Of a stretch of 64,000 nt of DNA, positions 1 through 64,000 are shown piece by piece. The position numbers were made by a program, and so were the translations under genes. The DNA is from an uncultured Verrucomicrobiae bacterium (GTDB lineage Bacteria; Verrucomicrobiota; Verrucomicrobiia; Chthoniobacterales; UBA10450). Each line of letters starts with the position of its first letter. The stretch's first letter is position 1. The stretch lies in the NCBI GenBank assembly GCA_963726745.1, contig CAVSDR010000003.1:928001-992000 (forward strand). Direction: 5' to 3'. The notes below the pieces were generated by a model, which did no database searches, was not told where the DNA came from, and saw nothing but the letters and a program-made list of their open reading frames with translations.

Positions 1-519
1 GAGGAAGAGCATGCTGTATTTGCTCATCATCCCAAAGCCGATCGCGCCTCCGACCGCGAGCCACCAGCGTGGGTCGTGCGACCGGCAAAGGCGCGAGACA
101 AAATAAGCCACCGCCACCCAGGCGAGGTAATCGAAGGAGACGTATTGCATCAGGCTGCCGGCGGCGAGGCTGAAGGGCGCGGTCGCGCAGACGGCCAGGA
201 GCTGGGCCGTGCGCTGGCCGCCGAGCTGGCGCGCAAGCAGACCAGCCAGCACCATCGCGCCGGCGCTGGCCACGGCCGCGAAGAAGCGAAACCCGGCGAG
301 CGACGGGCCGAAGAGTTGCCACGAGATCCAGCCGAAAAAAGGGGTAACCGGCGGATAGGCGACATACCCCCAGGCGAGATGCCGCGCGTCCTCCAGGGTG
401 GCGAGTTCGTCGCGATGAAAGCCGTAGCGATGGCCCACGAGGAGATGGATCAGCACCGTCGCGGCGGCGAGCGCCAGGATCAGGAGAAGCGTGGTGCGCT
501 CGCGCTGCGGTTCGGTCAC
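1..519 (-). CDS. Glycosyltransferase family 39 (ArnT/PMT-like) membrane protein, 5' part; runs off the window
   Basis: Manual minus-strand translation: VTEPQRERTTLLLILALAAATVLIHLLVGHRYGFHRDELATLEDARHLAWGYVAYPP...MQYVSFDYLAW...GMMSKYSMLFL. Not in the ORF track because it has no stop in the window. Confidence 0.8.
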   Translation of the reverse strand, partial: MTEPQRERTTLLLILALAAATVLIHLLVGHRYGFHRDELATLEDARHLAWGYVAYPPVTPFFGWISWQLFGPSLAGFRFFAAVASAGAMVLAGLLARQLGGQRTAQLLAVCATAPFSLAAGSLMQYVSFDYLAWVAVAYFVSRLCRSHDPRWWLAVGGAIGFGMMSKYSMLFL

Positions 520-538
520 GTCGGGGGCCACGAAAATT

Positions 539-1109
539 CTAATGCGGCAGACGCGCGAAGAGCGTGGTGATGTATTGCACAAAGGCGATCGCGGTAAAAA
601 GAGCCAGCGCTTTGTGAAACCATTCCTTCGCCACCAAAATGCCCGCGACCGCGATCGCGATGTAGCCGAGGTGGAAGAGAAAATTCAACCGCTGCGGGAG
701 GGCGTGATTCAACACGTAATCGCGGCCCAGGCTCAGGAGCGTGGCCACGATCAGCAGGGTGAAGAAGCGCTTTCGCTGCGCGAAATAATGGGCCCGCAAA
801 TCGACTCGTCTCCCGGTCGGGAAATTTCGGGAAAACCAACCCGGCCAGCAGATAGAGCACGATGGACTGGGCCAGCAGGACAAGGAACTGGCTAAACTCC
901 CAATCGTGCCGGTTGCGCAGGTCAAACATGGCCCACCAAGTCTGCGCGCAAACCAGCAGGAGCGTGGCCGCCCAAAGCCGCGTTGGCCAATATTCCTGGA
1001 TCCGTTCCCGCGCCAGCATCCGCTCGCGAAATCCCTGGAGAATCTCCGTGAGCGCCAGCCCGATGATGATCGAAAGCAGAACCGAGAGGTAACTGAACTC
1101 GTCCATCAT
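539..1109 (-). CDS. Conserved multi-TM hypothetical membrane protein (frameshift near 820)
   Basis: ORF 516..1109 (MDEFSYLSVLLSIIIGLALTEIL...) continues in the frame of ORF 539..925 (VDLRAHYFAQRKRFFTLL...); hydrophobic helices throughout. Confidence 0.65.
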
Positions 1110-1143
1110 CGCGCCGGCAGGTGACGTGCGAACGGCGGTGCCA

Positions 1144-2409
1144 TCAGGCTTTCCGGCCCGGCCCGTTCTGCGCGATCCAGTTCATCGTCTGGTCGGCTAG
1201 TTTGTCGAAGGCGGTCACGGCCAGCTCGAGGTGCTCCGGCTTGGTGTCCTCGATTTTGTTGTGGCTGATGCCGTGCAGGCTTTGCACGAACATCATGATC
1301 GTGGGCACGCCGGCGCGGGCCACCTCCGCGGCGTCGTGCAGCGGACCGGAGGGCAAACGATGCGGCTGCGCGCCGACCGCGGCGATCGCCTGGTCGCACT
1401 GCTCGATCAATTCCTGGTGAAACAGGATCGGCTCGATGTTCCAAAGCCGTTCCCAGGCCACGGTCACGCCCCCCGCCTGGGCAAAGCGCTCACTCGCGGC
1501 CTGCGCCTCACTTAACATTTTAGCCAGCGCTTTGGCGTCGAGATGCCGCATATCGAGCGTGATCCGGCATTCCTCGACCACGCTGGTGACGATCCCCGGT
1601 TTCGTCAGGCACGAGCCAATGGTGCCGACGCCGCCCCCGCTGCGCGCCGCGATTTCGTAAACTTCCGGGCTCATCCGGGCCGCGGCCAGGAAGGCGTCCT
1701 TGCGGCGATTCATCGGGGTGCTTCCGGAATGCGCCGCCTGTCCCCGGAACGTGATCGCATGCCGCTCGACCCCGAAAGTGCCGAGCACGGTCCCGAGCGG
1801 CCGGTCCAGGTCGAGCAACACCGGACCCTGCTCGATGTGCAGCTCGAGGTAGGCCGCGGCGTTTCGCAGCTCTTCGCCGCACTCCTTCACCTTCTCGAAA
1901 TCGATCCCGCATTCCCGGAGCGCCGCCGGCAGGGTGGTGCCGTCGCGATCCTTGAGCACGCGCGCCTCGTCCATGTCGAGATTGCCCGAGCAGGCGGAGG
2001 AACCGAAAAGGCTTTTGCCGAAACGCGCCCCCTCTTCATCGGCCCAGTCGACCACGCGCACGGTCACGGGCGGACGGCCCTGGTATTGCGCATGGACGCG
2101 GCGCAAAATCTCCACCCCGGCGAGCGTATTCAGGCAGCCATCGAGCCAGCCGCCATTCGGCACCGAGTCGATGTGCCCACCGATCAAAAGCGCCCTCTCG
2201 GATTCCCCGCGCAGCGTCGCCCAAAGATTGCCCGCGGCGTCGCGCTGCACTTCCGCCGGGATCGCTTCCAGCTTTCGCTGCAGCCACTCGCGCGCGCCGG
2301 CCCAGAGGCCGGTAAAGGCGACGCGCTGGGCGCCGTTTTCGTCGCCCGTGAGGGCGCGCAATTCGCGCAGTTCGGCGACCGTGCGCCGCGGATCGAGAAG
2401 GGATTTCAT
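1144..2409 (-). CDS. M20-family Zn amidohydrolase (N-carbamoyl-L-amino-acid hydrolase / allantoate amidohydrolase-like)
   Basis: GGHIDSVPNGGWLDG, DEEGARFG, ELHIEQGP, GQAAHSG, SGPLHDA and GISHN motifs. Confidence 0.9.
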   Translation of the reverse strand: MKSLLDPRRTVAELRELRALTGDENGAQRVAFTGLWAGAREWLQRKLEAIPAEVQRDAAGNLWATLRGESERALLIGGHIDSVPNGGWLDGCLNTLAGVEILRRVHAQYQGRPPVTVRVVDWADEEGARFGKSLFGSSACSGNLDMDEARVLKDRDGTTLPAALRECGIDFEKVKECGEELRNAAAYLELHIEQGPVLLDLDRPLGTVLGTFGVERHAITFRGQAAHSGSTPMNRRKDAFLAAARMSPEVYEIAARSGGGVGTIGSCLTKPGIVTSVVEECRITLDMRHLDAKALAKMLSEAQAASERFAQAGGVTVAWERLWNIEPILFHQELIEQCDQAIAAVGAQPHRLPSGPLHDAAEVARAGVPTIMMFVQSLHGISHNKIEDTKPEHLELAVTAFDKLADQTMNWIAQNGPGRKA

Positions 2410-2587
2410 ATTGCCGGAAAAACTTTCCTAACAAGTGCGCCCGGCGAAGTCAGGGAGTTTGTTGCGCGCGCGCCCGTCCGGTGAATTTCCCGGCCGCTTT
2501 CCCGTCAGAATTTTCTACGCCCCGGCAGCCGCCCGCAATCGAATCAAAGATGCGGGTTCTCGAACCCAAGCCGTCGGCGCCGTCCTC

Positions 2588-4194
2588 ATGCAAACCAAAA
2601 CCTACCTCGGCCGTTACCTGCTCATGCTGGGCCAAAATAGCCAGCCGCTTCGCCTGCGCCGCGCCGGCCCGGGCGCGACCTACAAAGCCTTCGACTCGCA
2701 GGCCAAGCGCGAGGTTGCCCTCGTGGTCCTGCCCCTGGCGGAAGTAGCCACTGCGCTCCATGGACAACTGGCCGCGGAAGCGAACGCCGCGCAGCGCTTG
2801 CAGCACCCGAATATCCCCGCGCTCTACGATTTCGGGATCGAAGGCGACGAGATCGTTTACGCCTCCGAGTTGGTCGAGGGCCACAGCACTGCCACCTGGG
2901 TCAAAACGCAGAGCCCGCTGCCTATTCCCGCCGTCCTGCGGATCGCCGCGCAGGCTGTGAGCGCCCTCGGTGCGGCCGCTTTTCACGGCATTTTCCATCA
3001 CGCGCTCAACCCGCGAAACATCATCATCCTGCCGGTGGAAACGAATGAGTGGCCGCGGATCAAGGTGACCAATTTCCTCGGCCTGGCGCCGGTTTATTCG
3101 CCCGACCAGGCCGCGGCCGTGGGCACGACCTACGACCCGATCCACTTCGCCAGCCCAGAGCAACTGCACAGCGGCGAAGTCGACTTCGCCTCCGAGGTTT
3201 ACTCGTTAGGCAGCACGCTCTGGTTTTTGCTCAGCGGCACTTTGCCGCTCGGCGGAGCCGCCACCATCGAGACCGCGCAAGGCTTGCCCCCTTCCGTCCG
3301 CCGCCTCCTCCGCGCAATGCTCGCAGCTTCGCCGGCCGATCGCCCGGGCGACCCGCTGGCGCTGCAGGGAGCGATCGAACAAGCGCTGGCCGAAGTGGAA
3401 GCCGGGCCGGTCAGCCTCGCGGCCGTGGCGGCCGCGGAGCCAGTGGTCGTGCGCCCGCCGCGGCGGCCATTCCCCTGGCAGGCTCTGGCCGTGGCTGCGG
3501 TTTTGCTCGCGCTCGCCGGGATCGCGGCGCTCTTCTTTCGCGGAAGTAGCCAGCAACTTGGTGTGCCCGTAGGCGTGCCGGACGAAGTGGCCAACGCCGC
3601 CGCGGCCGCACCGCAGGCGACCCCGCCGCTCATCGCCGCGCAAGGCGTCCTGCAATCCACCGCTGCCGCCAGCGCGGCCGAGGACGAAGCTCCGCTCGAG
3701 GAAGCCCCGCGCGACGAAATGGCCATGCCAGAAGTTGCCGCCAATTCCTCCTCGGAACCCGAGCCCGCGCCGCCTTCCGAAGGTCCGGAGGCCACCGTCC
3801 CGGCCGCGCCCCAAATCGCCGTCGCCACCACCCCCCTCCCGAAGAGCCGATCATCGAGCCCACGCCCGCGCCCGCGCGCCGCACGGAAGTGCGGAAAGCC
3901 GAGCCGGTGGAGGAAGTGGAAGTCGCGGCGCGCCCTCGCGCCGTGCCGCCCAAAACCCGTCTGGCTGCGGGCAAACCCGCGCGTCGCGAACGCAGCGTCC
4001 GCGGCCCGGTGCGCGCGCAATACCTCGGCACATCGCCCGATGGCGAGATGATCTTTGGCCTCCCGAAAGACGAGCGCGGCTACGTCGCTGTGCCCCCGGC
4101 CTCGAGTCGGCAGGAACGCCGTCCCAGTCGCGAAGTGATCTACAAACCCGCTCCGGGGATGCCGGTTTTGCCGGCGCTCCCGGTGGACGAATAG
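2588..4194 (+). CDS. Membrane-anchored Hanks-type Ser/Thr pseudokinase 1 (frameshift near 3840)
   Basis: HPNIPALYDFG, FASPEQ and EVYSLG kinase scaffold, but VALV / HHALN / NFLG replace VAIK / HRD / DFG. TM helix and Pro/Ala/Glu-rich tail; C-terminus in ORF 3889..4194. Confidence 0.8.
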
Positions 4195-4338
4195 GCGCCG
4201 CGTTCGCGCCCGTAGCCTGCGGTCTTTTGGCTCGCGCCGGTTTTGCGTTATGGTGGGAACCTTGAGCACGATGGACCAGGGTCACGGAAACTCCGCCGCC
4301 ACCACGAGTTTCCCGCCGTCGCGGAGGCTGCTGCGCTG

Positions 4339-4647
4339 ATGCTCGGCTGGGGAAAAAAACGCGCACCGGTGACCGTGCGCCGCGAGATCACGATCCTGAA
4401 TAAATTCGGCATGCACGCGCGCCCCGCGGCCGAGTTTGTCCGCAAGGCGAACAGCTTTCGCTCCGAGATCTCGCTGGTTAAAGATGATCAGCGCTTCGCC
4501 GCCACCAGTCTCATCGATATTCTCCGCGCCAGCCTCGCGCAGGGTTCGCAGCTCACGATCGAAGCTCATGGCCTCGATGCCGAGGAAGCGGTCGCCGCGA
4601 TGGCCCGCCTCCTGGAGAAGTTCCAGGTCGAAGAGGCCAACGTCTAG
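4339..4647 (+). CDS. ptsH: HPr-family phosphocarrier protein
   Basis: ILNKFGMHARPAAEFV (His15 motif), Ser46-equivalent in ATSLIDIL, and AHGLDAEEAVAAM. Confidence 0.85.
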   Translation: MLGWGKKRAPVTVRREITILNKFGMHARPAAEFVRKANSFRSEISLVKDDQRFAATSLIDILRASLAQGSQLTIEAHGLDAEEAVAAMARLLEKFQVEEANV

Positions 4648-4730
4648 GCCCACCCGGCGGCCGTCCGCCGGTCTTTTCGCGCTCGCTTTTGCCGCAGCCC
4701 CTTCGCTAGGGTGTGCGCGCACACAGGTCA

Positions 4731-6396
4731 ATGCACGGGAAAACCTACCTCGGTCGCTACCGGGTGCGCCTCGATCGAATGGGACTTCCGATCGTGCTTC
4801 GCCGTGGCGAAGAGGAGGCCACGCTCCTGGCCGAGAATGCCGAGAGCGGGACGCTGGTCGCGGTGGAATTGCAGCCAGCCGGCGCGCACGCCACCACCCA
4901 ACGCGAACAACTTCGCACCGAGGCCCGCGCCGCGCAGCAGATCGCCCATCCGCACATCCCGCGGCTGCTCGACTTTGGCTTCGACGACGATCAGCTGGTC
5001 TACGTAACCGAATACCTCGAGGGCGAGACGGCGGCGGAGTGGGTCCGGGAGCACGGCGTGCTCCCGCCGGGCGTGGCCTTGCGCGTGGCCGCCCAGGTGG
5101 TCGATGCGCTCGTTGCGGCCAGCCTGCACGGGATCATTCACCACGCGATTCACCCGGGGAATCTCCTCTTCGTTTTCGAAGGCCAGGACCTCGCCGCGGT
5201 GCCGCAGGTAAAGGTCTTGAACTTCCTCGGCCTCGCCCCTTCGCTCGACCCGGCGGAAGGCGCCACCGCGCGCCGGATCGCTCCGGCGGATTTCGCCAGC
5301 CCGGAGCAATTTCAAAATGGCCCGATCACTTTCCGCTCGGAGATCTACTCGTTAGGCAGCACGCTCTGGTTTTTGCTCAAGGGCGTGCCGCTTACCGGAG
5401 GCGCCGCTGCGGTGGCGCAAGCGGTCGGCCTGCGCGCGCCGCTCCGCGCCCTGCTCAGGGAAATGCTCGCGGAAAATCCGGCCGAGCGCCCGTCCGATCC
5501 GGCCGCGCTCCAGCGCCAGATCGAGCATTGCCTGGCCGAGTTCGAGGGCCGGGACCCCGTCGCGCCGCGGCGTGCCGCGGTCCCGGTCCTGGCGAGGTGG
5601 GAGACGCCTCCGCCGCGCCGCCGCTCGGCCTGGAAACCGCTGGCGCTGGCCGCGCTCCTCCTTCTTTTGGGCGCGCTCGCGGTGGTTTTTTTTCGGCCGC
5701 GCCTCTCGCAGGAAATGGCTTTTTCCGCAAGCGCGCCCAGCCCGGCACCACTCGCTTCGCCGCCCGTCGAGACCGAGCTGCCGGCGCCCGATTTGCCGCC
5801 GCTCTCTGAGCTCGCGGTCGCGGAGGAAATTCCGGCCAGAGAAACAGACAGCACTTTCGCTGGTGCGACGCCCGCTGGCGAGGCCGCGCTCGCCGCAGCC
5901 GCGCCGATCGCCGAGCCGGAGAAGACTTCGCCGCCTCCTTCCTTCGCTCGAGCTCGCCTCGCCGCTTATTGCCGGCAATCTCGCAGGCGCGGCGGAGTCG
6001 GAAACCGAACTCCAGCTTCAGGTAGAACCGCTTCCTGCACCGCCCGCGCCACCCGCCGAGGGCCCACCGGAAAACGAGCCGCCGCCGTCGGCCCCCTCTC
6101 CCGCCCGCGAAGCAGCGCCAAGCCTCGAGATTCGCCGGGCGCTCCCGGTGGAGCGCGCGGAGAGCGCGCGCCCCAGGATTACCCTGGCCCGTCCGGCTGC
6201 GACCCCGCCGGAAGCCAAGCCCGCGCCCGCCCCAGCGCCCGCGCGTCGGCCCGCGGGCGGCTATCTTGGGGCCCCGCACAACCGCAGCAGTGTCGTCGGC
6301 CACATCTTCTTCCCCGTCTGGCGCGATCCTGCCCCCGAAGAAAAATCGCCCACGCCCACTCCCACGCCGTCACCCGCGGGCCGCACCACTCGTTAG
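4731..6396 (+). CDS. Membrane-anchored Hanks-type Ser/Thr pseudokinase 2 (frameshift near 5940)
   Basis: Paralogue of 2588..4194: HPHIPRLLDFG, HHAIHPGN, VKVLNFLG, FASPEQ, SEIYSLG. TM helix; Pro-rich tail continues in ORF 5572..6396. Confidence 0.8.
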
Positions 6397-7670
6397 GCAA
6401 CGTCGCGCGTCCGGGCGAGCCGCGCCTGCCGGTGCCCCAGCCAGAGACTAAGACCGCACCAAGCCGCCGCCAGCGGCGCGGCCGCAAAGGAAATGCCGGT
6501 CAGGCCCAGGCCCAGCCAGGTAAGCAGCGGATAAGACCAGGCACCGATCTGGTCGCCCGCACGATAGACAAACGTGTCCATGAAGCTCTTCGCTTTGTAT
6601 TTGTCCTCCCGGCGCAGGACGGTGAAGAGGACCTCGCGGGCCGGTCGCGAGAGCGCGAAATTCCCCGCGCGCCTTAGCACTTGGAAGAACGCCAGGAAGG
6701 CCAGCACCGGGGCAAAACCAAGGACCAGAAAACCGATCAGGCTAACGAATGGTAGCGCCGCCAGGGTCAGTCCCACGCCGAGCCATTTCAGGAGCCGGCC
6801 AGTGAGGAAAAGCTGCACCGTGATCGTGAGCACGTTCACCCAGACATCGAGCTGCGCGAAGAAAGCCGTGCGCGCCGCGCGGTCGGGAAATTGCGCCCCC
6901 ACGATCTCCGCCTGCTGGAAATAAACCAGCGTGCTCGTGATCGCGTGCAGGAGCATGAACGCGCAAATCCCGAGCAGGTAAGGCGAGCGCGAGACGTGCG
7001 TGATCCCGGACCAGAGCGACCCGCCGATCACCTGGTCACCCTGCGGAGCACGAGAATCGCGCGAGCTTCCGCCTGGGAAAAACCGCACCAGCCAGGCCCC
7101 GCTTTCCAGCATGGCCGCGGAGACCAGCAGGAGATTGGCCGTCCCGATTTGCCTAACGAGTGACGCCGTGAGCAATCCGCCTACGATCCCGCCGAGCGTC
7201 CCGCCCACGCTCACAAAACCGAAGAGCCGCTTCGCTTGCTCGTTGCTGAAGACGTCGGTCATGAAGGCCCAGAAGACGGTCACAACGAAGAGATTGAAGA
7301 CGCTCACCCAGACGTAGAAGGCCGCGCCGACCCAAAACGGCGGCGCGCCGGAGCGGAGCAGAAAATAAAAGCCGACGAGATTGAGCAAGAAGAAGCGGTA
7401 GGCCAGCGGGATGAAGCGCCGCCGCGACATCCGCGCGACGATCGCGGCGAAGAGCGCGTTGGCCACCAGCATCCCGGCGAGCGTGGCGGTGAAGAGCCAC
7501 GAGAGCTTCTCCACCCCGCCGGCCACGCCGATCTCGTCGCGAATCGGCCGGATGACGTAGTAGCTGCCGAGGACGATGAAATTGAAGACGAAAGCAAACC
7601 CGAGCGCGCGACGTTCCGCCGGCCGCACGTCGACCACCTTGCCCCACAACTTGTCGGCTAAATTCCCCAC
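6393..7670 (-). CDS. MFS transporter, nucleotide-translocase (TLC/NTT)-like
   Basis: SYYVIRPIRDE, WVSVFNLFVVTVFW, QAKRLFG, RPAREVLFT, KYKAKSFMDTFVYRAGD; about 12 TM helices. Confidence 0.8.
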   Translation of the reverse strand: MGNLADKLWGKVVDVRPAERRALGFAFVFNFIVLGSYYVIRPIRDEIGVAGGVEKLSWLFTATLAGMLVANALFAAIVARMSRRRFIPLAYRFFLLNLVGFYFLLRSGAPPFWVGAAFYVWVSVFNLFVVTVFWAFMTDVFSNEQAKRLFGFVSVGGTLGGIVGGLLTASLVRQIGTANLLLVSAAMLESGAWLVRFFPGGSSRDSRAPQGDQVIGGSLWSGITHVSRSPYLLGICAFMLLHAITSTLVYFQQAEIVGAQFPDRAARTAFFAQLDVWVNVLTITVQLFLTGRLLKWLGVGLTLAALPFVSLIGFLVLGFAPVLAFLAFFQVLRRAGNFALSRPAREVLFTVLRREDKYKAKSFMDTFVYRAGDQIGAWSYPLLTWLGLGLTGISFAAAPLAAAWCGLSLWLGHRQARLARTRDVA

Positions 7671-7676
7671 CCGCAC

Positions 7677-8810
7677 TCACCCCTGCGCCCGGTGCCACGC
7701 CGCCAGCACTTCCGCTTCCCGCTCCGGCGTCAGTCCTGCCTTCAAAGTTTTCCGCCGTTCCTCCGGCAGCGTCTCGAACCACGCAAGCGTATCGCGTGCG
7801 GTCACCGCCAGCGGCCGGAAGCTCAGGCCCGCCGCGAGCGCCTTCGCATTCGGCGTCCGCCCCATCCCGCCGTCTTCTCCACGCGGCGGCACCCACACCG
7901 GCATGTCCGACCAGGGCGCGACCTTTTGCGCTTCGAGAAAATCCGCGTCCACCCAGGTGAATTTCGCGTCCGCTCCCAGCGCCGTTTTGATCCCGTCGAG
8001 CATCGCGCCCATCTGGATACGGCTTCTCCGGGCCGGTGGCGTTGTAGATCCCGGCCGCGCGTTGCTCGACCATTCGGATGGTCCATTCCGCGAGGTCGCG
8101 CGCATCGATGATCTGCACCGGGTCCGCTGGATTGCCGGGCGCGAGCACTTCGCCGCCGCGCTGGATCCGCACCGGCCAATAGGTGAAACGATCCGTCTGG
8201 TCGCCCGGTCCCACGATCAAGCCCGGGCGAATAATCAGCGCTTTCTTCGGGAACCATTTCTCCGCTTCCGCTTCCGCGAGCGCCTTCAGCGGGCCGTAGA
8301 GTTTGAACCCGGAAGCGACGATGCTTTCGCGCGATTCCTTCATCGCATCCGCGCCTTCGTATTTCGCGAGCGCGCCGCTCTCGTCGTTTGGCGTGGTGTT
8401 GTCTGCGTAGACCGAGATCGAGGAAATGAAAACGTAACGCTCCACGTTTCCCTGGAGGATCTGGGCCACGTCGCGCACCCAGACCGGCGCGCTCGTGGGA
8501 TTGTCGATCGCCACGTCCCACTGGCGATTGCGGAGCGCGTCGAGCTGGCCGTTGCGGTCGCCGATCAGTTGCTCCACGCCCTCGGGCAGTTCGCCCGGCC
8601 GCGTCTTCCCGCGATTAAAAACCGTGACCTCGTGCCCGCGTTCGAGCGCATACTTCACCTGGAACGGCCCGGTAAAACCGGTCCCGCCCAGGATCAAAAT
8701 TCGCAGCCGCTTCGGCTTATCCGCCGCGCGCAGCGCGCAGCGCCCCGAGGCTCACCGCACTACCCGCAAGCGCACAAACTTCGACGAAACTGCCGGCGAG
8801 TTCTTTTCAT
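7677..8810 (-). CDS. Tat-signal-bearing NAD-dependent epimerase/dehydratase (extended SDR), frameshifted
   Basis: MKRTRRQF twin-arginine start at 8810; ILGGTGFTG; YGPLK. C-terminus in ORF 7677..8105. Shifts near 8015 and 8740-8790. Confidence 0.8.
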
Positions 8811-8811
8811 A

Positions 8812-8896
8812 GGCCACAGGACCGACACGGATGAAAACACGGATGGGGAAAGAAAACCCAGCCTTTATCCGTGTTTCATCCTGTCGATCCGTGGCC
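8812..8896. repeat. Long intergenic inverted repeat (REP-like hairpin with internal CACGGAT repeats)
   Basis: GGCCACAGGACCGACACGGATGAAAACACGGAT ... ATCCGTGTTTCATCCTGTCGATCCGTGGCC. Confidence 0.8.
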
Positions 8897-8904
8897 AAAA
8901 AAAA

Positions 8905-9963
8905 TCAGGGAGTGAAATCCTGGTCCTGCGGGAGCGAATGGCAAAATGCCGCCAGTAGCCGCGCGGTGTTCTCCAGGTCGACCAGTGACAACAGCTCGTT
9001 AGGCGTGTGCATGTAGCGCAGCGGCACCGAAAGCAGACCGGTCGCCATCCCGCCCCGCGAGAGCTGCATCACATTCGCGTCCGTGCCGGTGCCGCGCGCG
9101 GCCGAAGCCACTTGATACGGAATGTTCTCCGCCTTCGCTGCCGCTACCAGCAACTCGAAGACGCGCGGGTTGATGTTCGCCCCGCGGCAGATGATCGGCC
9201 CGTCGCCCACGCGGAAGTCGCCGGCTTTTTTCTTCTCGATATCCGGCGTGTCCGTCCCGTGGGCCACGTCGAGCGCGATCCCCACTTCCGCCTCACTCGA
9301 GAAAGCGCTCGTGACCGCGCCGCGCAAACCAATCTCCTCCTGCACCGTGGACACGCCGACCACGCCGGCCTCGGAGTTCCGCTCATGCAGGAGCCGCAAA
9401 ACTTCGGTCACGATCCAGGTGCCCATCTTGTTGTCGAAAGCCATCGAGACGGCGCGCTCGTTCGCCAGCTCCAGATACGGCTGCAGGAAAATCCCCGCGT
9501 CGCCGATCGCGACCAGCTCTTCCGCCTCTTCCTTGCTCGAGACGCCGAGATCAACGTAGAGATCCTTCACCTTCGGGACCTTCTTCTTGTCCTCATCGTC
9601 CATCAGGTGGATCGCCTTCCGGCCGATCACGCCGGGCACAAGCCCGTTCGCGGTCTTGATCGAGACCCGCTGCGAAGTCGCCACCACCGGGTCAACGCCG
9701 CCGATCGGCTCGAGGTGGAGAAAGCCTTTCTCGGTGATGTAATTGATGATGAACCCGATCTGGTCGCAGTGTCCCGCGAGCATGATCCGCGGCCGCGCGG
9801 CGGCGTTGCGCAGACCGAAGACGTTCCCCATCACGTCCGTGCGCACGTTCTCGCACCACGGACGCATGCGCTCGCGCACGAGCTTCTGCACGTCGTATTC
9901 GTAACCGGACGGGCTCGGGGTTTCGACCAGGGTCTTGAGGAAGGCTTTGCTTTCGGGATTCAT
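8905..9963 (-). CDS. M42-family metallo-aminopeptidase
   Basis: PSPSGYE, LAGHCDQIG, AFDNKMG, VQEEIGLRGA, GTDA and RYMHTPNE motifs. ATG at 9963; the upstream extension in the ORF track is spurious. Confidence 0.9.
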   Translation of the reverse strand: MNPESKAFLKTLVETPSPSGYEYDVQKLVRERMRPWCENVRTDVMGNVFGLRNAAARPRIMLAGHCDQIGFIINYITEKGFLHLEPIGGVDPVVATSQRVSIKTANGLVPGVIGRKAIHLMDDEDKKKVPKVKDLYVDLGVSSKEEAEELVAIGDAGIFLQPYLELANERAVSMAFDNKMGTWIVTEVLRLLHERNSEAGVVGVSTVQEEIGLRGAVTSAFSSEAEVGIALDVAHGTDTPDIEKKKAGDFRVGDGPIICRGANINPRVFELLVAAAKAENIPYQVASAARGTGTDANVMQLSRGGMATGLLSVPLRYMHTPNELLSLVDLENTARLLAAFCHSLPQDQDFTP

Positions 9964-10001
9964 AAAATGGGCGCCGAACTTGTCGGCTAATTTTCTCTGG
10001 T

Positions 10002-11093
10002 TTACCACCGCGCCGCGGCGCCATCGGCGATCCGGCAAACGAACGCGCCCGTGGCCAGGCCGCGCGGCTGGTGGAATTGTTTCGTTAATTCCTCCGCGAC
10101 CGCTTCCGCCTGCTCCACCCGCACGAGCGCGACCGTCCCGCCGCCAAAGCCGCCGCCGGTCAACCGCGCGCCGAGCACGCCCGGGAGGGTGCGCGCGAGC
10201 GTGACCAGCTCGTCCACTTCCGGCGCGCTGTTCTCGAAGTTCACCTGCGAACTTTCGTGCGACGCATTCATCAGCGCGCCCATCGCTGCCACGTCGCCGC
10301 GCTCCAGCGCCTCGAGCGCGCGCCAGACGCGGTCGTTCTCGCCCACGATGTGCGCCGCCCGCCGGTAGAGCACGTCGCCTAACGAGCCGTGCGCATACTC
10401 CAGCGCGTCCGGCGTGAGCTCGCGCAGGCTCTCCAGCCCGAGCGCTTCCGCGGCCGCGGAACACTCCTCGCGCCGGGTATTGTAAAGGCTCTGCAGGAGG
10501 TTGTGCTTCGCGCCCGACTCCGCGATCACGAGCGCGCAATCCGCCGGGAAAGCGAAGGTCCGCACCTCTTCGCTCTGGCAGTCGAAATAGACGACATGAT
10601 CGCGCTTCCCGAAGACGGAGGTCGCCTGGTCGAGCAGGCCCGAGCGCACGCCGACGAATTCGTTTTCCGCGCGCTGGCAAAGCTTCGCCACCTCCAGCGG
10701 CGGCAGGCGAAATTCATTCAGCAACATCAGCAAACCCGCGGTCGCGACCTCCAACGCGGCCGAGCTCGAAAGCCCCGCGCCCGCCGGGACATCGCCGGTC
10801 ACTTCGGCATCGAACCCGCGCACCTCGCAGCCGGCGCGCTGGAATTGCTCGATCACCCCGAGCGGGTAGTTCGCCCAGCGCTGCTCTTCCTGCGGCGCGA
10901 TCTCGCGCAGGGAAAAATGCACCCGGCTGCGCGCGTTCTTCGAAGTCAGGATGACGTTGTCGTCCTGTCGCAGGATCCCCGCGACCGTCAGCCCGCGATC
11001 GATCGCCGCCGCCAGGACCACGCCCTGGTTGTAATCGGCGTGGTTCCCGAGCAATTCGACTCGACCGGGCGCGTAGGCAGCAGCTGGACTCAC
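10002..11093 (-). CDS. galK: Galactokinase
   Basis: APGRVELLGNHADYN, VPAGAGLSSSAA, AENEFVG..GLLDQ, GARLTGGGFGG. Confidence 0.9.
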   Translation of the reverse strand: MSPAAAYAPGRVELLGNHADYNQGVVLAAAIDRGLTVAGILRQDDNVILTSKNARSRVHFSLREIAPQEEQRWANYPLGVIEQFQRAGCEVRGFDAEVTGDVPAGAGLSSSAALEVATAGLLMLLNEFRLPPLEVAKLCQRAENEFVGVRSGLLDQATSVFGKRDHVVYFDCQSEEVRTFAFPADCALVIAESGAKHNLLQSLYNTRREECSAAAEALGLESLRELTPDALEYAHGSLGDVLYRRAAHIVGENDRVWRALEALERGDVAAMGALMNASHESSQVNFENSAPEVDELVTLARTLPGVLGARLTGGGFGGGTVALVRVEQAEAVAEELTKQFHQPRGLATGAFVCRIADGAAARW

Positions 11094-11185
11094 GCGCGCA
11101 CCATTCCACATCCGCGCCCCGCGCGCCGGAAAACGTCGGCTAAATCGCGCATTGAGCGGAGCCGCCCGGGGACGCATCGTCCCGC

Positions 11186-14100
11186 GTGCCCGCCGCGCCG
11201 CCGATCACCCAGAAGCTCCTCGTGACCGCCGGCGGCTGGCCGGTGATGAAACAGGCGCAGCTGCTGCACGCCGCCGGCCGGGTGAGCGAAGCCGCTTACG
11301 AGCCGCCGATGCTTACCGGCATGGTCCGGGAAGGTCCGCGCAACCTGCGCGCCGGTCTGCGGATCAAGACCGAGACGGACGTGGAGAACCTCTGCACCTG
11401 CCGCGAATCGCGCGAGTGGGGCAAAATCTGCGCGCACTCGTTAGCCGTGGGCGTGGCTTACCTCGCGCCCGCTCCGCCGCCCGCCCCCACGGCCGCTCCG
11501 GCCTTCGCCCGCCGCCGCGAAAACAGCCGGCCCTTTGTTCCTCGAGAACGGGTCGGAAAACGCCAGCCCGCTCGTGCTCCATTTCATCCTCCCGCCAAAT
11601 TTCGCGAGCGCCTGGAGCAAGCCGCAGGTCATGCTCGTGACCGAGGTCGAGCTCGGCGGCGCGCGCGTCCAGCCGGTAGCCTTGCGGCCTAACGAGCGCT
11701 ACGCCTGCGACCCGCACGACCTCGCTGCGCTCGACGGCTTCCGCGAGTTCTTCCCTGAGGACGAACTTCTCGCGGCCATGCGGCTCTATCCGCGCGAGAA
11801 ATTTCTCCGGCTGCTGCGGTCGTTCCGCGGCCATCCGCGGGTCAGTTTTGGCAAAGCGAAGCCGGCGGCCATCGCCGCGGAAAATAGCCGGCCGCTTCTG
11901 CATCTGCGCGCTTCCCTGATGGCCGAACTCTCCGCGCCGCTGCTCATCGCCGGCCCGGAAGCCTGGCTGCTCGAAGGCGAAACGTTTCGGCCGTTGCCGG
12001 AGAATTTTCCGGAGGAGTTCCGCTTCCTGGCCGATGGGCGGATGAAAATTCGCGCCGAACGCGTGGCGTCGTTACGCGAGTGGTTCACGGTCGAGAGCGA
12101 CTTCCCGCTCCCGGAGCCGAAGCTCGCGCGGCCGCAGTTCCTCCTCGCGCTCGAGGGTTCGCTCCGCGAAGTGCGTGCGACCCTGCGCGTGCGCTATGCG
12201 GAGGCGGACTGGGAGGGCCCGCTCGCGCGCGCCAGCGAGCAAGTGCTGGTTTCGCGGGCCGATGCGATTCTCCTGCGCGATCTCACCGCGGAAAGCGCCG
12301 CGCTCGCGCGCCTCGAGCGGCTCGGTTTTGACGAGCGCCTGGTCCTGAAGCGCGAGGAAGCGGTCGCACGTTTCTTTGCCTTCGAATACCCGCGCCTGCG
12401 CGAGCAATGGACGGTCACGCTTTCGGCGCAGGCCACCAAGGCGCAGGCCGAGCTGCAACCGCTCGCGCCGCAGATCGAGGTCGTGGCTTCGGGCGAAAAC
12501 TGGTTCGAGATCCAATACTCGTTAGGCACGCCCGACGGGACCCAATTCTCCGCGGCGGAACTGCAGCGCCTGCTTCGTTCCGGGCAGACGAAAACCAAAC
12601 TGCGTAATGGCCGGACCGCGGTCTTCGACCCGGAAGCGATGGCCGACTTCGAGGAGATGCTGCGCGATACCGACCCGACGCAGAAGCAGCCCGGCCTTTA
12701 CCGGATCAGCCGCGCGCACAGTGATTACCTCGCGACGACCGCGCAGGCGATCGGCGCAGATGTGCGTGGGGCTTTGCAGAGCCTAACGAACGCCGTGGCG
12801 CTGCCGCCGCTTGGCGAAATTGGCGGCAAATTGCGCGACTACCAGCGTGAAGGCGTCGCCTGGCTGTGGCGGCTCGGGCAAGGCGGCCTGGGCGGAATTT
12901 TAGCCGACGAGATGGGGCTAGGGAAAACTGTGCAAACGCTCGCGTTTCTCGAAGCCGCGAAAACGAAGGAGCCGGCGCTGATTGTTTGCCCGAGCTCGCT
13001 CGTGACCAATTGGCGGAACGAAGCGCAACGTTGGACGCCGAGTCTGCGCGTGCTCGTGCTCGAGGGTCCGCAGCGGCACGAACGCTTCGCGGAAATCAGC
13101 CGGCACGATCTCGTGCTCACGAGCTACGCGCTCCTCCAGCGCGACGCCGAGCGCTATCGCGCGCTCCAGTTCTCCACCGTCGTGCTCGACGAAGCGCAGC
13201 ACATCAAAAACCCCGACACGCAAAACGCGCAGGCCGCCTTCGCGCTGCAGGCGCGGCGGCGCTTTGTCCTCACGGGCACGCCGATCGAAAACTCGGTGCG
13301 CGATCTCTGGTCGATCATGAACTTCGCCCTCCCCGGCTATCTCGGGAACGCGGGCCGATTTTCGCGAGCGCTACGAGCAGCCGCTCGCGCGCGGCGAAGC
13401 CCCGGCGGTGCAACAGCGGCTGGCGCGCCGGCTCCGGCCGTTCCTCCTGCGCCGCCGGAAATCGCGAAGTGGCCAAGGATCTCCCGGAGAAGATCGAGCA
13501 ACAGGTGCTCTGCGAACTGACTCCGCCGCAGCGCGCGGCCTACGATGGGCTCCTGCGCGAGATTCAATCCGGCCTCGCGAGCGGCAAAAACGCGAACGAA
13601 GGGGCAGTGCGGATGCAGATGCTGGTCGGCCTGCTCCGGCTGCGGCAGGTCTGCTGCGACCTGCGCTTGCTCGATCGCGCGAAGGCCGGCTCGGCCAAGC
13701 TGGAATTGCTCGACGAGCTGCTCGAGGAAGCGATCGATGGCGGGCATCGCGTGCTCGTCTTCAGCCAGTTCGTCTCGATGCTCGCGCTCATTCGCGAGCG
13801 GCTGGAGGCGCAGAAAATCCCGTATGCCTATCTCGACGGCTCAACCAAGAACCGGCAGGCGGAGGTCGATCGTTTCCAAACAGACAGCAAGTTGCCGCTC
13901 TTCCTGATGAGCCTGAAAGCCGGCGGCGTGGGCTTGAATCTCTCCGCGGCCGACACCGTGATCCATTTCGATCCGTGGTGGAATCACGCGGTCGAAGCGC
14001 AAGCGACCGATCGCGCGCATCGCATCGGGCAGACGCGCGTGGTCACGGCCTACAAGCTGATCGCGCGCGGCACGGTGGAGGAGAAGATCGTGCAACTGCA

Positions 14101-14197
14101 GGCGCGCAAACGAAGCGCGAGCGAGGCGACCATCGGGAGCGAGGAGCCGCTAATGAGCGGCCTTTCGAGCGACGACCTGGCGGAGCTGCTGGCGTAA
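11186..14197 (+). CDS. SWIM-domain SNF2/RAD54-family helicase (frameshifts near 11530 and 13350-13470)
   Basis: SWIM CTC...KICAH; LRDYQ, LADEMGLGKT, DEAQ, TGTPIEN; C-terminal SLKAGGVGLNL, DPWWN, QATDRAHRIGQ. Spread over three ORFs. Confidence 0.9.
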
Positions 14198-14251
14198 CGC
14201 CGCGTTCACAGGCCGCTCCCCTGGCGCGCGGGGTCGCAGGCCAACGTTGCG

Positions 14252-14343
14252 GACGGGAAGATTAAATTTGGAAACCAGGAAGCCAGAAAGGGGAGCCTCT
14301 TTCTTTCTGGCTTTCTGGCTTCCAAATTCATCCCTTCCCCGTC
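14252..14343. repeat. Long intergenic inverted repeat between convergent genes (REP-like / possible bidirectional terminator)
   Basis: GACGGGAAG..AATTTGGAAACCAGGAAGCCAGAAAG ... CTTTCTGGCTTTCTGGCTTCCAAATT..CTTCCCCGTC. Confidence 0.75.
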
Positions 14344-14390
14344 GCTCCACGGGAGATCACGCCCCAGCCCGGAACCAGTGAAGTTGCCGG

Positions 14391-15485
14391 CTATTTTTTG
14401 TCGACGTCCGGATCTTTTTTCAGCTTCTCGAGGTCGACGTCGTCGTTGCTTAACTTGCCTTCGAAAGCCTTGATGAAGGCGTTGCGGAGGACGTTGAAAA
14501 CGGTGTCCATGATTGCGGGTGCGGGATTGTCGAAGCTGCCGGAAATGGGGACGCGGGTGCCGAAGCGATCCTTCGGGTGATTGCGGATCAAACGCGTGAT
14601 CCCGCCGACGATGCCCTGCCAGATGAAGTCGATCGGGTTCTCGGAATCGTGCGCCGGATCGAAGATCGACATCTGGTCGAAGACCGGCTCGAAGTAGCCG
14701 CGGAATTCGCCCTGCTTCGAGGTTAGCTCGGTCGCGAGCTTGAGCGTGCCACCCTCGAAGGTGATCCCGGCGTAGGCCTTGGCAAAGTCGTTCAGCTTCA
14801 CCAGCGGGATGCCCTCGACCTCGATCTTGCTGCTAAAGGTCGGCTTCGCGGCGTAGGGATCGAGATCGATCTTGGACTTGAACTCGCCGGTGCGCAGCGG
14901 CCGCCCGGAGACCTCGATGTTCGCGTTCATCGTCTTCGAGAGCTTCTCGCTGTTGGTCAGGTTGGTCGCGACCACGTCGAAGCGATCCATGACCACGTCG
15001 ACCTTGGGCGACTTCGAGAAATCGCGGTAATGGATCTCGCCGTTGTTGACCGTGAAGCGGTTGATCTTGAGCGGAAAGAGGTCGCGAATTTTCTCAGTCC
15101 ACGGCTCGTCCAGCGGCGCCTGTTTGCCGGCTTTGCTCGCGCTGTTCACGAGGTTGATCTCGGGATGCTCGAAGTTGATCTCGCCGACAAAGGCGCCATG
15201 GAAGAGCGCCTTCCATTCAACCGAAAGATCGACCGCGGGCGCGGCGAAAAACGGCACCGGCACTTTGCCGTCGGTCTTCTTGATGTCGACGCCGTGGATC
15301 GTGTAGGCGCCGCGCCAGAGGTGAAGATCAACGTCGGCCACATGGCCGCGGTAGCCATCGATCTCGGAGAGTTTGCGGTTCACGTAATCGCGCACCCAGA
15401 TGGGCAACATCGCGCGGACCACCAGGAGGGCGACCAGGAGAATGACGGCGAGCCAAAGGAGTTTGCTGCGATAGAGCGCTTTCAT
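14391..15485 (-). CDS. DUF748 / AsmA-like domain protein
   Basis: N-terminal TM, YRGHVADVDLHLWRGAY, beta-rich body, VLRNAFIKA near the C-terminus. Confidence 0.7.
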   Translation of the reverse strand: MKALYRSKLLWLAVILLVALLVVRAMLPIWVRDYVNRKLSEIDGYRGHVADVDLHLWRGAYTIHGVDIKKTDGKVPVPFFAAPAVDLSVEWKALFHGAFVGEINFEHPEINLVNSASKAGKQAPLDEPWTEKIRDLFPLKINRFTVNNGEIHYRDFSKSPKVDVVMDRFDVVATNLTNSEKLSKTMNANIEVSGRPLRTGEFKSKIDLDPYAAKPTFSSKIEVEGIPLVKLNDFAKAYAGITFEGGTLKLATELTSKQGEFRGYFEPVFDQMSIFDPAHDSENPIDFIWQGIVGGITRLIRNHPKDRFGTRVPISGSFDNPAPAIMDTVFNVLRNAFIKAFEGKLSNDDVDLEKLKKDPDVDKK

Positions 15486-15534
15486 GCTTTCCATCGTCTA
15501 ACGAATCGAGCCCGGCTGGTGGCCGTGTCGTCGG

Positions 15535-16920
15535 CTAGCCACCGGGCGTCGCCGACGCGCTGGCGCTGGCCGAAGGCAGCGGGAAAGCAAAGGTCGGCGC
15601 TGGCGAAGGCGACGCGGGCGAGACCGACGGGCTGGGCGACGGAGATGGCGTCGGAGTCGGCGTCGGCGTTGGGGTTGGGGTCGGCGTGGGCGTTGGCAAA
15701 TTGCTGACCCATTGGTGCACCGGCACGCCGGCGCCGCCGATCTCGCCGACTAATTCCGCCGCGCGCGCGTTGATCCGCGCAAGATCGGGCGGACCGAAGG
15801 GCGACTCCGCCGTGCCGGGGAAGATCAAGTAAGTGATCTTGAGCTCGTCTATCGGCCGATTGTTTCCCGACGCGCGCGCGCTGATTTCCTTCGCGATGCG
15901 CAACGATGCTTCGCCCGCCTTATCCGCCGGGCCGACGTCGCCCACGAGGGCGGGATAAATCGCGCTGTCGGAGACGACAACCGCGTAGTCGCCCACCTTG
16001 ACGTTCTCCGCGCGCGTGAAACCGCCGGGAACGACGATGAAAGGATCGTTTGCGCCGATCAGGTAGCTGAAGGCCTTCAAGCTCCCGATGTCGCTGCGCG
16101 TTTGCGCGATCGCATTTTTCAAGTCGCGCTTGCGCTCGGCGCTGGTGGTTTTCGCCGCCATCTCGGTCTCGTAACGGGCGATCTTTTCTTCAAAGACACC
16201 GATGTAGGGATTCGGCACCTTGCCCTTCTTTGGCCAGCGATAGCTGGTGAATGGCTGGAAGGTCGAAGAACCGGCGGCGAGCGTCGGCACGCGGTCGGCA
16301 TCGGAGCCGTCGGTGTCGACGTCCATGTCCGATTGCAAGAGCACCGCCTTTCGTTTCGTCTCCGGATGCCGCAGGCGCAGAACGGTCTGCACGTCGAAGA
16401 AATTGTGCCGCGACAGGAGCTGGTCGAGCCGGCCGAGATCCTGGCGCAGCTCCTTCAGCTTTCCTTCGTAGAACTCGTTGAAGTACGGCGAAAGCGCATC
16501 CGGCGTGATCAACGCCGGCAATCCCGGCAGAAGGCGCGCCAGCTCGCCGTTCGCCTTGGCGAGATCGTCCATGCTGGCGTTGGCCGTGGGCACTCGCACG
16601 CGCAGCTTCAGGTCGAGCACGTAACTCTCGGGGTCGACGCGTTCTTCGGAAGCGGTCCGGCCTGGCGTCGGCTCCACCGCGGCCCGCAGCGTGATCCCGT
16701 TAAAGAGGCGGCTGGTTTCGAGCCGCCCGCCGATCGGTCGCGGCTTCGGTTCGGGCGTGGGGGTCCCTACCAGCTCCGGCACGATCGGGGTGACCAACTC
16801 GTGCTGTTGCGTCCAATGCCAGCGCTCGAGCGAGATCCAGCGCAGGACCACGGCCGCGAAGAGCCCGAGGAAAAGCAGCAACACCAGCCAGCGCAAAGTG
16901 CTCAGGCGAAATCGGCGCAC
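15535..16920 (-). CDS. Membrane-anchored glycoside hydrolase family 75 (chitosanase-like) protein with C-terminal Pro/Thr/Ser tail
   Basis: MDVDTDGSD, PFIVVP, GDYAVV and GDVGP..KAGEASL match GH75 motifs; N-terminal TM; (TP)n(SP)n tail. Confidence 0.7.
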   Translation of the reverse strand: MRRFRLSTLRWLVLLLFLGLFAAVVLRWISLERWHWTQQHELVTPIVPELVGTPTPEPKPRPIGGRLETSRLFNGITLRAAVEPTPGRTASEERVDPESYVLDLKLRVRVPTANASMDDLAKANGELARLLPGLPALITPDALSPYFNEFYEGKLKELRQDLGRLDQLLSRHNFFDVQTVLRLRHPETKRKAVLLQSDMDVDTDGSDADRVPTLAAGSSTFQPFTSYRWPKKGKVPNPYIGVFEEKIARYETEMAAKTTSAERKRDLKNAIAQTRSDIGSLKAFSYLIGANDPFIVVPGGFTRAENVKVGDYAVVVSDSAIYPALVGDVGPADKAGEASLRIAKEISARASGNNRPIDELKITYLIFPGTAESPFGPPDLARINARAAELVGEIGGAGVPVHQWVSNLPTPTPTPTPTPTPTPTPSPSPSPSVSPASPSPAPTFAFPLPSASASASATPGG

Positions 16921-16935
16921 GCGAGAAAGCGCTGG

Positions 16936-17256
16936 TTATCTTCGCACCAGCGCGGCGATCGCGATGATCAGGCCCATCACGCTCAGGACGGACATCATCC
17001 CGGCCGGCATCACGCCGCCAGTCTTCAGGAAAGCCGGCACGAACCGACCCGCAAGCAGCAGCGAAACCACCGCCGCGAGGATGAGCGCCACCAAGGTTTG
17101 CGAGGGAATGAGAAAGGCCGCGACCAGCAGGAGGACGCCGGAGATGGAGCCGGCGATGATCGAAGGCATGCTGCCCTTGCTCACATAGCCGATGATTCCG
17201 CCGAGGATGGTCAACAGTCCGAAGATGATGAAGTAGATTTTCGCGGGGCCGATCAT
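16936..17256 (-). CDS. TMEM14-family small membrane protein
   Basis: GGIIGYVSKGSMPSIIAG and RF...MPAG signatures. Confidence 0.85.
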   Translation of the reverse strand: MIGPAKIYFIIFGLLTILGGIIGYVSKGSMPSIIAGSISGVLLLVAAFLIPSQTLVALILAAVVSLLLAGRFVPAFLKTGGVMPAGMMSVLSVMGLIIAIAALVRR

Positions 17257-17297
17257 TGCGCTGCATCCGTAAACGATGGGCGCGCTTCTGTCGAGGC

Positions 17298-18101
17298 CTA
17301 GCGCAAGCCTGCGAGCTCGCGAAACCAGCGCAGGGCTTCGCGCACCGCGCTACGGCTGACCACATGTCCGTGCGGCGTTGTTTCCAAACGCACGCGGGTG
17401 AAGCCGGCGCGCCCGAGCGCCTGCGTCACTGCTTGCTGCTCGGGCAAGCGCGCCACGCGATCGCTTTGGCCCGCGCTCAGGTAGATCGGCGTGCGCAAGA
17501 ATTCGCGGCCGGGCCGGAACTGCGCGTAACCAGCCGCAAGGCGGTCTTCATTGATCCCGGTGAGGAAGATTCCAATCACCCGATTCCCCGCGAGCGCGAG
17601 CAACGGCGCGAGCGAGCCGGCCCGTTTCGCGCCACCGGAAAATCCCGCGATCGCCACCGGCCAGCGGTCCGAGCCGGGAAAGGAACGGTGCAGCGCATCG
17701 AGCGCCGCGAGCGTGGTCCCGGCGCGCCAGCCGGCGGTATCGCGCGCGGGGTTTTGCTCGCCATCGCCCGCGAGCACCAGCCAGCCCTCAGCGAGCGCAG
17801 CTTGCTGGTAAAAATCGCGCAAGTCATCGCGGTTTTTCCGGCCAAAATCGCTCGTCGAGAGCGAAATCAGGACGGGCCACTTCTTGGCCGGATCGAAACG
17901 AGCCGGCACCGCGAGCACCGCCACCGCCTGGGCCGGGACCGCGTTCCCGCCTTCGGCAAGGTAAGCCCGCTGCTGCGTGCTTAAGGGCACAGCCGCGCGC
18001 ACGCTCGCGCCGGGCTGCAGCGGCACGCCCGCGAAATTTGGCGCAGCCAGGGCGTTCCCTGCCATCAGCAGACAAGCGACCATGAGAATGCGCCGTGGCA
18101 T
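17298..18101 (-). CDS. Secreted alpha/beta-hydrolase-fold protein
   Basis: Signal peptide MPRRILMVACLLMAGNALA; nucleophile elbow GFSGG; GQSD and HGH candidate Asp/His. Confidence 0.65.
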   Translation of the reverse strand: MPRRILMVACLLMAGNALAAPNFAGVPLQPGASVRAAVPLSTQQRAYLAEGGNAVPAQAVAVLAVPARFDPAKKWPVLISLSTSDFGRKNRDDLRDFYQQAALAEGWLVLAGDGEQNPARDTAGWRAGTTLAALDALHRSFPGSDRWPVAIAGFSGGAKRAGSLAPLLALAGNRVIGIFLTGINEDRLAAGYAQFRPGREFLRTPIYLSAGQSDRVARLPEQQAVTQALGRAGFTRVRLETTPHGHVVSRSAVREALRWFRELAGLR

Positions 18102-18203
18102 CCTTTTGTGCTCGCATCTCGCTGGCAAAATGTCGACGCGGATCACGGCGGCGGTCGACCGCGAGCGGAAAGTGAGGCAGCTTGCGGGCGCATCCGCGCC
18201 GGC

Positions 18204-18815
18204 ATGAAATATCCGCTCTCGAAAAATCCCATCTTCTGGACGCTCCAGGGCGAAGGCCACCTCCGTGGCTTCCAGATGTGCTTTGTGCGTCTTGCCGGCT
18301 GTTCGGTTGGCTGCCCCGCGTGCGATACCGATTACCGCCGCGAGACCACCGCGACCGAGGAGGAGATCGCGCAAAGAGTCGACGAGCTCACGCCGAAGAA
18401 CGCGCGCGATCGCTGGGTCTGGATCACCGGCGGCGAACCGACCGATCACGATCTCGTGCCGCTCATCCGTGCGCTGCGCGCGAAACATTTCGCGATCGCA
18501 CTCGCCAGCAGCGGCCATCGCCGGGTCATCCCGCCGGTCGATTGGCTTTCGATCTCGCCGCACGATCCCTCGAAGTGGATGCAAACCTACGGGAACGAAG
18601 TCAAAATCGTCCCCGGCTTGAACGGCTTCTCGATTGAAGACTTCCGCCGCGCGCATCCGGACGACCAGACCGATTTCATGTATCGCTACGTGCAGCCGCT
18701 CTCGATCGGAAAAACGGAGGACCCGGCGAGTCTTCAGACCTGTCTCGAATTCGTCCGGCAGAATCCAAACTGGGCGCTTTCCCGGCAGGATCACCATTAT
18801 TGGGCGGTCCCGTAG
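18204..18815 (+). CDS. queE: QueE-like radical SAM enzyme (7-carboxy-7-deazaguanine synthase family)
   Basis: FWTLQGEG, FVRLAGCSVGCPACDT (CxxxCxxC), WITGGEP, SISP, YVQP, WALSRQDH. Confidence 0.8.
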   Translation: MKYPLSKNPIFWTLQGEGHLRGFQMCFVRLAGCSVGCPACDTDYRRETTATEEEIAQRVDELTPKNARDRWVWITGGEPTDHDLVPLIRALRAKHFAIALASSGHRRVIPPVDWLSISPHDPSKWMQTYGNEVKIVPGLNGFSIEDFRRAHPDDQTDFMYRYVQPLSIGKTEDPASLQTCLEFVRQNPNWALSRQDHHYWAVP

Positions 18816-18860
18816 CCGCGGCTTGCACCGCGCGCTTTCCTGCCAGAGACTCGTCGCCTT

Positions 18861-19160
18861 ATGAGCGGCAAATTGCGCGCCCTCACCGCGACGCTCCTTC
18901 TTGGCGCCGTGGCCCTGGCGATCGGCCTCGCGAGCGCGCCGCAACTCCACGACCGGTTGCACCAGCAACCCGGCGGGCAACACGAATGCGCCGCCACCCT
19001 GCTCGCGCATGGCAATGTGGAGCACGCCCCTAACGACACCTTCGCGGTGCCCGCGGCGCCGCCTCCGCAGCCAGCCGTGTTTCGTTTCCGGCCGCAGGCG
19101 CATCTCGCCCTGCGGCTCGCCTTTTCTCTCCTGGAGCACGCTCCACCCGCTGGGCGTTAA
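18861..19160 (+). CDS. Small His/Cys protein, DUF2946-like putative leader ORF
   Basis: N-terminal hydrophobic helix, HDRLH..HEC..LLAHG, Pro-rich spacer, C-terminal HAPP; directly upstream of the metal-uptake genes. Confidence 0.6.
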   Translation: MSGKLRALTATLLLGAVALAIGLASAPQLHDRLHQQPGGQHECAATLLAHGNVEHAPNDTFAVPAAPPPQPAVFRFRPQAHLALRLAFSLLEHAPPAGR

Positions 19161-19288
19161 CTTGCCGGGAGCCTCCAGGGCAAAAGCGCGCGCGTTTCGC
19201 GCCGTTGCCGCTCCCTCCGCAAGCGCCAGACGCACGGTGGATTGATGATTCGTTAGGCGCGAAAGCGTCGGCAGTTTTCGGGGGAGAA

Positions 19289-20869
19289 ATGATGCAACCA
19301 AAGATTTTGTGCGGACTGGTGCTCGCAGTCGCCTGCGCCTGCTCAGGTGCGGCACAGGCGCAGGAACCGTCCCCGCCGGCGAGCGCCGCCGAGATCCAGG
19401 AATTGCGGGAGCAAGTCCAGGCGTTGACCGCGCTGGTGCAAACGCTCCAGCAACAGGTCCAGGCGCAAACCTCGCCGCCGCCGGCGGCCACGGCCGCAGC
19501 CTCGCCCTTGCCGGCCAATCCCGAGCCGTCACCTCTGCCCGCCGCGAGCGCGCCGCCGCTCTTCCCCACGAGCGACGAGGCGGTGGTCGCAAAAACAGAC
19601 AGCAACCTCTCGCCCGCGCCGCCGGTCAACGCCAACGGCGCCGCCTTTCCCACGAGCGACGCTGCCGTCACCGGCGGCAGTGCGACGAGCGAAACCGGCG
19701 CCGCCCTGGCGCAGCCGATTGCACTCGCCGGGGGTAACGGCGGCGGCGGGAAGACCTACATGAACATTTCCTTCGACGGGCTCTTCACCGTCGATGCTTC
19801 GAGCGCGCGCGACGTCAGCCGTCTCCAGGTGGGCGACCACGATCCGCAGCAGCGCGGCTTCAATGCGCGCAACTCCGAGCTCGCGCTCGATGGCGCGGTC
19901 GATCCGTATTTCGAAGGCTTCGCGAACATCGTTTTCAAACTGGATAACGACAACAACACCGAGGTCGAGATCGAGGAGGCGTTCCTGCAAACGACCAGCC
20001 TGCCTTTCGGTTTGCAGCTGAAAGGCGGGCAATTTTTTGCCGCCTTTGGCCGCCTGAACGCGACCCATCCGCACACCTGGGACTGGAGCGATGCGCCGCT
20101 CGTGCTGGGCCGGTTGCTTGGGCCCGATGGACTGCGCGGAGTGGGCGCGCAGCTTTCCTGGACGCTCCCGGTCTCGTGGTATTCGCAGTTTCTTTTCAGC
20201 GTGCAGAATGGCCGTGGCGGGACCGGCTACTCCTTCCGCAATCCCGGCGAGAACGGCCTGTTCTACGGCCGCCTAACGACCGATCGCGAGGCGCGCGGCT
20301 TGCAGGATTTCGTCTGGATCCCGCGCTGGGAAAATTCTTTCAATCTCAGCAGCACGCAGACGGTGCTCGGCGGGGTGTCGGCTGCTTTTGGCTCGAACGA
20401 GACCGGCGGCACTGCGCGCACGCAGATTTACGGGGCGGACTTGCTCTACAAATGGAAGAGCCCGCGCGCGGAAGGCGGCTTCCCGTTTGTGAAATGGCAG
20501 ACGGAAGCGATGTATCGCCGCTTCGAGGCCGGGCGCGGGATCGACCAGCTCTTTCCGGTCGCGGAAACTTTTCACGATTGGGGGCTTTATTCGCAGGTCA
20601 TGTGGGGCTTTCGGAGAGGCTGGATCGCGGGCGTGCGCGGCGAGCATTTGCACATGCAGGAAAGCGCTTTCACCGACGACGAGGTGCGCCAGACGCGCTC
20701 GAGGGTGTCGGCAAATTTAACCTGGCTGCCGACCGAGTTCTCGCGCCTGCGGCTGCAATACAACCACGATTTCCTCGAGGCGAACGACTTCCTCGCGAGC
20801 CGCGACGAAGATTCCCTCATCCTCCAGTTCGAGTTCATCCTCGGCGCACACGGCGCGCATAAATTCTAA
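19289..20869 (+). CDS. Outer-membrane beta-barrel associated with metal uptake
   Basis: Signal peptide, coiled coil, GDHDP, AVDPYF, FGRLNATHPH, PTEFSRLRLQY, terminal GAHGAHKF. SD-like GGGGAG before the ATG. Confidence 0.75.
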   Translation: MMQPKILCGLVLAVACACSGAAQAQEPSPPASAAEIQELREQVQALTALVQTLQQQVQAQTSPPPAATAAASPLPANPEPSPLPAASAPPLFPTSDEAVVAKTDSNLSPAPPVNANGAAFPTSDAAVTGGSATSETGAALAQPIALAGGNGGGGKTYMNISFDGLFTVDASSARDVSRLQVGDHDPQQRGFNARNSELALDGAVDPYFEGFANIVFKLDNDNNTEVEIEEAFLQTTSLPFGLQLKGGQFFAAFGRLNATHPHTWDWSDAPLVLGRLLGPDGLRGVGAQLSWTLPVSWYSQFLFSVQNGRGGTGYSFRNPGENGLFYGRLTTDREARGLQDFVWIPRWENSFNLSSTQTVLGGVSAAFGSNETGGTARTQIYGADLLYKWKSPRAEGGFPFVKWQTEAMYRRFEAGRGIDQLFPVAETFHDWGLYSQVMWGFRRGWIAGVRGEHLHMQESAFTDDEVRQTRSRVSANLTWLPTEFSRLRLQYNHDFLEANDFLASRDEDSLILQFEFILGAHGAHKF

Positions 20870-20874
20870 ACCAT

Positions 20875-21773
20875 ATGAAGAAACTACTCGTTAGCCTGTC
20901 GGCTATTTTCTGCTGCGCCTGGGCGCGCAGGCCAAGCTCAACGTCGTCACCACCCTGCCGGACCTGGGCGCGCTCGCGCGGGAAATCGGCGGCGACAAAG
21001 TCGACGTCACCACCATGGCCAAGCCGACGGAGGATCCGCACTTCGTCGATGCGCGCCCAAGCTTTGTCGTGCAGTTGCGCAATGCCGACGCCTTGATCGA
21101 AGGCGGAGCGGAGCTCGAGCTCGGCTGGCTCCCGCCGCTCCTGCAAAACGCGCGCAACCCCAAGATCGAAGTCGGCAAGCCCGGGCGCATCCAGGCTTCC
21201 GCCGGAGTCCGCCTGATGAATGTGCCGGCTAATGTCACCCGTGCGGCGGGCGACGTGCACGCGCTCGGCAATCCGCACTTCGCGATCGATCCGATCATTG
21301 CCAAGACGATCGCCGCGCACATCGCGCAATCCTTCGGCGAAATCGATCCGCCAACGCCGCTTCCTACACCGCGAACGCAAAAGAGATTCGAGGAAACGAT
21401 CAACGCCAAGCTGCAGGAGTGGGGCGCGGCCATGCTTCCGTTCAAAGGCCAGCATGTCGTCGCCTATCACGATTCCTGGCCCTACTTCGCGCACCGTTTT
21501 GGCGTCGAGATCGATACCTTCCTGGAGCCGAAGCCTGGCATCCCGCCTTCGCCCTCCCACCTTGCGGAAGTGATCGGGCAGATCAAAGCGCAGAAGATCA
21601 AGGCGATCATCGTGGAGCCTTTCCACGATCGGAAAATTGCCGAGAAAGTCGCGAGCGCGACCGGCGCCAAGGTGGTCGACTTCGCGCAATATCCCGGCGC
21701 GCTCCCGGACACGGAGACCTATGTGAAACTGATCGATGCGCTCGTTAGCCGGCTCTCGTCGGCGATGAAATAG
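20875..21773 (+). CDS. Zn/Mn ABC-type substrate-binding protein (ZnuA/TroA family; shifts near 20920 and 21350-21380)
   Basis: LNVVTTLPDL in a frame shifted from the signal peptide; EDPHF, DVHALGNPH, YHDSWPYF, EPKPGIPPSPSH. Confidence 0.85.
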
Positions 21774-21777
21774 CCTT

Positions 21778-22593
21778 ATGTGGGACGTCATGTTCTGGCC
21801 CATCGTGGCCTGCGTTCTTCTCCCCTGGCTCCTGGTCTATCTCGGACTGCACGTGGTCCAGCGGGGAATTATTTTTATCGATATCGCGATGGCGCAGATG
21901 GCCTCGTTAGGCATTTGCGTGGCGCTGCTTTTCCGGATCGATCTCCATAGCCCAATCACCTTCGCGATTGCGCTCGGCTTTACCTTGCTCGCGGCGGCGC
22001 TGTTTTCCTTTACCGGAAAACGCGCCAGCGAAGTGCCGCAGGAAGCGATCATCGGCATCGCTTACGTGGTCGCGGCCGCGGCTGCCGTGCTCATGCTCAG
22101 CCGCGCGGCCGAGGGGGACGAGGAGATCAAGCAGATGCTTGTGGGCAACATCCTGCTGGTCTCACCGAGCGATGTCTGGATTTGCTTTGGGCTCTTCGTG
22201 GCCGTGGGGGTGTTCCACTTTCTCCTGCGGAAGAATTTCCTCCTGGTTTCCTTCGATCGCGATGCCGCCTATCACCGCGGGCTCATCGTGCGCTGGTGGG
22301 ATTTTCTCTTCTACGCCGCCTTCGGCCTGGTCGTGACCAGCTTCGTCCGCATCGCCGGGGTGCTCCTGGTTTTCAGTTATCTGATCGTGCCGGCGGTCTG
22401 CGGGATTACCCTCGCGCGCCGGACCGGGGCGCGCTTGCTCATCGGTTGGCTGGTCGCGCTGATCGGCGGAGTGGCCGGGTTGTTTTTCTCCTTTTACGGC
22501 GACCTGCCCTCGGGCGCCGCGATCGTCTGCACCTTCGGCGCGTTGCTCGTGCTCGTGACCCTGCTCTCGCTCTTCCGGCGAGCGGCGGCCTAG
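21778..22593 (+). CDS. Metal ABC-3 permease (ZnuB family)
   Basis: YLGLHVVQRGIIFIDIAMAQ, EAIIG, GVLLVFSYLIVPA, DLPSGAAIV. Confidence 0.85.
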   Translation: MWDVMFWPIVACVLLPWLLVYLGLHVVQRGIIFIDIAMAQMASLGICVALLFRIDLHSPITFAIALGFTLLAAALFSFTGKRASEVPQEAIIGIAYVVAAAAAVLMLSRAAEGDEEIKQMLVGNILLVSPSDVWICFGLFVAVGVFHFLLRKNFLLVSFDRDAAYHRGLIVRWWDFLFYAAFGLVVTSFVRIAGVLLVFSYLIVPAVCGITLARRTGARLLIGWLVALIGGVAGLFFSFYGDLPSGAAIVCTFGALLVLVTLLSLFRRAAA

Positions 22594-25112
22594 CGCCACT
22601 CGTGCTTCGGGTATTTGCGCTGCAGCTCTTTTTTGAGCTTCGGGTATTGCTCCGCCCAGAAGCCGGCGAGATCGCTTGTGACCTGGATCGGGCGATGATT
22701 CGGCGCCAGCACTTGCATGACTAACGAGACTCGGCCGCGGGCGATCGTGAGGTTGCGCTCGACGCCGTAAAGATCCTGGATGCGCGCAGCCACCACCGGC
22801 GCGCTTGTGAGGTGGTAGGTTATTTTCGCCTTCCGGCCTTTCGGCAACTCCAGCCGCTCAGGCGCGAGTTGATCGACCTGCTGCTGCTGCTCCCAGGTGA
22901 GCCACGATTTCACCGCAGGCCAGACCGGGCGTTCCTTGATTTCCTTGTAACCCAAGGCGCCGCGGCAGACTTCCTCGATCATCAAGCGCTTCTCCGCCTC
23001 GCCCACGGTCGGGAATTGCAACTCCGGAAACCACTGCGCGACGCAGTTCACGCGCACGAGCCATTGCTCGACTGCGTTGTCCCAATTCTTCAGCGGACAA
23101 GCGCCCGCGAGCACCTGCTCCGCGAGCAAGGCCGCCGCCTGCTCCTCGCTGGGATTAGCCGGCGCGCTCCGCAAGACGAGGTCATGAAACGCGGTCAACT
23201 TTTTGCCGACGACGCGCCGCATCGTCGGATCGAACGCGACCTCGATCTCCTCGCGAAACGCCTCGGGGAAAAGCTCGCGCAGCCATTCCTCCTCGATCTT
23301 CGTCCCAAGGGTGAGCAGCGTCTGCAACTCGCCGCCGGTCTCGATCTCGCGGATCTCGGAAGCAACCAGGAGCGGCGCGCGATGGACCACGCTTTCGCGC
23401 GCGAGCACCCCGCGCCGGCCATGCACCAGCGCACAGCGAAGCGTTCCCTGGTCCAGCCGGAGCGCCACTTGATCGGGAAACCCGGCGAGGACGCAGCGCT
23501 GGATCGCGCCCGGCAGCAGGCTCGTTCGGCGAGACGTCGAGGCCTTCCTTGCGCGCGATCTCGAGGAACTGCTCCGCCAGTTGAGCGGCCTCGCGCGCCG
23601 CCGGCGCGTTCACTGAGAGCCGGGCGCAACGCCGCGGATCGAAGTCGTTCTTTTCCGCGAAGCGAAAGGCGCGCGTGAGGATGAAAAGATCCGAATCGTC
23701 GTCGTCGCCTAACAAGTCGTTGCGGTCGTCGCGCGCCTGTTTGCCCTCGGCCCGGCGCAGGAGATTGCGCCCCTGCGTAACCGCGGCGATGAGCGCAATC
23801 GCGCGCACGCAGCGTATTCCTGCGCCGCCAGGAGCATGCGCGCGTAGCGCGGGTGCAGCGGGAAGGCGAGCATCCGCTGGCCGAGCGGGGTGATCTCGCC
23901 GGCTAAAATCGCGCCGAGGTCGCCTAACAAACGCTCGGCGCCCTCGAGCGCGCGCGGGTCGGGCGGCTCGAGCCAGCGGAACTTGCCGACATCTTCCACC
24001 CCGCTGGCCTTGAGCGTGAGCACGACCTCCGCGAGGTCGAGCCGCTTCACTTCCGGCAATTCCTGCGCGGCGCGCTCGAGATGCTCGCGCTCGGTCCAAA
24101 GCCGGAGGCAATGCCCGGGCGCGGTCCGGCCGGCGCGGCCGGCGCGTTGATCGGCCGCGGCGCGGCTGATCTTTTCCACGAGCAAAGTGTTGATCCCACG
24201 CCGCGGATCAAAGCGCGCGATCCGCGCCAGCCCGGCATCGATGACCACGCGCACGCCCTCGATCGTGAGCGAAGTTTCGGCGACGTTGGTCGCGATGATG
24301 ACCTTGCGTTTTTCGTAACGGGCGAGCGCGGCGTCCTGCTCCGCGGGCTGTAACTCGCCATGCAACGGCACGACGACAAAGTGCTGGCTAATCCTGGAAG
24401 CGCGGACGGCGTTGAGGGTGCGGCCGATCTCGTATTTCCCCGGCATGAAGATGAGCACGTCGCCTTCGGTCGAGCGCGCCAGCCTAACGAGTTCTTCCAC
24501 GGCCAGGTCCCAGACCGGGAAGTCGCCGGCTGATTTCGGCAGATACTCGACCGTGACCGGATGCTGCCGCCCGCCAGAGGTAAGGGTGGAGCAGGGCTGG
24601 AGGAATTTCTCGAGCGCGCCGGTATCGAGCGTGGCGGACATGACCACGACCTGGAGATCGGGGCGCGCGGTTTCCTGCAGGTGCAAGGCGCGCGCGAGGG
24701 TGATGTCGCCGTAGAGATGGCGCTCGTGAAATTCGTCGAAGAGGATTGCGGAAACGCCGCGGAGTTGCGGATCCTTGATCAGTTGCCGCAGGAGAATGCC
24801 CTCGGTGACGAAGCGGATGCGCGTGCGCCGGGAGACGACATTCTCGAAGCGAATCTGGTAGCCGACTTCGTCGCCTAATTTGCCAGCACGCTCATGGGCC
24901 ACGCGGGCCGCCAGCATGCGCGCGGCAATGCGGCGCGGCTGCAGAATGACCACCTCGCCTTCGCCGAGCAAATCGTGCTCGAGCAGCATCTGCGGCACCT
25001 GGGTGGATTTCCCGGAGCCAGTCGGGGCCTGCAGGATCAGGCGCGGGCGTTCGCGCAACGCGCTGACGATTTCCGCCTCGAGCTCGTAGATCGGAAGGTC
25101 GCGCGGCGCCAT
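22590..25112 (-). CDS. hrpB: ATP-dependent RNA helicase HrpB (frameshifts near 23510 and 23810)
   Basis: APTGSGKST, DEFHER, MSAT, ATNVAETSLT, QRAGRAGR; C-terminal LAPNHRPIQVTSDLAGFW and RKYPKHEW. Confidence 0.92.
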
Positions 25113-25115
25113 CGC

Positions 25116-26744
25116 TTAAGGCTGCTCTTTCCGCCGCCGCAGCAAATCGCCCACGGCGTCGACCAGCAAAACCAGTCCGGCGCAGGTGGCGAGCAGGGTG
25201 AAGGAATATTGGAGCATGGTGTAGCGATGGATGTGCAGCGAATGCACGATCGCGGTGCCGAGGCTGTTCCCGAACGGGTAGGCAAAAAGGAAAAGCGTGA
25301 GCAGCGTCAAGGGTCCATAACGTGCCCGCCACCCGGGCCAAAACAGGAGCGCAACAGCCAGGGCGAGCGTGCCCAGGAAGACGACCAGAAAGGCGTGCGC
25401 GAGGAGATTATTTGCCCGGCGCACGCTCCAGGATTGCACGACATCCGCCGGCGTCTGCTGGAGCTCGCGGGAATGCGCGAGGTATTCCTGCAAGGGCGGG
25501 AACGGAGCATTATCCCGCGCGCGGCCATCGAGGACGCGATTGCTTTTCTGGTAGTAGCCGTCAAAGCGCGCGTGCTTTTGCCCGATGAAGGCGGGGTTGT
25601 TCCAGCGATAAAAAATCGCCATCTGGCTGGTTATTTTCCGGAGCATCGCGCCCGGGCGATGGCGCATCGTGCGCCAGAAGTAGTCGCGGAAGAATTGCAT
25701 CTGCAGGTGGTAATCGGGGAAGAAACGCGGCGTCCAACGATGCAAGCCATCGACGTGGAAGAGGAGATAATCCGGGTCGAACCCGAAGGAGCTGTAGTGG
25801 TGGCTGTGGGCCCACGAGCGCGCCATCGCGTCGTGTAAACTCGCGACCACTTCGCCAAACCAGGCGCAGCCTTGGGGCGGGCAAAGCCCGCGCGCGAGGT
25901 CCTCGTCCATCTGCTGCACGATCAGGTTCGCGTGAATCGTGAAGAGGCTTTCGGCCATGATGTTGTGGGCGTCGTCGTCCGGCTCGGCCATTTTGCGCTC
26001 GAAGAGAACGACCGTGAGCGCAGCGGCGAGGCCGAGCGCGAGCACCGCCAAGCGCCGCCGCCAGGTGGCGCGACGATCGAAGAGCGCGACCACGACGAGC
26101 CCCGCGCTGAAGAGCACGCTGATCCCAAAGCTGGTCTTGATCGTGACCAGGAGGACGGAGTTTACGAGCACGCCGCAGGCAAGCGCCGCGGTTCCACGGT
26201 TGAAACCCTGCGCGCGCCAGCGCGCGAAAAAGAGGAGCGAGAGGTAGATGTTCAGAAGCGCGAAAAAAGGCGCGATGCCCTCCGGGCGAATCTGGTGCTC
26301 GAAGACGATCGGCCGATTCGCCAGGAGATAGACCGCGACCATGCCCAGCCCGAGAAAACGATGCCACCAGCGCGGCACGAAACGCAGGAGCGGTGCGAGT
26401 TGATTCCACGAAAGCAGGAGGAGCACGCCGGTCCCGAGCCCGAGAAGATGCTGCACCACACTGAGCGCGCGAAAATCACGCACCGCGCTGAGCACCAGCC
26501 AAACGAAGCCGGGATAGAGGAAGTTTCGCCCGTCGGTGTGTTGAAAGCCGGTGCCGGAAAGCTTCGAGATTGCTGGGTAGAGGTAGCCCCAGGTATCGGG
26601 ATCGGCCAGGGGCCATTGCGGCAGGCGAAAACGCAGAGCCGCGCCGCCCGCGAAGATGAGCGCCAGCAGCAGGCCGTAAAGAACGGCGCGTCCAAGGGCG
26701 AAGCTGCGCGCGTTTGAGTTCACAAGGTGAGCACTGGCTTTCAA
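25116..26744 (-). CDS. Polytopic membrane protein, possible GT-C-fold glycosyltransferase
   Basis: TM1 followed by DPDTWGY, R..LYP and EH.IRPE; many TM helices plus a large loop; late RY motif. Confidence 0.55.
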   Translation of the reverse strand: MKASAHLVNSNARSFALGRAVLYGLLLALIFAGGAALRFRLPQWPLADPDTWGYLYPAISKLSGTGFQHTDGRNFLYPGFVWLVLSAVRDFRALSVVQHLLGLGTGVLLLLSWNQLAPLLRFVPRWWHRFLGLGMVAVYLLANRPIVFEHQIRPEGIAPFFALLNIYLSLLFFARWRAQGFNRGTAALACGVLVNSVLLVTIKTSFGISVLFSAGLVVVALFDRRATWRRRLAVLALGLAAALTVVLFERKMAEPDDDAHNIMAESLFTIHANLIVQQMDEDLARGLCPPQGCAWFGEVVASLHDAMARSWAHSHHYSSFGFDPDYLLFHVDGLHRWTPRFFPDYHLQMQFFRDYFWRTMRHRPGAMLRKITSQMAIFYRWNNPAFIGQKHARFDGYYQKSNRVLDGRARDNAPFPPLQEYLAHSRELQQTPADVVQSWSVRRANNLLAHAFLVVFLGTLALAVALLFWPGWRARYGPLTLLTLFLFAYPFGNSLGTAIVHSLHIHRYTMLQYSFTLLATCAGLVLLVDAVGDLLRRRKEQP

Positions 26745-26839
26745 CGGAACGGGAACATTGCAGGGAAACGCCTTTTTGCACTTTCCGCGGAACCGGCGAA
26801 GCTCCCCGCACGCGATGACTCCGAGGGGCTGGCCGCACG

Positions 26840-27976
26840 ATGATTAACGCGCATACACGGCTGCTTTTTTTCGCCCCGCATCCCGACGACGAGAGTCTCG
26901 CCGGCGGCGGCTTGCTGCAACGCGCGGTCGCCGCGGGCGCGGAAGTGCGGGTGGTCTTCGCGACCAACGGCGACAACAATCCCTGGCCGCATCGCCTGGT
27001 GCAGCGGCAATGGAAAATCGAAGTGGGCGACCAGATGCTCTGGGGCATGCGCCGCGCGCAGGAAGCGCTGGATGCGCTCGACATTCTCGGCCTGCCCGCG
27101 AGCGCAGCGGAGTTTCTCCATTTGCCTGACCAGCGCGTGACCGAGCTTTTCCTGCGGAACGATCCGGAGACCGTCCGGCGAATCACGCGGATCGTAGAAC
27201 AGTTTCGGCCGACATTATTGGTCGCGCCGGCGCCGTTCGACATTCATCCCGATCACAGCGCGCTCTGGCTGCTGATTCAGCAAGCCTGCCTGCGCGCGGC
27301 CTGCGCGCCGCCGGAGCAACTGGCCTTCGCGGTGCATGGCCGCGGTTATCATTCGGACTGGCACGCGGAGGAGTTGAACCTCTCAATGCGGGAGCAAATC
27401 GTGAAACGCGCCGCCGTGCTCAGCCATGATTCGCAAATGATCCTGAGCCGCCGCCGTTTCCTCGCGCACGTGACCCCGCGGGAACGTTTTTGGCGTGCGA
27501 CCGCGCCGCGCGAAAACGATCCCGGGCATCCGGTGCGAAGCGCGCGCGTCGAGGCGAATACCCTCGTCCTGCAGCTGCGCCGGCGTCAGCGCGCCGGCAG
27601 TTTTGCGCGCTGCCGCTTGATGCTCGCGCTCGAGCACGGGCTCGCCGGCCGGGCGCAGCGCTGGGTGGTGAGCTTGCCGGCTAATTCCCGCCGCGCCTCC
27701 GTGTGCGAGGCGAGCAGCGGCGCGGAACTGGCCCTGGCCCAGGTGCGCACGCAGGGCGTGCATGCGGAAGTGCGCGTGCCGCTTCCAGCGCCGGAAACGC
27801 TCACCCACGTCTTCGCCAAGCTGCTCGAGCCGGCGCTCTTTTTCGATGTCGCCGGCTGGCGGGAAATCCCCACCGCGCCCACCCTCGCGCCGGCGTCGCT
27901 CAACGGTCACAGCATGTCGCTGGCGCCGCAGCGCCGTCGCCGGTTGCTCCCGCTCAGGGCGAAAGCCGCTCGATAA
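26840..27976 (+). CDS. PIG-L-family deacetylase with C-terminal extension
   Basis: APHPDDESL, DIHPDH, KRAAVLSHDSQ. Confidence 0.85.
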   Translation: MINAHTRLLFFAPHPDDESLAGGGLLQRAVAAGAEVRVVFATNGDNNPWPHRLVQRQWKIEVGDQMLWGMRRAQEALDALDILGLPASAAEFLHLPDQRVTELFLRNDPETVRRITRIVEQFRPTLLVAPAPFDIHPDHSALWLLIQQACLRAACAPPEQLAFAVHGRGYHSDWHAEELNLSMREQIVKRAAVLSHDSQMILSRRRFLAHVTPRERFWRATAPRENDPGHPVRSARVEANTLVLQLRRRQRAGSFARCRLMLALEHGLAGRAQRWVVSLPANSRRASVCEASSGAELALAQVRTQGVHAEVRVPLPAPETLTHVFAKLLEPALFFDVAGWREIPTAPTLAPASLNGHSMSLAPQRRRRLLPLRAKAAR

Positions 27977-28610
27977 ACCAGGCAGCGCCGGCTGCTTCGC
28001 GGCGGTAGCGGAAGCGATCGTGCAAGCGGTTCGTGCGGCCCTGCCAAAACTCAATCGTGTGCGGGACCACGCGGTAGCCGCCCCAATGCTCCGGCAGCGG
28101 CACCTCGCTCCCGGCAAAACGCTCCCCGGCCGCGGCCAGCTGCTCTTCGAGCGCTTCCCGGCTCGCGACCACCTCGCTTTGCGCCGAGGCCCAGGCTCCG
28201 AGCTGACTGCCTTTCGGCCGCGAATGAAAATAAGCTTCGGCCTCTGCCACCGAGGTCTTCTCGACCGTGCCTTCGATGCGCACCTGGCGCTCAAGTTGCA
28301 CCCAAAAAAGGATAAGCGCGGCGCGCGGGTTCGCGGCCAGCTGGCGGCCTTTGTCGCTCGCGTAGTTGGTGAAGAAAACGAAGCCGCGCTCGCTGACGCC
28401 CTTGAGCAAAACGATGCGCGCAAAAGGCGCGCCGTCTGGAGAAGCGGTCGCCAGGGTCATCGCATTCACGTCGCGGATCTGCGAAAGGGCGGCGGCTTCG
28501 CCAAACCAAATCTCGAATTGCTTGATCGGGTCCGGATCGAGGTCCGACCGGTGCAGTCCGCGGGCGGTGTAATCTTCGCGCAGCGCCGCCAGGTCGATCG
28601 AGTTGCTCAC
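27954..28610 (-). CDS. pdxH: Pyridoxine/pyridoxamine 5'-phosphate oxidase
   Basis: LREDY, ARIVLLK, FFTNYAS.KG, RQVRIEG, EFWQGRTNRLHDR. Confidence 0.95.
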   Translation of the reverse strand: MSNSIDLAALREDYTARGLHRSDLDPDPIKQFEIWFGEAAALSQIRDVNAMTLATASPDGAPFARIVLLKGVSERGFVFFTNYASDKGRQLAANPRAALILFWVQLERQVRIEGTVEKTSVAEAEAYFHSRPKGSQLGAWASAQSEVVASREALEEQLAAAGERFAGSEVPLPEHWGGYRVVPHTIEFWQGRTNRLHDRFRYRREAAGAAWFIERLSP

Positions 28611-28685
28611 GGCAGCTAACACGCAGCCAAGGCACGGAGGTGTCAAGCGTGGCCCTCCTCTTGCTTTGAGTCGTTATACCCTCTG

Positions 28686-29372
28686 ATGAAAACGACTCGT
28701 GTCCTTGCTTTCTGCCTTGGGCTGCTGCTGCTCCCGCACACCAGCCGCAGCGCCGTTCTCTATACCTACGATTTCCCAGGCAGCCCGGGGTCGGGGCTGG
28801 CCTCCGCGCAAACCAATCCCCAACCGCCGAAGGCAACTTTTAGCGACTTCACCCGGGCCGCCAGCCTCGCGGCGACGACCAGCGCCAGCGGCAACAACGT
28901 TTTTTCCAGCAATGGCTGGGGCACCGGCGCAGCCTTCGACCCGGCCCAATATGTCGGCTATTCCATCGCCGCGGCGACCGGCTTTGTGCTCAATCTCACC
29001 AGCATTGACTTCCTCGCAGGCCGCTCCGCCACAGGCCCGACAAGCGCCCGCGCGAGCCTTTTCCTGAACGGCGTCGCCACCCCGTACGCCTCGCTGGACT
29101 TTACCCCCGCGACGAGCCTTGGCGCCTTTACGCTCAACTTCCCCGCACTCACCAGCGCCAGCAATGTCAGCTCCGCCGAGATTCGCTTCTACGGGTGGAG
29201 CGGCGGCGGCGGTCGATTGGACTTCGATGATGTCGCGACCAACGGCGCCACCGCCGTGGCGACCGTGCCGGAAGCCTCCGCCATTGTCCCAGTCCTTCTG
29301 CTGCTCGCGGCGATCACGGGCGCCGAGGTCCGCCGGCACCGGCGGGGCGCGTTGCGCCTAACGAGCGGTTAA
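28686..29372 (+). CDS. PEP-CTERM sorting-domain surface protein
   Basis: Signal peptide, Ser/Thr/Ala-rich body, VPEAS + TM + RRHRR tail. Confidence 0.85.
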   Translation: MKTTRVLAFCLGLLLLPHTSRSAVLYTYDFPGSPGSGLASAQTNPQPPKATFSDFTRAASLAATTSASGNNVFSSNGWGTGAAFDPAQYVGYSIAAATGFVLNLTSIDFLAGRSATGPTSARASLFLNGVATPYASLDFTPATSLGAFTLNFPALTSASNVSSAEIRFYGWSGGGGRLDFDDVATNGATAVATVPEASAIVPVLLLLAAITGAEVRRHRRGALRLTSG

Positions 29373-30697
29373 AGCTGTGAGCGGAACGGGATCGCCAGCC
29401 ACTCGGTGGTCCGTTCCCAGAGACTGCGCCGTTTGAATTGCTCAAGCGTGTAGGGCTGCGACTGCGCCAGGTCGCGCTCAAAGGCCGCTTCCATTTCCTT
29501 TCCGAACCCCTCGTCGTAGATCACCAGATCGATCTCCTCGTTAATCTCCGAGGAACGCGCGTCCAGGTTGGAGGTTCCCACCATCGAGAACATCCCGTCG
29601 GCTACCATCGTCTTCGCGTGGATCATCGTCGGCTGATACTCGAAAATCTTCACCCCGCCCTCGAGCAGTTCGCCATAAGCGGTGCGTCCGGCCGAGCGGG
29701 TGAGCGGCTGGTCGTTATGCGGTCCCGGCAGGAGCAAGCGCACATCGACTCCGCGCCGCGCGGCCTGGCTCAGTAGGCGCACCTGATCCGCGGTCGGAGT
29801 GCAGTAGGGATTGGTGATCCAAATGCGTTGCTCCGCGGCCGCGAACGTCACCGCCTGGATCAACGGTATCGGCGCGATCGAGAAGGAATGCGACTCGATG
29901 ACGCGCGCCTGTTGCGGGCCGGCTTTGGGCAGCCGGGGAAATTGCCCGGCGCCGGTCAGTGCTTCGCCGTAAGTCTTGATCCAGTGGGCTTGGAAAGCGG
30001 ACTGGAGATCGTTCACTACCGGCCCTTCGATCTGCACCTGCGTGTCGCGCCAGTGTTTCGGATCCTGCGCGTGTCCGTCCCATTTGTCCTCGAACGCGGC
30101 GCCGCCGGTGAAGCCCACTTTCCCGTCGACCACCAGGACGCGACGATGCGAGCGACGATTCGTCCGGTCGATCCGCCAGGAAGCCACCGGATGGTAATAG
30201 GAAAATTTGCAGCCGGCTTCCTGCATCATCCGCACATCGGAATTGTCCAGCGACCAGCCGGACCCGATGCCATCCAGCAAGACGCGCACTTCCACCCCGG
30301 CCCGCGCACGCTCGATGAAAGCGTCGCGAAACTCGTGGCCGATGTGGTCCGACGCGAAAATGTAGGAAGCAAAATTAACCGTCTGCTTGGCGCCGCGGAT
30401 GGCCGCCAGCATCGCCGGGAAATAGGTGTCGCCATTCTCCAGCAAGACGATTTTGTTGCCGGCCACCGGGATCGGATCGGTCAGGCCGAGCGCGGAGCCA
30501 AAGAACTCCGCGGAGTGCACGTTGAAAGTGTGCTCGAGATTAAACTCCATCGTCTGCCGACGAATGAAGAAGAGGCAGAAAACCAGGATGACGCCGAGAG
30601 ACGCCAGGGTGGCGCCGATCCATTCGCCCAAGGTGAAGGTGCCATGCTGCTTCTGCAGCTTGTGCCGGACTTTTGCTCTGGTTGCGCCTTTGGCCAT
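29369..30697 (-). CDS. Cardiolipin synthase-like phospholipase D
   Basis: LLENGD.YF, VRVLLDGIGS; PLD motifs SHRRVLVVDG (variant) and IHAKTMVADG..GTSNLD. Confidence 0.85.
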   Translation of the reverse strand: MAKGATRAKVRHKLQKQHGTFTLGEWIGATLASLGVILVFCLFFIRRQTMEFNLEHTFNVHSAEFFGSALGLTDPIPVAGNKIVLLENGDTYFPAMLAAIRGAKQTVNFASYIFASDHIGHEFRDAFIERARAGVEVRVLLDGIGSGWSLDNSDVRMMQEAGCKFSYYHPVASWRIDRTNRRSHRRVLVVDGKVGFTGGAAFEDKWDGHAQDPKHWRDTQVQIEGPVVNDLQSAFQAHWIKTYGEALTGAGQFPRLPKAGPQQARVIESHSFSIAPIPLIQAVTFAAAEQRIWITNPYCTPTADQVRLLSQAARRGVDVRLLLPGPHNDQPLTRSAGRTAYGELLEGGVKIFEYQPTMIHAKTMVADGMFSMVGTSNLDARSSEINEEIDLVIYDEGFGKEMEAAFERDLAQSQPYTLEQFKRRSLWERTTEWLAIPFRSQL

Positions 30698-30700
30698 CCG

Positions 30701-32296
30701 CTAGTCGCGCTGGACTAACTCCTGCACCTTCCCGAGCAAAGCCGCGCGCGCTTTCTCTTCGTCCTCGTAACCCCAGACTGCAACCTCCAGCATGCGCGCC
30801 CCGATTTCGCGCCGGGCGCGCCAGGCATTGCGCAAGCGGCCCCGGGCGGACCAATCTTCCGTGAGCTCGCTCGGGTCATCGCTAAACGAAGTGCGCCCGT
30901 CCCAATAGCAGTAGAGCACGTCAAGGTTCTGCGCCGGGCCTTGAAAACGATAGGTCCGATACGGCAACCGCACGCCGTGCACCGCGACTGTCTGCAAGCT
31001 CGATTGCCCCTGCATCGTCAGCCCGCTGGCTGGGAGACAAATGTCCGGGCGATGATTTTTCACAAAAAGCGCCGCGGTGCGTCCGGGGAGCCAACGGAAG
31101 TAATACATCAGCCAATCGCGCCCATCAGCCGCTCGCCAGGTCGCGCCGCCCCCTTCGTTGTAAAGCAGAAGCTCCTTGGCCGCCGCCGGCACTTCCGTGA
31201 CGCGGTAGTCATTCGCCTGCACCGGCCAGGCAGCGCTCCAGGAGGGTTGCTTCGAAAGGTCCGGCCCCCGGAAGTGATACCAGGCCGCCGCGCTTCCCTC
31301 GACAAGCAGCATCCAAACAAGCAGCACGCTGGCAAAGCGCAGGGCGCGGGTTTGCACCGGAAGCGGGACCTGTGGCGCGCGCGAAGCTGAAACCGCGGGC
31401 TGCCCACGCACGAGCCAAAGGCTCATTAGCCAGAGTCCAACCAGGCAGATGATGAGGATGGTGAAGCCAGCCGAATCATGCCAGGCGTGGACACCTTCGG
31501 TGCCGGACTTTGCCGCCACGAGACAAAGGATGAGGGTGCGCACCAGGTTGCAGACAAAAGCCAGGACAGCCGCGAGGAAGACCAGGAGGAGCCGGCGCGC
31601 CGCGGTCATGCGATAGAATTCGCCCAGGAAGAGCGCGATCATAAAAGTCGACTGCAACGAGCGCACGCCGGTGCAGGCATCTTCAATTCCAACCAGCCCG
31701 GTAGTCAGCTCGATGACGTTGCCGCGCTGCACCGCGATGGTGCCGATGGCATTCAAGGTTTCGACCACGATCGCGGCATCCGCGCGCATCAGCCCAAGGA
31801 CGATCTGTTGTTCGATCTGTGCCGGCCAGGGCGTGGCCACGAGAAAGAAGACAATCGCAAAGCCGAAGTGCCGGACCCAGGGACGCCCGCCGATGAGATG
31901 CAGCGCGGAAAGCGAAGCAATCACCCCCGCAAGCGAGAGCGCCCAACTCAGCAGCCGCCAATCGGGATTGGCGACGGAAACGATGCGCGCGGGAAGGAGC
32001 GGGAGCAGGCAAAGAAGAGCCAGCAAACTGGCGGTCCAAGGCCAGGAGGGCGCAGCGGGCAGTGGTCGATCCGGCCAACGCCTCGCAAACAGATACAGCG
32101 CGAGAAAGGGCACGGTCCAGCCGTAGCTGTATTGCGGATTGATCGTCCACTCCATCCGCAGGTGATTGACGACCACAAACCAGAGCAGCCCGAAGGCGGC
32201 AGCGACGACGCCCACGATCCAGGTTTGATTGCTCCCGCGCCGCACCATCCCGCCGGCACCGACCGGCGTGGAAAGCTGCGGGAGAGACGAAGACAT
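30701..32296 (-). CDS. Exosortase fused to an EpsI-like C-terminal domain
   Basis: W..NPQYSYGW.VP, IEDACTGVRSL (catalytic Cys), NLVR, WHD; C-terminal H.PDICLPASG and YCYW. Confidence 0.85.
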   Translation of the reverse strand: MSSSLPQLSTPVGAGGMVRRGSNQTWIVGVVAAAFGLLWFVVVNHLRMEWTINPQYSYGWTVPFLALYLFARRWPDRPLPAAPSWPWTASLLALLCLLPLLPARIVSVANPDWRLLSWALSLAGVIASLSALHLIGGRPWVRHFGFAIVFFLVATPWPAQIEQQIVLGLMRADAAIVVETLNAIGTIAVQRGNVIELTTGLVGIEDACTGVRSLQSTFMIALFLGEFYRMTAARRLLLVFLAAVLAFVCNLVRTLILCLVAAKSGTEGVHAWHDSAGFTILIICLVGLWLMSLWLVRGQPAVSASRAPQVPLPVQTRALRFASVLLVWMLLVEGSAAAWYHFRGPDLSKQPSWSAAWPVQANDYRVTEVPAAAKELLLYNEGGGATWRAADGRDWLMYYFRWLPGRTAALFVKNHRPDICLPASGLTMQGQSSLQTVAVHGVRLPYRTYRFQGPAQNLDVLYCYWDGRTSFSDDPSELTEDWSARGRLRNAWRARREIGARMLEVAVWGYEDEEKARAALLGKVQELVQRD

Positions 32297-32324
32297 GACC
32301 TGCGTCTTAGCAGGTTGCGCGCCC

Positions 32325-33497
32325 CTACGCCACTGGCGTCCGCGGCTGCAGGGCCCGAAGCTTCTCGATCACTCCCGGCACGAGAGCGAGCGCGCGCTCG
32401 ATCTCTTCGTCATGGTTCAGTCGGCTAAGGGAAAATCGCAGGCTGCTGCGCACACGCTCGTCGCTTAGGCCCATCGCACGGAGCACATGCGAAGGCTCGG
32501 GCGAACCGCTCCGGCAGGCCGAGCCCGCTGAGCAGCAAAGATTCGCCTGGTCGAGCAGGATGAGCGCCGCTGCGGAATCCACGCCGGCGAAGGAAAGACT
32601 GGCGGTGTTCGGCAAGCGCGCGGTCGGATCGCCATTCACCGCCGCGCCAGGAACAGCCGCCAGCACGCCGCTTTCAAAGCGATCTCGCAGCGCCTGCACG
32701 CGAGGCATCTCGCTGGCTAATTTCTCCCGGGCCAATTCCGCCGCTTTCCCGAAGCCGACAATGCCCGCGACGTTCTCGGTTCCCGCGCGCCGGCCTTCTT
32801 CCTGGCTGCCGCCTAGCTGGCGCGCGCGGAAAGCCGTGCCGCGCTGCACGTAGAGCGCGCCCACGCCTTTCGGCCCATGAAGCTTGTGCGCGGAGAGCGA
32901 AAGAAAATTAGCCGGCAACTCGTCCGCGGCGATCGGCACCTTCCCCGCCGCCTGCACCGCGTCGCTGTGGAAAAGCACCCGTTTCCGGCGCGCGATCTCC
33001 GCGATCTCGCGCACCGGGAAAAGCACACCGGTCTCGTTGTTGGCCCACATCACGGAGACGATCGCAGTCGCGGGCGTGATCGCGGCCTCGAGTGCATCGA
33101 GATCGATCCGTCCCAAGTGGTCGACGCCAAGGAAGGTCACCGGGTGCCCGCGCTCCTGAAGTTGCTGGCAAAATTGCCGGGTCGCGCTGTGTTCCACCGC
33201 CGTGGTCACAACCCCCTGGCGGGTCGGGTCGAGCGCGAGCGCGGAGGCCAGCGCGGTGTTGCTCGCTTCCGTGCCGCAACTGGTGAAAACGATCTCGCCC
33301 GGCCGCGCGCCGATCAGCGCCGCGACCTGCGCGCGCGCGTGCTCGATCGCCTCGCGCGCCTGCGCGCCAAAGCGGTAACCGCTCGAGGGATTACCGTAGT
33401 AGCTGGTGAGGAACGGCAGCATCGCCTCGACCACCGCCGGGTCGAGCGCAGTGGTGGCGTTGTTGTCGAGATAGATGATCTGCGCGGGCTCGAGCAC
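32325..33497 (-). CDS. Cysteine desulfurase (NifS/IscS family)
   Basis: IYLDNNATT, YGNPSS, FHSDAVQ, LSAHKLHGPKG, SAGSAC. Confidence 0.93.
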   Translation of the reverse strand: MLEPAQIIYLDNNATTALDPAVVEAMLPFLTSYYGNPSSGYRFGAQAREAIEHARAQVAALIGARPGEIVFTSCGTEASNTALASALALDPTRQGVVTTAVEHSATRQFCQQLQERGHPVTFLGVDHLGRIDLDALEAAITPATAIVSVMWANNETGVLFPVREIAEIARRKRVLFHSDAVQAAGKVPIAADELPANFLSLSAHKLHGPKGVGALYVQRGTAFRARQLGGSQEEGRRAGTENVAGIVGFGKAAELAREKLASEMPRVQALRDRFESGVLAAVPGAAVNGDPTARLPNTASLSFAGVDSAAALILLDQANLCCSAGSACRSGSPEPSHVLRAMGLSDERVRSSLRFSLSRLNHDEEIERALALVPGVIEKLRALQPRTPVA

Positions 33498-33503
33498 AGC
33501 GTT

Positions 33504-33848
33504 TTATTCCGGCGGACGCGGTTCGTTGCCCGGATGTTTCGGATGCTGATGGGTGTAGCGGAAATAGAGATTCCGCAGGTAAATCGGGAGCGGCAGCGCG
33601 GTCATGATCACGCCCACGGAGTCGCGCTGATACATCGCAAAATAACTCAAGGTGAGAATGCTCCCGACGGCGCTGCATTCCCAAAAACCGAAAGGAATCA
33701 CACTCTTGCGTGCCTTCTCCGAGGCGATCCATTGGATCAGGAAACGCACGCCGAAAATGAGGCTGCCGCTCAGGCCGACGATCTTCCACGGATGAATCGC
33801 GATCCCGAAGACGTGCGTCTCGGCGAGGAGAAAGTGAAGGCTGTTCAT
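33504..33848 (-). CDS. Lipid-A-disaccharide synthase N-terminal (LAB_N) domain membrane protein
   Basis: FGVRFLIQWIASEKARKSVIPFGFW and IYLRNL. Confidence 0.8.
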   Translation of the reverse strand: MNSLHFLLAETHVFGIAIHPWKIVGLSGSLIFGVRFLIQWIASEKARKSVIPFGFWECSAVGSILTLSYFAMYQRDSVGVIMTALPLPIYLRNLYFRYTHQHPKHPGNEPRPPE

Positions 33849-33902
33849 GGGCGCAAGGTAGCGCATGCTTCCCGCTTGCGAAGTCTTTGCTAGGTTCCAT
33901 CA

Positions 33903-35014
33903 ATGACGTCCATCTGGGAGCTGGCCAATGCGCAGTTGCGCGACCTCGCGGTCTACGAACCGGGGAAGCCGATCGAGGAAACAGCGCGCGAGCTGGGAGC
34001 GGACGCCGCCAGCATCATCAAGCTGGCCTCGAACGAAAACCCGCTCGGCCCTTCGCCGAAAGCGATCGAGGCGATGCGCGCTGCCCTCGCCGGAACGCAT
34101 CTCTACCCGGATGGCGGCGGCTATTACCTGCGCGAAGCGCTCGCGCAACAAACTCGGGGTCACCCGCGAGCACCTCATTCTCGGCAGCGGCTCGAATGAA
34201 GTGCTCGAGTTCCTCGGCCACGCTTTTCTCCATCCCGGCGCGGAGATCGTGATCTCGCAGCACGCTTTCGTGGCCTACAAATTGATCGCCGCGGTTTTCG
34301 GCGCGCGCACGATCGAGGTCCCGAGCCCGGATTACCGGCATCACCTCGATGCGATGCTGGCCGCAATCACGCCCGCGACCCGGCTGGTCTTTATCGCGAA
34401 CCCGAACAACCCCACCGGCACGTTGCTCACGCAGGCGGAGATCGACGATTTCATGCGGCAACTTCCCGGCCACGTCGTGGTCGCGTTCGACGAAGCCTAT
34501 TTCGAATACGTCGATGCGCCGCCGGACACGATCCAATACGTGCGCACGCAGCCGAACGTGATCGTGCTCCGCACCTTCTCGAAAATCCAGGGGCTCGCGA
34601 GCCTGCGCGTCGGCTACGGCGTGGCCCATCCGGAACTCATCCGGGTGTTGCAGAAAACGCGGCAACCTTTCAACGTCAACGGCCTCGGCCAGGCGGCCGC
34701 GCTCGCCGCGCTCGGCGACTCCGAGCACCAGCGCCGGACGAAGGAATTGACCGATGACGGCCGCGCTTATTTCGAGCGCGAGCTCGCGCGGCTTGGGCTC
34801 GAGTTCGTCCCCAGCGCAGCCAATTTCGTCCTCGTGCGCGTGGGCGATGGCGGCGGCGGTTTTCCGCGAACTGCTCGCGCGCCACATCATCGTGCGCGCG
34901 CTTAAAGGCTATGATCTCGCTGCCTGGATCCGCATTTCCATCGGCACGATGGCACAAAACCGCGCCTGCCTGGCCGCGCTCGAGGAAGTGCTGGCCGCCG
35001 TCGCCGCGCCCTAG
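33903..35014 (+). CDS. hisC: Histidinol-phosphate aminotransferase (shifts near 34145 and 34855)
   Basis: [51 protein letters not shown]. Confidence 0.9.
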
Positions 35015-35017
35015 CAC

Positions 35018-36349
35018 GTGGACCCGCACGGCTCCGGCGAGACCATCGCCGCCATCTCCACCGCGGTCGGCGAAGGCGCGATTGCACTCGTTAGGCTTTC
35101 CGGGCCGGAAGCGGTCGCGATTGCCGACCGGCTTTTCCGCGGAAAAGCGCTCCCGTCGGCCTTCAGTTCGCACACGCAGCATCTCGGCGAATTGGTGGAA
35201 GACGGGCGTGTGATCGACCAGGTGGTGCTGGTGGTCCAGCGGGCGCCGCACAGCTACACCGGCGAGGACGTGGTGGAGATCAGTTGCCACGGTGGCGTGA
35301 TCGTGACCGGGCAGGTGCTGGCAGCGTGCTTGCAGGCTGGCGCGCGCGCGGCGCGGCCGGGCGAGTTTACCGAGCGCGCCTTTTTAAACGACAAGATGGA
35401 CCTGACCCAGGCCGAGGCGGTGATCGATCTGATCCGCGCGCAGACCGATCTCGCGGCCCGCTCTGCGACCGAGCAACTGCAGGGTCAGCTCGGCCGCGCG
35501 ATCGGCGCGCTCAACCAGGAGATCGTGGACCTGCTGGCGCACCTCGAGGCGGCGATTGATTTTCCGGAGGAAAACATTGCGCCCGACGAGGGCGAAAAGT
35601 TGCGCGCGCGCCGGGAGAAAGTGCTGGCTAAAATCGACGCGCTCCTCGCGACCGAGACGCGCGGCCGCATCCTGCGCGAAGGCTTGCGCGTGGTCATCTA
35701 CGGCCCGGTGAATGCCGGCAAGTCGAGCCTGCTTAACCGCCTCCTCGGCTACGAGCGCGCGATCGTGAGCCATCTGCCAGGGACCACGCGCGACACGATC
35801 GAGGAAGTGATCAACCTGCGCGGGATTCCGCTGCGCCTGCTCGACACCGCCGGCCTGCGGGAAACAGACGACGAGCTGGAACGCGCGGGGATCGCCCGGA
35901 CCGAGGAGTCGTTAGGCCGGGCCGATCTGGTGCTGCACGTGCTCGACCGGAGCGCGCCGCGGCCGGCCAATTTTAGCCAGCGAGATGAAGCGCGCGAGAT
36001 CCTGCTCTTGAACAAGAGCGACCTGCCCGAGCACACCGATTGGGCTGGCGTGGGGGCGCTCCGCATTTCCTGCCAGACCGAGGACGGCCTCGCCGGACTC
36101 GACGAGCACATCCTCGCGCAACTCGGCGCCCGACATCTGGGTGCGGAAAGCAGCGTGGCGATCAACACCCGCCATCGCGACTGCCTGCGGCGCGCGCGCG
36201 ACCTTGCGGCGGCGGCGCCGCTGACGGAGCCGGAGCTGGCCGCGCTCGACCTGCGCGCGGCCCTTCAGGCAAGCACGGAAGTGATCGCGCTGGAAAGCGA
36301 CGACGCCGTCCTCGACTCGCTCTTCGCGCAATTCTGCATCGGCAAATGA
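35018..36349 (+). CDS. mnmE: tRNA modification GTPase MnmE
   Basis: [46 protein letters not shown], terminal FCIGK. Confidence 0.97.
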
Positions 36350-37362
36350 GCGCGCTTTACCAGGCACTCGTCCGGCCGGGACTCTTCGCGCTCGACCCGG
36401 AGCGGGCGCATCATCTCGCGCTCGGCGCGCTCGAGCGGGCCTCGGCCTTCCCGCCAGCGCTGGCGTTTCTCCGCCGCTTCCAGCCACCGCGAAAACCGGT
36501 TTCGCTTTTCGGGCTCACCTTCCCCAATCCCGTCGGTCTCGCGGCCGGCTTCGACAAGAACGGCGTCGCGTTGCCGGCATGGGAGGCGCTCGGGTTTGGC
36601 TTCGTCGAGCTCGGCACGGTGACCGCGCGCGCGCAGCCGGGGAATCCGCGCCCGCGCATTTTTCGCTACCCGGAGCACGGCGCGCTTGATCAATCGCCTC
36701 GGCTTTAACAACGACGGCGCGGATGCGATTGCGGAGCGACTGCGAAGGCTGCGCGCGCGCGGCGGCTGGCCGCTCATTCCCGATCGGGATCAACCTCGGC
36801 AAATCGAAAACGACGCCGCTGGAGAAAGCGGCGGAGGATTACCTCCATTCTTTCCGGCGGCTGCGCGAATTTGCCGACTACCTGGTGCTGAACGTGAGCT
36901 CGCCGAACACGCCCGGCCTGCGCTCGCTCCAGGAGCACGAGGCGCTGGCGAAGTTGCTCGGCGCGATGCAGCGCGAGAACGCCCGCGGGCCGCGGAAGCC
37001 GGTGCTGCTGAAAATCGCGCCCGACCTGGGCGACGACGATCTCGGGCAAATCATCGCCACGCTGCGAGGCGCACGAAATTGCCGGCATTATCGCGACCAA
37101 CACCACGCTCGATCACCGCGCGCTCGCGGGCGCGCAGGACGAGACCGGCGGCCTGAGCGGAGCGCCGTTGCGGGCGCGCGCGACTGAAGTGGTCGGCAAA
37201 ATAGCCAGCCAGACGCAGCTGCCGGTGATCGGCGTGGGCGGGATCGCGGACGCGGCGAGCGCGCGGGAGAAACTCGCGGCGGGCGCGAAATTGATTCAGC
37301 TCTACACGGGCTACATCTATCGCGGCCCGGGGTTGCTCCGCGAAATTTGCGCGGCGCTTTAG
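36346..37362 (+). CDS. pyrD: Quinone-dependent dihydroorotate dehydrogenase (shifts near 36685, 36780 and 37065)
   Basis: [69 protein letters not shown]. Confidence 0.92.
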
Positions 37363-37423
37363 CCTCTGGCGGCAGGCAATGTTGTCCCTTTAGTTTTCTG
37401 AGCGCTTTCGCTAAGATCGACAA

Positions 37424-38311
37424 ATGGCCGTCGCGCCTCCGCTCCCCATCTCCCAGATCAACGACCATTCCAGCGAAAGCTCCTGCGGCCCGGTGCAGGT
37501 CGAGCAACTGCGCAAAGTGCCGCTCTTCGACGGCCTCACGGCGGGCGCGACCGAACGTCTCTGCGCGCTCCTGACGCTGCGCGAATTCAAGGCGCCCACC
37601 CGCCTCTTCAACGCGGGCGACTCCGGCGACGCGATGTATTTGATCGAGCGCGGCAAGGTGCAGATCACCGTGACCGATGCCGATGGCCACGAGGTCACGC
37701 TCTCGGAATTGCACGAGGGCGAGTTCTTCGGCGAGATGGCTTTGATCGATGGCGAGGAGCGCTCCGCGGGCGCGACCGTGCTGGAGGATTCGCGCCTGGC
37801 GATGCTCACGCGAAAGGATTTTCTCGCCTTCATCACGAGCGATTCGCAGGTCACGCTGGCGATGCTCGCGGCCATGGCGCGCCGGCTCCGGCGCACGGAC
37901 AATCTCCTGCGGCATCGCGTTTCGCGGAACCCGAACGTCGAGGCCGCGGCCCACACGACTTTAGCCGACCGGATGGCGGACTCGATCGCGAGCTTTGGCG
38001 GAAGCTGGAAGTTTATCACCGGCTCGGTGATTTTCCTCGGCGGCTGGATCGTGGTGAACCTCGTCTTCAACCGGACGTTCGATCCCTACCCGTTCGCTTT
38101 TCTGCTTTTCATCCTAAACATCCTGCAAGCTTTCCAGGCGCCGATCATCATGATGTCGCAAAACCGGCAGACGGAAAAAGACCGTCTGCGCGCCGACCTC
38201 GACTACGAGGTCAACTTGAAGAACGAACTGCTGCTCACGGAAATCCGCACCGTCCTCGCCGAGCAGGAACGCCGACGGCGCGAAGAGCGCGCGGGATTTA
38301 GTCGGGATTAA
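37424..38311 (+). CDS. Cyclic-nucleotide-binding domain + DUF1003 membrane protein
   Basis: GEFFGEMALIDGEERSA; DRMADSIASFGGSW, FDPYPF, APIIMMSQNRQ. True start may lie slightly downstream. Confidence 0.85.
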   Translation: MAVAPPLPISQINDHSSESSCGPVQVEQLRKVPLFDGLTAGATERLCALLTLREFKAPTRLFNAGDSGDAMYLIERGKVQITVTDADGHEVTLSELHEGEFFGEMALIDGEERSAGATVLEDSRLAMLTRKDFLAFITSDSQVTLAMLAAMARRLRRTDNLLRHRVSRNPNVEAAAHTTLADRMADSIASFGGSWKFITGSVIFLGGWIVVNLVFNRTFDPYPFAFLLFILNILQAFQAPIIMMSQNRQTEKDRLRADLDYEVNLKNELLLTEIRTVLAEQERRRREERAGFSRD

Positions 38312-38361
38312 CGGCGGCGGCGCGGGGGAAAATCCCGGCAGAGGCCCGGCCTCGCGCGTGG

Positions 38362-41300
38362 CTAGCGCATCTGGTAAATTTCGACCGAGGAGATGCCCGT
38401 GGTGTTGTTCTTCCCGCGAACGACGGCGCTGTAGCTGCCGGGATCGAGGCTGATCCGGAGCGCGGCTTCCTTGTCGTCCTTTGGCTGCAAGCCGGTGGCT
38501 TCGATGTCGCTGCGCGAGCCGACGCCGGCACCGCTCTGGGTTTTCCAGTTGTCGTTCGAGAAGACCTTCACCGAACCGCGGTAGATATCGAGCGTGGGAT
38601 CGGCCATGGCGTTGCTGATGCCGGCCGCCTTCAGGCTCGGCCCGAGAGCGCGCACGATGACTTCCTGCGCGGTGCCCGGTTCGTTGTTCGGCGCGGAGAC
38701 GATAAAGCCGGCAATGAGCGCGCCGTTATCGCCTTCGTTGACCTTGCCGCGGGTGGAGATGTTAACCAACCGGCTGACGGTGGTCGCACCGAGATCGTAG
38801 ACCTCGACCAGGCCGACGCCGTTGGTGGTGCCGCGCAAGATGGCGGTGTGCGGGCCGGCATTGAGCGTGGTCGACGAGGGCGGCCTCGCGCGTGTCCTCC
38901 GGCTTGAGGCCGTTGGCCGCGAGCGTCTGCTGGTCGCCGGCGGAATTGGTCGTGTAGTTGTCGTTATACCCGATCTGGTTGCCGTTCGAATCCATCAGCT
39001 GGACCGACGGATCCTGGATGGCATTGACCACGCCGCGCTGGGTGAGCGACGGCCCGAGGCCACGGATGATCACCTGCTTGCTGTCGCCTTGGACGATGAA
39101 CCCGGCAATCATGACGCCTTCCGCCTGCTCCACCGGGCCGCGGGTGGAGACGTTTCGCAGCTTCGTGCGCAGATCGAAATTATTGACCGTGACCGTAGCG
39201 CTCGAAGTGCCGCCTAATTCCGCGCCGCTGCTCGGATTCGAGAGGGTGACTTTGAACTGTTTCGAAGGCGTGCCCGCCGGTTGCGCCGTGAGCGGAACGG
39301 TGATGGTCCGCGAGGTTTCACCGGCGGCAAAGGTGAGCCGTCCAGAAGTCGCAGTGTAATCGGTGCCGGCCTGCGCCGTCAGGTCCGAGGTGGCGTAGTC
39401 GACGGTGAAGATGCCGTTCGGATTGCCCAGGCGCGAAAGCGTGACCGTGAGGGTGGCGCTGCCGCTGGAATTGTTCACCGCGTAAGTCGGCGAGCTGAAC
39501 TGGAAGGTGGTGGCGTCGTTATCCGCGATCGTAACGGTGGCCCGGCCGCTGCCGATGCGCGGCGCGCTTCCGTTCGTTGCGCCAAGAGGATTCGACAGGA
39601 CCACGTAGAAGAACTGGCTGCCTTCCTTGGTCGTGTTGTCGACAATCGGGACCGTGATCGTCTGCCGGGTGACGCCGGCGTTGAAGGTCAGGCGGCCGCT
39701 GGTGCGGGTGTATTTTCTGTCCGCCGCGGCGGTGCCGTCGGTGGTCGCGTAGTCGACCGTGACCACTTCGGCGGGATCGCCCACGCGCAGGGCTTCGACG
39801 GTCAAGGTGACCGAGCCAGAGCCTTCATCGATGCTGTAATCCGTGGGGTTGAAGCGGAAGGTCGTGGCATCGTTGTCGAGGATGTTGACCGTGGCCGTGC
39901 TCTGGCCGCCGACGAATCCGGTGCCGGTGGGCGAAGTGAGCGTGACCGTGAAAGTGAGCGTGGGATCGGCGGTGGCGTCGTCGATGATCGGGATCTGGAT
40001 GACCTTCGAGACCTCGCCAACGCCGAAGGTGACGCTCCCGGTAGTGGCCTGGTAATTCACGCCGGCGACGGCGGTGCCGTCGCTGGTGGCGTAGTTTACC
40101 GTGGCGGAAACGCCGAGGCCGCCCGAGCGGGTGACCGTGAGATTGGCGAAGCCGGCGCCTTCATCGACATCGAACGACTTCGCGGAGAAGCCGATCGTGG
40201 CCGAAGGCGAATCGTCATCCGCGATCTCGACCGTGGCGGTGGCAGCGGTGCCCACGGCGACGCCCGGGCCGGGATTGGAGAGCGCAACGAAGAAGTTCTC
40301 GGTGCTCTCGATCAGGTTGTCGTTCAGGATTTGGACGGTGATCGGCTTGCTGGTTTCGCCGGGGCCGAAGGTGAGCGTGCCCGAGGTGCCGACATAGTCA
40401 GCACCTTCCAAAGCGGTGCCGCTGTAGGTGCGATATTGCACGGTGAGCGTGTTGTTCGGATTCCCCTGCCGGCTGGCGACGACCATGACCGTGACCGTTC
40501 CTCCGAGCTCTGAAACGGTGTAATTGGCAGGGCTGAACTGGACGATGCTCTGCACGTCGTCATCGATGATCGTGACAATCGCGCTGCCCGGGGTGCCGAT
40601 GATTGATCCCGGGCTGGGGTCATTCAAGGTCACCCGGAAGGTCTCCGGATCTTCACTGATGGTGTCGTTATTGATCGGGACGAGAATCGTCTTGCTGGTC
40701 TCACCGGGCGCGAAGGTGAGCGTGCCGGAAACCGGCGAGAAATCGAAGCCGGCGTAGGCGCTAATCGGTGTGGCGGTAAAGTTGATCGAGGAAGCGCGGG
40801 AAGCGTCGCCGTTCGGGATCAGGTTGACCGTGAGGACGGCATTCCCGGCGTTTTCGACCACGCTGTAAGTCGCGCTGCTGAACTGGATGACGTTGCCGAG
40901 ATCGTCGTCCGTGATCGTGACCTTGGTGGTCGAGATGCTGCCTAATTGCGCCACGTCGCTGCTCAGGAGCGTGAGGTGAAAGGTGACGTCGCCCTGGATG
41001 AGCGTGTTATCCGGGATCGGGATGATGATCGTTTTCACGTGCTCGTTATCCACCACGACAGTGCGCGGCGGAGTCCCGATCTGCGCGAGCAACGGAGCGA
41101 AACGAATCTCGCCGGAAGTGGGCGTGAAATTGACGCCCGCCTGGGCGGTGTCGCCCGCGCGCAGTTCGGTGGTGTAGCGCGCGATCGTGCCATTCACATC
41201 GAAAGCGCCGAAGCGGACCACGGTAATGGCAATGGCTGCCTGGTCGCCTTCGCGGAAACGATGCGCGGTGGTGAGGAACTGGACCGTGTTCGGGCCGCTA

Positions 41301-43462
41301 TTGTCGAAGATGGTCACGCGCGCGGAGCTCTGCCGGCCGATGGAAGTGAACGGGCCAGGATTCGTTAGGCCGACGGTGAAAGTCTTCACGCCCTGGGCCG
41401 CGGGATTGTTGAAGATCGGGATGGTGACGCTCTGGACGCTTACCCCTGCAGGGAAGGTCACCGTGGTCGACGACGGATCCTGGTAGTCATCCGGATTGAC
41501 TGCGGTGTCGCCGGTCGCGCCGAGGGTAAGATTGACGGTTAAAACCTGGTTCGGATCGCCGCCGCGGACCGCGCGCACGCGCACCTGGACGGCGCCCTCG
41601 ATTTCGACCGCGCCATATTCGGCCGCGTCGAACTCCACCGTGTTCAAGCCGTCGTCATCCTGGATCGTGACCGTGGCCGACGAAGGCGAGCCGAGGAAGG
41701 CGTTGATCGGGTCGCTCAGGACGACGAAGAAATTCTGCGGCGGCTCGATCACGTTGTCGTTCAAGATCGGCACCACGATCGTAGCCACGGCAGAACCGGG
41801 CGCGAAATTGATCGTGCCGCTGGTCGGGACGAAGCGGGAATTGGAGGCCGAGCCGGCGACGGTGGTGAACTTAACGCTGGCGGCGGAGTTCGTGTTGCCG
41901 GTGCGATTAAGGAGGACGGTGAGCGTGACCGAACCGGAGCTCTCGGAGACAGCATAATTCGTGTTGCTGAACTGCACCGTGCCGGCGGCATCGTTGTCGA
42001 GAATGCTGAGCGTCGCGGCGGAATTCGCGCCCAGGGTGGCATTCGTTGGGTTCGCCAGGACCAGGCCGATGGTCTCGGTGTTTTCCGGGATGGTGTCGTC
42101 GATGATCGGAATGGAGAAGGTCTTGATCGTCTCGCCGGGGCCAAAAGTGAGGCGGCTGTTGGATTGCGCGCTCACCGGGGTGAAGTCCGAGCCGGGCGTG
42201 GCCGAACCGGTCTCGGTGAAATACTGCACGCTCACGGTGTCGCTGTTATTCCCGGCGCGATTTAACCGCACGGTCACGAGAGCATTGCCGTCCTGCTCGT
42301 TGACCGAGAAATCAGTCCCGGCAAATTCCACCGTGTTGGCGTTTTCGTTGTCGATGATCCGCACCTCGGCGGTGGCGGTCCCGCCGGGAACGGAAACGCC
42401 GGAGTTCGGGCTCGCAGTCAGCGAGACGTAAAAGGACTCGGTGCCCTCGACCTGACTATCGTCAAAGATCGGGATGTTGACCGTGGCAAAGGTTTGCCCT
42501 TGGGCGAAATCGACGTTTAACCCGGTGACGGAGGCGTAGTCGACATCCGGCGTGGCCGTGCCGCCCACCGTGGACACCTTGACCCGCGCCGCGCTGTTGG
42601 TATTCCCGGTGCGGAGCAGCGTGATGGTGGCATTGCCGGCATCTTCCGCGACCGAGTAGCTGCCGGCGCTGAAGTTCACCGTGCTGGTTTCGTTATCCAC
42701 GATCGTGACCGTGGCCGTGGCCCGGTCGAAACTATAGCGCGCGCCGGGCCCGGAAAGATTGACCGCAAAGGTCTCGTTCCCCTCGACCAGGGAGTCGTCG
42801 TAGATCGGGACGGTGATCGTCTGCGCCGTCGGACTACCGGCCGCGAAGACCAAGGTGCCGGCTGTGTTCTGGTAGTCGACGCCAGGATCCGGCAAATCGC
42901 CCCCAGTCGCTGAGCCGGGCTGAGTGGTGAAATTGACGACATCCTCCTGGGTGATATCTCCCGAACGCGTGACCGTGAGTGTGACTGAGCCGCCATTCTC
43001 CTGCACCGCGTAGCTATCGGGATTGAAGGTGATCACGGTTCCGCTGCCATCATTATCCTGGATCATGATCGTGGCGGTGCTCTTGGTCCCGTCGATCGTA
43101 GCGCCGGAGGGATTGCTGATCGTGAGCGTGAATTGCTCGGTGCTCTCCGCCACGAGGTCGTCGATGATCGGCACGGTGATCAGCTTGGCGGTGTCGTTAG
43201 GCCCGAAGGTCAGGGTGCCGGCGGTGGCGCGGTAATCGGAGCCGGCCACGGCCGAACCGTCGCTCGTCCCGTAGTTCACCGTCACGGTGTTGGCGTTGGA
43301 CCGCGCGAGCCGGACGATCACGTTCACGCTCCCGGCGTTCTCCACCACCGTGTAGGAGGTCTTGTCGAGCGAGAGGACATTTTGCCCCTGGGCGGAACTC
43401 CCCGCGGAGAGCGCGAAGAAAGCGATCAAGGCGACGAAAAAAGCGGAAAGACGAGGATTCAT
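38362..43462 (-). CDS. Large secreted Calx-beta repeat protein (about 12 repeats) with two C-terminal 'NISTR' domains (shift near 38870)
   Basis: Signal peptide MNPRLSAFFVALIAFF; repeated F...Y.V.E..G...GTLTF.PGET.K.I.V.I.DD units; LRNVSTRG and LVNISTRG domains. Confidence 0.88.
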
Positions 43463-43596
43463 AAGCGAACGGGACGAAGCGCCGAGAAGCGACGCGGCGC
43501 GGAGTGTGTCAGATGAGTTGGGCGAATGCAAAATGAAACTTTTTCCGCCCGGGGCGTGAACGAAAAAAGAGCGCAAATCGGCTGCCGGCGAAGGGG

Positions 43597-44151
43597 TTAA
43601 TTCCCGCCCTGCGCCGTTTGCACCACCGTTTTCAGGTCGCTGATGCTCCCGTCGGTAAAGATGATCAGGTTGCCGCTGCCGTGGACGTCGCCGGTCTCGA
43701 TGAACCAAGGCTGGCGGGCCCATTCGTGCGGCGTGCCTGGCTTGTCGTCGAAGGGGGTGGCCACGTAATCGATCCGCGCGGTCGCGGGCGTGGAGTAATC
43801 GGGGTTGTGCAGCAGATTTTGGATCGTGGGGCAGATCCAGGTTTTGCGCACCGGACCGAAAGGCGCGAGCGCATCGATCCAGGCTTGAGCGGTTACCTCC
43901 GGCGGGCTCGAAGAAGAGCCGACAGGGATTTGCGGCCAGACGCCGTTCTGCTGCAGGTAAAGCTCGGCTGCGACCGCGAGATTCTTCAGGTTATTCGAGC
44001 ATTCCACCCGCTGGGCCCGGGCACGTAGCTTGGAAATAAGCGGCACGCTCAGGACTGCGAGCACGCCGATAATGACGATCGCGACCGCGAGCTCGAGCAG
44101 CGAAAAAGCCCGCGCGCGCGCTGGTTTCACCGGCCGGAGAGAAAGCGGCAA
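43597..44151 (-). CDS. Prepilin-type N-terminal methylation domain protein with H-X9-DG motif
   Basis: RAFSLLELAVAIVIIGVLA, C.NNLK and HGSGNLIIFTDG. Confidence 0.85.
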   Translation of the reverse strand: MPLSLRPVKPARARAFSLLELAVAIVIIGVLAVLSVPLISKLRARAQRVECSNNLKNLAVAAELYLQQNGVWPQIPVGSSSSPPEVTAQAWIDALAPFGPVRKTWICPTIQNLLHNPDYSTPATARIDYVATPFDDKPGTPHEWARQPWFIETGDVHGSGNLIIFTDGSISDLKTVVQTAQGGN

Positions 44152-44157
44152 GCGCTC

Positions 44158-44784
44158 CTACCCGCCCGTCGTCGGCACGACAGCCGGCGCGGCGGTGACC
44201 GAGCTGGATTGCTTCACCCCGGAGACGACCAAAGAGAGAATGCTGGAAATGACCGGATCGCCATTCGCGGCCACCTGGCCCTGAGAAATCGAGAGGTTGG
44301 CGTCGCCGCGAATGACGGTGGCGCTGCTGGTCGCCGTGCCCCCGGAAACAGTGCCGCCCACGGTGGAAATCTTGGCATTCACCGGGCCGGCCGCGGTCGC
44401 GGTGATTGGGGTGGTCACCACCGTCTGGGTGCCATCGGCATTGGTCAGCAACGAGCTGAGATTGTAGGTGTAAGAGGCGGAGAGGATGCCCTTGAGCGAA
44501 GCCTTCTGCGGATTGGCAAAGGCCTGCGCGGTGCCGGTGAAGACGCGCCCGCGAGAGAACATAACGAAGGCGCCGGTGGCGTTACCCGAGCTGGGAACGC
44601 CTAACGAGAAGATACCAATGGAGTTGCTCGAGGCTGGGTTGGTCGGGTCAAAAACCCCCTGGAGCACGCCCGCGTAGGTGCCGACGATGTTGCTGCCCTG
44701 CGGATACGGCGGGCCGCCTTTGAGTGCCCACGACTGCGAGGTGCCGAGGAGCAGGCACATGAGGGAAGCGAGAACGATCCGCAT
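44158..44784 (-). CDS. Secreted hypothetical protein
   Basis: Signal peptide; Ser/Thr/Gly-rich beta-type sequence; normal codon usage. Confidence 0.65.
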   Translation of the reverse strand: MRIVLASLMCLLLGTSQSWALKGGPPYPQGSNIVGTYAGVLQGVFDPTNPASSNSIGIFSLGVPSSGNATGAFVMFSRGRVFTGTAQAFANPQKASLKGILSASYTYNLSSLLTNADGTQTVVTTPITATAAGPVNAKISTVGGTVSGGTATSSATVIRGDANLSISQGQVAANGDPVISSILSLVVSGVKQSSSVTAAPAVVPTTGG

Positions 44785-44793
44785 GCGCTGGAG

Positions 44794-45804
44794 TTAAGGA
44801 GTTGCCGCTGCGGGCGTCAATTCCATTCGCGGCGCGGCGCAGCTTTTCACCTCGTGCGCATGGGAATCGCCGGCCGCTTCGAGGTTGAGCCCGAGCTCGC
44901 GCAGGAGCGCAACGTCGGCATCGGCCGCGGGGTTCTCCGCCGTGAGCAGTTTGTCGCCGAAGAAAATGCTGTTTGCGCCGGCAAAGAAGCAAAGCGCCTG
45001 GCCTTCGCGCGTGAGCCGGGTGCGGCCGGCGGCGAGGCGCACCCGTGCTTTCGGGATCGCTAAACGCGTGACCGCGATCAGGCGCACGATCGCGAAGATA
45101 TCGACCGGCGGCTGGTCGGCCAGCGGCGTGCCGGGCATGGCCATGAGGCAATTAATCGGCACGCTCTCCGGTTGCGGATCAAAATTGCTCAAGACCTCGA
45201 GCATGCGCAGGCGGTCGTCCTCGCTTTCGCCCAGGCCGACGATCCCGCCAGAGCAGACCGACATTCCGCTCTGCTGGACCGCGGCGATGGTGCCCAGCCG
45301 GTCGGCAAAAGTGTGGGTGCTCACGATCTCCGGGTAGTATTCCGGCGAGGTGTCGAGGTTGTGATTGTAAGCGGTCACGCCGGCAGCCTTGAGCTTTTGC
45401 GCTTCGGTCGCGCCGATCTGGCCCAGGGTCACGCAGACTTCCATCCCGAGCTGGCCGACCTCGCGCACGGTCTCGAGGACTTGCTCGAACTTGGCGGTGC
45501 CGTCGCGCACTCCGCGCCAGGCCGCGCCCATGCAAAAGCGGGTCGCGCCCTGGGCGCGCGCGCGTTTCGCCGCCGTGAGAATGTCGGCTACCGGGAGCAG
45601 GTCCTCGCGCTCCAGGCCGGTGGAATAGTGCGCACTCTGCGCGCAGTAGCTGCAGTCTTCGCTACAGCCGCCGGTTTTGATGCTCAGCAGGCTGCAGCGT
45701 TGCACCTGTTCGCCGCGCCAATGTTGCAAATGGAGCGCACGGCTCTGCGTTATCAGGTCGAAAAGCGGCTGATCGTAAAGCGCGCGCAGCGTTTCAAATT
45801 TCAT
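44794..45804 (-). CDS. bioB: Biotin synthase
   Basis: SIKTGGCSEDCSYCAQS, RFCMGAAWR, YNHNLDTS, ESVPIN, GANSIFFGDKLLT. Confidence 0.97.
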   Translation of the reverse strand: MKFETLRALYDQPLFDLITQSRALHLQHWRGEQVQRCSLLSIKTGGCSEDCSYCAQSAHYSTGLEREDLLPVADILTAAKRARAQGATRFCMGAAWRGVRDGTAKFEQVLETVREVGQLGMEVCVTLGQIGATEAQKLKAAGVTAYNHNLDTSPEYYPEIVSTHTFADRLGTIAAVQQSGMSVCSGGIVGLGESEDDRLRMLEVLSNFDPQPESVPINCLMAMPGTPLADQPPVDIFAIVRLIAVTRLAIPKARVRLAAGRTRLTREGQALCFFAGANSIFFGDKLLTAENPAADADVALLRELGLNLEAAGDSHAHEVKSCAAPRMELTPAAATP

Positions 45805-45878
45805 CGCCCGACGACCCTACGGAAAGCGCGCGGGATTCCTAGAATTAAGTCGCGCCGCGCTGAGCAGAACTCGAAAAA

Positions 45879-46601
45879 TCAATACGCCCACTTGCCGCCG
45901 GGCGTGGCAATCACCGGCAGCTCATCGGTCATGAATTGCGTCTTGCCGACGACGCCCCACATCCGATTGCCGACACTTTCACGCCATTTTTGCGACATCA
46001 TCTCGCCGGTGTGGCAGCCCCAGCTGCGGACCTGCGCGTCGCGCGTGAAGACGCTGCGATTGATTTGCGAGAGCTGGCTTTGGTGCAGGAACGACTTCGC
46101 CGCGCTGTCGACGTTGCTGCTGTAGTCGAACATGAAACAGGCTTTGTTCGAATGGCCGAAGTATTCCAGGAACGCAACCTTCACGGTGTCGCGCGGCTGA
46201 CCGCTGTTGAGATACTTGATCACGTCGTCACCGTTGCGGAACCAAACGAGGTTGAGATTAAACTTGTCGCGCACGGAGTCGATGAAGCCGATCAGGTCGG
46301 TCTTCTCCTGCTGGCCGCGGTCGATGTAACCCTGCTTGTAAACCAGCCAGGTGATCTTGGCGTCGGGGCCGTATTTCTCGCGCAGTTGCTCGGTGCGAAT
46401 GCGGCTGGCGCGCACGAAATTAGCCCACCAGTTGTCATGCGGCTGTGCCTTGTATTTCTCCCACTGCATGAGCGATGGGCCGCCTACGAGGATGACGTAT
46501 TCGGGCGTGATCGCCGCCGCGCGCGCGGAACCGGCGAGGACAAGGAGGGCAAAGAAAGCAGCGAGGAGTCTTTTCACGGGTTTGGAGGGAGCACTATTCA
46601 T
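45879..46601 (-). CDS. Secreted hypothetical protein with possible His/Cys dyad
   Basis: Signal peptide; EYFGHSN ... SWGCHTG. Confidence 0.65.
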   Translation of the reverse strand: MNSAPSKPVKRLLAAFFALLVLAGSARAAAITPEYVILVGGPSLMQWEKYKAQPHDNWWANFVRASRIRTEQLREKYGPDAKITWLVYKQGYIDRGQQEKTDLIGFIDSVRDKFNLNLVWFRNGDDVIKYLNSGQPRDTVKVAFLEYFGHSNKACFMFDYSSNVDSAAKSFLHQSQLSQINRSVFTRDAQVRSWGCHTGEMMSQKWRESVGNRMWGVVGKTQFMTDELPVIATPGGKWAY

Positions 46602-46685
46602 GCGTGGTCCTCGCTGCGCAAGAATCAGGGAAGAATCACCGCGAGGAGCACGGAGATCCGCGAGCCGAACTCTGAAACTCCGCGC

Positions 46686-47984
46686 TTAGGCAAAATCCCG
46701 CTCGCCTCGCACCAAATCCTCGAAGGTCTGCCGCTCCCGGATCAGCCGCGCCTCTCCGCCCTGCACCAGCACCTCCGCCGGCAGCGGGCGCGAATTGTAA
46801 GTCGAGGCCATGACAAAGCCATACGCGCCAGCGCTCATGATCGCGGCCAGCTCGCCTTCGGCCAACGGCGGCAGCTCGCGGTCTTGCGCAAAGAAGTCGC
46901 CGCTTTCGCAGACCGGGCCGACCACGTCGACTGGCTCGCGTCGGGCACCCGGCGCGGGCTCGGTCACGGGCACGATCTCGTGATAGCTCTGGTAGAGCGC
47001 GGGGCGAATGAGATCGTTCATCCCGGCGTCGACAATGACGAACTTCTTTTGCTCGGCCTGCTTCAGGTAGCGCACCCGGGTGAGCAGCACCCCGGCGTTG
47101 CCGACGAGAAAACGACCCGGCTCGAAGAGAATCCGCAAGCCTAACGAGCGCAGCGGCGGGACGATCGCGCGCGCGTATTCGTCGATCGTCAGCGGGTGGG
47201 AGCCAGCACTTTCATCGCGCCACCATTCCCCTTCGCCACTGGCCAGCGACGAGCGGTAAACGATTCCCATCCCACCGCCGATGCTGAGAAATTCGATCCC
47301 GTAGCGCTCCTGCAAATCGCGCGCGATCGGCGCCACTTTCGCGATGGCGTCGGCAAACGGCCGCGCCTCGGTGATCTGCGAACCGATGTGCATTTGCACC
47401 CCGCGCAGCTGGAGGTGCGGGAGCGTCGCCGCGTGCGCATAAACCTCCGGAATGCGCGCGAGCGCGATCCCGAACTTGTTCTCGCTCTTCCCGGTGGAGA
47501 TGTATTTGTGCGTGCTTGCCTCGACGTCGGGATTCACCCGCAAGGCCACCGGCGCGCGCAGGCCTTTCGCTGCAGCGATCCGGTGGATGTAATCCAGCTC
47601 CGCTTCGCTCTCGACGTTGAAACAGAAGACACCTTCCGCGAGCGCATACTCGATTTCCTCGCGCGATTTCCCCACGCCGGCGAAGGTGCAACGGTCCGCC
47701 TTCCCGCCCGCGGCGAGCACTCGATAGAGTTCGCCGCCGGAGACGATGTCGAAGCCAGACCCGGCCTCCGCCAGCAGGCGCAGGATGGCGCGGTTGGAGT
47801 TCGCTTTGACCGCGTAGCAAATGAGGTGATCGAGCTCGCCGAGCGCGCGATCGAGGCGGCGGTAGTGATCGCGGATTGTGCCCGCGCTGTAGACATAAAG
47901 CGGCGTGCCGAACTCCTCCGCTACTTGCGCGAGATCGGCCGCTTCGCAGTGCAGCCGGCCCTGGCGATAATGAAAGGAGTGCAA
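46686..47984 (-). CDS. lysA: Diaminopimelate decarboxylase
   Basis: FGTPLYVY, CYAVKANS, DIVSGGE, HIGSQ, EPGR, GPVCESGD, GAYG...STYNSRP. TTG start inferred. Confidence 0.95.
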   Translation of the reverse strand: MHSFHYRQGRLHCEAADLAQVAEEFGTPLYVYSAGTIRDHYRRLDRALGELDHLICYAVKANSNRAILRLLAEAGSGFDIVSGGELYRVLAAGGKADRCTFAGVGKSREEIEYALAEGVFCFNVESEAELDYIHRIAAAKGLRAPVALRVNPDVEASTHKYISTGKSENKFGIALARIPEVYAHAATLPHLQLRGVQMHIGSQITEARPFADAIAKVAPIARDLQERYGIEFLSIGGGMGIVYRSSLASGEGEWWRDESAGSHPLTIDEYARAIVPPLRSLGLRILFEPGRFLVGNAGVLLTRVRYLKQAEQKKFVIVDAGMNDLIRPALYQSYHEIVPVTEPAPGARREPVDVVGPVCESGDFFAQDRELPPLAEGELAAIMSAGAYGFVMASTYNSRPLPAEVLVQGGEARLIRERQTFEDLVRGERDFA

Positions 47985-48089
47985 GCGGCCAAATTGCACG
48001 CTCCACCCGCGCCCCTCAACCAGCACTTCCAGCGCTCTCCTTCCGCGGCACGTTTCCGGCTCTGGAAGGCCAGTCCTTACGCCGCCCTT

Positions 48090-49250
48090 GTGAAAAAAGA
48101 ACTCATCGATCCGCTCCTCACCGCCATGGTCCAAAGCGGCGACGGCATCTCCGATTTGCTTTTTGCCGTCGGGCGCCCGCCGATGACGGAGCAACACGGC
48201 GCTCTCCAGTCTTTCCCGATCGACACCCCCGGCGGCGTCTTCACCCTGGAGCAGATCCAGGTGATTGCGCGGCACCTCATGCAGGGCCAACCGCGCCTTT
48301 TGGAAGATCTGGAGCGGCTCGGCGCGTGCGATTGCAGTTACTCGGTCGCAGGCCTGGCGCGTTTCCGGGTAAACATCTTCAAGCAAAACGGCCGCGAAGC
48401 GATCGTAATGCGGAAGCTGCAGACAGAGATTCCAAGTCTCGAGGGCCTCGGGTTGCCGCCTATTTTCCAGGAAATGACCCGGGAGAAAAACGGGATCATC
48501 TTCGTCACCGGCGCCACCGGCAGCGGCAAAACGACCACGCTCGCGGCAATGCTCAACGAGCTGAACGAACGCGAGCAGGTGCACATCCTCACGCTCGAGG
48601 ACCCGATCGAGTTCCTCCACCCGTGCAAACAGGCGCTCTTCAATCAGCGCGAGCTCGGGAAAGACTTCCCGGATTTTGCCAGCGGTTTGCGCTCGGCGCT
48701 CCGCCAGGCGCCCAAGGCCATCCTCGTGGGCGAAATTCGCGACCGCGAGACCATGGAAATCGCGCTGACCGCCTCGGAAACGGGCCACATCGTTTACACC
48801 ACGATGCACACCATCAGTGCCGGGCAGACGATCAACCGCATCCTCGGCATGTATGGCAAAGACGAAGAGCAACAGCTCCGCCAGCGCCTCGCCGATACCC
48901 TGCGCTATGTGGTGAGCCAGCGACTGGTCGGCAAGGTCGGCGGCGGCCGCATGCTCATCACCGAAATCATGGGCTCGAGCATGCGCACCCGGGAGACTTT
49001 GCTCTACGGCGAAGCCGAGGGCCGCACCTTCCAGGAGATCATCGAGGCCGGCGGGACGATGGGCTGGCACAGCTTCGATCAATGCCTGATGGAGGCTTAC
49101 AAGAAAGACCTCATCACCGACGAGACGGCCTTCATTTTCTGCGCGCACAAAAACAAAATGCGGCGCGATCTCGACCTCTTGAAGAAGCTCCGCGACCAGC
49201 ATTACGAGGAACCCTCCGGCCTCCGGCTCGAGACGGCCGCGGCTTTCTAA
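48090..49250 (+). CDS. PilT/PilU-family type IV pilus retraction ATPase
   Basis: RFRVNIF, TGATGSGKTTT, TLEDPIE, NQRELG, ALRQAP..ILVGEIRD, ETGH...TMHT, SQRL. Confidence 0.9.
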   Translation: MKKELIDPLLTAMVQSGDGISDLLFAVGRPPMTEQHGALQSFPIDTPGGVFTLEQIQVIARHLMQGQPRLLEDLERLGACDCSYSVAGLARFRVNIFKQNGREAIVMRKLQTEIPSLEGLGLPPIFQEMTREKNGIIFVTGATGSGKTTTLAAMLNELNEREQVHILTLEDPIEFLHPCKQALFNQRELGKDFPDFASGLRSALRQAPKAILVGEIRDRETMEIALTASETGHIVYTTMHTISAGQTINRILGMYGKDEEQQLRQRLADTLRYVVSQRLVGKVGGGRMLITEIMGSSMRTRETLLYGEAEGRTFQEIIEAGGTMGWHSFDQCLMEAYKKDLITDETAFIFCAHKNKMRRDLDLLKKLRDQHYEEPSGLRLETAAAF

Positions 49251-49271
49251 GAATCCCGACTGCTCTCCGCG

Positions 49272-49964
49272 ATGGAAACCAATACAATGAACCGAGTCAT
49301 GGAATTAGCCGACGCCGCGGACGCGCGTGCGCTCGAAACGGTCAACGACCCGAACGCCGCCGCGATGCAGGAGTTGCGCGAGAGCTTGAATCACAAGCTG
49401 CGCACACCCTTGAATGCGATCATCGGCTTCGCCGAGTTGCTCACCCTCCAGGCAGACAACAAGCGCAAGGATGCCGACATCAAGCAAATCCTCCAGGCTG
49501 CGCGCGAGATGCTCCAAGTGATCGAGCGCGAGCTCTGCGAAGCCAACGCCGCCCGCCCTTTCGTCGAAAGCGGGACCGACAACACCGCTTCCACCCGCAC
49601 CTGCGACGTGCTCTACGTGGAAGACGATTCGGTGAACTTCATGCTCATGGAACGGATCATGGAATATCGGCCCAAGGTGCAGCTCATCCACGCGCCGCAA
49701 GGTGGCCTGGGCCTCCAGCTCGCCGAGGCCTACCGGCCGAAGTTGATCCTGCTCGACCTGAACCTGCCGGACATGTCCGGCGATGAAGTCCTCCGGCGCC
49801 TGCAAAGCCAGCCGGAGACGAAAGACCTTCCGGTCGTGATCCTGAGCGCAAACGCTTCGCCCAGCAAAATCGAGCGTTTGCTCGCCGGCGGCGCCCGCAA
49901 TTACCTCACGAAGCCGTTTAACATCGACCACTTCCTCACCGTGGTGGACGAGTTCGTCTCGTAG
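49272..49964 (+). CDS. HisKA-like segment fused directly to a receiver domain (no ATPase domain)
   Basis: LNHKLRTPLNAIIGFAELL; VLYVEDD, ILLDLNLPD, LSA, YLTKP. Confidence 0.8.
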   Translation: METNTMNRVMELADAADARALETVNDPNAAAMQELRESLNHKLRTPLNAIIGFAELLTLQADNKRKDADIKQILQAAREMLQVIERELCEANAARPFVESGTDNTASTRTCDVLYVEDDSVNFMLMERIMEYRPKVQLIHAPQGGLGLQLAEAYRPKLILLDLNLPDMSGDEVLRRLQSQPETKDLPVVILSANASPSKIERLLAGGARNYLTKPFNIDHFLTVVDEFVS

Positions 49965-50130
49965 TTTCCGCGCACGGAGCCTCAACCCACGCGAGGCCCA
50001 AAACGTCGCCTCTTCCGGCCTGGCCGTTTGACGGCCCGGCCATCGCTCGCTCCTGTCTAGGGAGAAACAAGCAGCGAGTTGTCTCTCATTCGAGAGGCGC
50101 AAGGAACCCTCGAACCACGTATATACTTAT

Positions 50131-50640
50131 ATGATCAATCCCAATGGCGGCGACCAATTCGCCAAGCATGATCCGCTCGCAGGTGCGACGAAGCCGAGCG
50201 AACCACAGACTCTCCCCGGCGCGACCAGCCGATACGAAAGCACTTCCGAGAAAGTTTCCGCCGCAGCCAGCGATGCCTGGCGGCAGACGCGCGAGAAGGC
50301 CGGCGTAGCCCGCGAGCGCACGGAGTTTTTCCTGCGCGAAAATCCGGTGCCCACCGTCCTCGGCGCCCTCGCCCTCGGCGTCGCCATCGGCCTGGCGATC
50401 CGTTATTCCTCGGAGTCGAAACGCGAAGTCGAAGTCAAATCCAGCCTCGGCAATCTCGACCTCGGCGCCCTCGGCCTCGCTTCCATCCTCCCGTTGCTCA
50501 AAGGCGCGCGTCATCGCTACGAAGACGCCGCCGGGGTGGTAAAGGATCGCGTGAGCGGTGGCGTCGATCGCCTCCGCAGCGTCGATGTCGACGATTACGT
50601 CCAGCCGCTGCGCAAGAAATGGCGCAGCTGGATGAACTAG
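50131..50640 (+). CDS. Small membrane-anchored protein, ElaB/YqjD-like
   Basis: Helical N-terminus, FLRENPVPTVLGALALGVAIG. Confidence 0.6.
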   Translation: MINPNGGDQFAKHDPLAGATKPSEPQTLPGATSRYESTSEKVSAAASDAWRQTREKAGVARERTEFFLRENPVPTVLGALALGVAIGLAIRYSSESKREVEVKSSLGNLDLGALGLASILPLLKGARHRYEDAAGVVKDRVSGGVDRLRSVDVDDYVQPLRKKWRSWMN

Positions 50641-50753
50641 CCAGCACGCTCACTACTGCAGTCATCCCGAGCACAGCGCCGCGGGGTCGAGAGACCTCGC
50701 GCGCTGGGCGCGGTTTTTGACCTCATCGTTTGCCCGCCGAAACTACCGGCGAC

Positions 50754-52559
50754 ATGGCGACCTCTCCCGCCGGCCGCCCAGCTTGGCAGCGCAATCGCGT
50801 CTTCGCATTTTTCGCTTCGCTCCGGCTCGCGGTTGTTCTCCTCGCGGTCCTCATTCTCGCGGGCCTTGCCGGCACGTTTCTCGAATCGCGCTTCGACGCG
50901 AAGGTCGCGCGCGCCTACGTCTACGGCGCTCCATGGTTCCTCGGCTGGCTGCTTTTGCTGGTCGCGAATCTCACTGCCTCCGCTCTCTCCCGCTGGCCGT
51001 GGCGGCAACATCACGTCGCTTTTCTCGTCACTCATCTCGGCATCATTACGCTCCTCTTCGGCGCGCTCATCGGACGCCTGTGGGGGATCGAAGGAACGAT
51101 TACGCTGCATCAGGGCCACCCTCCTGACCGTCGCCTCCTGCTCGACGAACGGGAACTGCGCGTGCGCGCCAGCGACGGCACCGTGCGCGTTTTCCCGGTG
51201 GAGTTCGCGCAGCGTCCGCGTGAACTCGGACGCCTCGCCTCCGGCGCGCGGCTGCATCTGGTCGAGTATGCGCCGGCGCTGGAATCCCGGCTCGATCCAA
51301 AACCACTCGCGGACGGCGGCGCGCCCGCGCTCCATTGGACCCTCCGGACCGCGATGATGGGGCAGCAACTCGACGGCTGGCTCCTCGCCGGCGAAAACCC
51401 CGAGCAGGCCCGATTCGACCTCGGCGGTCTGGCCAGGCTCGAGCTCCGGCGCGGTGCCGCGCCCGCCCTCGTCCCGGCCGATCTCGAGGAAGCCATTTTC
51501 GCTTTCGCAAAAGCGCCTAACGACCAGATCACCCGGCCCACGCAGGGCGGCCGCATCGGTGCGCAGGTCGTCCTGGCCGAGCCGCACGCCGGCGACTCCG
51601 GCGAAGTCACCGTGGTCATAGCCGGCAAGATGTGGTCGCACGACGTCGCCTCGAACCTCGGGAAAAACCTCCCGCTCGAGGGCAGCCCATTCACCCTGCG
51701 CATCGAGGGATATTGGCCCGATTTCCGGATCGAAAACGGCCAGCCGGCGAGCGCTTCCGACCAGCCAAACAATCCCGCCGTGGTCGTGACCCTGCGCGGC
51801 CATGCCCTGCCCGCGGTCGAGGACGACTCGGCGAATCGCGCCACCCTCTTCCTGGCCGAGAACGGCACCCTGAGCTACGAGCTTTCCTCCCGCCAAAACG
51901 GCCGCTCCACCGGCACGCTCGCGCCCGGCGCGCCCCTCGCGACCGGCTGGGCCGACTGGCAATTCACCGTCGACCAAATCCTGCCACACGCCGAAGCCGC
52001 GACCGCATACCGGCCTGTGACCGGCTTTGCCAAACAAGGCCGCCACTCGCCCGATGGCGTCCGCCTTCGCGTCGCCGATGGATCCGGCCGCGCCCCCGTT
52101 GAGCGGTGGATTCCCGCCGGTCGCGAGATCACCCTGCCGGCCACGCCCGCGCCGTTGGAGGTCGCGTTTGGCCCGCGGCAGCGCGCGCTCCCGATCGCGC
52201 TTGAGCTGCTCGCTTTCGAAGTCGAGCGCAACGAAGGCAGCCATAGCCCGGCCGCCTTCCGCAGCACCGTGCGCGTGACCGATCCGGAAGGCCGGAGCGC
52301 AGTCGGCGAATGCTCGATGAATCACCCCTTCAGTTTCCCTAACGAGTGGTGGCGCACCTGGACCGGGCTCACCTTTAAGCTCTCGCAAGCCTCGTGGGAT
52401 CCCGACGATCCCGAGCAAAGCACCATCCAGGTGCTGCGCGATCCGGGCTGGCTCCCGAAATGGCTCGGCGCGCTTCTCGTTTGCCTCGGCATCTTTTTGC
52501 TCTTCTACGTAAAACGATTCCGCCGCCCGACGGACGAAACCGCCGGGACAAGTCGCTGA
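50754..52559 (+). CDS. ResB/Ccs1-like cytochrome c biogenesis protein
   Basis: FFASLRLAVVLL, VY..PWF, THLGII, SMNHP, QASW, DPG..PKWLG. Confidence 0.75.
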   Translation: MATSPAGRPAWQRNRVFAFFASLRLAVVLLAVLILAGLAGTFLESRFDAKVARAYVYGAPWFLGWLLLLVANLTASALSRWPWRQHHVAFLVTHLGIITLLFGALIGRLWGIEGTITLHQGHPPDRRLLLDERELRVRASDGTVRVFPVEFAQRPRELGRLASGARLHLVEYAPALESRLDPKPLADGGAPALHWTLRTAMMGQQLDGWLLAGENPEQARFDLGGLARLELRRGAAPALVPADLEEAIFAFAKAPNDQITRPTQGGRIGAQVVLAEPHAGDSGEVTVVIAGKMWSHDVASNLGKNLPLEGSPFTLRIEGYWPDFRIENGQPASASDQPNNPAVVVTLRGHALPAVEDDSANRATLFLAENGTLSYELSSRQNGRSTGTLAPGAPLATGWADWQFTVDQILPHAEAATAYRPVTGFAKQGRHSPDGVRLRVADGSGRAPVERWIPAGREITLPATPAPLEVAFGPRQRALPIALELLAFEVERNEGSHSPAAFRSTVRVTDPEGRSAVGECSMNHPFSFPNEWWRTWTGLTFKLSQASWDPDDPEQSTIQVLRDPGWLPKWLGALLVCLGIFLLFYVKRFRRPTDETAGTSR

Positions 52560-52570
52560 CTAATTTTCCC

Positions 52571-53221
52571 ATGAACCACCGACATCTACTCGTGCCCATT
52601 CTCTCTCTTGCTCTCGCCGGTTGCGCCCCGCGCCGGCTTGATGTGGCCAAGCTCGCCGCGCGCGAGCAAAAGCAGCTCGATCGCCAGGCCGCAAAAGCGA
52701 AGGAAGCGCGCCCCGGCAATTGGGGGTTCTTTAGCGGCGAGATCGATGCGCGCTGGGAAGAGGACGGCCTGACCATGGTCCTCTTGAGCGAACTCCGTTA
52801 CACCGATCCCTACGGCGTCGTCTGGACTGCGCCCGCCGGTTCGCGGGTCAACGGCGCCTCCATTCCGCGCGCTTTCTGGAGCATCATCGGCGGTCCGTTT
52901 GAAGGAAAATATCGCAAGGCTTCCGTGCTGCATGATGTCGCCTATGACCGGCAAGACCGTCCGCCCGAGGAAGTGGACCTCATGTTTTACAATGCGATGC
53001 GCGCCAGCGGCGTCGGCATCGTGACCGCGAAGACGATGTACTACGCGCTCCTCCGGCACGGGCGGCATTGGAAACACCGGCAAGCCATCGCGGTCGACTC
53101 CGATCCCGACCGCCGCACGGAAGTGCGACCCGGCGAAATGAACGAAATCCAAAGCTGGATCCGCAGCAACGATCCCGATCTCACGCAAATCCGCGGTCGC
53201 GCCCAGGGAACCCCTCGTTAG
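52571..53221 (+). CDS. DUF1353-like lipoprotein
   Basis: Lipobox LAGC; W.AP.G..VNGASIPR..W, ASVLHD.AY, FYNAM. Confidence 0.75.
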   Translation: MNHRHLLVPILSLALAGCAPRRLDVAKLAAREQKQLDRQAAKAKEARPGNWGFFSGEIDARWEEDGLTMVLLSELRYTDPYGVVWTAPAGSRVNGASIPRAFWSIIGGPFEGKYRKASVLHDVAYDRQDRPPEEVDLMFYNAMRASGVGIVTAKTMYYALLRHGRHWKHRQAIAVDSDPDRRTEVRPGEMNEIQSWIRSNDPDLTQIRGRAQGTPR

Positions 53222-53250
53222 GCAAAAAAATTAGCCAGCAAGATGAAGCC

Positions 53251-54042
53251 GTGACGCTCCTCGATCTCCAACACGAAGATTGCGTCGCGGGAATGGCGAA
53301 ATTGCCGCCGGCTTCCGTCGATCTGATCGTCACCTCTCCGCCGTACAACCTCGGCATTCGTTACGGCGCCTATGCCGATACCGCCGAGCGCGCGAGCTAC
53401 CTCGACTGGTCCATGCTTTGGGCCACCGCAGCGCGTCGCGTCTTGAAAACAGACGGCGCTTTGTATCTCAACATCGGCGCCGCGCCCTCGAACCCGATGC
53501 TGCCGCACGAGCTCGTGCTCCGGTTGCGCGAGCTCTTTGTCCTGCAAAACACGATCCACTGGATCAAATCGATCGCGCTCGAAGACGGCACGCGCGGGCA
53601 CTTCAAGCCGATCAATTCCCCGCGCTTCCTGAACGATTGTCACGAATACATCTTCCAACTCACGCCCGAGGGCCGCACGCCGCTCGACCGGCTCGCGCTC
53701 GGCGTGCCCTATGAGGACAAGAGCAACGTCGCGCGCTGGGGCCATACCGAAGGGCGCGATCTCCGCTGTCGCGGCAACACCTGGTTCGTCCCTTACCAGA
53801 CGATCAAGAGCCGCGATCGGCAGCGTCCGCACCCGGCGACTTTCCCGGTCGAACTGGCGGTCAATTGCCTGAAGCTCCACGGCGTCACGCGCGTGCACAC
53901 CATGCTCGACCCGTTCCTCGGCCTGGGGAATTCCGCCGTCGCCGCGCAGCAATGCGGCGTGCCGCAGTTCATCGGCTACGAGATCGATGAAGGCTACCTC
54001 GCGGAAGCGCAGCGTCGCACCGAGGGGACGCTTCCCGCCTAG
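53251..54042 (+). CDS. Orphan beta-class amino (N4-C/N6-A) DNA methyltransferase
   Basis: DLIVTSPPYN, HPATFP, MLDPFLGLG, GYEID (motif IV before motif I). Confidence 0.9.
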   Translation: MTLLDLQHEDCVAGMAKLPPASVDLIVTSPPYNLGIRYGAYADTAERASYLDWSMLWATAARRVLKTDGALYLNIGAAPSNPMLPHELVLRLRELFVLQNTIHWIKSIALEDGTRGHFKPINSPRFLNDCHEYIFQLTPEGRTPLDRLALGVPYEDKSNVARWGHTEGRDLRCRGNTWFVPYQTIKSRDRQRPHPATFPVELAVNCLKLHGVTRVHTMLDPFLGLGNSAVAAQQCGVPQFIGYEIDEGYLAEAQRRTEGTLPA

Positions 54043-55076
54043 TTTTCCTGCGCGCCGAACTTTGCCAGCGGCTTCACCAGGTTCCCCGGCAACGGCCGCA
54101 CCCGATCGTAGATCCGCTCCGCAATCGGCTTCGCCACCAGGTAACCGGCGGCGAACATTTCCATCCGCGCATCCAGGTTATCGATGTAGTTGAGCGCCAT
54201 CGCTTCCGGTGTTTTCGGCGCCACCGGCGACCCAAACTGCGGCTCCCCATGATGCGCGCCGATCAAGTGCAACAGGTGCAGCCGAACGTCCTCCGAAGCC
54301 GGTGCGAGCGCGCTCCAAGTCTTCCAGTTCTCGCCCGACTGCAGCTTTCGCCAGAGCGAATTGACCAGCTCCATCCCGATCGAGATGTGGCCCATGAGTT
54401 CGCCCCGCTCATCGAAACCCATGGTAAAGCCATTCTCCGGCAGGTGATTTTCCCAGAGCTTGCCGCTGTCGTGAAAGAGGACCCCGGCGATGAGCAGGTC
54501 GCGGTTGAGCTGCGGGTAGAGCGGCACGATCGCCTCGGCCGTGCGCAGCATCTGCGCGGTGTGCTCCACCAGGCCGCCGCGCCGCGCGTGATGGTAGCTT
54601 CGCGCACCGGCGGTGCGCCGGAAGCGGTCGCCAAAGTCCGCCAGGAGCGCTTCGCAAAGCGCGCGCAAGCGCGGATCGCCGATCGTGACCACGCGCTCGA
54701 TGATAAATTCCCAATCCGCTGTCTGTCGGGCGCGTAACTCCGCCGGGCCCGCGAGCAGGTCCGCCGTCTCTTCACTCGTTAGGCGGCGCATTTTCCACTG
54801 TCGCGTCTCCAGCCCGAACTGCGCATGGAGGGCGAAATCGCCCGCGACCTCGATGAACTCCGAAGCCTCGAGGGCGGCGCACGCGCGGTAGTCGGCGTGG
54901 TCGCTCCAAACGCGCAGCGTCATCCGATCGCACGCGTCCGCCAGCGAGAGCTCGCAGTACGGCTTCCCGTCGCGGCTCGCCTTTGGCTCGGAGGCGTTGA
55001 TCTGCACATGCACCCGCGCGGAAACGATCCCGCTCTGGGTGCCGCGGCGGACTTCGCTCAGGCTTAAGAGATCCAC
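54039..55076 (-). CDS. OB-fold + HD-domain nuclease, YhaM/Cbf1 family
   Basis: N-terminal GKPY OB-fold, YHHA..GGLVEHT, FHDSGK, GHI, AHHG, PKTPEA...IDNLDA. Confidence 0.88.
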   Translation of the reverse strand: MDLLSLSEVRRGTQSGIVSARVHVQINASEPKASRDGKPYCELSLADACDRMTLRVWSDHADYRACAALEASEFIEVAGDFALHAQFGLETRQWKMRRLTSEETADLLAGPAELRARQTADWEFIIERVVTIGDPRLRALCEALLADFGDRFRRTAGARSYHHARRGGLVEHTAQMLRTAEAIVPLYPQLNRDLLIAGVLFHDSGKLWENHLPENGFTMGFDERGELMGHISIGMELVNSLWRKLQSGENWKTWSALAPASEDVRLHLLHLIGAHHGEPQFGSPVAPKTPEAMALNYIDNLDARMEMFAAGYLVAKPIAERIYDRVRPLPGNLVKPLAKFGAQEN

Positions 55077-55095
55077 GCGCGCCGTTTCTGCCGGC

Positions 55096-55626
55096 TTAAT
55101 TCTTGGCCACGCCGATCACGCCGCAGGCCAGGCGGCCACCGGCATCGCCCGTCGGCTGCGACTTCAGGTCGTCGGCTTTCTCGTGCACGATGATTGCGTG
55201 CCCGACGATCGCGTCGTCGCCGCTCAGCTTCATCATCTTGTCGGTTAATTCCAGGTGCGCCTTGCCGCTGGCATCGGCTTCCAGGTTGCCCATGTCACCC
55301 GTGTGGCGCTTCTCCGCATCGTGCCCGGCGTGCGCATCTTTGGTGGGATTGAAATGTCCACCGGCCGAGGTCGCATCAGGGGCCGAGCAATCGCCGAATT
55401 CATGGATGTGGAAGCCATGCTTCCCGGCGGTGAGCCCGCTCACATCCGCGACCACTTTCACGCCGTCGGCCGTCTTGGTGAAGGTGACCGTGCCGAGGAC
55501 CTTGCTGCCGGCGGTCGGATGCAGGACAGCGATGGCTTTCTCAGTGTCGCCAGCCGAGGCGAGCTGCGGCGCGAGGCCGAAGGCGGAGAGAGCGAGAGCC
55601 GAAACGAGGAGGGTTTTCGTGGTCAT
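55096..55626 (-). CDS. sodC: Cu/Zn superoxide dismutase
   Basis: Signal peptide; HGFHIHE.GDC, SAGGHFNP, H.GDMGN, IVHE..DD, GGRLACGVI. Confidence 0.95.
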   Translation of the reverse strand: MTTKTLLVSALALSAFGLAPQLASAGDTEKAIAVLHPTAGSKVLGTVTFTKTADGVKVVADVSGLTAGKHGFHIHEFGDCSAPDATSAGGHFNPTKDAHAGHDAEKRHTGDMGNLEADASGKAHLELTDKMMKLSGDDAIVGHAIIVHEKADDLKSQPTGDAGGRLACGVIGVAKN

Positions 55627-55680
55627 GCCCCGAGCATACACCCGCACCGCCGGGCTGCGCAAAATCTGCCAGCGCTTTGC

Positions 55681-56565
55681 TTAATCAATCAGCCGCTGCT
55701 CGATCCCGTCGTAGGCGTCGATCCGCCGATCGCGCAGGAACGGCCAATGCGTCCGCTGCTCGTCGATCCGACCCCACTCCACATCCGCTGCGATGATCTC
55801 CTCCCGGTCGACGCTCCCCTTCGCGAGGATCTCGCCGCTCGGCGCGCAAAGAAAACTCTGCCCCCAAAATTCCAAGCCCGGCCCGCCGACTGGCGCCTCG
55901 TGGCCGACCCGATTGACCGCCGCGACGAAGCAGCCGTTCGCGATCGCGTGGCTCCGCTGCATCGTCTCCCAGCTCGAGTGCTGCGCCACGCCGTACTTCT
56001 CCTTCTCACCGGGATGCCAGCCGATCGCCGTGGGATAAAATAGGAGCTGCGCGCCGCGCAACGCGGTCAACCGCGCCGCTTCCGGATACCACTGGTCCCA
56101 GCAGACACAGACGCCGATGTTCCCGCGCTGCGTCGCCCAGGCCTTGAAGCCGAGATCGCCGGGCGTGAAGTAAAACTTCTCGTAGAACGACGGGTCATCC
56201 GGGATGTGCATCTTGCGATACTTCCCCATGAGCGAGCCGTCGGCGTCGATGATCGCGGCGGTGTTGTGATACAGCCCCGCGGTTCGTTTCTCGAAGAGCG
56301 AGGCCACGATCACCACTTTGTGCTCGCGCGCGACCGCGCTCAGCGCGTCGGTCGACGGCCCGGGAATTTCTTCCGCGAGCGCGAAGTTCGCGTGATCCTC
56401 CGACTGGCAAAAATACTGCGAGCGAAAGAGCTCCGGCAGGCAGACGATCTCCGCCCCTTCCTCCGCCGCCTGGCGAACGAAGCGCACTGCCTTCTCCAGG
56501 TTGGCCGCGGGTTCCACCCCGCAGCTCATCTGCACGAGCGCGACCCGCGAACTTGCCGCGGCCAT
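55681..56565 (-). CDS. aguB: Carbon-nitrogen hydrolase, N-carbamoylputrescine amidase-like
   Basis: LPELF..YFCQ, YRKMHIPDDP.FYEKFYF.PGD, VCWDQWYPEAAR, YPTAIGW. Confidence 0.85.
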   Translation of the reverse strand: MAAASSRVALVQMSCGVEPAANLEKAVRFVRQAAEEGAEIVCLPELFRSQYFCQSEDHANFALAEEIPGPSTDALSAVAREHKVVIVASLFEKRTAGLYHNTAAIIDADGSLMGKYRKMHIPDDPSFYEKFYFTPGDLGFKAWATQRGNIGVCVCWDQWYPEAARLTALRGAQLLFYPTAIGWHPGEKEKYGVAQHSSWETMQRSHAIANGCFVAAVNRVGHEAPVGGPGLEFWGQSFLCAPSGEILAKGSVDREEIIAADVEWGRIDEQRTHWPFLRDRRIDAYDGIEQRLID

Positions 56566-56567
56566 CG

Positions 56568-57212
56568 TTACTTCACCGAATCAGCCGGCACGATCTTCAC
56601 GCTCTCGAGCGCGACTCGATTCACCGGCTTGCTGCGCTCGCCGCCGTTGCTCATCGTTACCGGCACGTTCGCCAGCTTATCGAGCACGTCGTCGCCTTTG
56701 ATGATCTTCCCGAAGGTGGTGTATTGCCCGTCGAGCTGCGCCACTTTGCCGAAGCAGAGGAAGAACTGGCTCCCGGCCGAATCCGGATCGCTCGAGCGCG
56801 CCATCGAAAGCACTCCGCGCTCATGCGCCTTTTTGTTGAATTCCGCCTTCACCTTGTAGCCCGGACCGCCCGTGCCCCAGCGGCTTTCGGCCGCGGGATC
56901 TTTCGTGAGGGGATCGCCGCCCTGCGCCATGAAGCCCTTGATGATCCGATGGAACGCGGTCCCGTCGTAGAAGCCTTCCTTCGCGAGCTTCTTGAAATTT
57001 TCCACCGTCTTCGGGGCCACGTCCGGCCAGAACTCGGCGACCATTTCTCCTTCGCTGGTCTTGATGATGGCGACTTCTTTGGCGGCGGGACTGGATTCTG
57101 GCGTCATGGTTGGTTTGGCTGTGGTGGAAGGTGATGGACTGGCCTCCTCGCTGCGGGCATTCGTCACTCCAAGAGCAAGCGCCGCGAGGCAACCGAGCAA
57201 GACGGATTTCAT
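56568..57212 (-). CDS. Secreted cyclophilin-type peptidyl-prolyl isomerase
   Basis: APKTVENF, FHRIIKGFMAQGGDP, LSMAR..DPDSAGSQFF, LDGQYT.FG. Confidence 0.93.
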   Translation of the reverse strand: MKSVLLGCLAALALGVTNARSEEASPSPSTTAKPTMTPESSPAAKEVAIIKTSEGEMVAEFWPDVAPKTVENFKKLAKEGFYDGTAFHRIIKGFMAQGGDPLTKDPAAESRWGTGGPGYKVKAEFNKKAHERGVLSMARSSDPDSAGSQFFLCFGKVAQLDGQYTTFGKIIKGDDVLDKLANVPVTMSNGGERSKPVNRVALESVKIVPADSVK

Positions 57213-57244
57213 GTTGTGACCACTTCCACGAAGTGCGGGCGAAG

Positions 57245-58216
57245 TCACGCGGGATATCGGCCGGGCTGCCAGAGGCCGGCGATCTCCGGCAAACCGAGCG
57301 CGAGGTTCATGCACTGCACCGCCTGGCTGGCCATGCCTTTCCCGAGATTATCCAGCGCCACCAGGATCGCCGCCGTGCCGTTGGCGCTGACAAACGCGAC
57401 GTCGGCGAAGTTGCTCCCCGCGACCGCGCTCACGCGCGGGCTCCCTTCCACGATCCGGACAAACGGCCGGTCGCGGAAGACCGTCGCTACCCGGGCGGCA
57501 AGATCGACCGCCTCCGGCAGCTGGCATTGCACCGTCGCGAAAATCCCGCGCACGAACGGCCCGCTGTGCGGCACGAAGGAAAACGTCCCCTTGATCTCGT
57601 TTGCCGACATCATCAGCGCCACCTCCCGGTCATGCTGGTGCGCGAGCATCTTGTAAGCGCGGTAATCGCCCGCGCGCGTCGGATGATGCGTCCCGGCCGC
57701 CGCGACCGTGCCGCTGCCACTCGAGCCGGTGACCGCGCTCGCCGCGATGAAGCCGACCTCCAGCCCGCGCAACGGGAGCAGCGCCAGCTGCAAGGCGGTG
57801 GCAAAACATCCCGCGCTGGCGATCCGGCGCGCGCCTGCGAGCTGCTCGCGATTCCATTCCGGCAAGCCGTAAACGAAGCGCTCGTCGAAGCGAAAATCCG
57901 CCGCGAGATCGATCACGAGCGCGTGGTCCGGCAGGTGGCTTTCGAAAGTAGGCAGCAACTTCGCCAGCTCGCCATGCGGCAAGGCCGAGAAAACCACCGG
58001 TTGCTCCGCCTGCGCAAAATCCTTCCACGGGATCTCGCTCTCAAAATTTCCCGGCACCACCCCGAGCAGATTCGGGTGCGCTTCCGCGAACGGCTTGCCG
58101 CCTAACGAGCGCGACGTCCCGCGCACGCTGGCCACGTTCGGATGCAACGCGAGCCAGCGGAGCAGTTCGCCGCCGCCGTAACCGGAAGCGCCGAGAATGG
58201 CGACGTCGAGCTTCAT
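57245..58216 (-). CDS. argC: N-acetyl-gamma-glutamyl-phosphate reductase
   Basis: ILGASGYGG.EL, ALPHG, IDLAADFR, YGLPE, GCFAT, DNLGKG. Confidence 0.93.
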   Translation of the reverse strand: MKLDVAILGASGYGGGELLRWLALHPNVASVRGTSRSLGGKPFAEAHPNLLGVVPGNFESEIPWKDFAQAEQPVVFSALPHGELAKLLPTFESHLPDHALVIDLAADFRFDERFVYGLPEWNREQLAGARRIASAGCFATALQLALLPLRGLEVGFIAASAVTGSSGSGTVAAAGTHHPTRAGDYRAYKMLAHQHDREVALMMSANEIKGTFSFVPHSGPFVRGIFATVQCQLPEAVDLAARVATVFRDRPFVRIVEGSPRVSAVAGSNFADVAFVSANGTAAILVALDNLGKGMASQAVQCMNLALGLPEIAGLWQPGRYPA

Positions 58217-59265
58217 TTGCTGCGCAGGTGCGGCCGCAATTTCTCGAGCACGAAATCGCCCAGTTGTTTCGCGTTCGTGCGCGCGTTCACCGCGGGCAGG
58301 CCTAACGACTCCACGAAACGCGTGCCCACGCGGTTGTCCGTCGCCGGGCCGGTGACGACGTCGACGCTCAAGCCAAAAGCGTCGCGAAAATGCGTTACCG
58401 CACCGGCCACGCCCACCGGATCGTTCGCGCAGAGCACGTGCAGCTTCCCCCAGGCCTGCAGCTCCGGGTCCTTCAAGATCGTCTGCACGCCGTACTCGCC
58501 CATGATCCCGTCGCCTGTTTCTGCGATGATCAAGTCCACGTCGCGCGCCGCCAGTTCGCTCAAGATCACGCGCGCCAGCCGCCCCGAAGTGTCCGGCCCG
58601 GTGCAGGCCACGCCTGCATCGGTGAAATCCAGGACCGCATCCGCGCCGTAGTCGCGCATCGAGAGGATGTCGCGTTGCAAACTCACGCCGGTCAGCTTCG
58701 CCCCGCCAACCTTGTAGCCTTCCTGCGAAAGTCGCCGGACGAGTGCACAAGCCGCATGCGTTTTCCCCGCGTTCATGCAGGTGCCGGCGATGTAAACCAC
58801 CGGGACCGGCTTCGCGTCCGGCCGGCCCTTGATCGCGGCCGACTCGATCGTGGCCGGCTGCCCAATGCGGCTGCCAAATTCCGGGAAGAGCAGCACCTGC
58901 CCGAGAATCTCCACCTCGAACGGCTTGCCCACATCGGGGCTGCCGGAGATCGCCTGCCCGATCACGCCACCGACGTTCAGGAGATTGAGCGCGTCGCCTG
59001 TTTTCACCGCGGTCGGCATCACGCCTTCGTAGCCTTGGAGCGCGTTGCGATGGCCGAGCGCGCCCACGATCACGTCGCCATCATGGAGCACGCTCATGCG
59101 CCCGTGCACATCTTCGAGCTGGTTGTAGACGCTCTTCTCGCCGTGCACCCGGCCGACTACCACCGCGCCCGGTCGCACCTCGATCTCGTCGGCTAAAGTC
59201 ACCTGCCGCCCGAGCCGCAAGTTCCGCGTCACGGAGGCAATTTTGTCCAGGTGCGTGCGGATCAT
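58213..59265 (-). CDS. DUF1611-like P-loop protein inside the arg operon
   Basis: IAGTCMNAGKT (Walker-A-like), GAKLTG, DFTDAG, AETGDG; 4-bp overlaps with argG and argC. Confidence 0.7.
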   Translation of the reverse strand: MIRTHLDKIASVTRNLRLGRQVTLADEIEVRPGAVVVGRVHGEKSVYNQLEDVHGRMSVLHDGDVIVGALGHRNALQGYEGVMPTAVKTGDALNLLNVGGVIGQAISGSPDVGKPFEVEILGQVLLFPEFGSRIGQPATIESAAIKGRPDAKPVPVVYIAGTCMNAGKTHAACALVRRLSQEGYKVGGAKLTGVSLQRDILSMRDYGADAVLDFTDAGVACTGPDTSGRLARVILSELAARDVDLIIAETGDGIMGEYGVQTILKDPELQAWGKLHVLCANDPVGVAGAVTHFRDAFGLSVDVVTGPATDNRVGTRFVESLGLPAVNARTNAKQLGDFVLEKLRPHLRSK

Positions 59266-60446
59266 GGTTCGTTCCTCTTCATCGCGAGCATCTGCGGCAC
59301 GCCAAAAATTTTCCCGTAGGCCGCCGCTTCCGCGCCGGTCCAAAACGACGTCCCCTCGCCGTAGCTCGCGATGTCCGCGCGCATCAAGCTATGCGGCGAG
59401 CGCACGCCTTCGACCGTGAAACTCCGCGGACTTAAACGCAGCCGCACCTCGCCGCTGACCATCGCCTGGCTGGATGCGAGGAAAGCCTCGAGGTCGCGCG
59501 CCAGCGGATCGAAGAATTGCCCTTCGTGCAAGAGCGAGCCGTAGAGATTGCCGAGGTTTTCCTTCCAGAACATCTGCTTCCCGGTGAGCACGAGCTTCTC
59601 CAGCTCGCGATGGGCCGCGATCAATAAATGCGCCGCCGGCGCTTCAAAGCCGACCCGCCCTTTGATCCCGAGAATGGTGTCGCCGAGATGAATTCCGCGC
59701 CCGATGCCGAACGAGCGGCCAAGCGCATTCAGTCGCTCGATGATCGCAACCGCGTCCAACATCTCGCCGTCTAATTTCGCCGGCACGCCCTGCTCGAATG
59801 CGATCACCAGCGTGTGCGACGGCGTCGCCGGGTCGATCGCGCCGCCGGGATAAGCCTCCTCCGGGAGATGCTGCCACGAGTCATGCGTTTCCTTGCCGCC
59901 GATGCTCGTGCCCCACATCCCTTCGTTGAAGCTGTATTGCTCCACCTTCTCCGGAAACTGGAAGCCGCGGGCATCGAGGTAGGCGCGCTCTTCCGCGCGA
60001 GTCGGCGCGAGGTCGCGGATCGGCGTGAGAATTTCCAAGCCCGGCGCGAGCGTGCGAAAGGCCACGTCGAACCGCACCTGATCGTTGCCCGCGCCGGTGG
60101 AGCCGTGCGCGAGCGCGCCCGCGCCGATCTCCTGCGCATAGCCGACCACACGCCGCGCCTGGCAGACGCGCTCCGCGCTCACCGAAAGCGGATACAAGCT
60201 GCCGCGCAGGACGTTTCCGAAAAGGAGAAAACGGATGTAATCGCGGAAGAGTTCCTCACGCGCATCGATCGTCCGGTGCGAGGCCGCGCCCAGTTTGCCA
60301 GCGAGTTCTTCGATCCGCTGGAGCTCCGCGGCGTCGAAGCCGCCGGTGTTGACCGTGACCGTGTGGACTTCGCGGCCCTGCTCGCGCAGCCAGAGGACGC
60401 AGTAGGAAGTGTCGAGGCCGCCGGAGAAAGCGAGGAGGGTTTTCAT
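59262..60446 (-). CDS. argG: Argininosuccinate synthase
   Basis: LAFSGGLDTS, HGSTGAGNDQVRFD, GIKGRVGFEAP. Confidence 0.95.
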   Translation of the reverse strand: MKTLLAFSGGLDTSYCVLWLREQGREVHTVTVNTGGFDAAELQRIEELAGKLGAASHRTIDAREELFRDYIRFLLFGNVLRGSLYPLSVSAERVCQARRVVGYAQEIGAGALAHGSTGAGNDQVRFDVAFRTLAPGLEILTPIRDLAPTRAEERAYLDARGFQFPEKVEQYSFNEGMWGTSIGGKETHDSWQHLPEEAYPGGAIDPATPSHTLVIAFEQGVPAKLDGEMLDAVAIIERLNALGRSFGIGRGIHLGDTILGIKGRVGFEAPAAHLLIAAHRELEKLVLTGKQMFWKENLGNLYGSLLHEGQFFDPLARDLEAFLASSQAMVSGEVRLRLSPRSFTVEGVRSPHSLMRADIASYGEGTSFWTGAEAAAYGKIFGVPQMLAMKRNEP

Positions 60447-61759
60447 TTCCAATCGAAAAGGTCGGCGGTTTTCTGCGCGAGGAACTGCCGGCGCTCCGCC
60501 AGCCAATCCCGGCTGCGCGACAGCCCGTCGGCTAACGAGTCATAATCCGGCGTCTCGGCCGCGGAGGATTCTGCGGAAAACTTTCCGCGCTGGAGCTGTT
60601 GCGCGACCTGCTGGTAAGCGTCGCGGAAGGGCGTGCCTTCTGCCGCCAACCGGCAGGCTTCACGCGCCGCCTGGAGCTCGTCGGTGCAGGCCGCCGCGCA
60701 AGCTTGCTGGTTAATTTCGAGGCCCGGAAGAAGATGCGTCAGCACGCGGAAAAGCTCTTCGCCTTTCGCAGTGATCTCGAGCAGCGGCGCCTTCAGCAGT
60801 TGCTGGTCGCGGTGATAACTCGAGGGCAATCCGCCCGCGAGTTGCCCGAGCAAGCCGGCCAGCCCGCGCAGTTCGCGGCAGCGCGCTCGCGCCAGCTCGA
60901 GCACGTCGGGGTTCCGCTTCTGCGGCATCAAACTCGAGCCAGTGGTGAAAGCATCCGGCAGCCTAACGAATCCATATTCCTCCGTGCTCCAGACGAGCAA
61001 ATCCCAAAGCGCCTTCTCCAGCGTGCCGCCGGCGGAAGTGATCCACGCCGCCAGCGCTTGCTCGTGGCGCCCGCGGCTGTTCATCACATCGATCGGGCTG
61101 CGCTGCGCGCGCGAAAAGCCGAGCAGCTCGGCGCTGCGCTCGCGGTCGAGCGGGACGGGCGATCCGAAGCCCGCGGCCGCGCCCAGCGGGGAACGATCCA
61201 GCCGCTGCCAAAGTGCTGGCAGTTGCTCCAATTCCTCGAGCAAACCTTCCGCAAAAGCGGCACCCCACATTCCCCAACTCGAAGGCATCGCCGGCCGCAT
61301 ATGGGTGTAGCCCGGCAGGACGATCGCCCCATGCTTTTGCGCGAGCGCGAGAAAGGCCGCGGCGCAGCCGTGCAGCGCCTCGCCCAGGTCGAGCAGGCGC
61401 GCGCGCATGAGCAAGCGGAGCGCGGTTTGCACCTGGTCGTTGCGCGAGCGCGCGAGATGAATCCGGCGCCCGGTCGCGCCGAGCTTGGCGGTCAAGGCGG
61501 CTTCCAGCGCAGTGTGCCCATCTTCCTGCTCGGGCGTGATTGTGGGCGGATTTTCTTGCAGCGTCCGCAATTCCCTAACGAGTGCTTTCGCTTCCGCTTC
61601 CGGGAGCAGGCCGGTCTCGCCGAGCATGCGTGCATGCGCCGCGCTCGCTTCCGCATCAAAGGGCAGGAGCGCGAGATCGGTCACGCGATCGTTCCCGACG
61701 GTGAACGCATGGAGCTGTGCATCGAGCGGCAGGTCCTTGGCCCAAAGCGACTCAGACAT
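60443..61759 (-). CDS. argH: Argininosuccinate lyase
   Basis: EDGH, HLARSRNDQV, PGYTHM, TGSSLMPQKRNPDVLE, YHRD.Q, PFRDAY. Confidence 0.95.
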   Translation of the reverse strand: MSESLWAKDLPLDAQLHAFTVGNDRVTDLALLPFDAEASAAHARMLGETGLLPEAEAKALVRELRTLQENPPTITPEQEDGHTALEAALTAKLGATGRRIHLARSRNDQVQTALRLLMRARLLDLGEALHGCAAAFLALAQKHGAIVLPGYTHMRPAMPSSWGMWGAAFAEGLLEELEQLPALWQRLDRSPLGAAAGFGSPVPLDRERSAELLGFSRAQRSPIDVMNSRGRHEQALAAWITSAGGTLEKALWDLLVWSTEEYGFVRLPDAFTTGSSLMPQKRNPDVLELARARCRELRGLAGLLGQLAGGLPSSYHRDQQLLKAPLLEITAKGEELFRVLTHLLPGLEINQQACAAACTDELQAAREACRLAAEGTPFRDAYQQVAQQLQRGKFSAESSAAETPDYDSLADGLSRSRDWLAERRQFLAQKTADLFDWK

Positions 61760-62822
61760 GCGCCACCTCCGCTTGCGCGACGCGCGCGAAATACTCACGG
61801 GCCAGCTGCGCGTAAAAACCGGCGCCGGCGTCGAGTTCCGAGAGAAGCAAATACTCGTTAGGCCGATGGCTCCGGTGAGTGTCGCCGGGCCCGGCCTTGA
61901 CTGCCGGGAGATCACGCAGGAAAGCCCAGTCCGACGCGGTCGCAGAACCGATCGACTCACGCCGGCCTGCGGCCGCGAGGGCGGCCTGCACGATCGCTTC
62001 TTCGGGATCAGTCCCGACCGGTTCGTAGCGCATCGAATGCACCGCGACTTCGCTGTCCAAAGTGCCGGCTATTTTGGCGGCAACTTCGGCCTGCTGGAGA
62101 TTCGGCGTGGTCCGCAGATCGACGAAGAATTCGCAGGTGTCCGGCACCTGATTCCGCGCCAGGCCTCCGTGGATTTGCGTCGTCTGCGCACGGGTTTCGC
62201 CAAGAAGCGGGTGCGGCTCGAAGCGCATCTCCGCGAGCCTGGCGATGTCGCTCGCAGCGACATGGATTGCGTTCCGCCCGAGCCCCGCGTGGGCCACGTG
62301 CGCCGACTCCCCGCGCGCGGTGCACTGCAACAGGAGCATCCCGCGCTGGGCGGTGCACACTTCGAGCGCCGTCGGTTCGCCCACGACCGCGGCATCGAGC
62401 GGGCCGAGGAGCGGTTTGACTGCGCGGATCCCGTCGCCGCCGCGCTCCTCCATTTCCACAAAAGCGAAAGTGACGCGTCCCTCGAGCGCTTCCGCGCGCA
62501 GAGCGCGGGCAGCCAGGATCATCGCGGCCACGCAGCCCTTGGCGTCGTTCGCGCCCAGGCCGGTCAGTTTGCCGTCGACCCAGCGCGGCTGCAGTGGATC
62601 ACTCGACCAGCCTTCGCAGGCCGGGACAGTGTCGAGGTGACTAACGAACAGAAGATGCGGGCGCGCCGCCGCGCCGAGGCTGAACCAGATGCTCGCACCG
62701 GCGCGCTGGACCTCGAAGCCTTCGTCGCGCAACTGCGCGCCCAGCTTGTCGGCTAATTCCGCTTCGCTCCCCGAAACGCTCGGAGTGGCCACGAGGAACT
62801 CCAGGAGGGCGGCCGCATTCAC
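61752..62822 (-). CDS. argE: M20 deacylase (acetylornithine / acetylcitrulline deacetylase)
   Basis: SHLDTVP, GLGANDAKG, EE, VGEPT, GPGD..RSH.PNE; located in the arg operon. Confidence 0.85.
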   Translation of the reverse strand: MNAAALLEFLVATPSVSGSEAELADKLGAQLRDEGFEVQRAGASIWFSLGAAARPHLLFVSHLDTVPACEGWSSDPLQPRWVDGKLTGLGANDAKGCVAAMILAARALRAEALEGRVTFAFVEMEERGGDGIRAVKPLLGPLDAAVVGEPTALEVCTAQRGMLLLQCTARGESAHVAHAGLGRNAIHVAASDIARLAEMRFEPHPLLGETRAQTTQIHGGLARNQVPDTCEFFVDLRTTPNLQQAEVAAKIAGTLDSEVAVHSMRYEPVGTDPEEAIVQAALAAAGRRESIGSATASDWAFLRDLPAVKAGPGDTHRSHRPNEYLLLSELDAGAGFYAQLAREYFARVAQAEVAHV

Positions 62823-63736
62823 GGGCTCGATTCGTTAGGCCGCTGCGCCACCACCATCGTGCCGCTGCCTTCGTTGGTGAAGACCTCGGCGAGGATGGCA
62901 TCGGAAAGCAGGCCGGAAACGAGGTGAACGCTCGGGACGCCGTCGGACAAGGCGTCGCGCGTGGCCGCGATCTTTGGTTTCATCCCGGTTTGGATCGCGC
63001 CGCTCGCCTCGAGTTCGTTCAGTTTCGCCAAATCGACCAGCGGCAGGAGGCTGCGCTCGTCATTTGGATTCGCGAGCAGGCCGGGCGCGCGCAGGACAAA
63101 GAAAAGTTTCTCCGCGCCTAACGAGGAGGCGACCGCGGCCGCGACGGAGTCGGCATTGGTGTTAAGAATTTGCTGTTTGTCGTCCACGGTGAAAGGCGCG
63201 ATCACCGGGACGTAGTGCGCGCTGATCAAGTGACGCAGGAGTTGAGGACGGACTTTCTCGATGTCGCCCACGCAACCGAAGTCGACCGTCTGGCCATCGA
63301 TCTCCACCGGAGGGCGGCGCCGACTGCGAATGAGTCCGCAGTCCTGCCCGGACAAGCCCACCGCCGGCAAACCGGCCGCCTGCAGGTCGGCGATCAAGTT
63401 CATCTGCGCCTGGCCTTTCAAGGCCATCTTCGCGACCTCGAGTGCTTCGGGCGATGTGATCCGCCGGCCGCCGACCTTGCTCGTGCTCACCCCGAGCTTT
63501 TCGCACAGCGCGTCCGTCGCCGGGCCGCCGCCGTGCACGATCACCAGCGGAATGGCAAAGCTGGAGAGCAACGCGAGCTGGCCGCAGACGCTCCGGCGCA
63601 GGGTGTCATCGGCCAGAATGTCGCCGCCGATTTTGACCACGAAAGGTTTGTCGCGAAAGGCGCGCACGTATTTGGCGGCGTCCTTCAGCGGATCGAATGG
63701 GGAGGAGTGCGGCATCGTCGTTAGTTCAGCAACCAT
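62819..63736 (-). CDS. argB: Acetylglutamate kinase
   Basis: FVVKIGG, IVHGGG, GRRIT, LNTNAD, GMKPK, EVFT.EGSGT. Confidence 0.93.
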
Positions 63737-64000
63737 TCAAGCAGCGCACGCTGCACATGAAAGCGGTTTTCCGCCTCGTCGATCACGCGGCTGCGCGGCC
63801 CGTCGAGGACCGCGTCTGCGATCTCGACATTCCGGCGCACCGGCAGGCAGTGGAGGAAAATCGCGTCGCGCGCTGCCTGGGCAAAGTGCTCCGGCGTGAC
63901 CATCCAACCGGGAAACTGCGTGACTGTTTCCGGCGGCAACCCCGCAGCCGTCGCTGGTCCCCAGGCCTTCGCGTAAACCGCGCGCGCGCCAGCGAGGGCG
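63721..64000 (-). CDS. argF: N-acyl-ornithine carbamoyltransferase (ArgF'), 3' end only
   Basis: VYAKAWG ... [12 protein letters not shown]...AENR. The HCLPxRRN motif is typical of acetyl/succinyl-ornithine transcarbamylases. Confidence 0.8.

Follow-up and report, generated by a model that had tools for sequence, protein, structure and literature searches.

A lineage-variable vocabulary of hyper-abundant DNA words in a family of uncultured soil Verrucomicrobia

Words and genes in the window

The window, the 64,000-nucleotide stretch of DNA analysed here, is part of a 3.41-Mb genome that we label G000; its GC content was measured as 0.62–0.67, in keeping with the 65% assumed in the first-pass annotation. 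That annotation described the 9-mer GCCTAACGA, hereafter word A, as a DNA-uptake-like motif, and its inventory of 29 exact copies, 14 on the forward strand and 15 on the reverse, is correct at every coordinate. Dinucleotide-preserving shuffles of the window yield a mean of 0.19 copies and a maximum of 2. The forward-strand copies lie at 7151..7159, 10377..10385, 11687..11695, 12781..12789, 20271..20279, 24482..24490, 29356..29364, 44599..44607, 47139..47147, 51515..51523, 58100..58108, 58300..58308, 60961..60969 and 63116..63124. Those on the reverse strand are found at 3203..3211, 5349..5357, 6390..6398 (where the TAA is the stop codon of the reverse-strand open reading frame 6393-7676), 8996..9004, 12519..12527, 19250..19258, 21904..21912, 35088..35096 and 35909..35917 (both within the MnmE gene), 41362..41370, 43194..43202, 53215..53223, 54776..54784, 61855..61863 (in an M20/ArgE-like gene) and 62832..62840.

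Twelve further sites retain the core CTAACGA behind a different pair of bases, again where they had been placed before (GG five times, CC three times, GA twice, GT and AA once each), giving 41 cores in the window. The variant GGCTAACGA occurs at 6740..6748 (+), 11438..11446 (−), 20888..20896 (−), 21742..21750 (−) and 60530..60538 (+), the last two also fitting a loose pattern for a second word, word C. The remainder are GTCTAACGA at 15496..15504 (+), CCCTAACGA at 19028..19036, 52337..52345 and 61573..61581 (all +), GACTAACGA at 22719..22727 and 62639..62647 (both +) and AACTAACGA at 63718..63726 (−).

Word C, of about 17 nt, is unrelated to word A and has the two-part consensus S-A-W-n-K-Y-G-Y-Y-G-G-C-T-A-A-W-T, ending in GGCTAAWT. 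On the forward strand it is seen at 7647..7663, 9976..9992, 11129..11145, 15739..15755, 21218..21234, 23892..23908, 24377..24393, 27670..27686, 32414..32430 (with weak flanks), 32706..32722, 35617..35633, 52549..52565, 59182..59198, 59760..59776 and 62742..62758, and on the reverse strand at 1518..1534, 12898..12914, 23153..23169, 32906..32922, 35971..35987, 37959..37975, 49303..49319 and 53229..53245. The sites at 59760..59776 and 62742..62758 are specific to G000 among orthologous positions. Contigs from a soil sequencing run, X1, cover the word C site at 59182..59198 and positions 58300-58307 of the word A copy there without change; at 59760..59776 they carry a C>T difference at position 59767, where the consensus has Y.

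As context, the window also encodes components of type IV filaments, as the first-pass annotation had indicated. A prepilin-like gene occupies 43597..44151 on the reverse strand, with an N_methyl motif at 44050-44118 (27.6 bits) and an N-terminus reading ...RAFSLLELAVAIVIIGVL, and the forward-strand open reading frame 47196-49250 contains a T2SSE match (PilT/PilB-family ATPase) at 48360..48935. An N6/N4 (N6_N4) DNA methylase gene spans 53068-54039.

Word A as a DNA-level signal

Word A occurs 1312 times in the genome, compared with 19.7 copies expected under a third-order Markov model, a ratio of observed to expected counts of about 67. When all words of 7–12 nt in the genome are ranked by this ratio, the word A family comes first. 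The most frequent 10-mer of the genome is GCCTAACGAG, a form of word A with 820 copies, and the most frequent 11-mer is GCCTAACGAGT; in full, the word is GCCTAACGAGT plus A or T three bases further on. The underlying flank preferences among the 1312 copies are G at +9 (820 copies), T at +10 (560) and A or T at +13 (910), and the information content of the logo is close to zero outside −2 to +13. Because the flanks beyond +13 carry no information, word A is not a mobile element; the conserved flanks or hairpin and the mostly intergenic siting expected of a REP, MITE or other small repeat are absent. Copies that depart from the word at one base are concentrated at few positions, with G (240), A (123) or T (80) at position 1 and A (121) at position 7. 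Literature searches found no published description of word A.

The enrichment acts on the DNA. Called genes wholly contain 939 of the 1312 copies, a 46-fold excess over the 20.2 ± 4.2 copies (maximum 30) left by 20 synonymous-codon shuffles, and shuffling codon order leaves 6.4 ± 2.3 (n = 10). Intergenic copies number 233 (18%), the non-coding share of the genome being about 15% by the same gene calls. The four sense readings noticed in the window recur genome-wide, as S-L-G (TCG TTA GGC) in 426 copies, L-T (CTA ACG) in 217, P-N-D/E (CCT AAC GA) in 205 and V-R (GTT AGG) in 91; the two frames in which it would carry a stop codon contain no copies. We conclude that word A is a real DNA-level word.

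The absence of palindromy and of strand bias noted in the window extends to the genome. GCCTAACGA differs from its reverse complement, TCGTTAGGC, which sets aside a palindrome of the HIP1 type, and its copies divide into 681 on the forward and 631 on the reverse strand. The strands are equal in every genome of the genus, and across 121 genomes of the family the totals are 42328 forward and 42267 reverse. Replichore-like polarity was assessed by comparing cumulative strand walks with 2000 permutations on the four largest contigs (0.4–1.2 Mb). For word A, the walks on three contigs were no wider than the permutations (p = 0.57, 0.21 and 0.87) and that on contig C4 was marginally wider (p = 0.03); for word C, no polarity was seen on any of the four (p = 0.55–0.96). 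Chi and KOPS sequences are over-represented, non-palindromic and strand-polarised relative to replication. The words share the first two properties with them, as well as a chromosome-wide distribution and depletion from an island; the lack of polarity in both words A and C, the strand equality throughout the genus and an enrichment far above that of Chi-type words contradict a reading as Chi-, KOPS- or AIMS-like recombination or segregation signals, which we regard as very improbable.

Close neighbours are rarer than expected. Among 1305 gaps between word A copies, 11 are of 100 bp or less where 50 are expected, and 33 are of 200 bp or less where 98 are expected; word C likewise has too few neighbours within 200 bp (91 versus 129). 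Inverted word A pairs are nearly absent, accounting for two of the eight pairs within 60 bp. A search for island depletion, as the first-pass annotation had proposed, located the largest desert on contig C7 at about 49–85 kb, where two copies are found against about 14 expected; this is a low-GC (0.58), foreign-looking surface-polysaccharide island with glycosyltransferase, Wzy and DegT genes.

Turnover, family range and additional words

The history of individual sites was followed in genes of the arg cluster aligned across 12 genomes of the genus. The alignment contains 44 distinct core sites, half of which (22) occur in a single genome, and 11 of the 16 sites present in G000 are unique to it. 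Orthologues differ from these unique sites at many bases, typically 4–7 of the 9 positions of word A, with amino acid changes included. Examples are the copies at 63116..63124, confined to G000 among 12 aligned genomes, and at 62832..62840, confined to it among 11. The clade formed by G013, G044, G048 and G047 has six exclusive word A sites; G000 shares the exact copy at 60961..60969 with this clade only, and the variant at 61573..61581 is shared with it too. The oldest site seen, at 61855..61863, retains its core in 10 of the 12 genomes, and low-density genomes carry degraded versions of the word. Word A has been gained, retained and lost by decay lineage by lineage.

Beyond the genus, word A recurs in all 121 family genomes, in assemblies of 2 to 800 contigs, and reaches at least three times the count of its reversed control in 89 of them. 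In all 135 genomes from 15 other (sister) families of the order it falls below the control. Its strength within the family is very uneven, and in G152 the core CTAACGA is present without the GCC prefix. The recurrence in every family assembly, the occurrence in several genomes at matching codons of orthologous genes, with reading frames that stay open, the unconserved flanks and the reproduction of covered copies by contigs of run X1, which may be the source sample, make an assembly or base-calling artefact or small mobile-element remnants hardly credible, and we found nothing in favour of either.

The first-pass annotation had one motif in view; the family also carries other words, which are unrelated in sequence to word A and do not represent dialects of it. 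Sister genera carry word B, (C)AAGATCGACA(A), which dominates other genera. Its density is 100 copies per Mb or higher in 31 of the 121 family genomes and peaks at 1604 per Mb in G071; words A and B are found together at high density in 8 of the 121. Word C coexists with word A in G000, where it has 539 copies. It is nearly private to this genome: 115 of the remaining 120 genomes in the family have no more than 25 copies; counts are raised in G015, G018 and G002, and G017 has 60 copies. New word C sites differ from their orthologues at 7.9 of 17 positions, compared with a background of 4.3. The words of this one family of uncultured soil Verrucomicrobia form a small vocabulary that varies between lineages; they are hyper-abundant, lack palindromy and are spread evenly over both strands. 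The multi-word arrangement, with a second, unrelated word in G000 and word B in other genera, is new here: we know of no described uptake system, DUS or USS, with two unrelated words dense in one genome.

Candidate readers and interpretation

The two known types of USS are similar to each other and mutually exclusive, whereas here one unrelated word may stand in place of another, or two may share a genome. In other respects the resemblance to the USS of the Pasteurellaceae is close: word A has a short, non-palindromic core of the 9-nt type with weaker flank preferences, is mostly genic in several frames with strands equal, and is limited to a family in which word types differ between genera. 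It comes from another phylum, unlike the USS, with an unrelated sequence and an uptake role that is putative here. The USS receptor is unproven; the minor pilin ComN/PpdA is predicted for this role (PMC12616744). Like the DUS of the Neisseriaceae, word A is a hyper-abundant 10–12-nt word on both strands that differs in strength and form from one related species to the next; its family variants are unrelated words, in contrast to DUS dialects, which differ by 1–3 nt. Many copies of the Neisseria DUS stand as inverted pairs in terminators, whereas word A is mostly coding and nearly devoid of such pairs. HIP1 of cyanobacteria, GCGATCGC, whose function is unsettled, is likewise hyper-abundant across coding DNA; it is a palindrome, unlike words A, B and C.

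The DUS is 10–12 nt long, occurs in dialects and has the minor pilin ComP as its reader (PMC3630211, PMC3868556). Type IV pilus genes are also present in G000, which has 3 secretins, 10 T2SSE ATPases and 18 N_methyl motifs; unlike in the DUS system, no match to the ComP_DUS receptor family (PF16732) in G000 exceeds the cut-off, the best being a GspG-like pilin at C3:432425-432568 (21.9 versus 27.3 bits). The competence genes that the first-pass annotation had suggested looking for were otherwise largely recovered, with ComEC at 193 bits, DprA at 252 bits and a marginal ComEA-like HHH_3 match of 29.3 bits covering 30 of 65 profile positions. The presence of ComEC and DprA is not specific, since the same families match most well-known control genomes, E. 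coli among them; the word-poor genomes G002 and G003 also have an open ComEC frame. The dprA gene, together with SSB, adjoins a minor-pilin-like cluster, and the neighbouring DUF7305 protein was screened as a candidate reader; the screen failed. Close orthologues occur only in G015, G018 and G002, all with raised word C counts; none was found in G017 (94% complete, with its 60 word C copies), and the paralogue of the protein went undetected in a number of nearly complete genomes with abundant word A.

Our preferred reading, at slightly less than even confidence, is that the words are candidate self tags resembling uptake sequences. A directional force on the DNA itself would write words into ordinary genes and keep them long, and words would decay where it weakens. 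The force would most likely be sequence-biased DNA uptake in natural transformation: a surface or pilus-associated receptor, which we infer to be a pilin, would prefer fragments that carry the word, and recombination of these fragments would spread new copies through the population as a form of molecular drive. Change or exchange of the receptor may then give rise to new words. To our knowledge, a pattern of same or different words among relatives has so far been described only for the self-DNA tags of Neisseria and Haemophilus. The uptake interpretation of the first-pass annotation is partly supported, each property that it put forward for testing giving a DUS- or USS-like result, and is weakened by the unspecific competence genes and the sub-threshold receptor match.

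With the extra words B and C in view, a reader unconnected with uptake, for example a DNA-binding protein of the chromosome, stays a serious rival. The words would then be in situ sites of abundant sequence-specific proteins, for nucleoid organisation or as a self-label for defence or repair, under weak selection and with no part in uptake. The deficit of close neighbours fits footprint-like spacing, two unrelated words in one genome are what two proteins would give, and the length and two-part consensus of word C resemble a typical protein operator; strand symmetry and depletion from the foreign-looking island fit equally well. Weak selection at each site must, however, account for the 46-fold excess over synonymous shuffles, and no candidate protein was identified. 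The sites of parS, matS, Noc and SlmA number tens per system, and we know of no chromosomal DNA-binding protein with a 9–17-nt site in more than 1000 coding copies that cost amino acid changes. We consider this explanation rather unlikely.

The words might instead have no reader and arise as a side effect of mutation or repair biased towards particular sequences, for instance repair of the very-short-patch (VSP) type, associated with a methyltransferase or nuclease that varies between lineages, by which near-matches are turned into matches. Patchy, lineage-variable and co-resident unrelated words do resemble mobile restriction-modification specificities, one-off variants of word A cluster at positions 1 and 7, and the window itself holds the methylase gene described above. 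Single-mismatch repair is insufficient, however, since in both words many bases separate a new site from its orthologues. Known VSP or methylase sites are far shorter than 9–17 nt, and the known effect of VSP repair on word counts is few-fold rather than about 60-fold. We judge a bias of this kind improbable.

We raise as a possibility, tentatively, that the family practises multi-word genome labelling, in which several unrelated words of 9–17 nt, in thousands of copies each, are gained, swapped and lost between genera and even species and two may be active at once. If true, this would imply exchangeable readers, either several uptake receptors or another DNA reader, and would amount to whole-genome self-labelling that goes further than the one-word scheme of DUS and USS, in a lineage that ranks among the most abundant in soil.

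Word A in the source genome

The 9-mer GCCTAACGA, with core CTAACGA and termed word A here, is present in 29 exact copies in the window, 14 on the + strand and 15 on the - strand. The coordinates claimed for these copies in the first-pass annotation are all exact, and the positions and two-base prefixes of the 12 additional CTAACGA cores are likewise correct, the total being 41 cores per 64 kb. Dinucleotide-preserving shuffles of the window, whose GC content is 0.62–0.67, yielded a mean of 0.19 exact copies and a maximum of 2. The complete source assembly (3,406,779 bases in 7 contigs, GC 64%), in which the window spans C3:928001-992000, contains 1312 copies, 681 on + and 631 on -. Their density is 0.385 per kb on every contig, and the ratio of observed to expected copies (O/E) is 67, with 19.7 expected under a third-order Markov model. 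For every word length from k = 7 to k = 12 the O/E list is led by word A and by strings contained in it or containing it. The commonest 10-mer is GCCTAACGAG (820 copies) and the commonest 11-mer GCCTAACGAGT (321 copies); the commonest 12-mer, GCCAACGCCAAC (146 copies), is a hexamer tandem repeat of GCCAAC.

A logo of the 1312 copies reveals preferences for G at +9 (820 copies), T at +10 (560) and A or T at +13 (910). The flanks are otherwise flat, which rules out a mobile or repeat element. Copies with a single departure vary chiefly at the first two positions, with G>A at position 7 in addition, and by these counts the CTAACGA core is strict.

Genes were delineated with our own rough caller, which gave 2705 genes (85% coding) and makes some errors, for example at 46.7–49.2 kb of the window. 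Against these calls, 939 copies of word A fall entirely within genes and 233 between genes, with 140 extending across a gene boundary. The four sense readings proposed from the window are found genome-wide (S-L-G 426, L-T 217, P-N-D/E 205 and V-R 91), and the two stop-containing frames have 0 copies in genes. Synonymous-codon shuffling within genes, the codon-preserving null against which the first-pass annotation had asked for an excess, leaves 20.2 ± 4.2 copies in place of the 939 observed, and shuffling of codon order leaves 6.4. We conclude from these comparisons that the signal acts on the DNA and has shaped protein sequences too.

The copies show no polarity, as had been claimed for the window. 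In 50-kb bins word A follows no replichore pattern, and its cumulative strand walks stay within 2000 permutations on three of the four largest contigs (p = 0.57, 0.21 and 0.87), the walk on C4 being marginally wider (p = 0.03). A Chi- or KOPS-like reading was dropped since polarity is absent. Analysis of 1305 gaps revealed that copies avoid one another at short range, with 11 gaps of at most 100 bp (50 expected), 33 of at most 200 bp (98 expected) and 177 of at most 500 bp (231 expected); close inverted pairs are nearly absent. Depletion in islands, which the annotation had suggested looking for, is evident in the biggest desert, C7:60030-85007 plus 49300-58752 (GC 0.58), where there are 2 copies against about 14 expected. 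Its genes encode glycosyltransferases, a Wzy-type ligase, DegT aminotransferases and sugar-nucleotide enzymes.

With regard to a base-calling artefact, word A recurs across assemblies of widely differing contiguity and at orthologous codon positions. Contigs from a soil sequencing run, X1 (one soil study, with thin data and short contigs), are 95–99% alike to the window and give depth in 20 of 30 window bins. They cover one copy of word A (8 of its 9 letters) and two of word C (see below), unchanged except that one word C copy has T for C at a degenerate position. This support is weak at most, since X1 is possibly the source sample itself.

Words A, B and C among relatives

Word A exceeds its control, the reversed word, in all 34 genomes of the genus, at densities between about 43 and about 709 per Mb and with the strands equal in every genome; the values for G001, G008 and G042 come from genomes marked as unpublished. 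In the word-poor genome G002, 254 kb of sampled sequence gave residual word A only (11 copies, 0.7 expected) and no alternative strong word or replacement, and a dialect in this genome was rejected. The family survey took in 121 genomes of at least 80% completeness, representing 30 genera. Word A is at least 3-fold above control in 89 of these, at least 10-fold in 35 and at most 1.5-fold in 8, with totals of 42328 forward and 42267 reverse copies. Across these genera the density spans 4–1355 copies per Mb, and the highest count is 4336 copies in the 3.2 Mb of G091. In the 135 genomes from 15 other families of the same order, counts are 0–40 and fall below the reversed control in every case (the value for G265 comes from an unpublished genome); word A is therefore a family-specific trait. 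In these genomes (families f2–f16) GCCTAACGA is several-fold rarer than its control, which argues that word A started from a rare background.

Other words are abundant in the family. No excess of word A was found in the relative G077, where the top word is (C)AAGATCGACA(A), termed word B. The form AGATCGAC occurs there in 59 copies per 154 kb (31 + and 28 -), with flat flanks and in five frame classes. In 31 of the 121 family genomes word B attains a density of 100 per Mb or more, an example being G071 with 4653 copies; in the genus of the source genome it lies at about 2–12 per Mb. Words A and B both reach at least 100 per Mb in 8 genomes, and they head the 9-mer O/E list (58 and 40) in 263 kb sampled from G071. 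Four of the 121 have neither word (G054, G068, G142 and G147).

Further strings were noted in passing. In G077 (L046–L055) a AACACGGCCAA-type string is also over-represented, ACACGGCCA occurring 17 times where 1.2 copies are expected, and may be another word. In an 87-kb sample of G152 (L036–L045), a genome in which the CTAACGA core is present without the GCC prefix, GTCATCCCGAGC-type strings are over-represented (CATCCCGAG, 12 copies against 0.9), as are GGGATCCC-type strings (12 against 2.1); these could be a repeat element or further words.

Masking of word A revealed a second word in the source genome, word C, of about 17 nt, with the consensus S-A-W-n-K-Y-G-Y-Y-G-G-C-T-A-A-W-T, ending GGCTAAWT. 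A loose pattern for it has 1506 matches, 1239 with A at position -5, on both strands and in several frames. GCTGGCTAA is present in 479 copies unmasked and in 459 (O/E 41) after masking. In the window the loose pattern matches 25 times; two matches are GG-prefixed variants of word A, and the other 23 (1518-62758) are listed as word C, which is absent from the first-pass annotation. The 11-nt form GYYGGCTAAWT is present in 539 copies in the source genome, 238 in G011, 113 in G015 and 60 in G017, with at most 45 in the other 29 genomes of the genus. It has at most 25 copies in 115 of the 120 other family genomes and 96 in G054, which belongs to another genus and is unpublished. Word C is nearly private to the source genome within its family, and at its sites the orthologues depart from it at 7.9 of 17 bases, compared with 4.3 for the background. 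A fixed placement of one word relative to another was discarded, as the spacings from A to C in the source genome and from A to B in G071 look independent.

The history of word A was followed in query-anchored codon alignments of the arg-cluster region from the source genome and 11 others of its genus. Ten aligned genes contain 44 distinct core sites (one had been listed twice owing to two overlapping ORFs), of which 22 are found in one genome, 5 in two, 2 in three, 7 in four and 5 in five, with one site each in six, seven and ten. The oldest lies at window 61855, and its core is intact in 10 of the 12 genomes. Eleven of the 16 core sites of the source genome have no counterpart in the other aligned genomes, the orthologous bases often being quite different, and six sites are exclusive to the clade G013/G044/G048/G047. 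Degraded copies lie at shared sites in the word-poor genomes G003, G005, G021 and G045. A seven-protein tree places the source genome beside the word-rich clade with weak support (0.72); word A density thus roughly tracks descent, and independent gain has continued alongside. The ArgG encoded in L019, a record titled Holophaga sp. MAG, is 72% identical to that of the window; this contig may be mis-binned.

Competence genes and candidate readers

Of the competence genes that the first-pass annotation had proposed to look for, ComEC and DprA (beside ssb) are present in the source genome, and there is a marginal ComEA-like match. The genome also has three secretins, 10 T2SSE ATPases and 18 N_methyl motifs (one ATPase and one motif within the window). 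The placement near 48090 claimed for the PilT-family ATPase agrees with the T2SSE match. ComEC is found in 33 of the 34 genus genomes, word-poor ones included, and the ComEC and DprA families are also matched in most of the well-known control genomes, among them that of Escherichia coli. In the word-poor G005 the ComEC gene is broken into two frames (C12:409293-409950), but in G002 and G003, which are word-poor as well, its frame is open and undivided. There is therefore no clear relation to density, and competence loss was rejected as the cause of low density.

The ComP_DUS family gave only matches below cut-off in the source genome and was dropped as a reader. Two paralogous minor-pilin-like clusters were identified there, with their minor-pilin-like and DUF7305 proteins encoded at C6:622916-626130 and C3:584383-586933. 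In each, small proteins are encoded together with an N_methyl protein and with a DUF7305 protein of ~500 residues, and one cluster is divergent from pth-rpsF-ssb-dprA. All three minor-pilin-like clusters (C6:622688-634302, C3:576523-586943 and C3:1022429-1035984) sit within deserts of the CTAACGA core 10–14 kb in extent. Orthologues of the dprA-side DUF7305 protein with at least 67% identity are confined to G015, G018 and G002, which have raised word C counts. None was found in G017 (94% complete, 60 word C copies) or in G054 (96 copies), and G011 and G009 are too incomplete to judge; on this profile the protein was dropped as a reader of word C. The paralogue at C3:585488-586933 has orthologues of 59–72% identity in many genera and was not found in the word-A-rich, near-complete genomes G064, G070, G071, G013 and G024, so that no link to word A is seen and it was rejected as a reader of that word. 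Overall, the phyletic profiles of the minor-pilin clusters do not convincingly follow the words. In G068, a genome without words A or B, the dprA-side orthologue lies in two frames (C2:250632-252120). This gene and the split ComEC of G005 may be pseudogenes in word-less genomes, but the cases are too few to establish a pattern.

Other genes of the window are recorded here for completeness. A 1653-residue protein with 11 Calx-beta repeats is encoded directly downstream of the prepilin-like gene (38765-44151, -). At 46689-49250 the + strand gene for the PilT/PilB-family ATPase is overlapped by a long - strand ORF whose C-terminal half contains Orn/Arg decarboxylase domains; the gene caller wrongly merged this ORF. 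Two HrpB-type helicase ORFs on the - strand (22593-25112), the first with HrpB_C (22593-23468) and the second with DEAD, Helicase_C and HA2 domains (23712-25112), lie ~240 bp apart; the split could reflect a frameshift, a pseudogene or a problem of gene calling. At 53068-55076 an N6/N4 DNA methylase gene (+) is convergent with an HD-domain gene (-).

Origin and significance of the words

The analyses show that a directional process at the level of DNA writes them, keeps them, and fades or switches between lineages. An uptake-sequence-like reading offers the best fit, and we favour it tentatively: uptake bias followed by recombination would write such words into the genome. We put it first because the competence genes are present and because, to our knowledge, no other process has been described that produces non-palindromic 9–12-mers of such density and properties. 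A role in situ, in which the words are bound by a protein where they stand, is a serious rival, possible if rather unlikely; repair or mutation bias as their source is improbable.

The system differs from the known ones in that unrelated words coexist and word C is long. Compared with the DUS of Neisseriaceae, a ComP-type receptor was not found in the source genome and terminator pairs are missing for word A. Passages of two sources (PMC7811141, 10.1101/2025.10.24.684340) present sequence-specific DNA uptake as established in only two proteobacterial families; the comparison with DUS and USS draws on excerpts of PMC3630211, PMC3868556, PMC1626085, PMC3458573, PMC7811141, PMC12616744 and 10.1101/2025.10.24.684340. 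Literature matches to the word strings were, among those listed, parts of unrelated sequences. The matched excerpts for DNA uptake sequences in Verrucomicrobia all concern other subjects, and those on transformation in the phylum contain no report of uptake specificity.

If the uptake-sequence-like reading is true, the uncultured soil Verrucomicrobia would provide a third case, with unrelated sequences, implying that gene exchange with a preference for self has arisen repeatedly and is at work in soil, an environment rich in free DNA. The density gradient, the replacement of words between genera and the two-word genomes together amount to a natural experiment in which comparative genomics could be used to find the reader. 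The same experiment bears on how quickly sequence is written and lost under such a drive, including amino-acid changes in housekeeping proteins. The words are also sharp taxonomic markers for binning and for detecting foreign DNA in genomes of the family, and would be an obvious addition to DNA designed for genetics in a group that is hard to handle.
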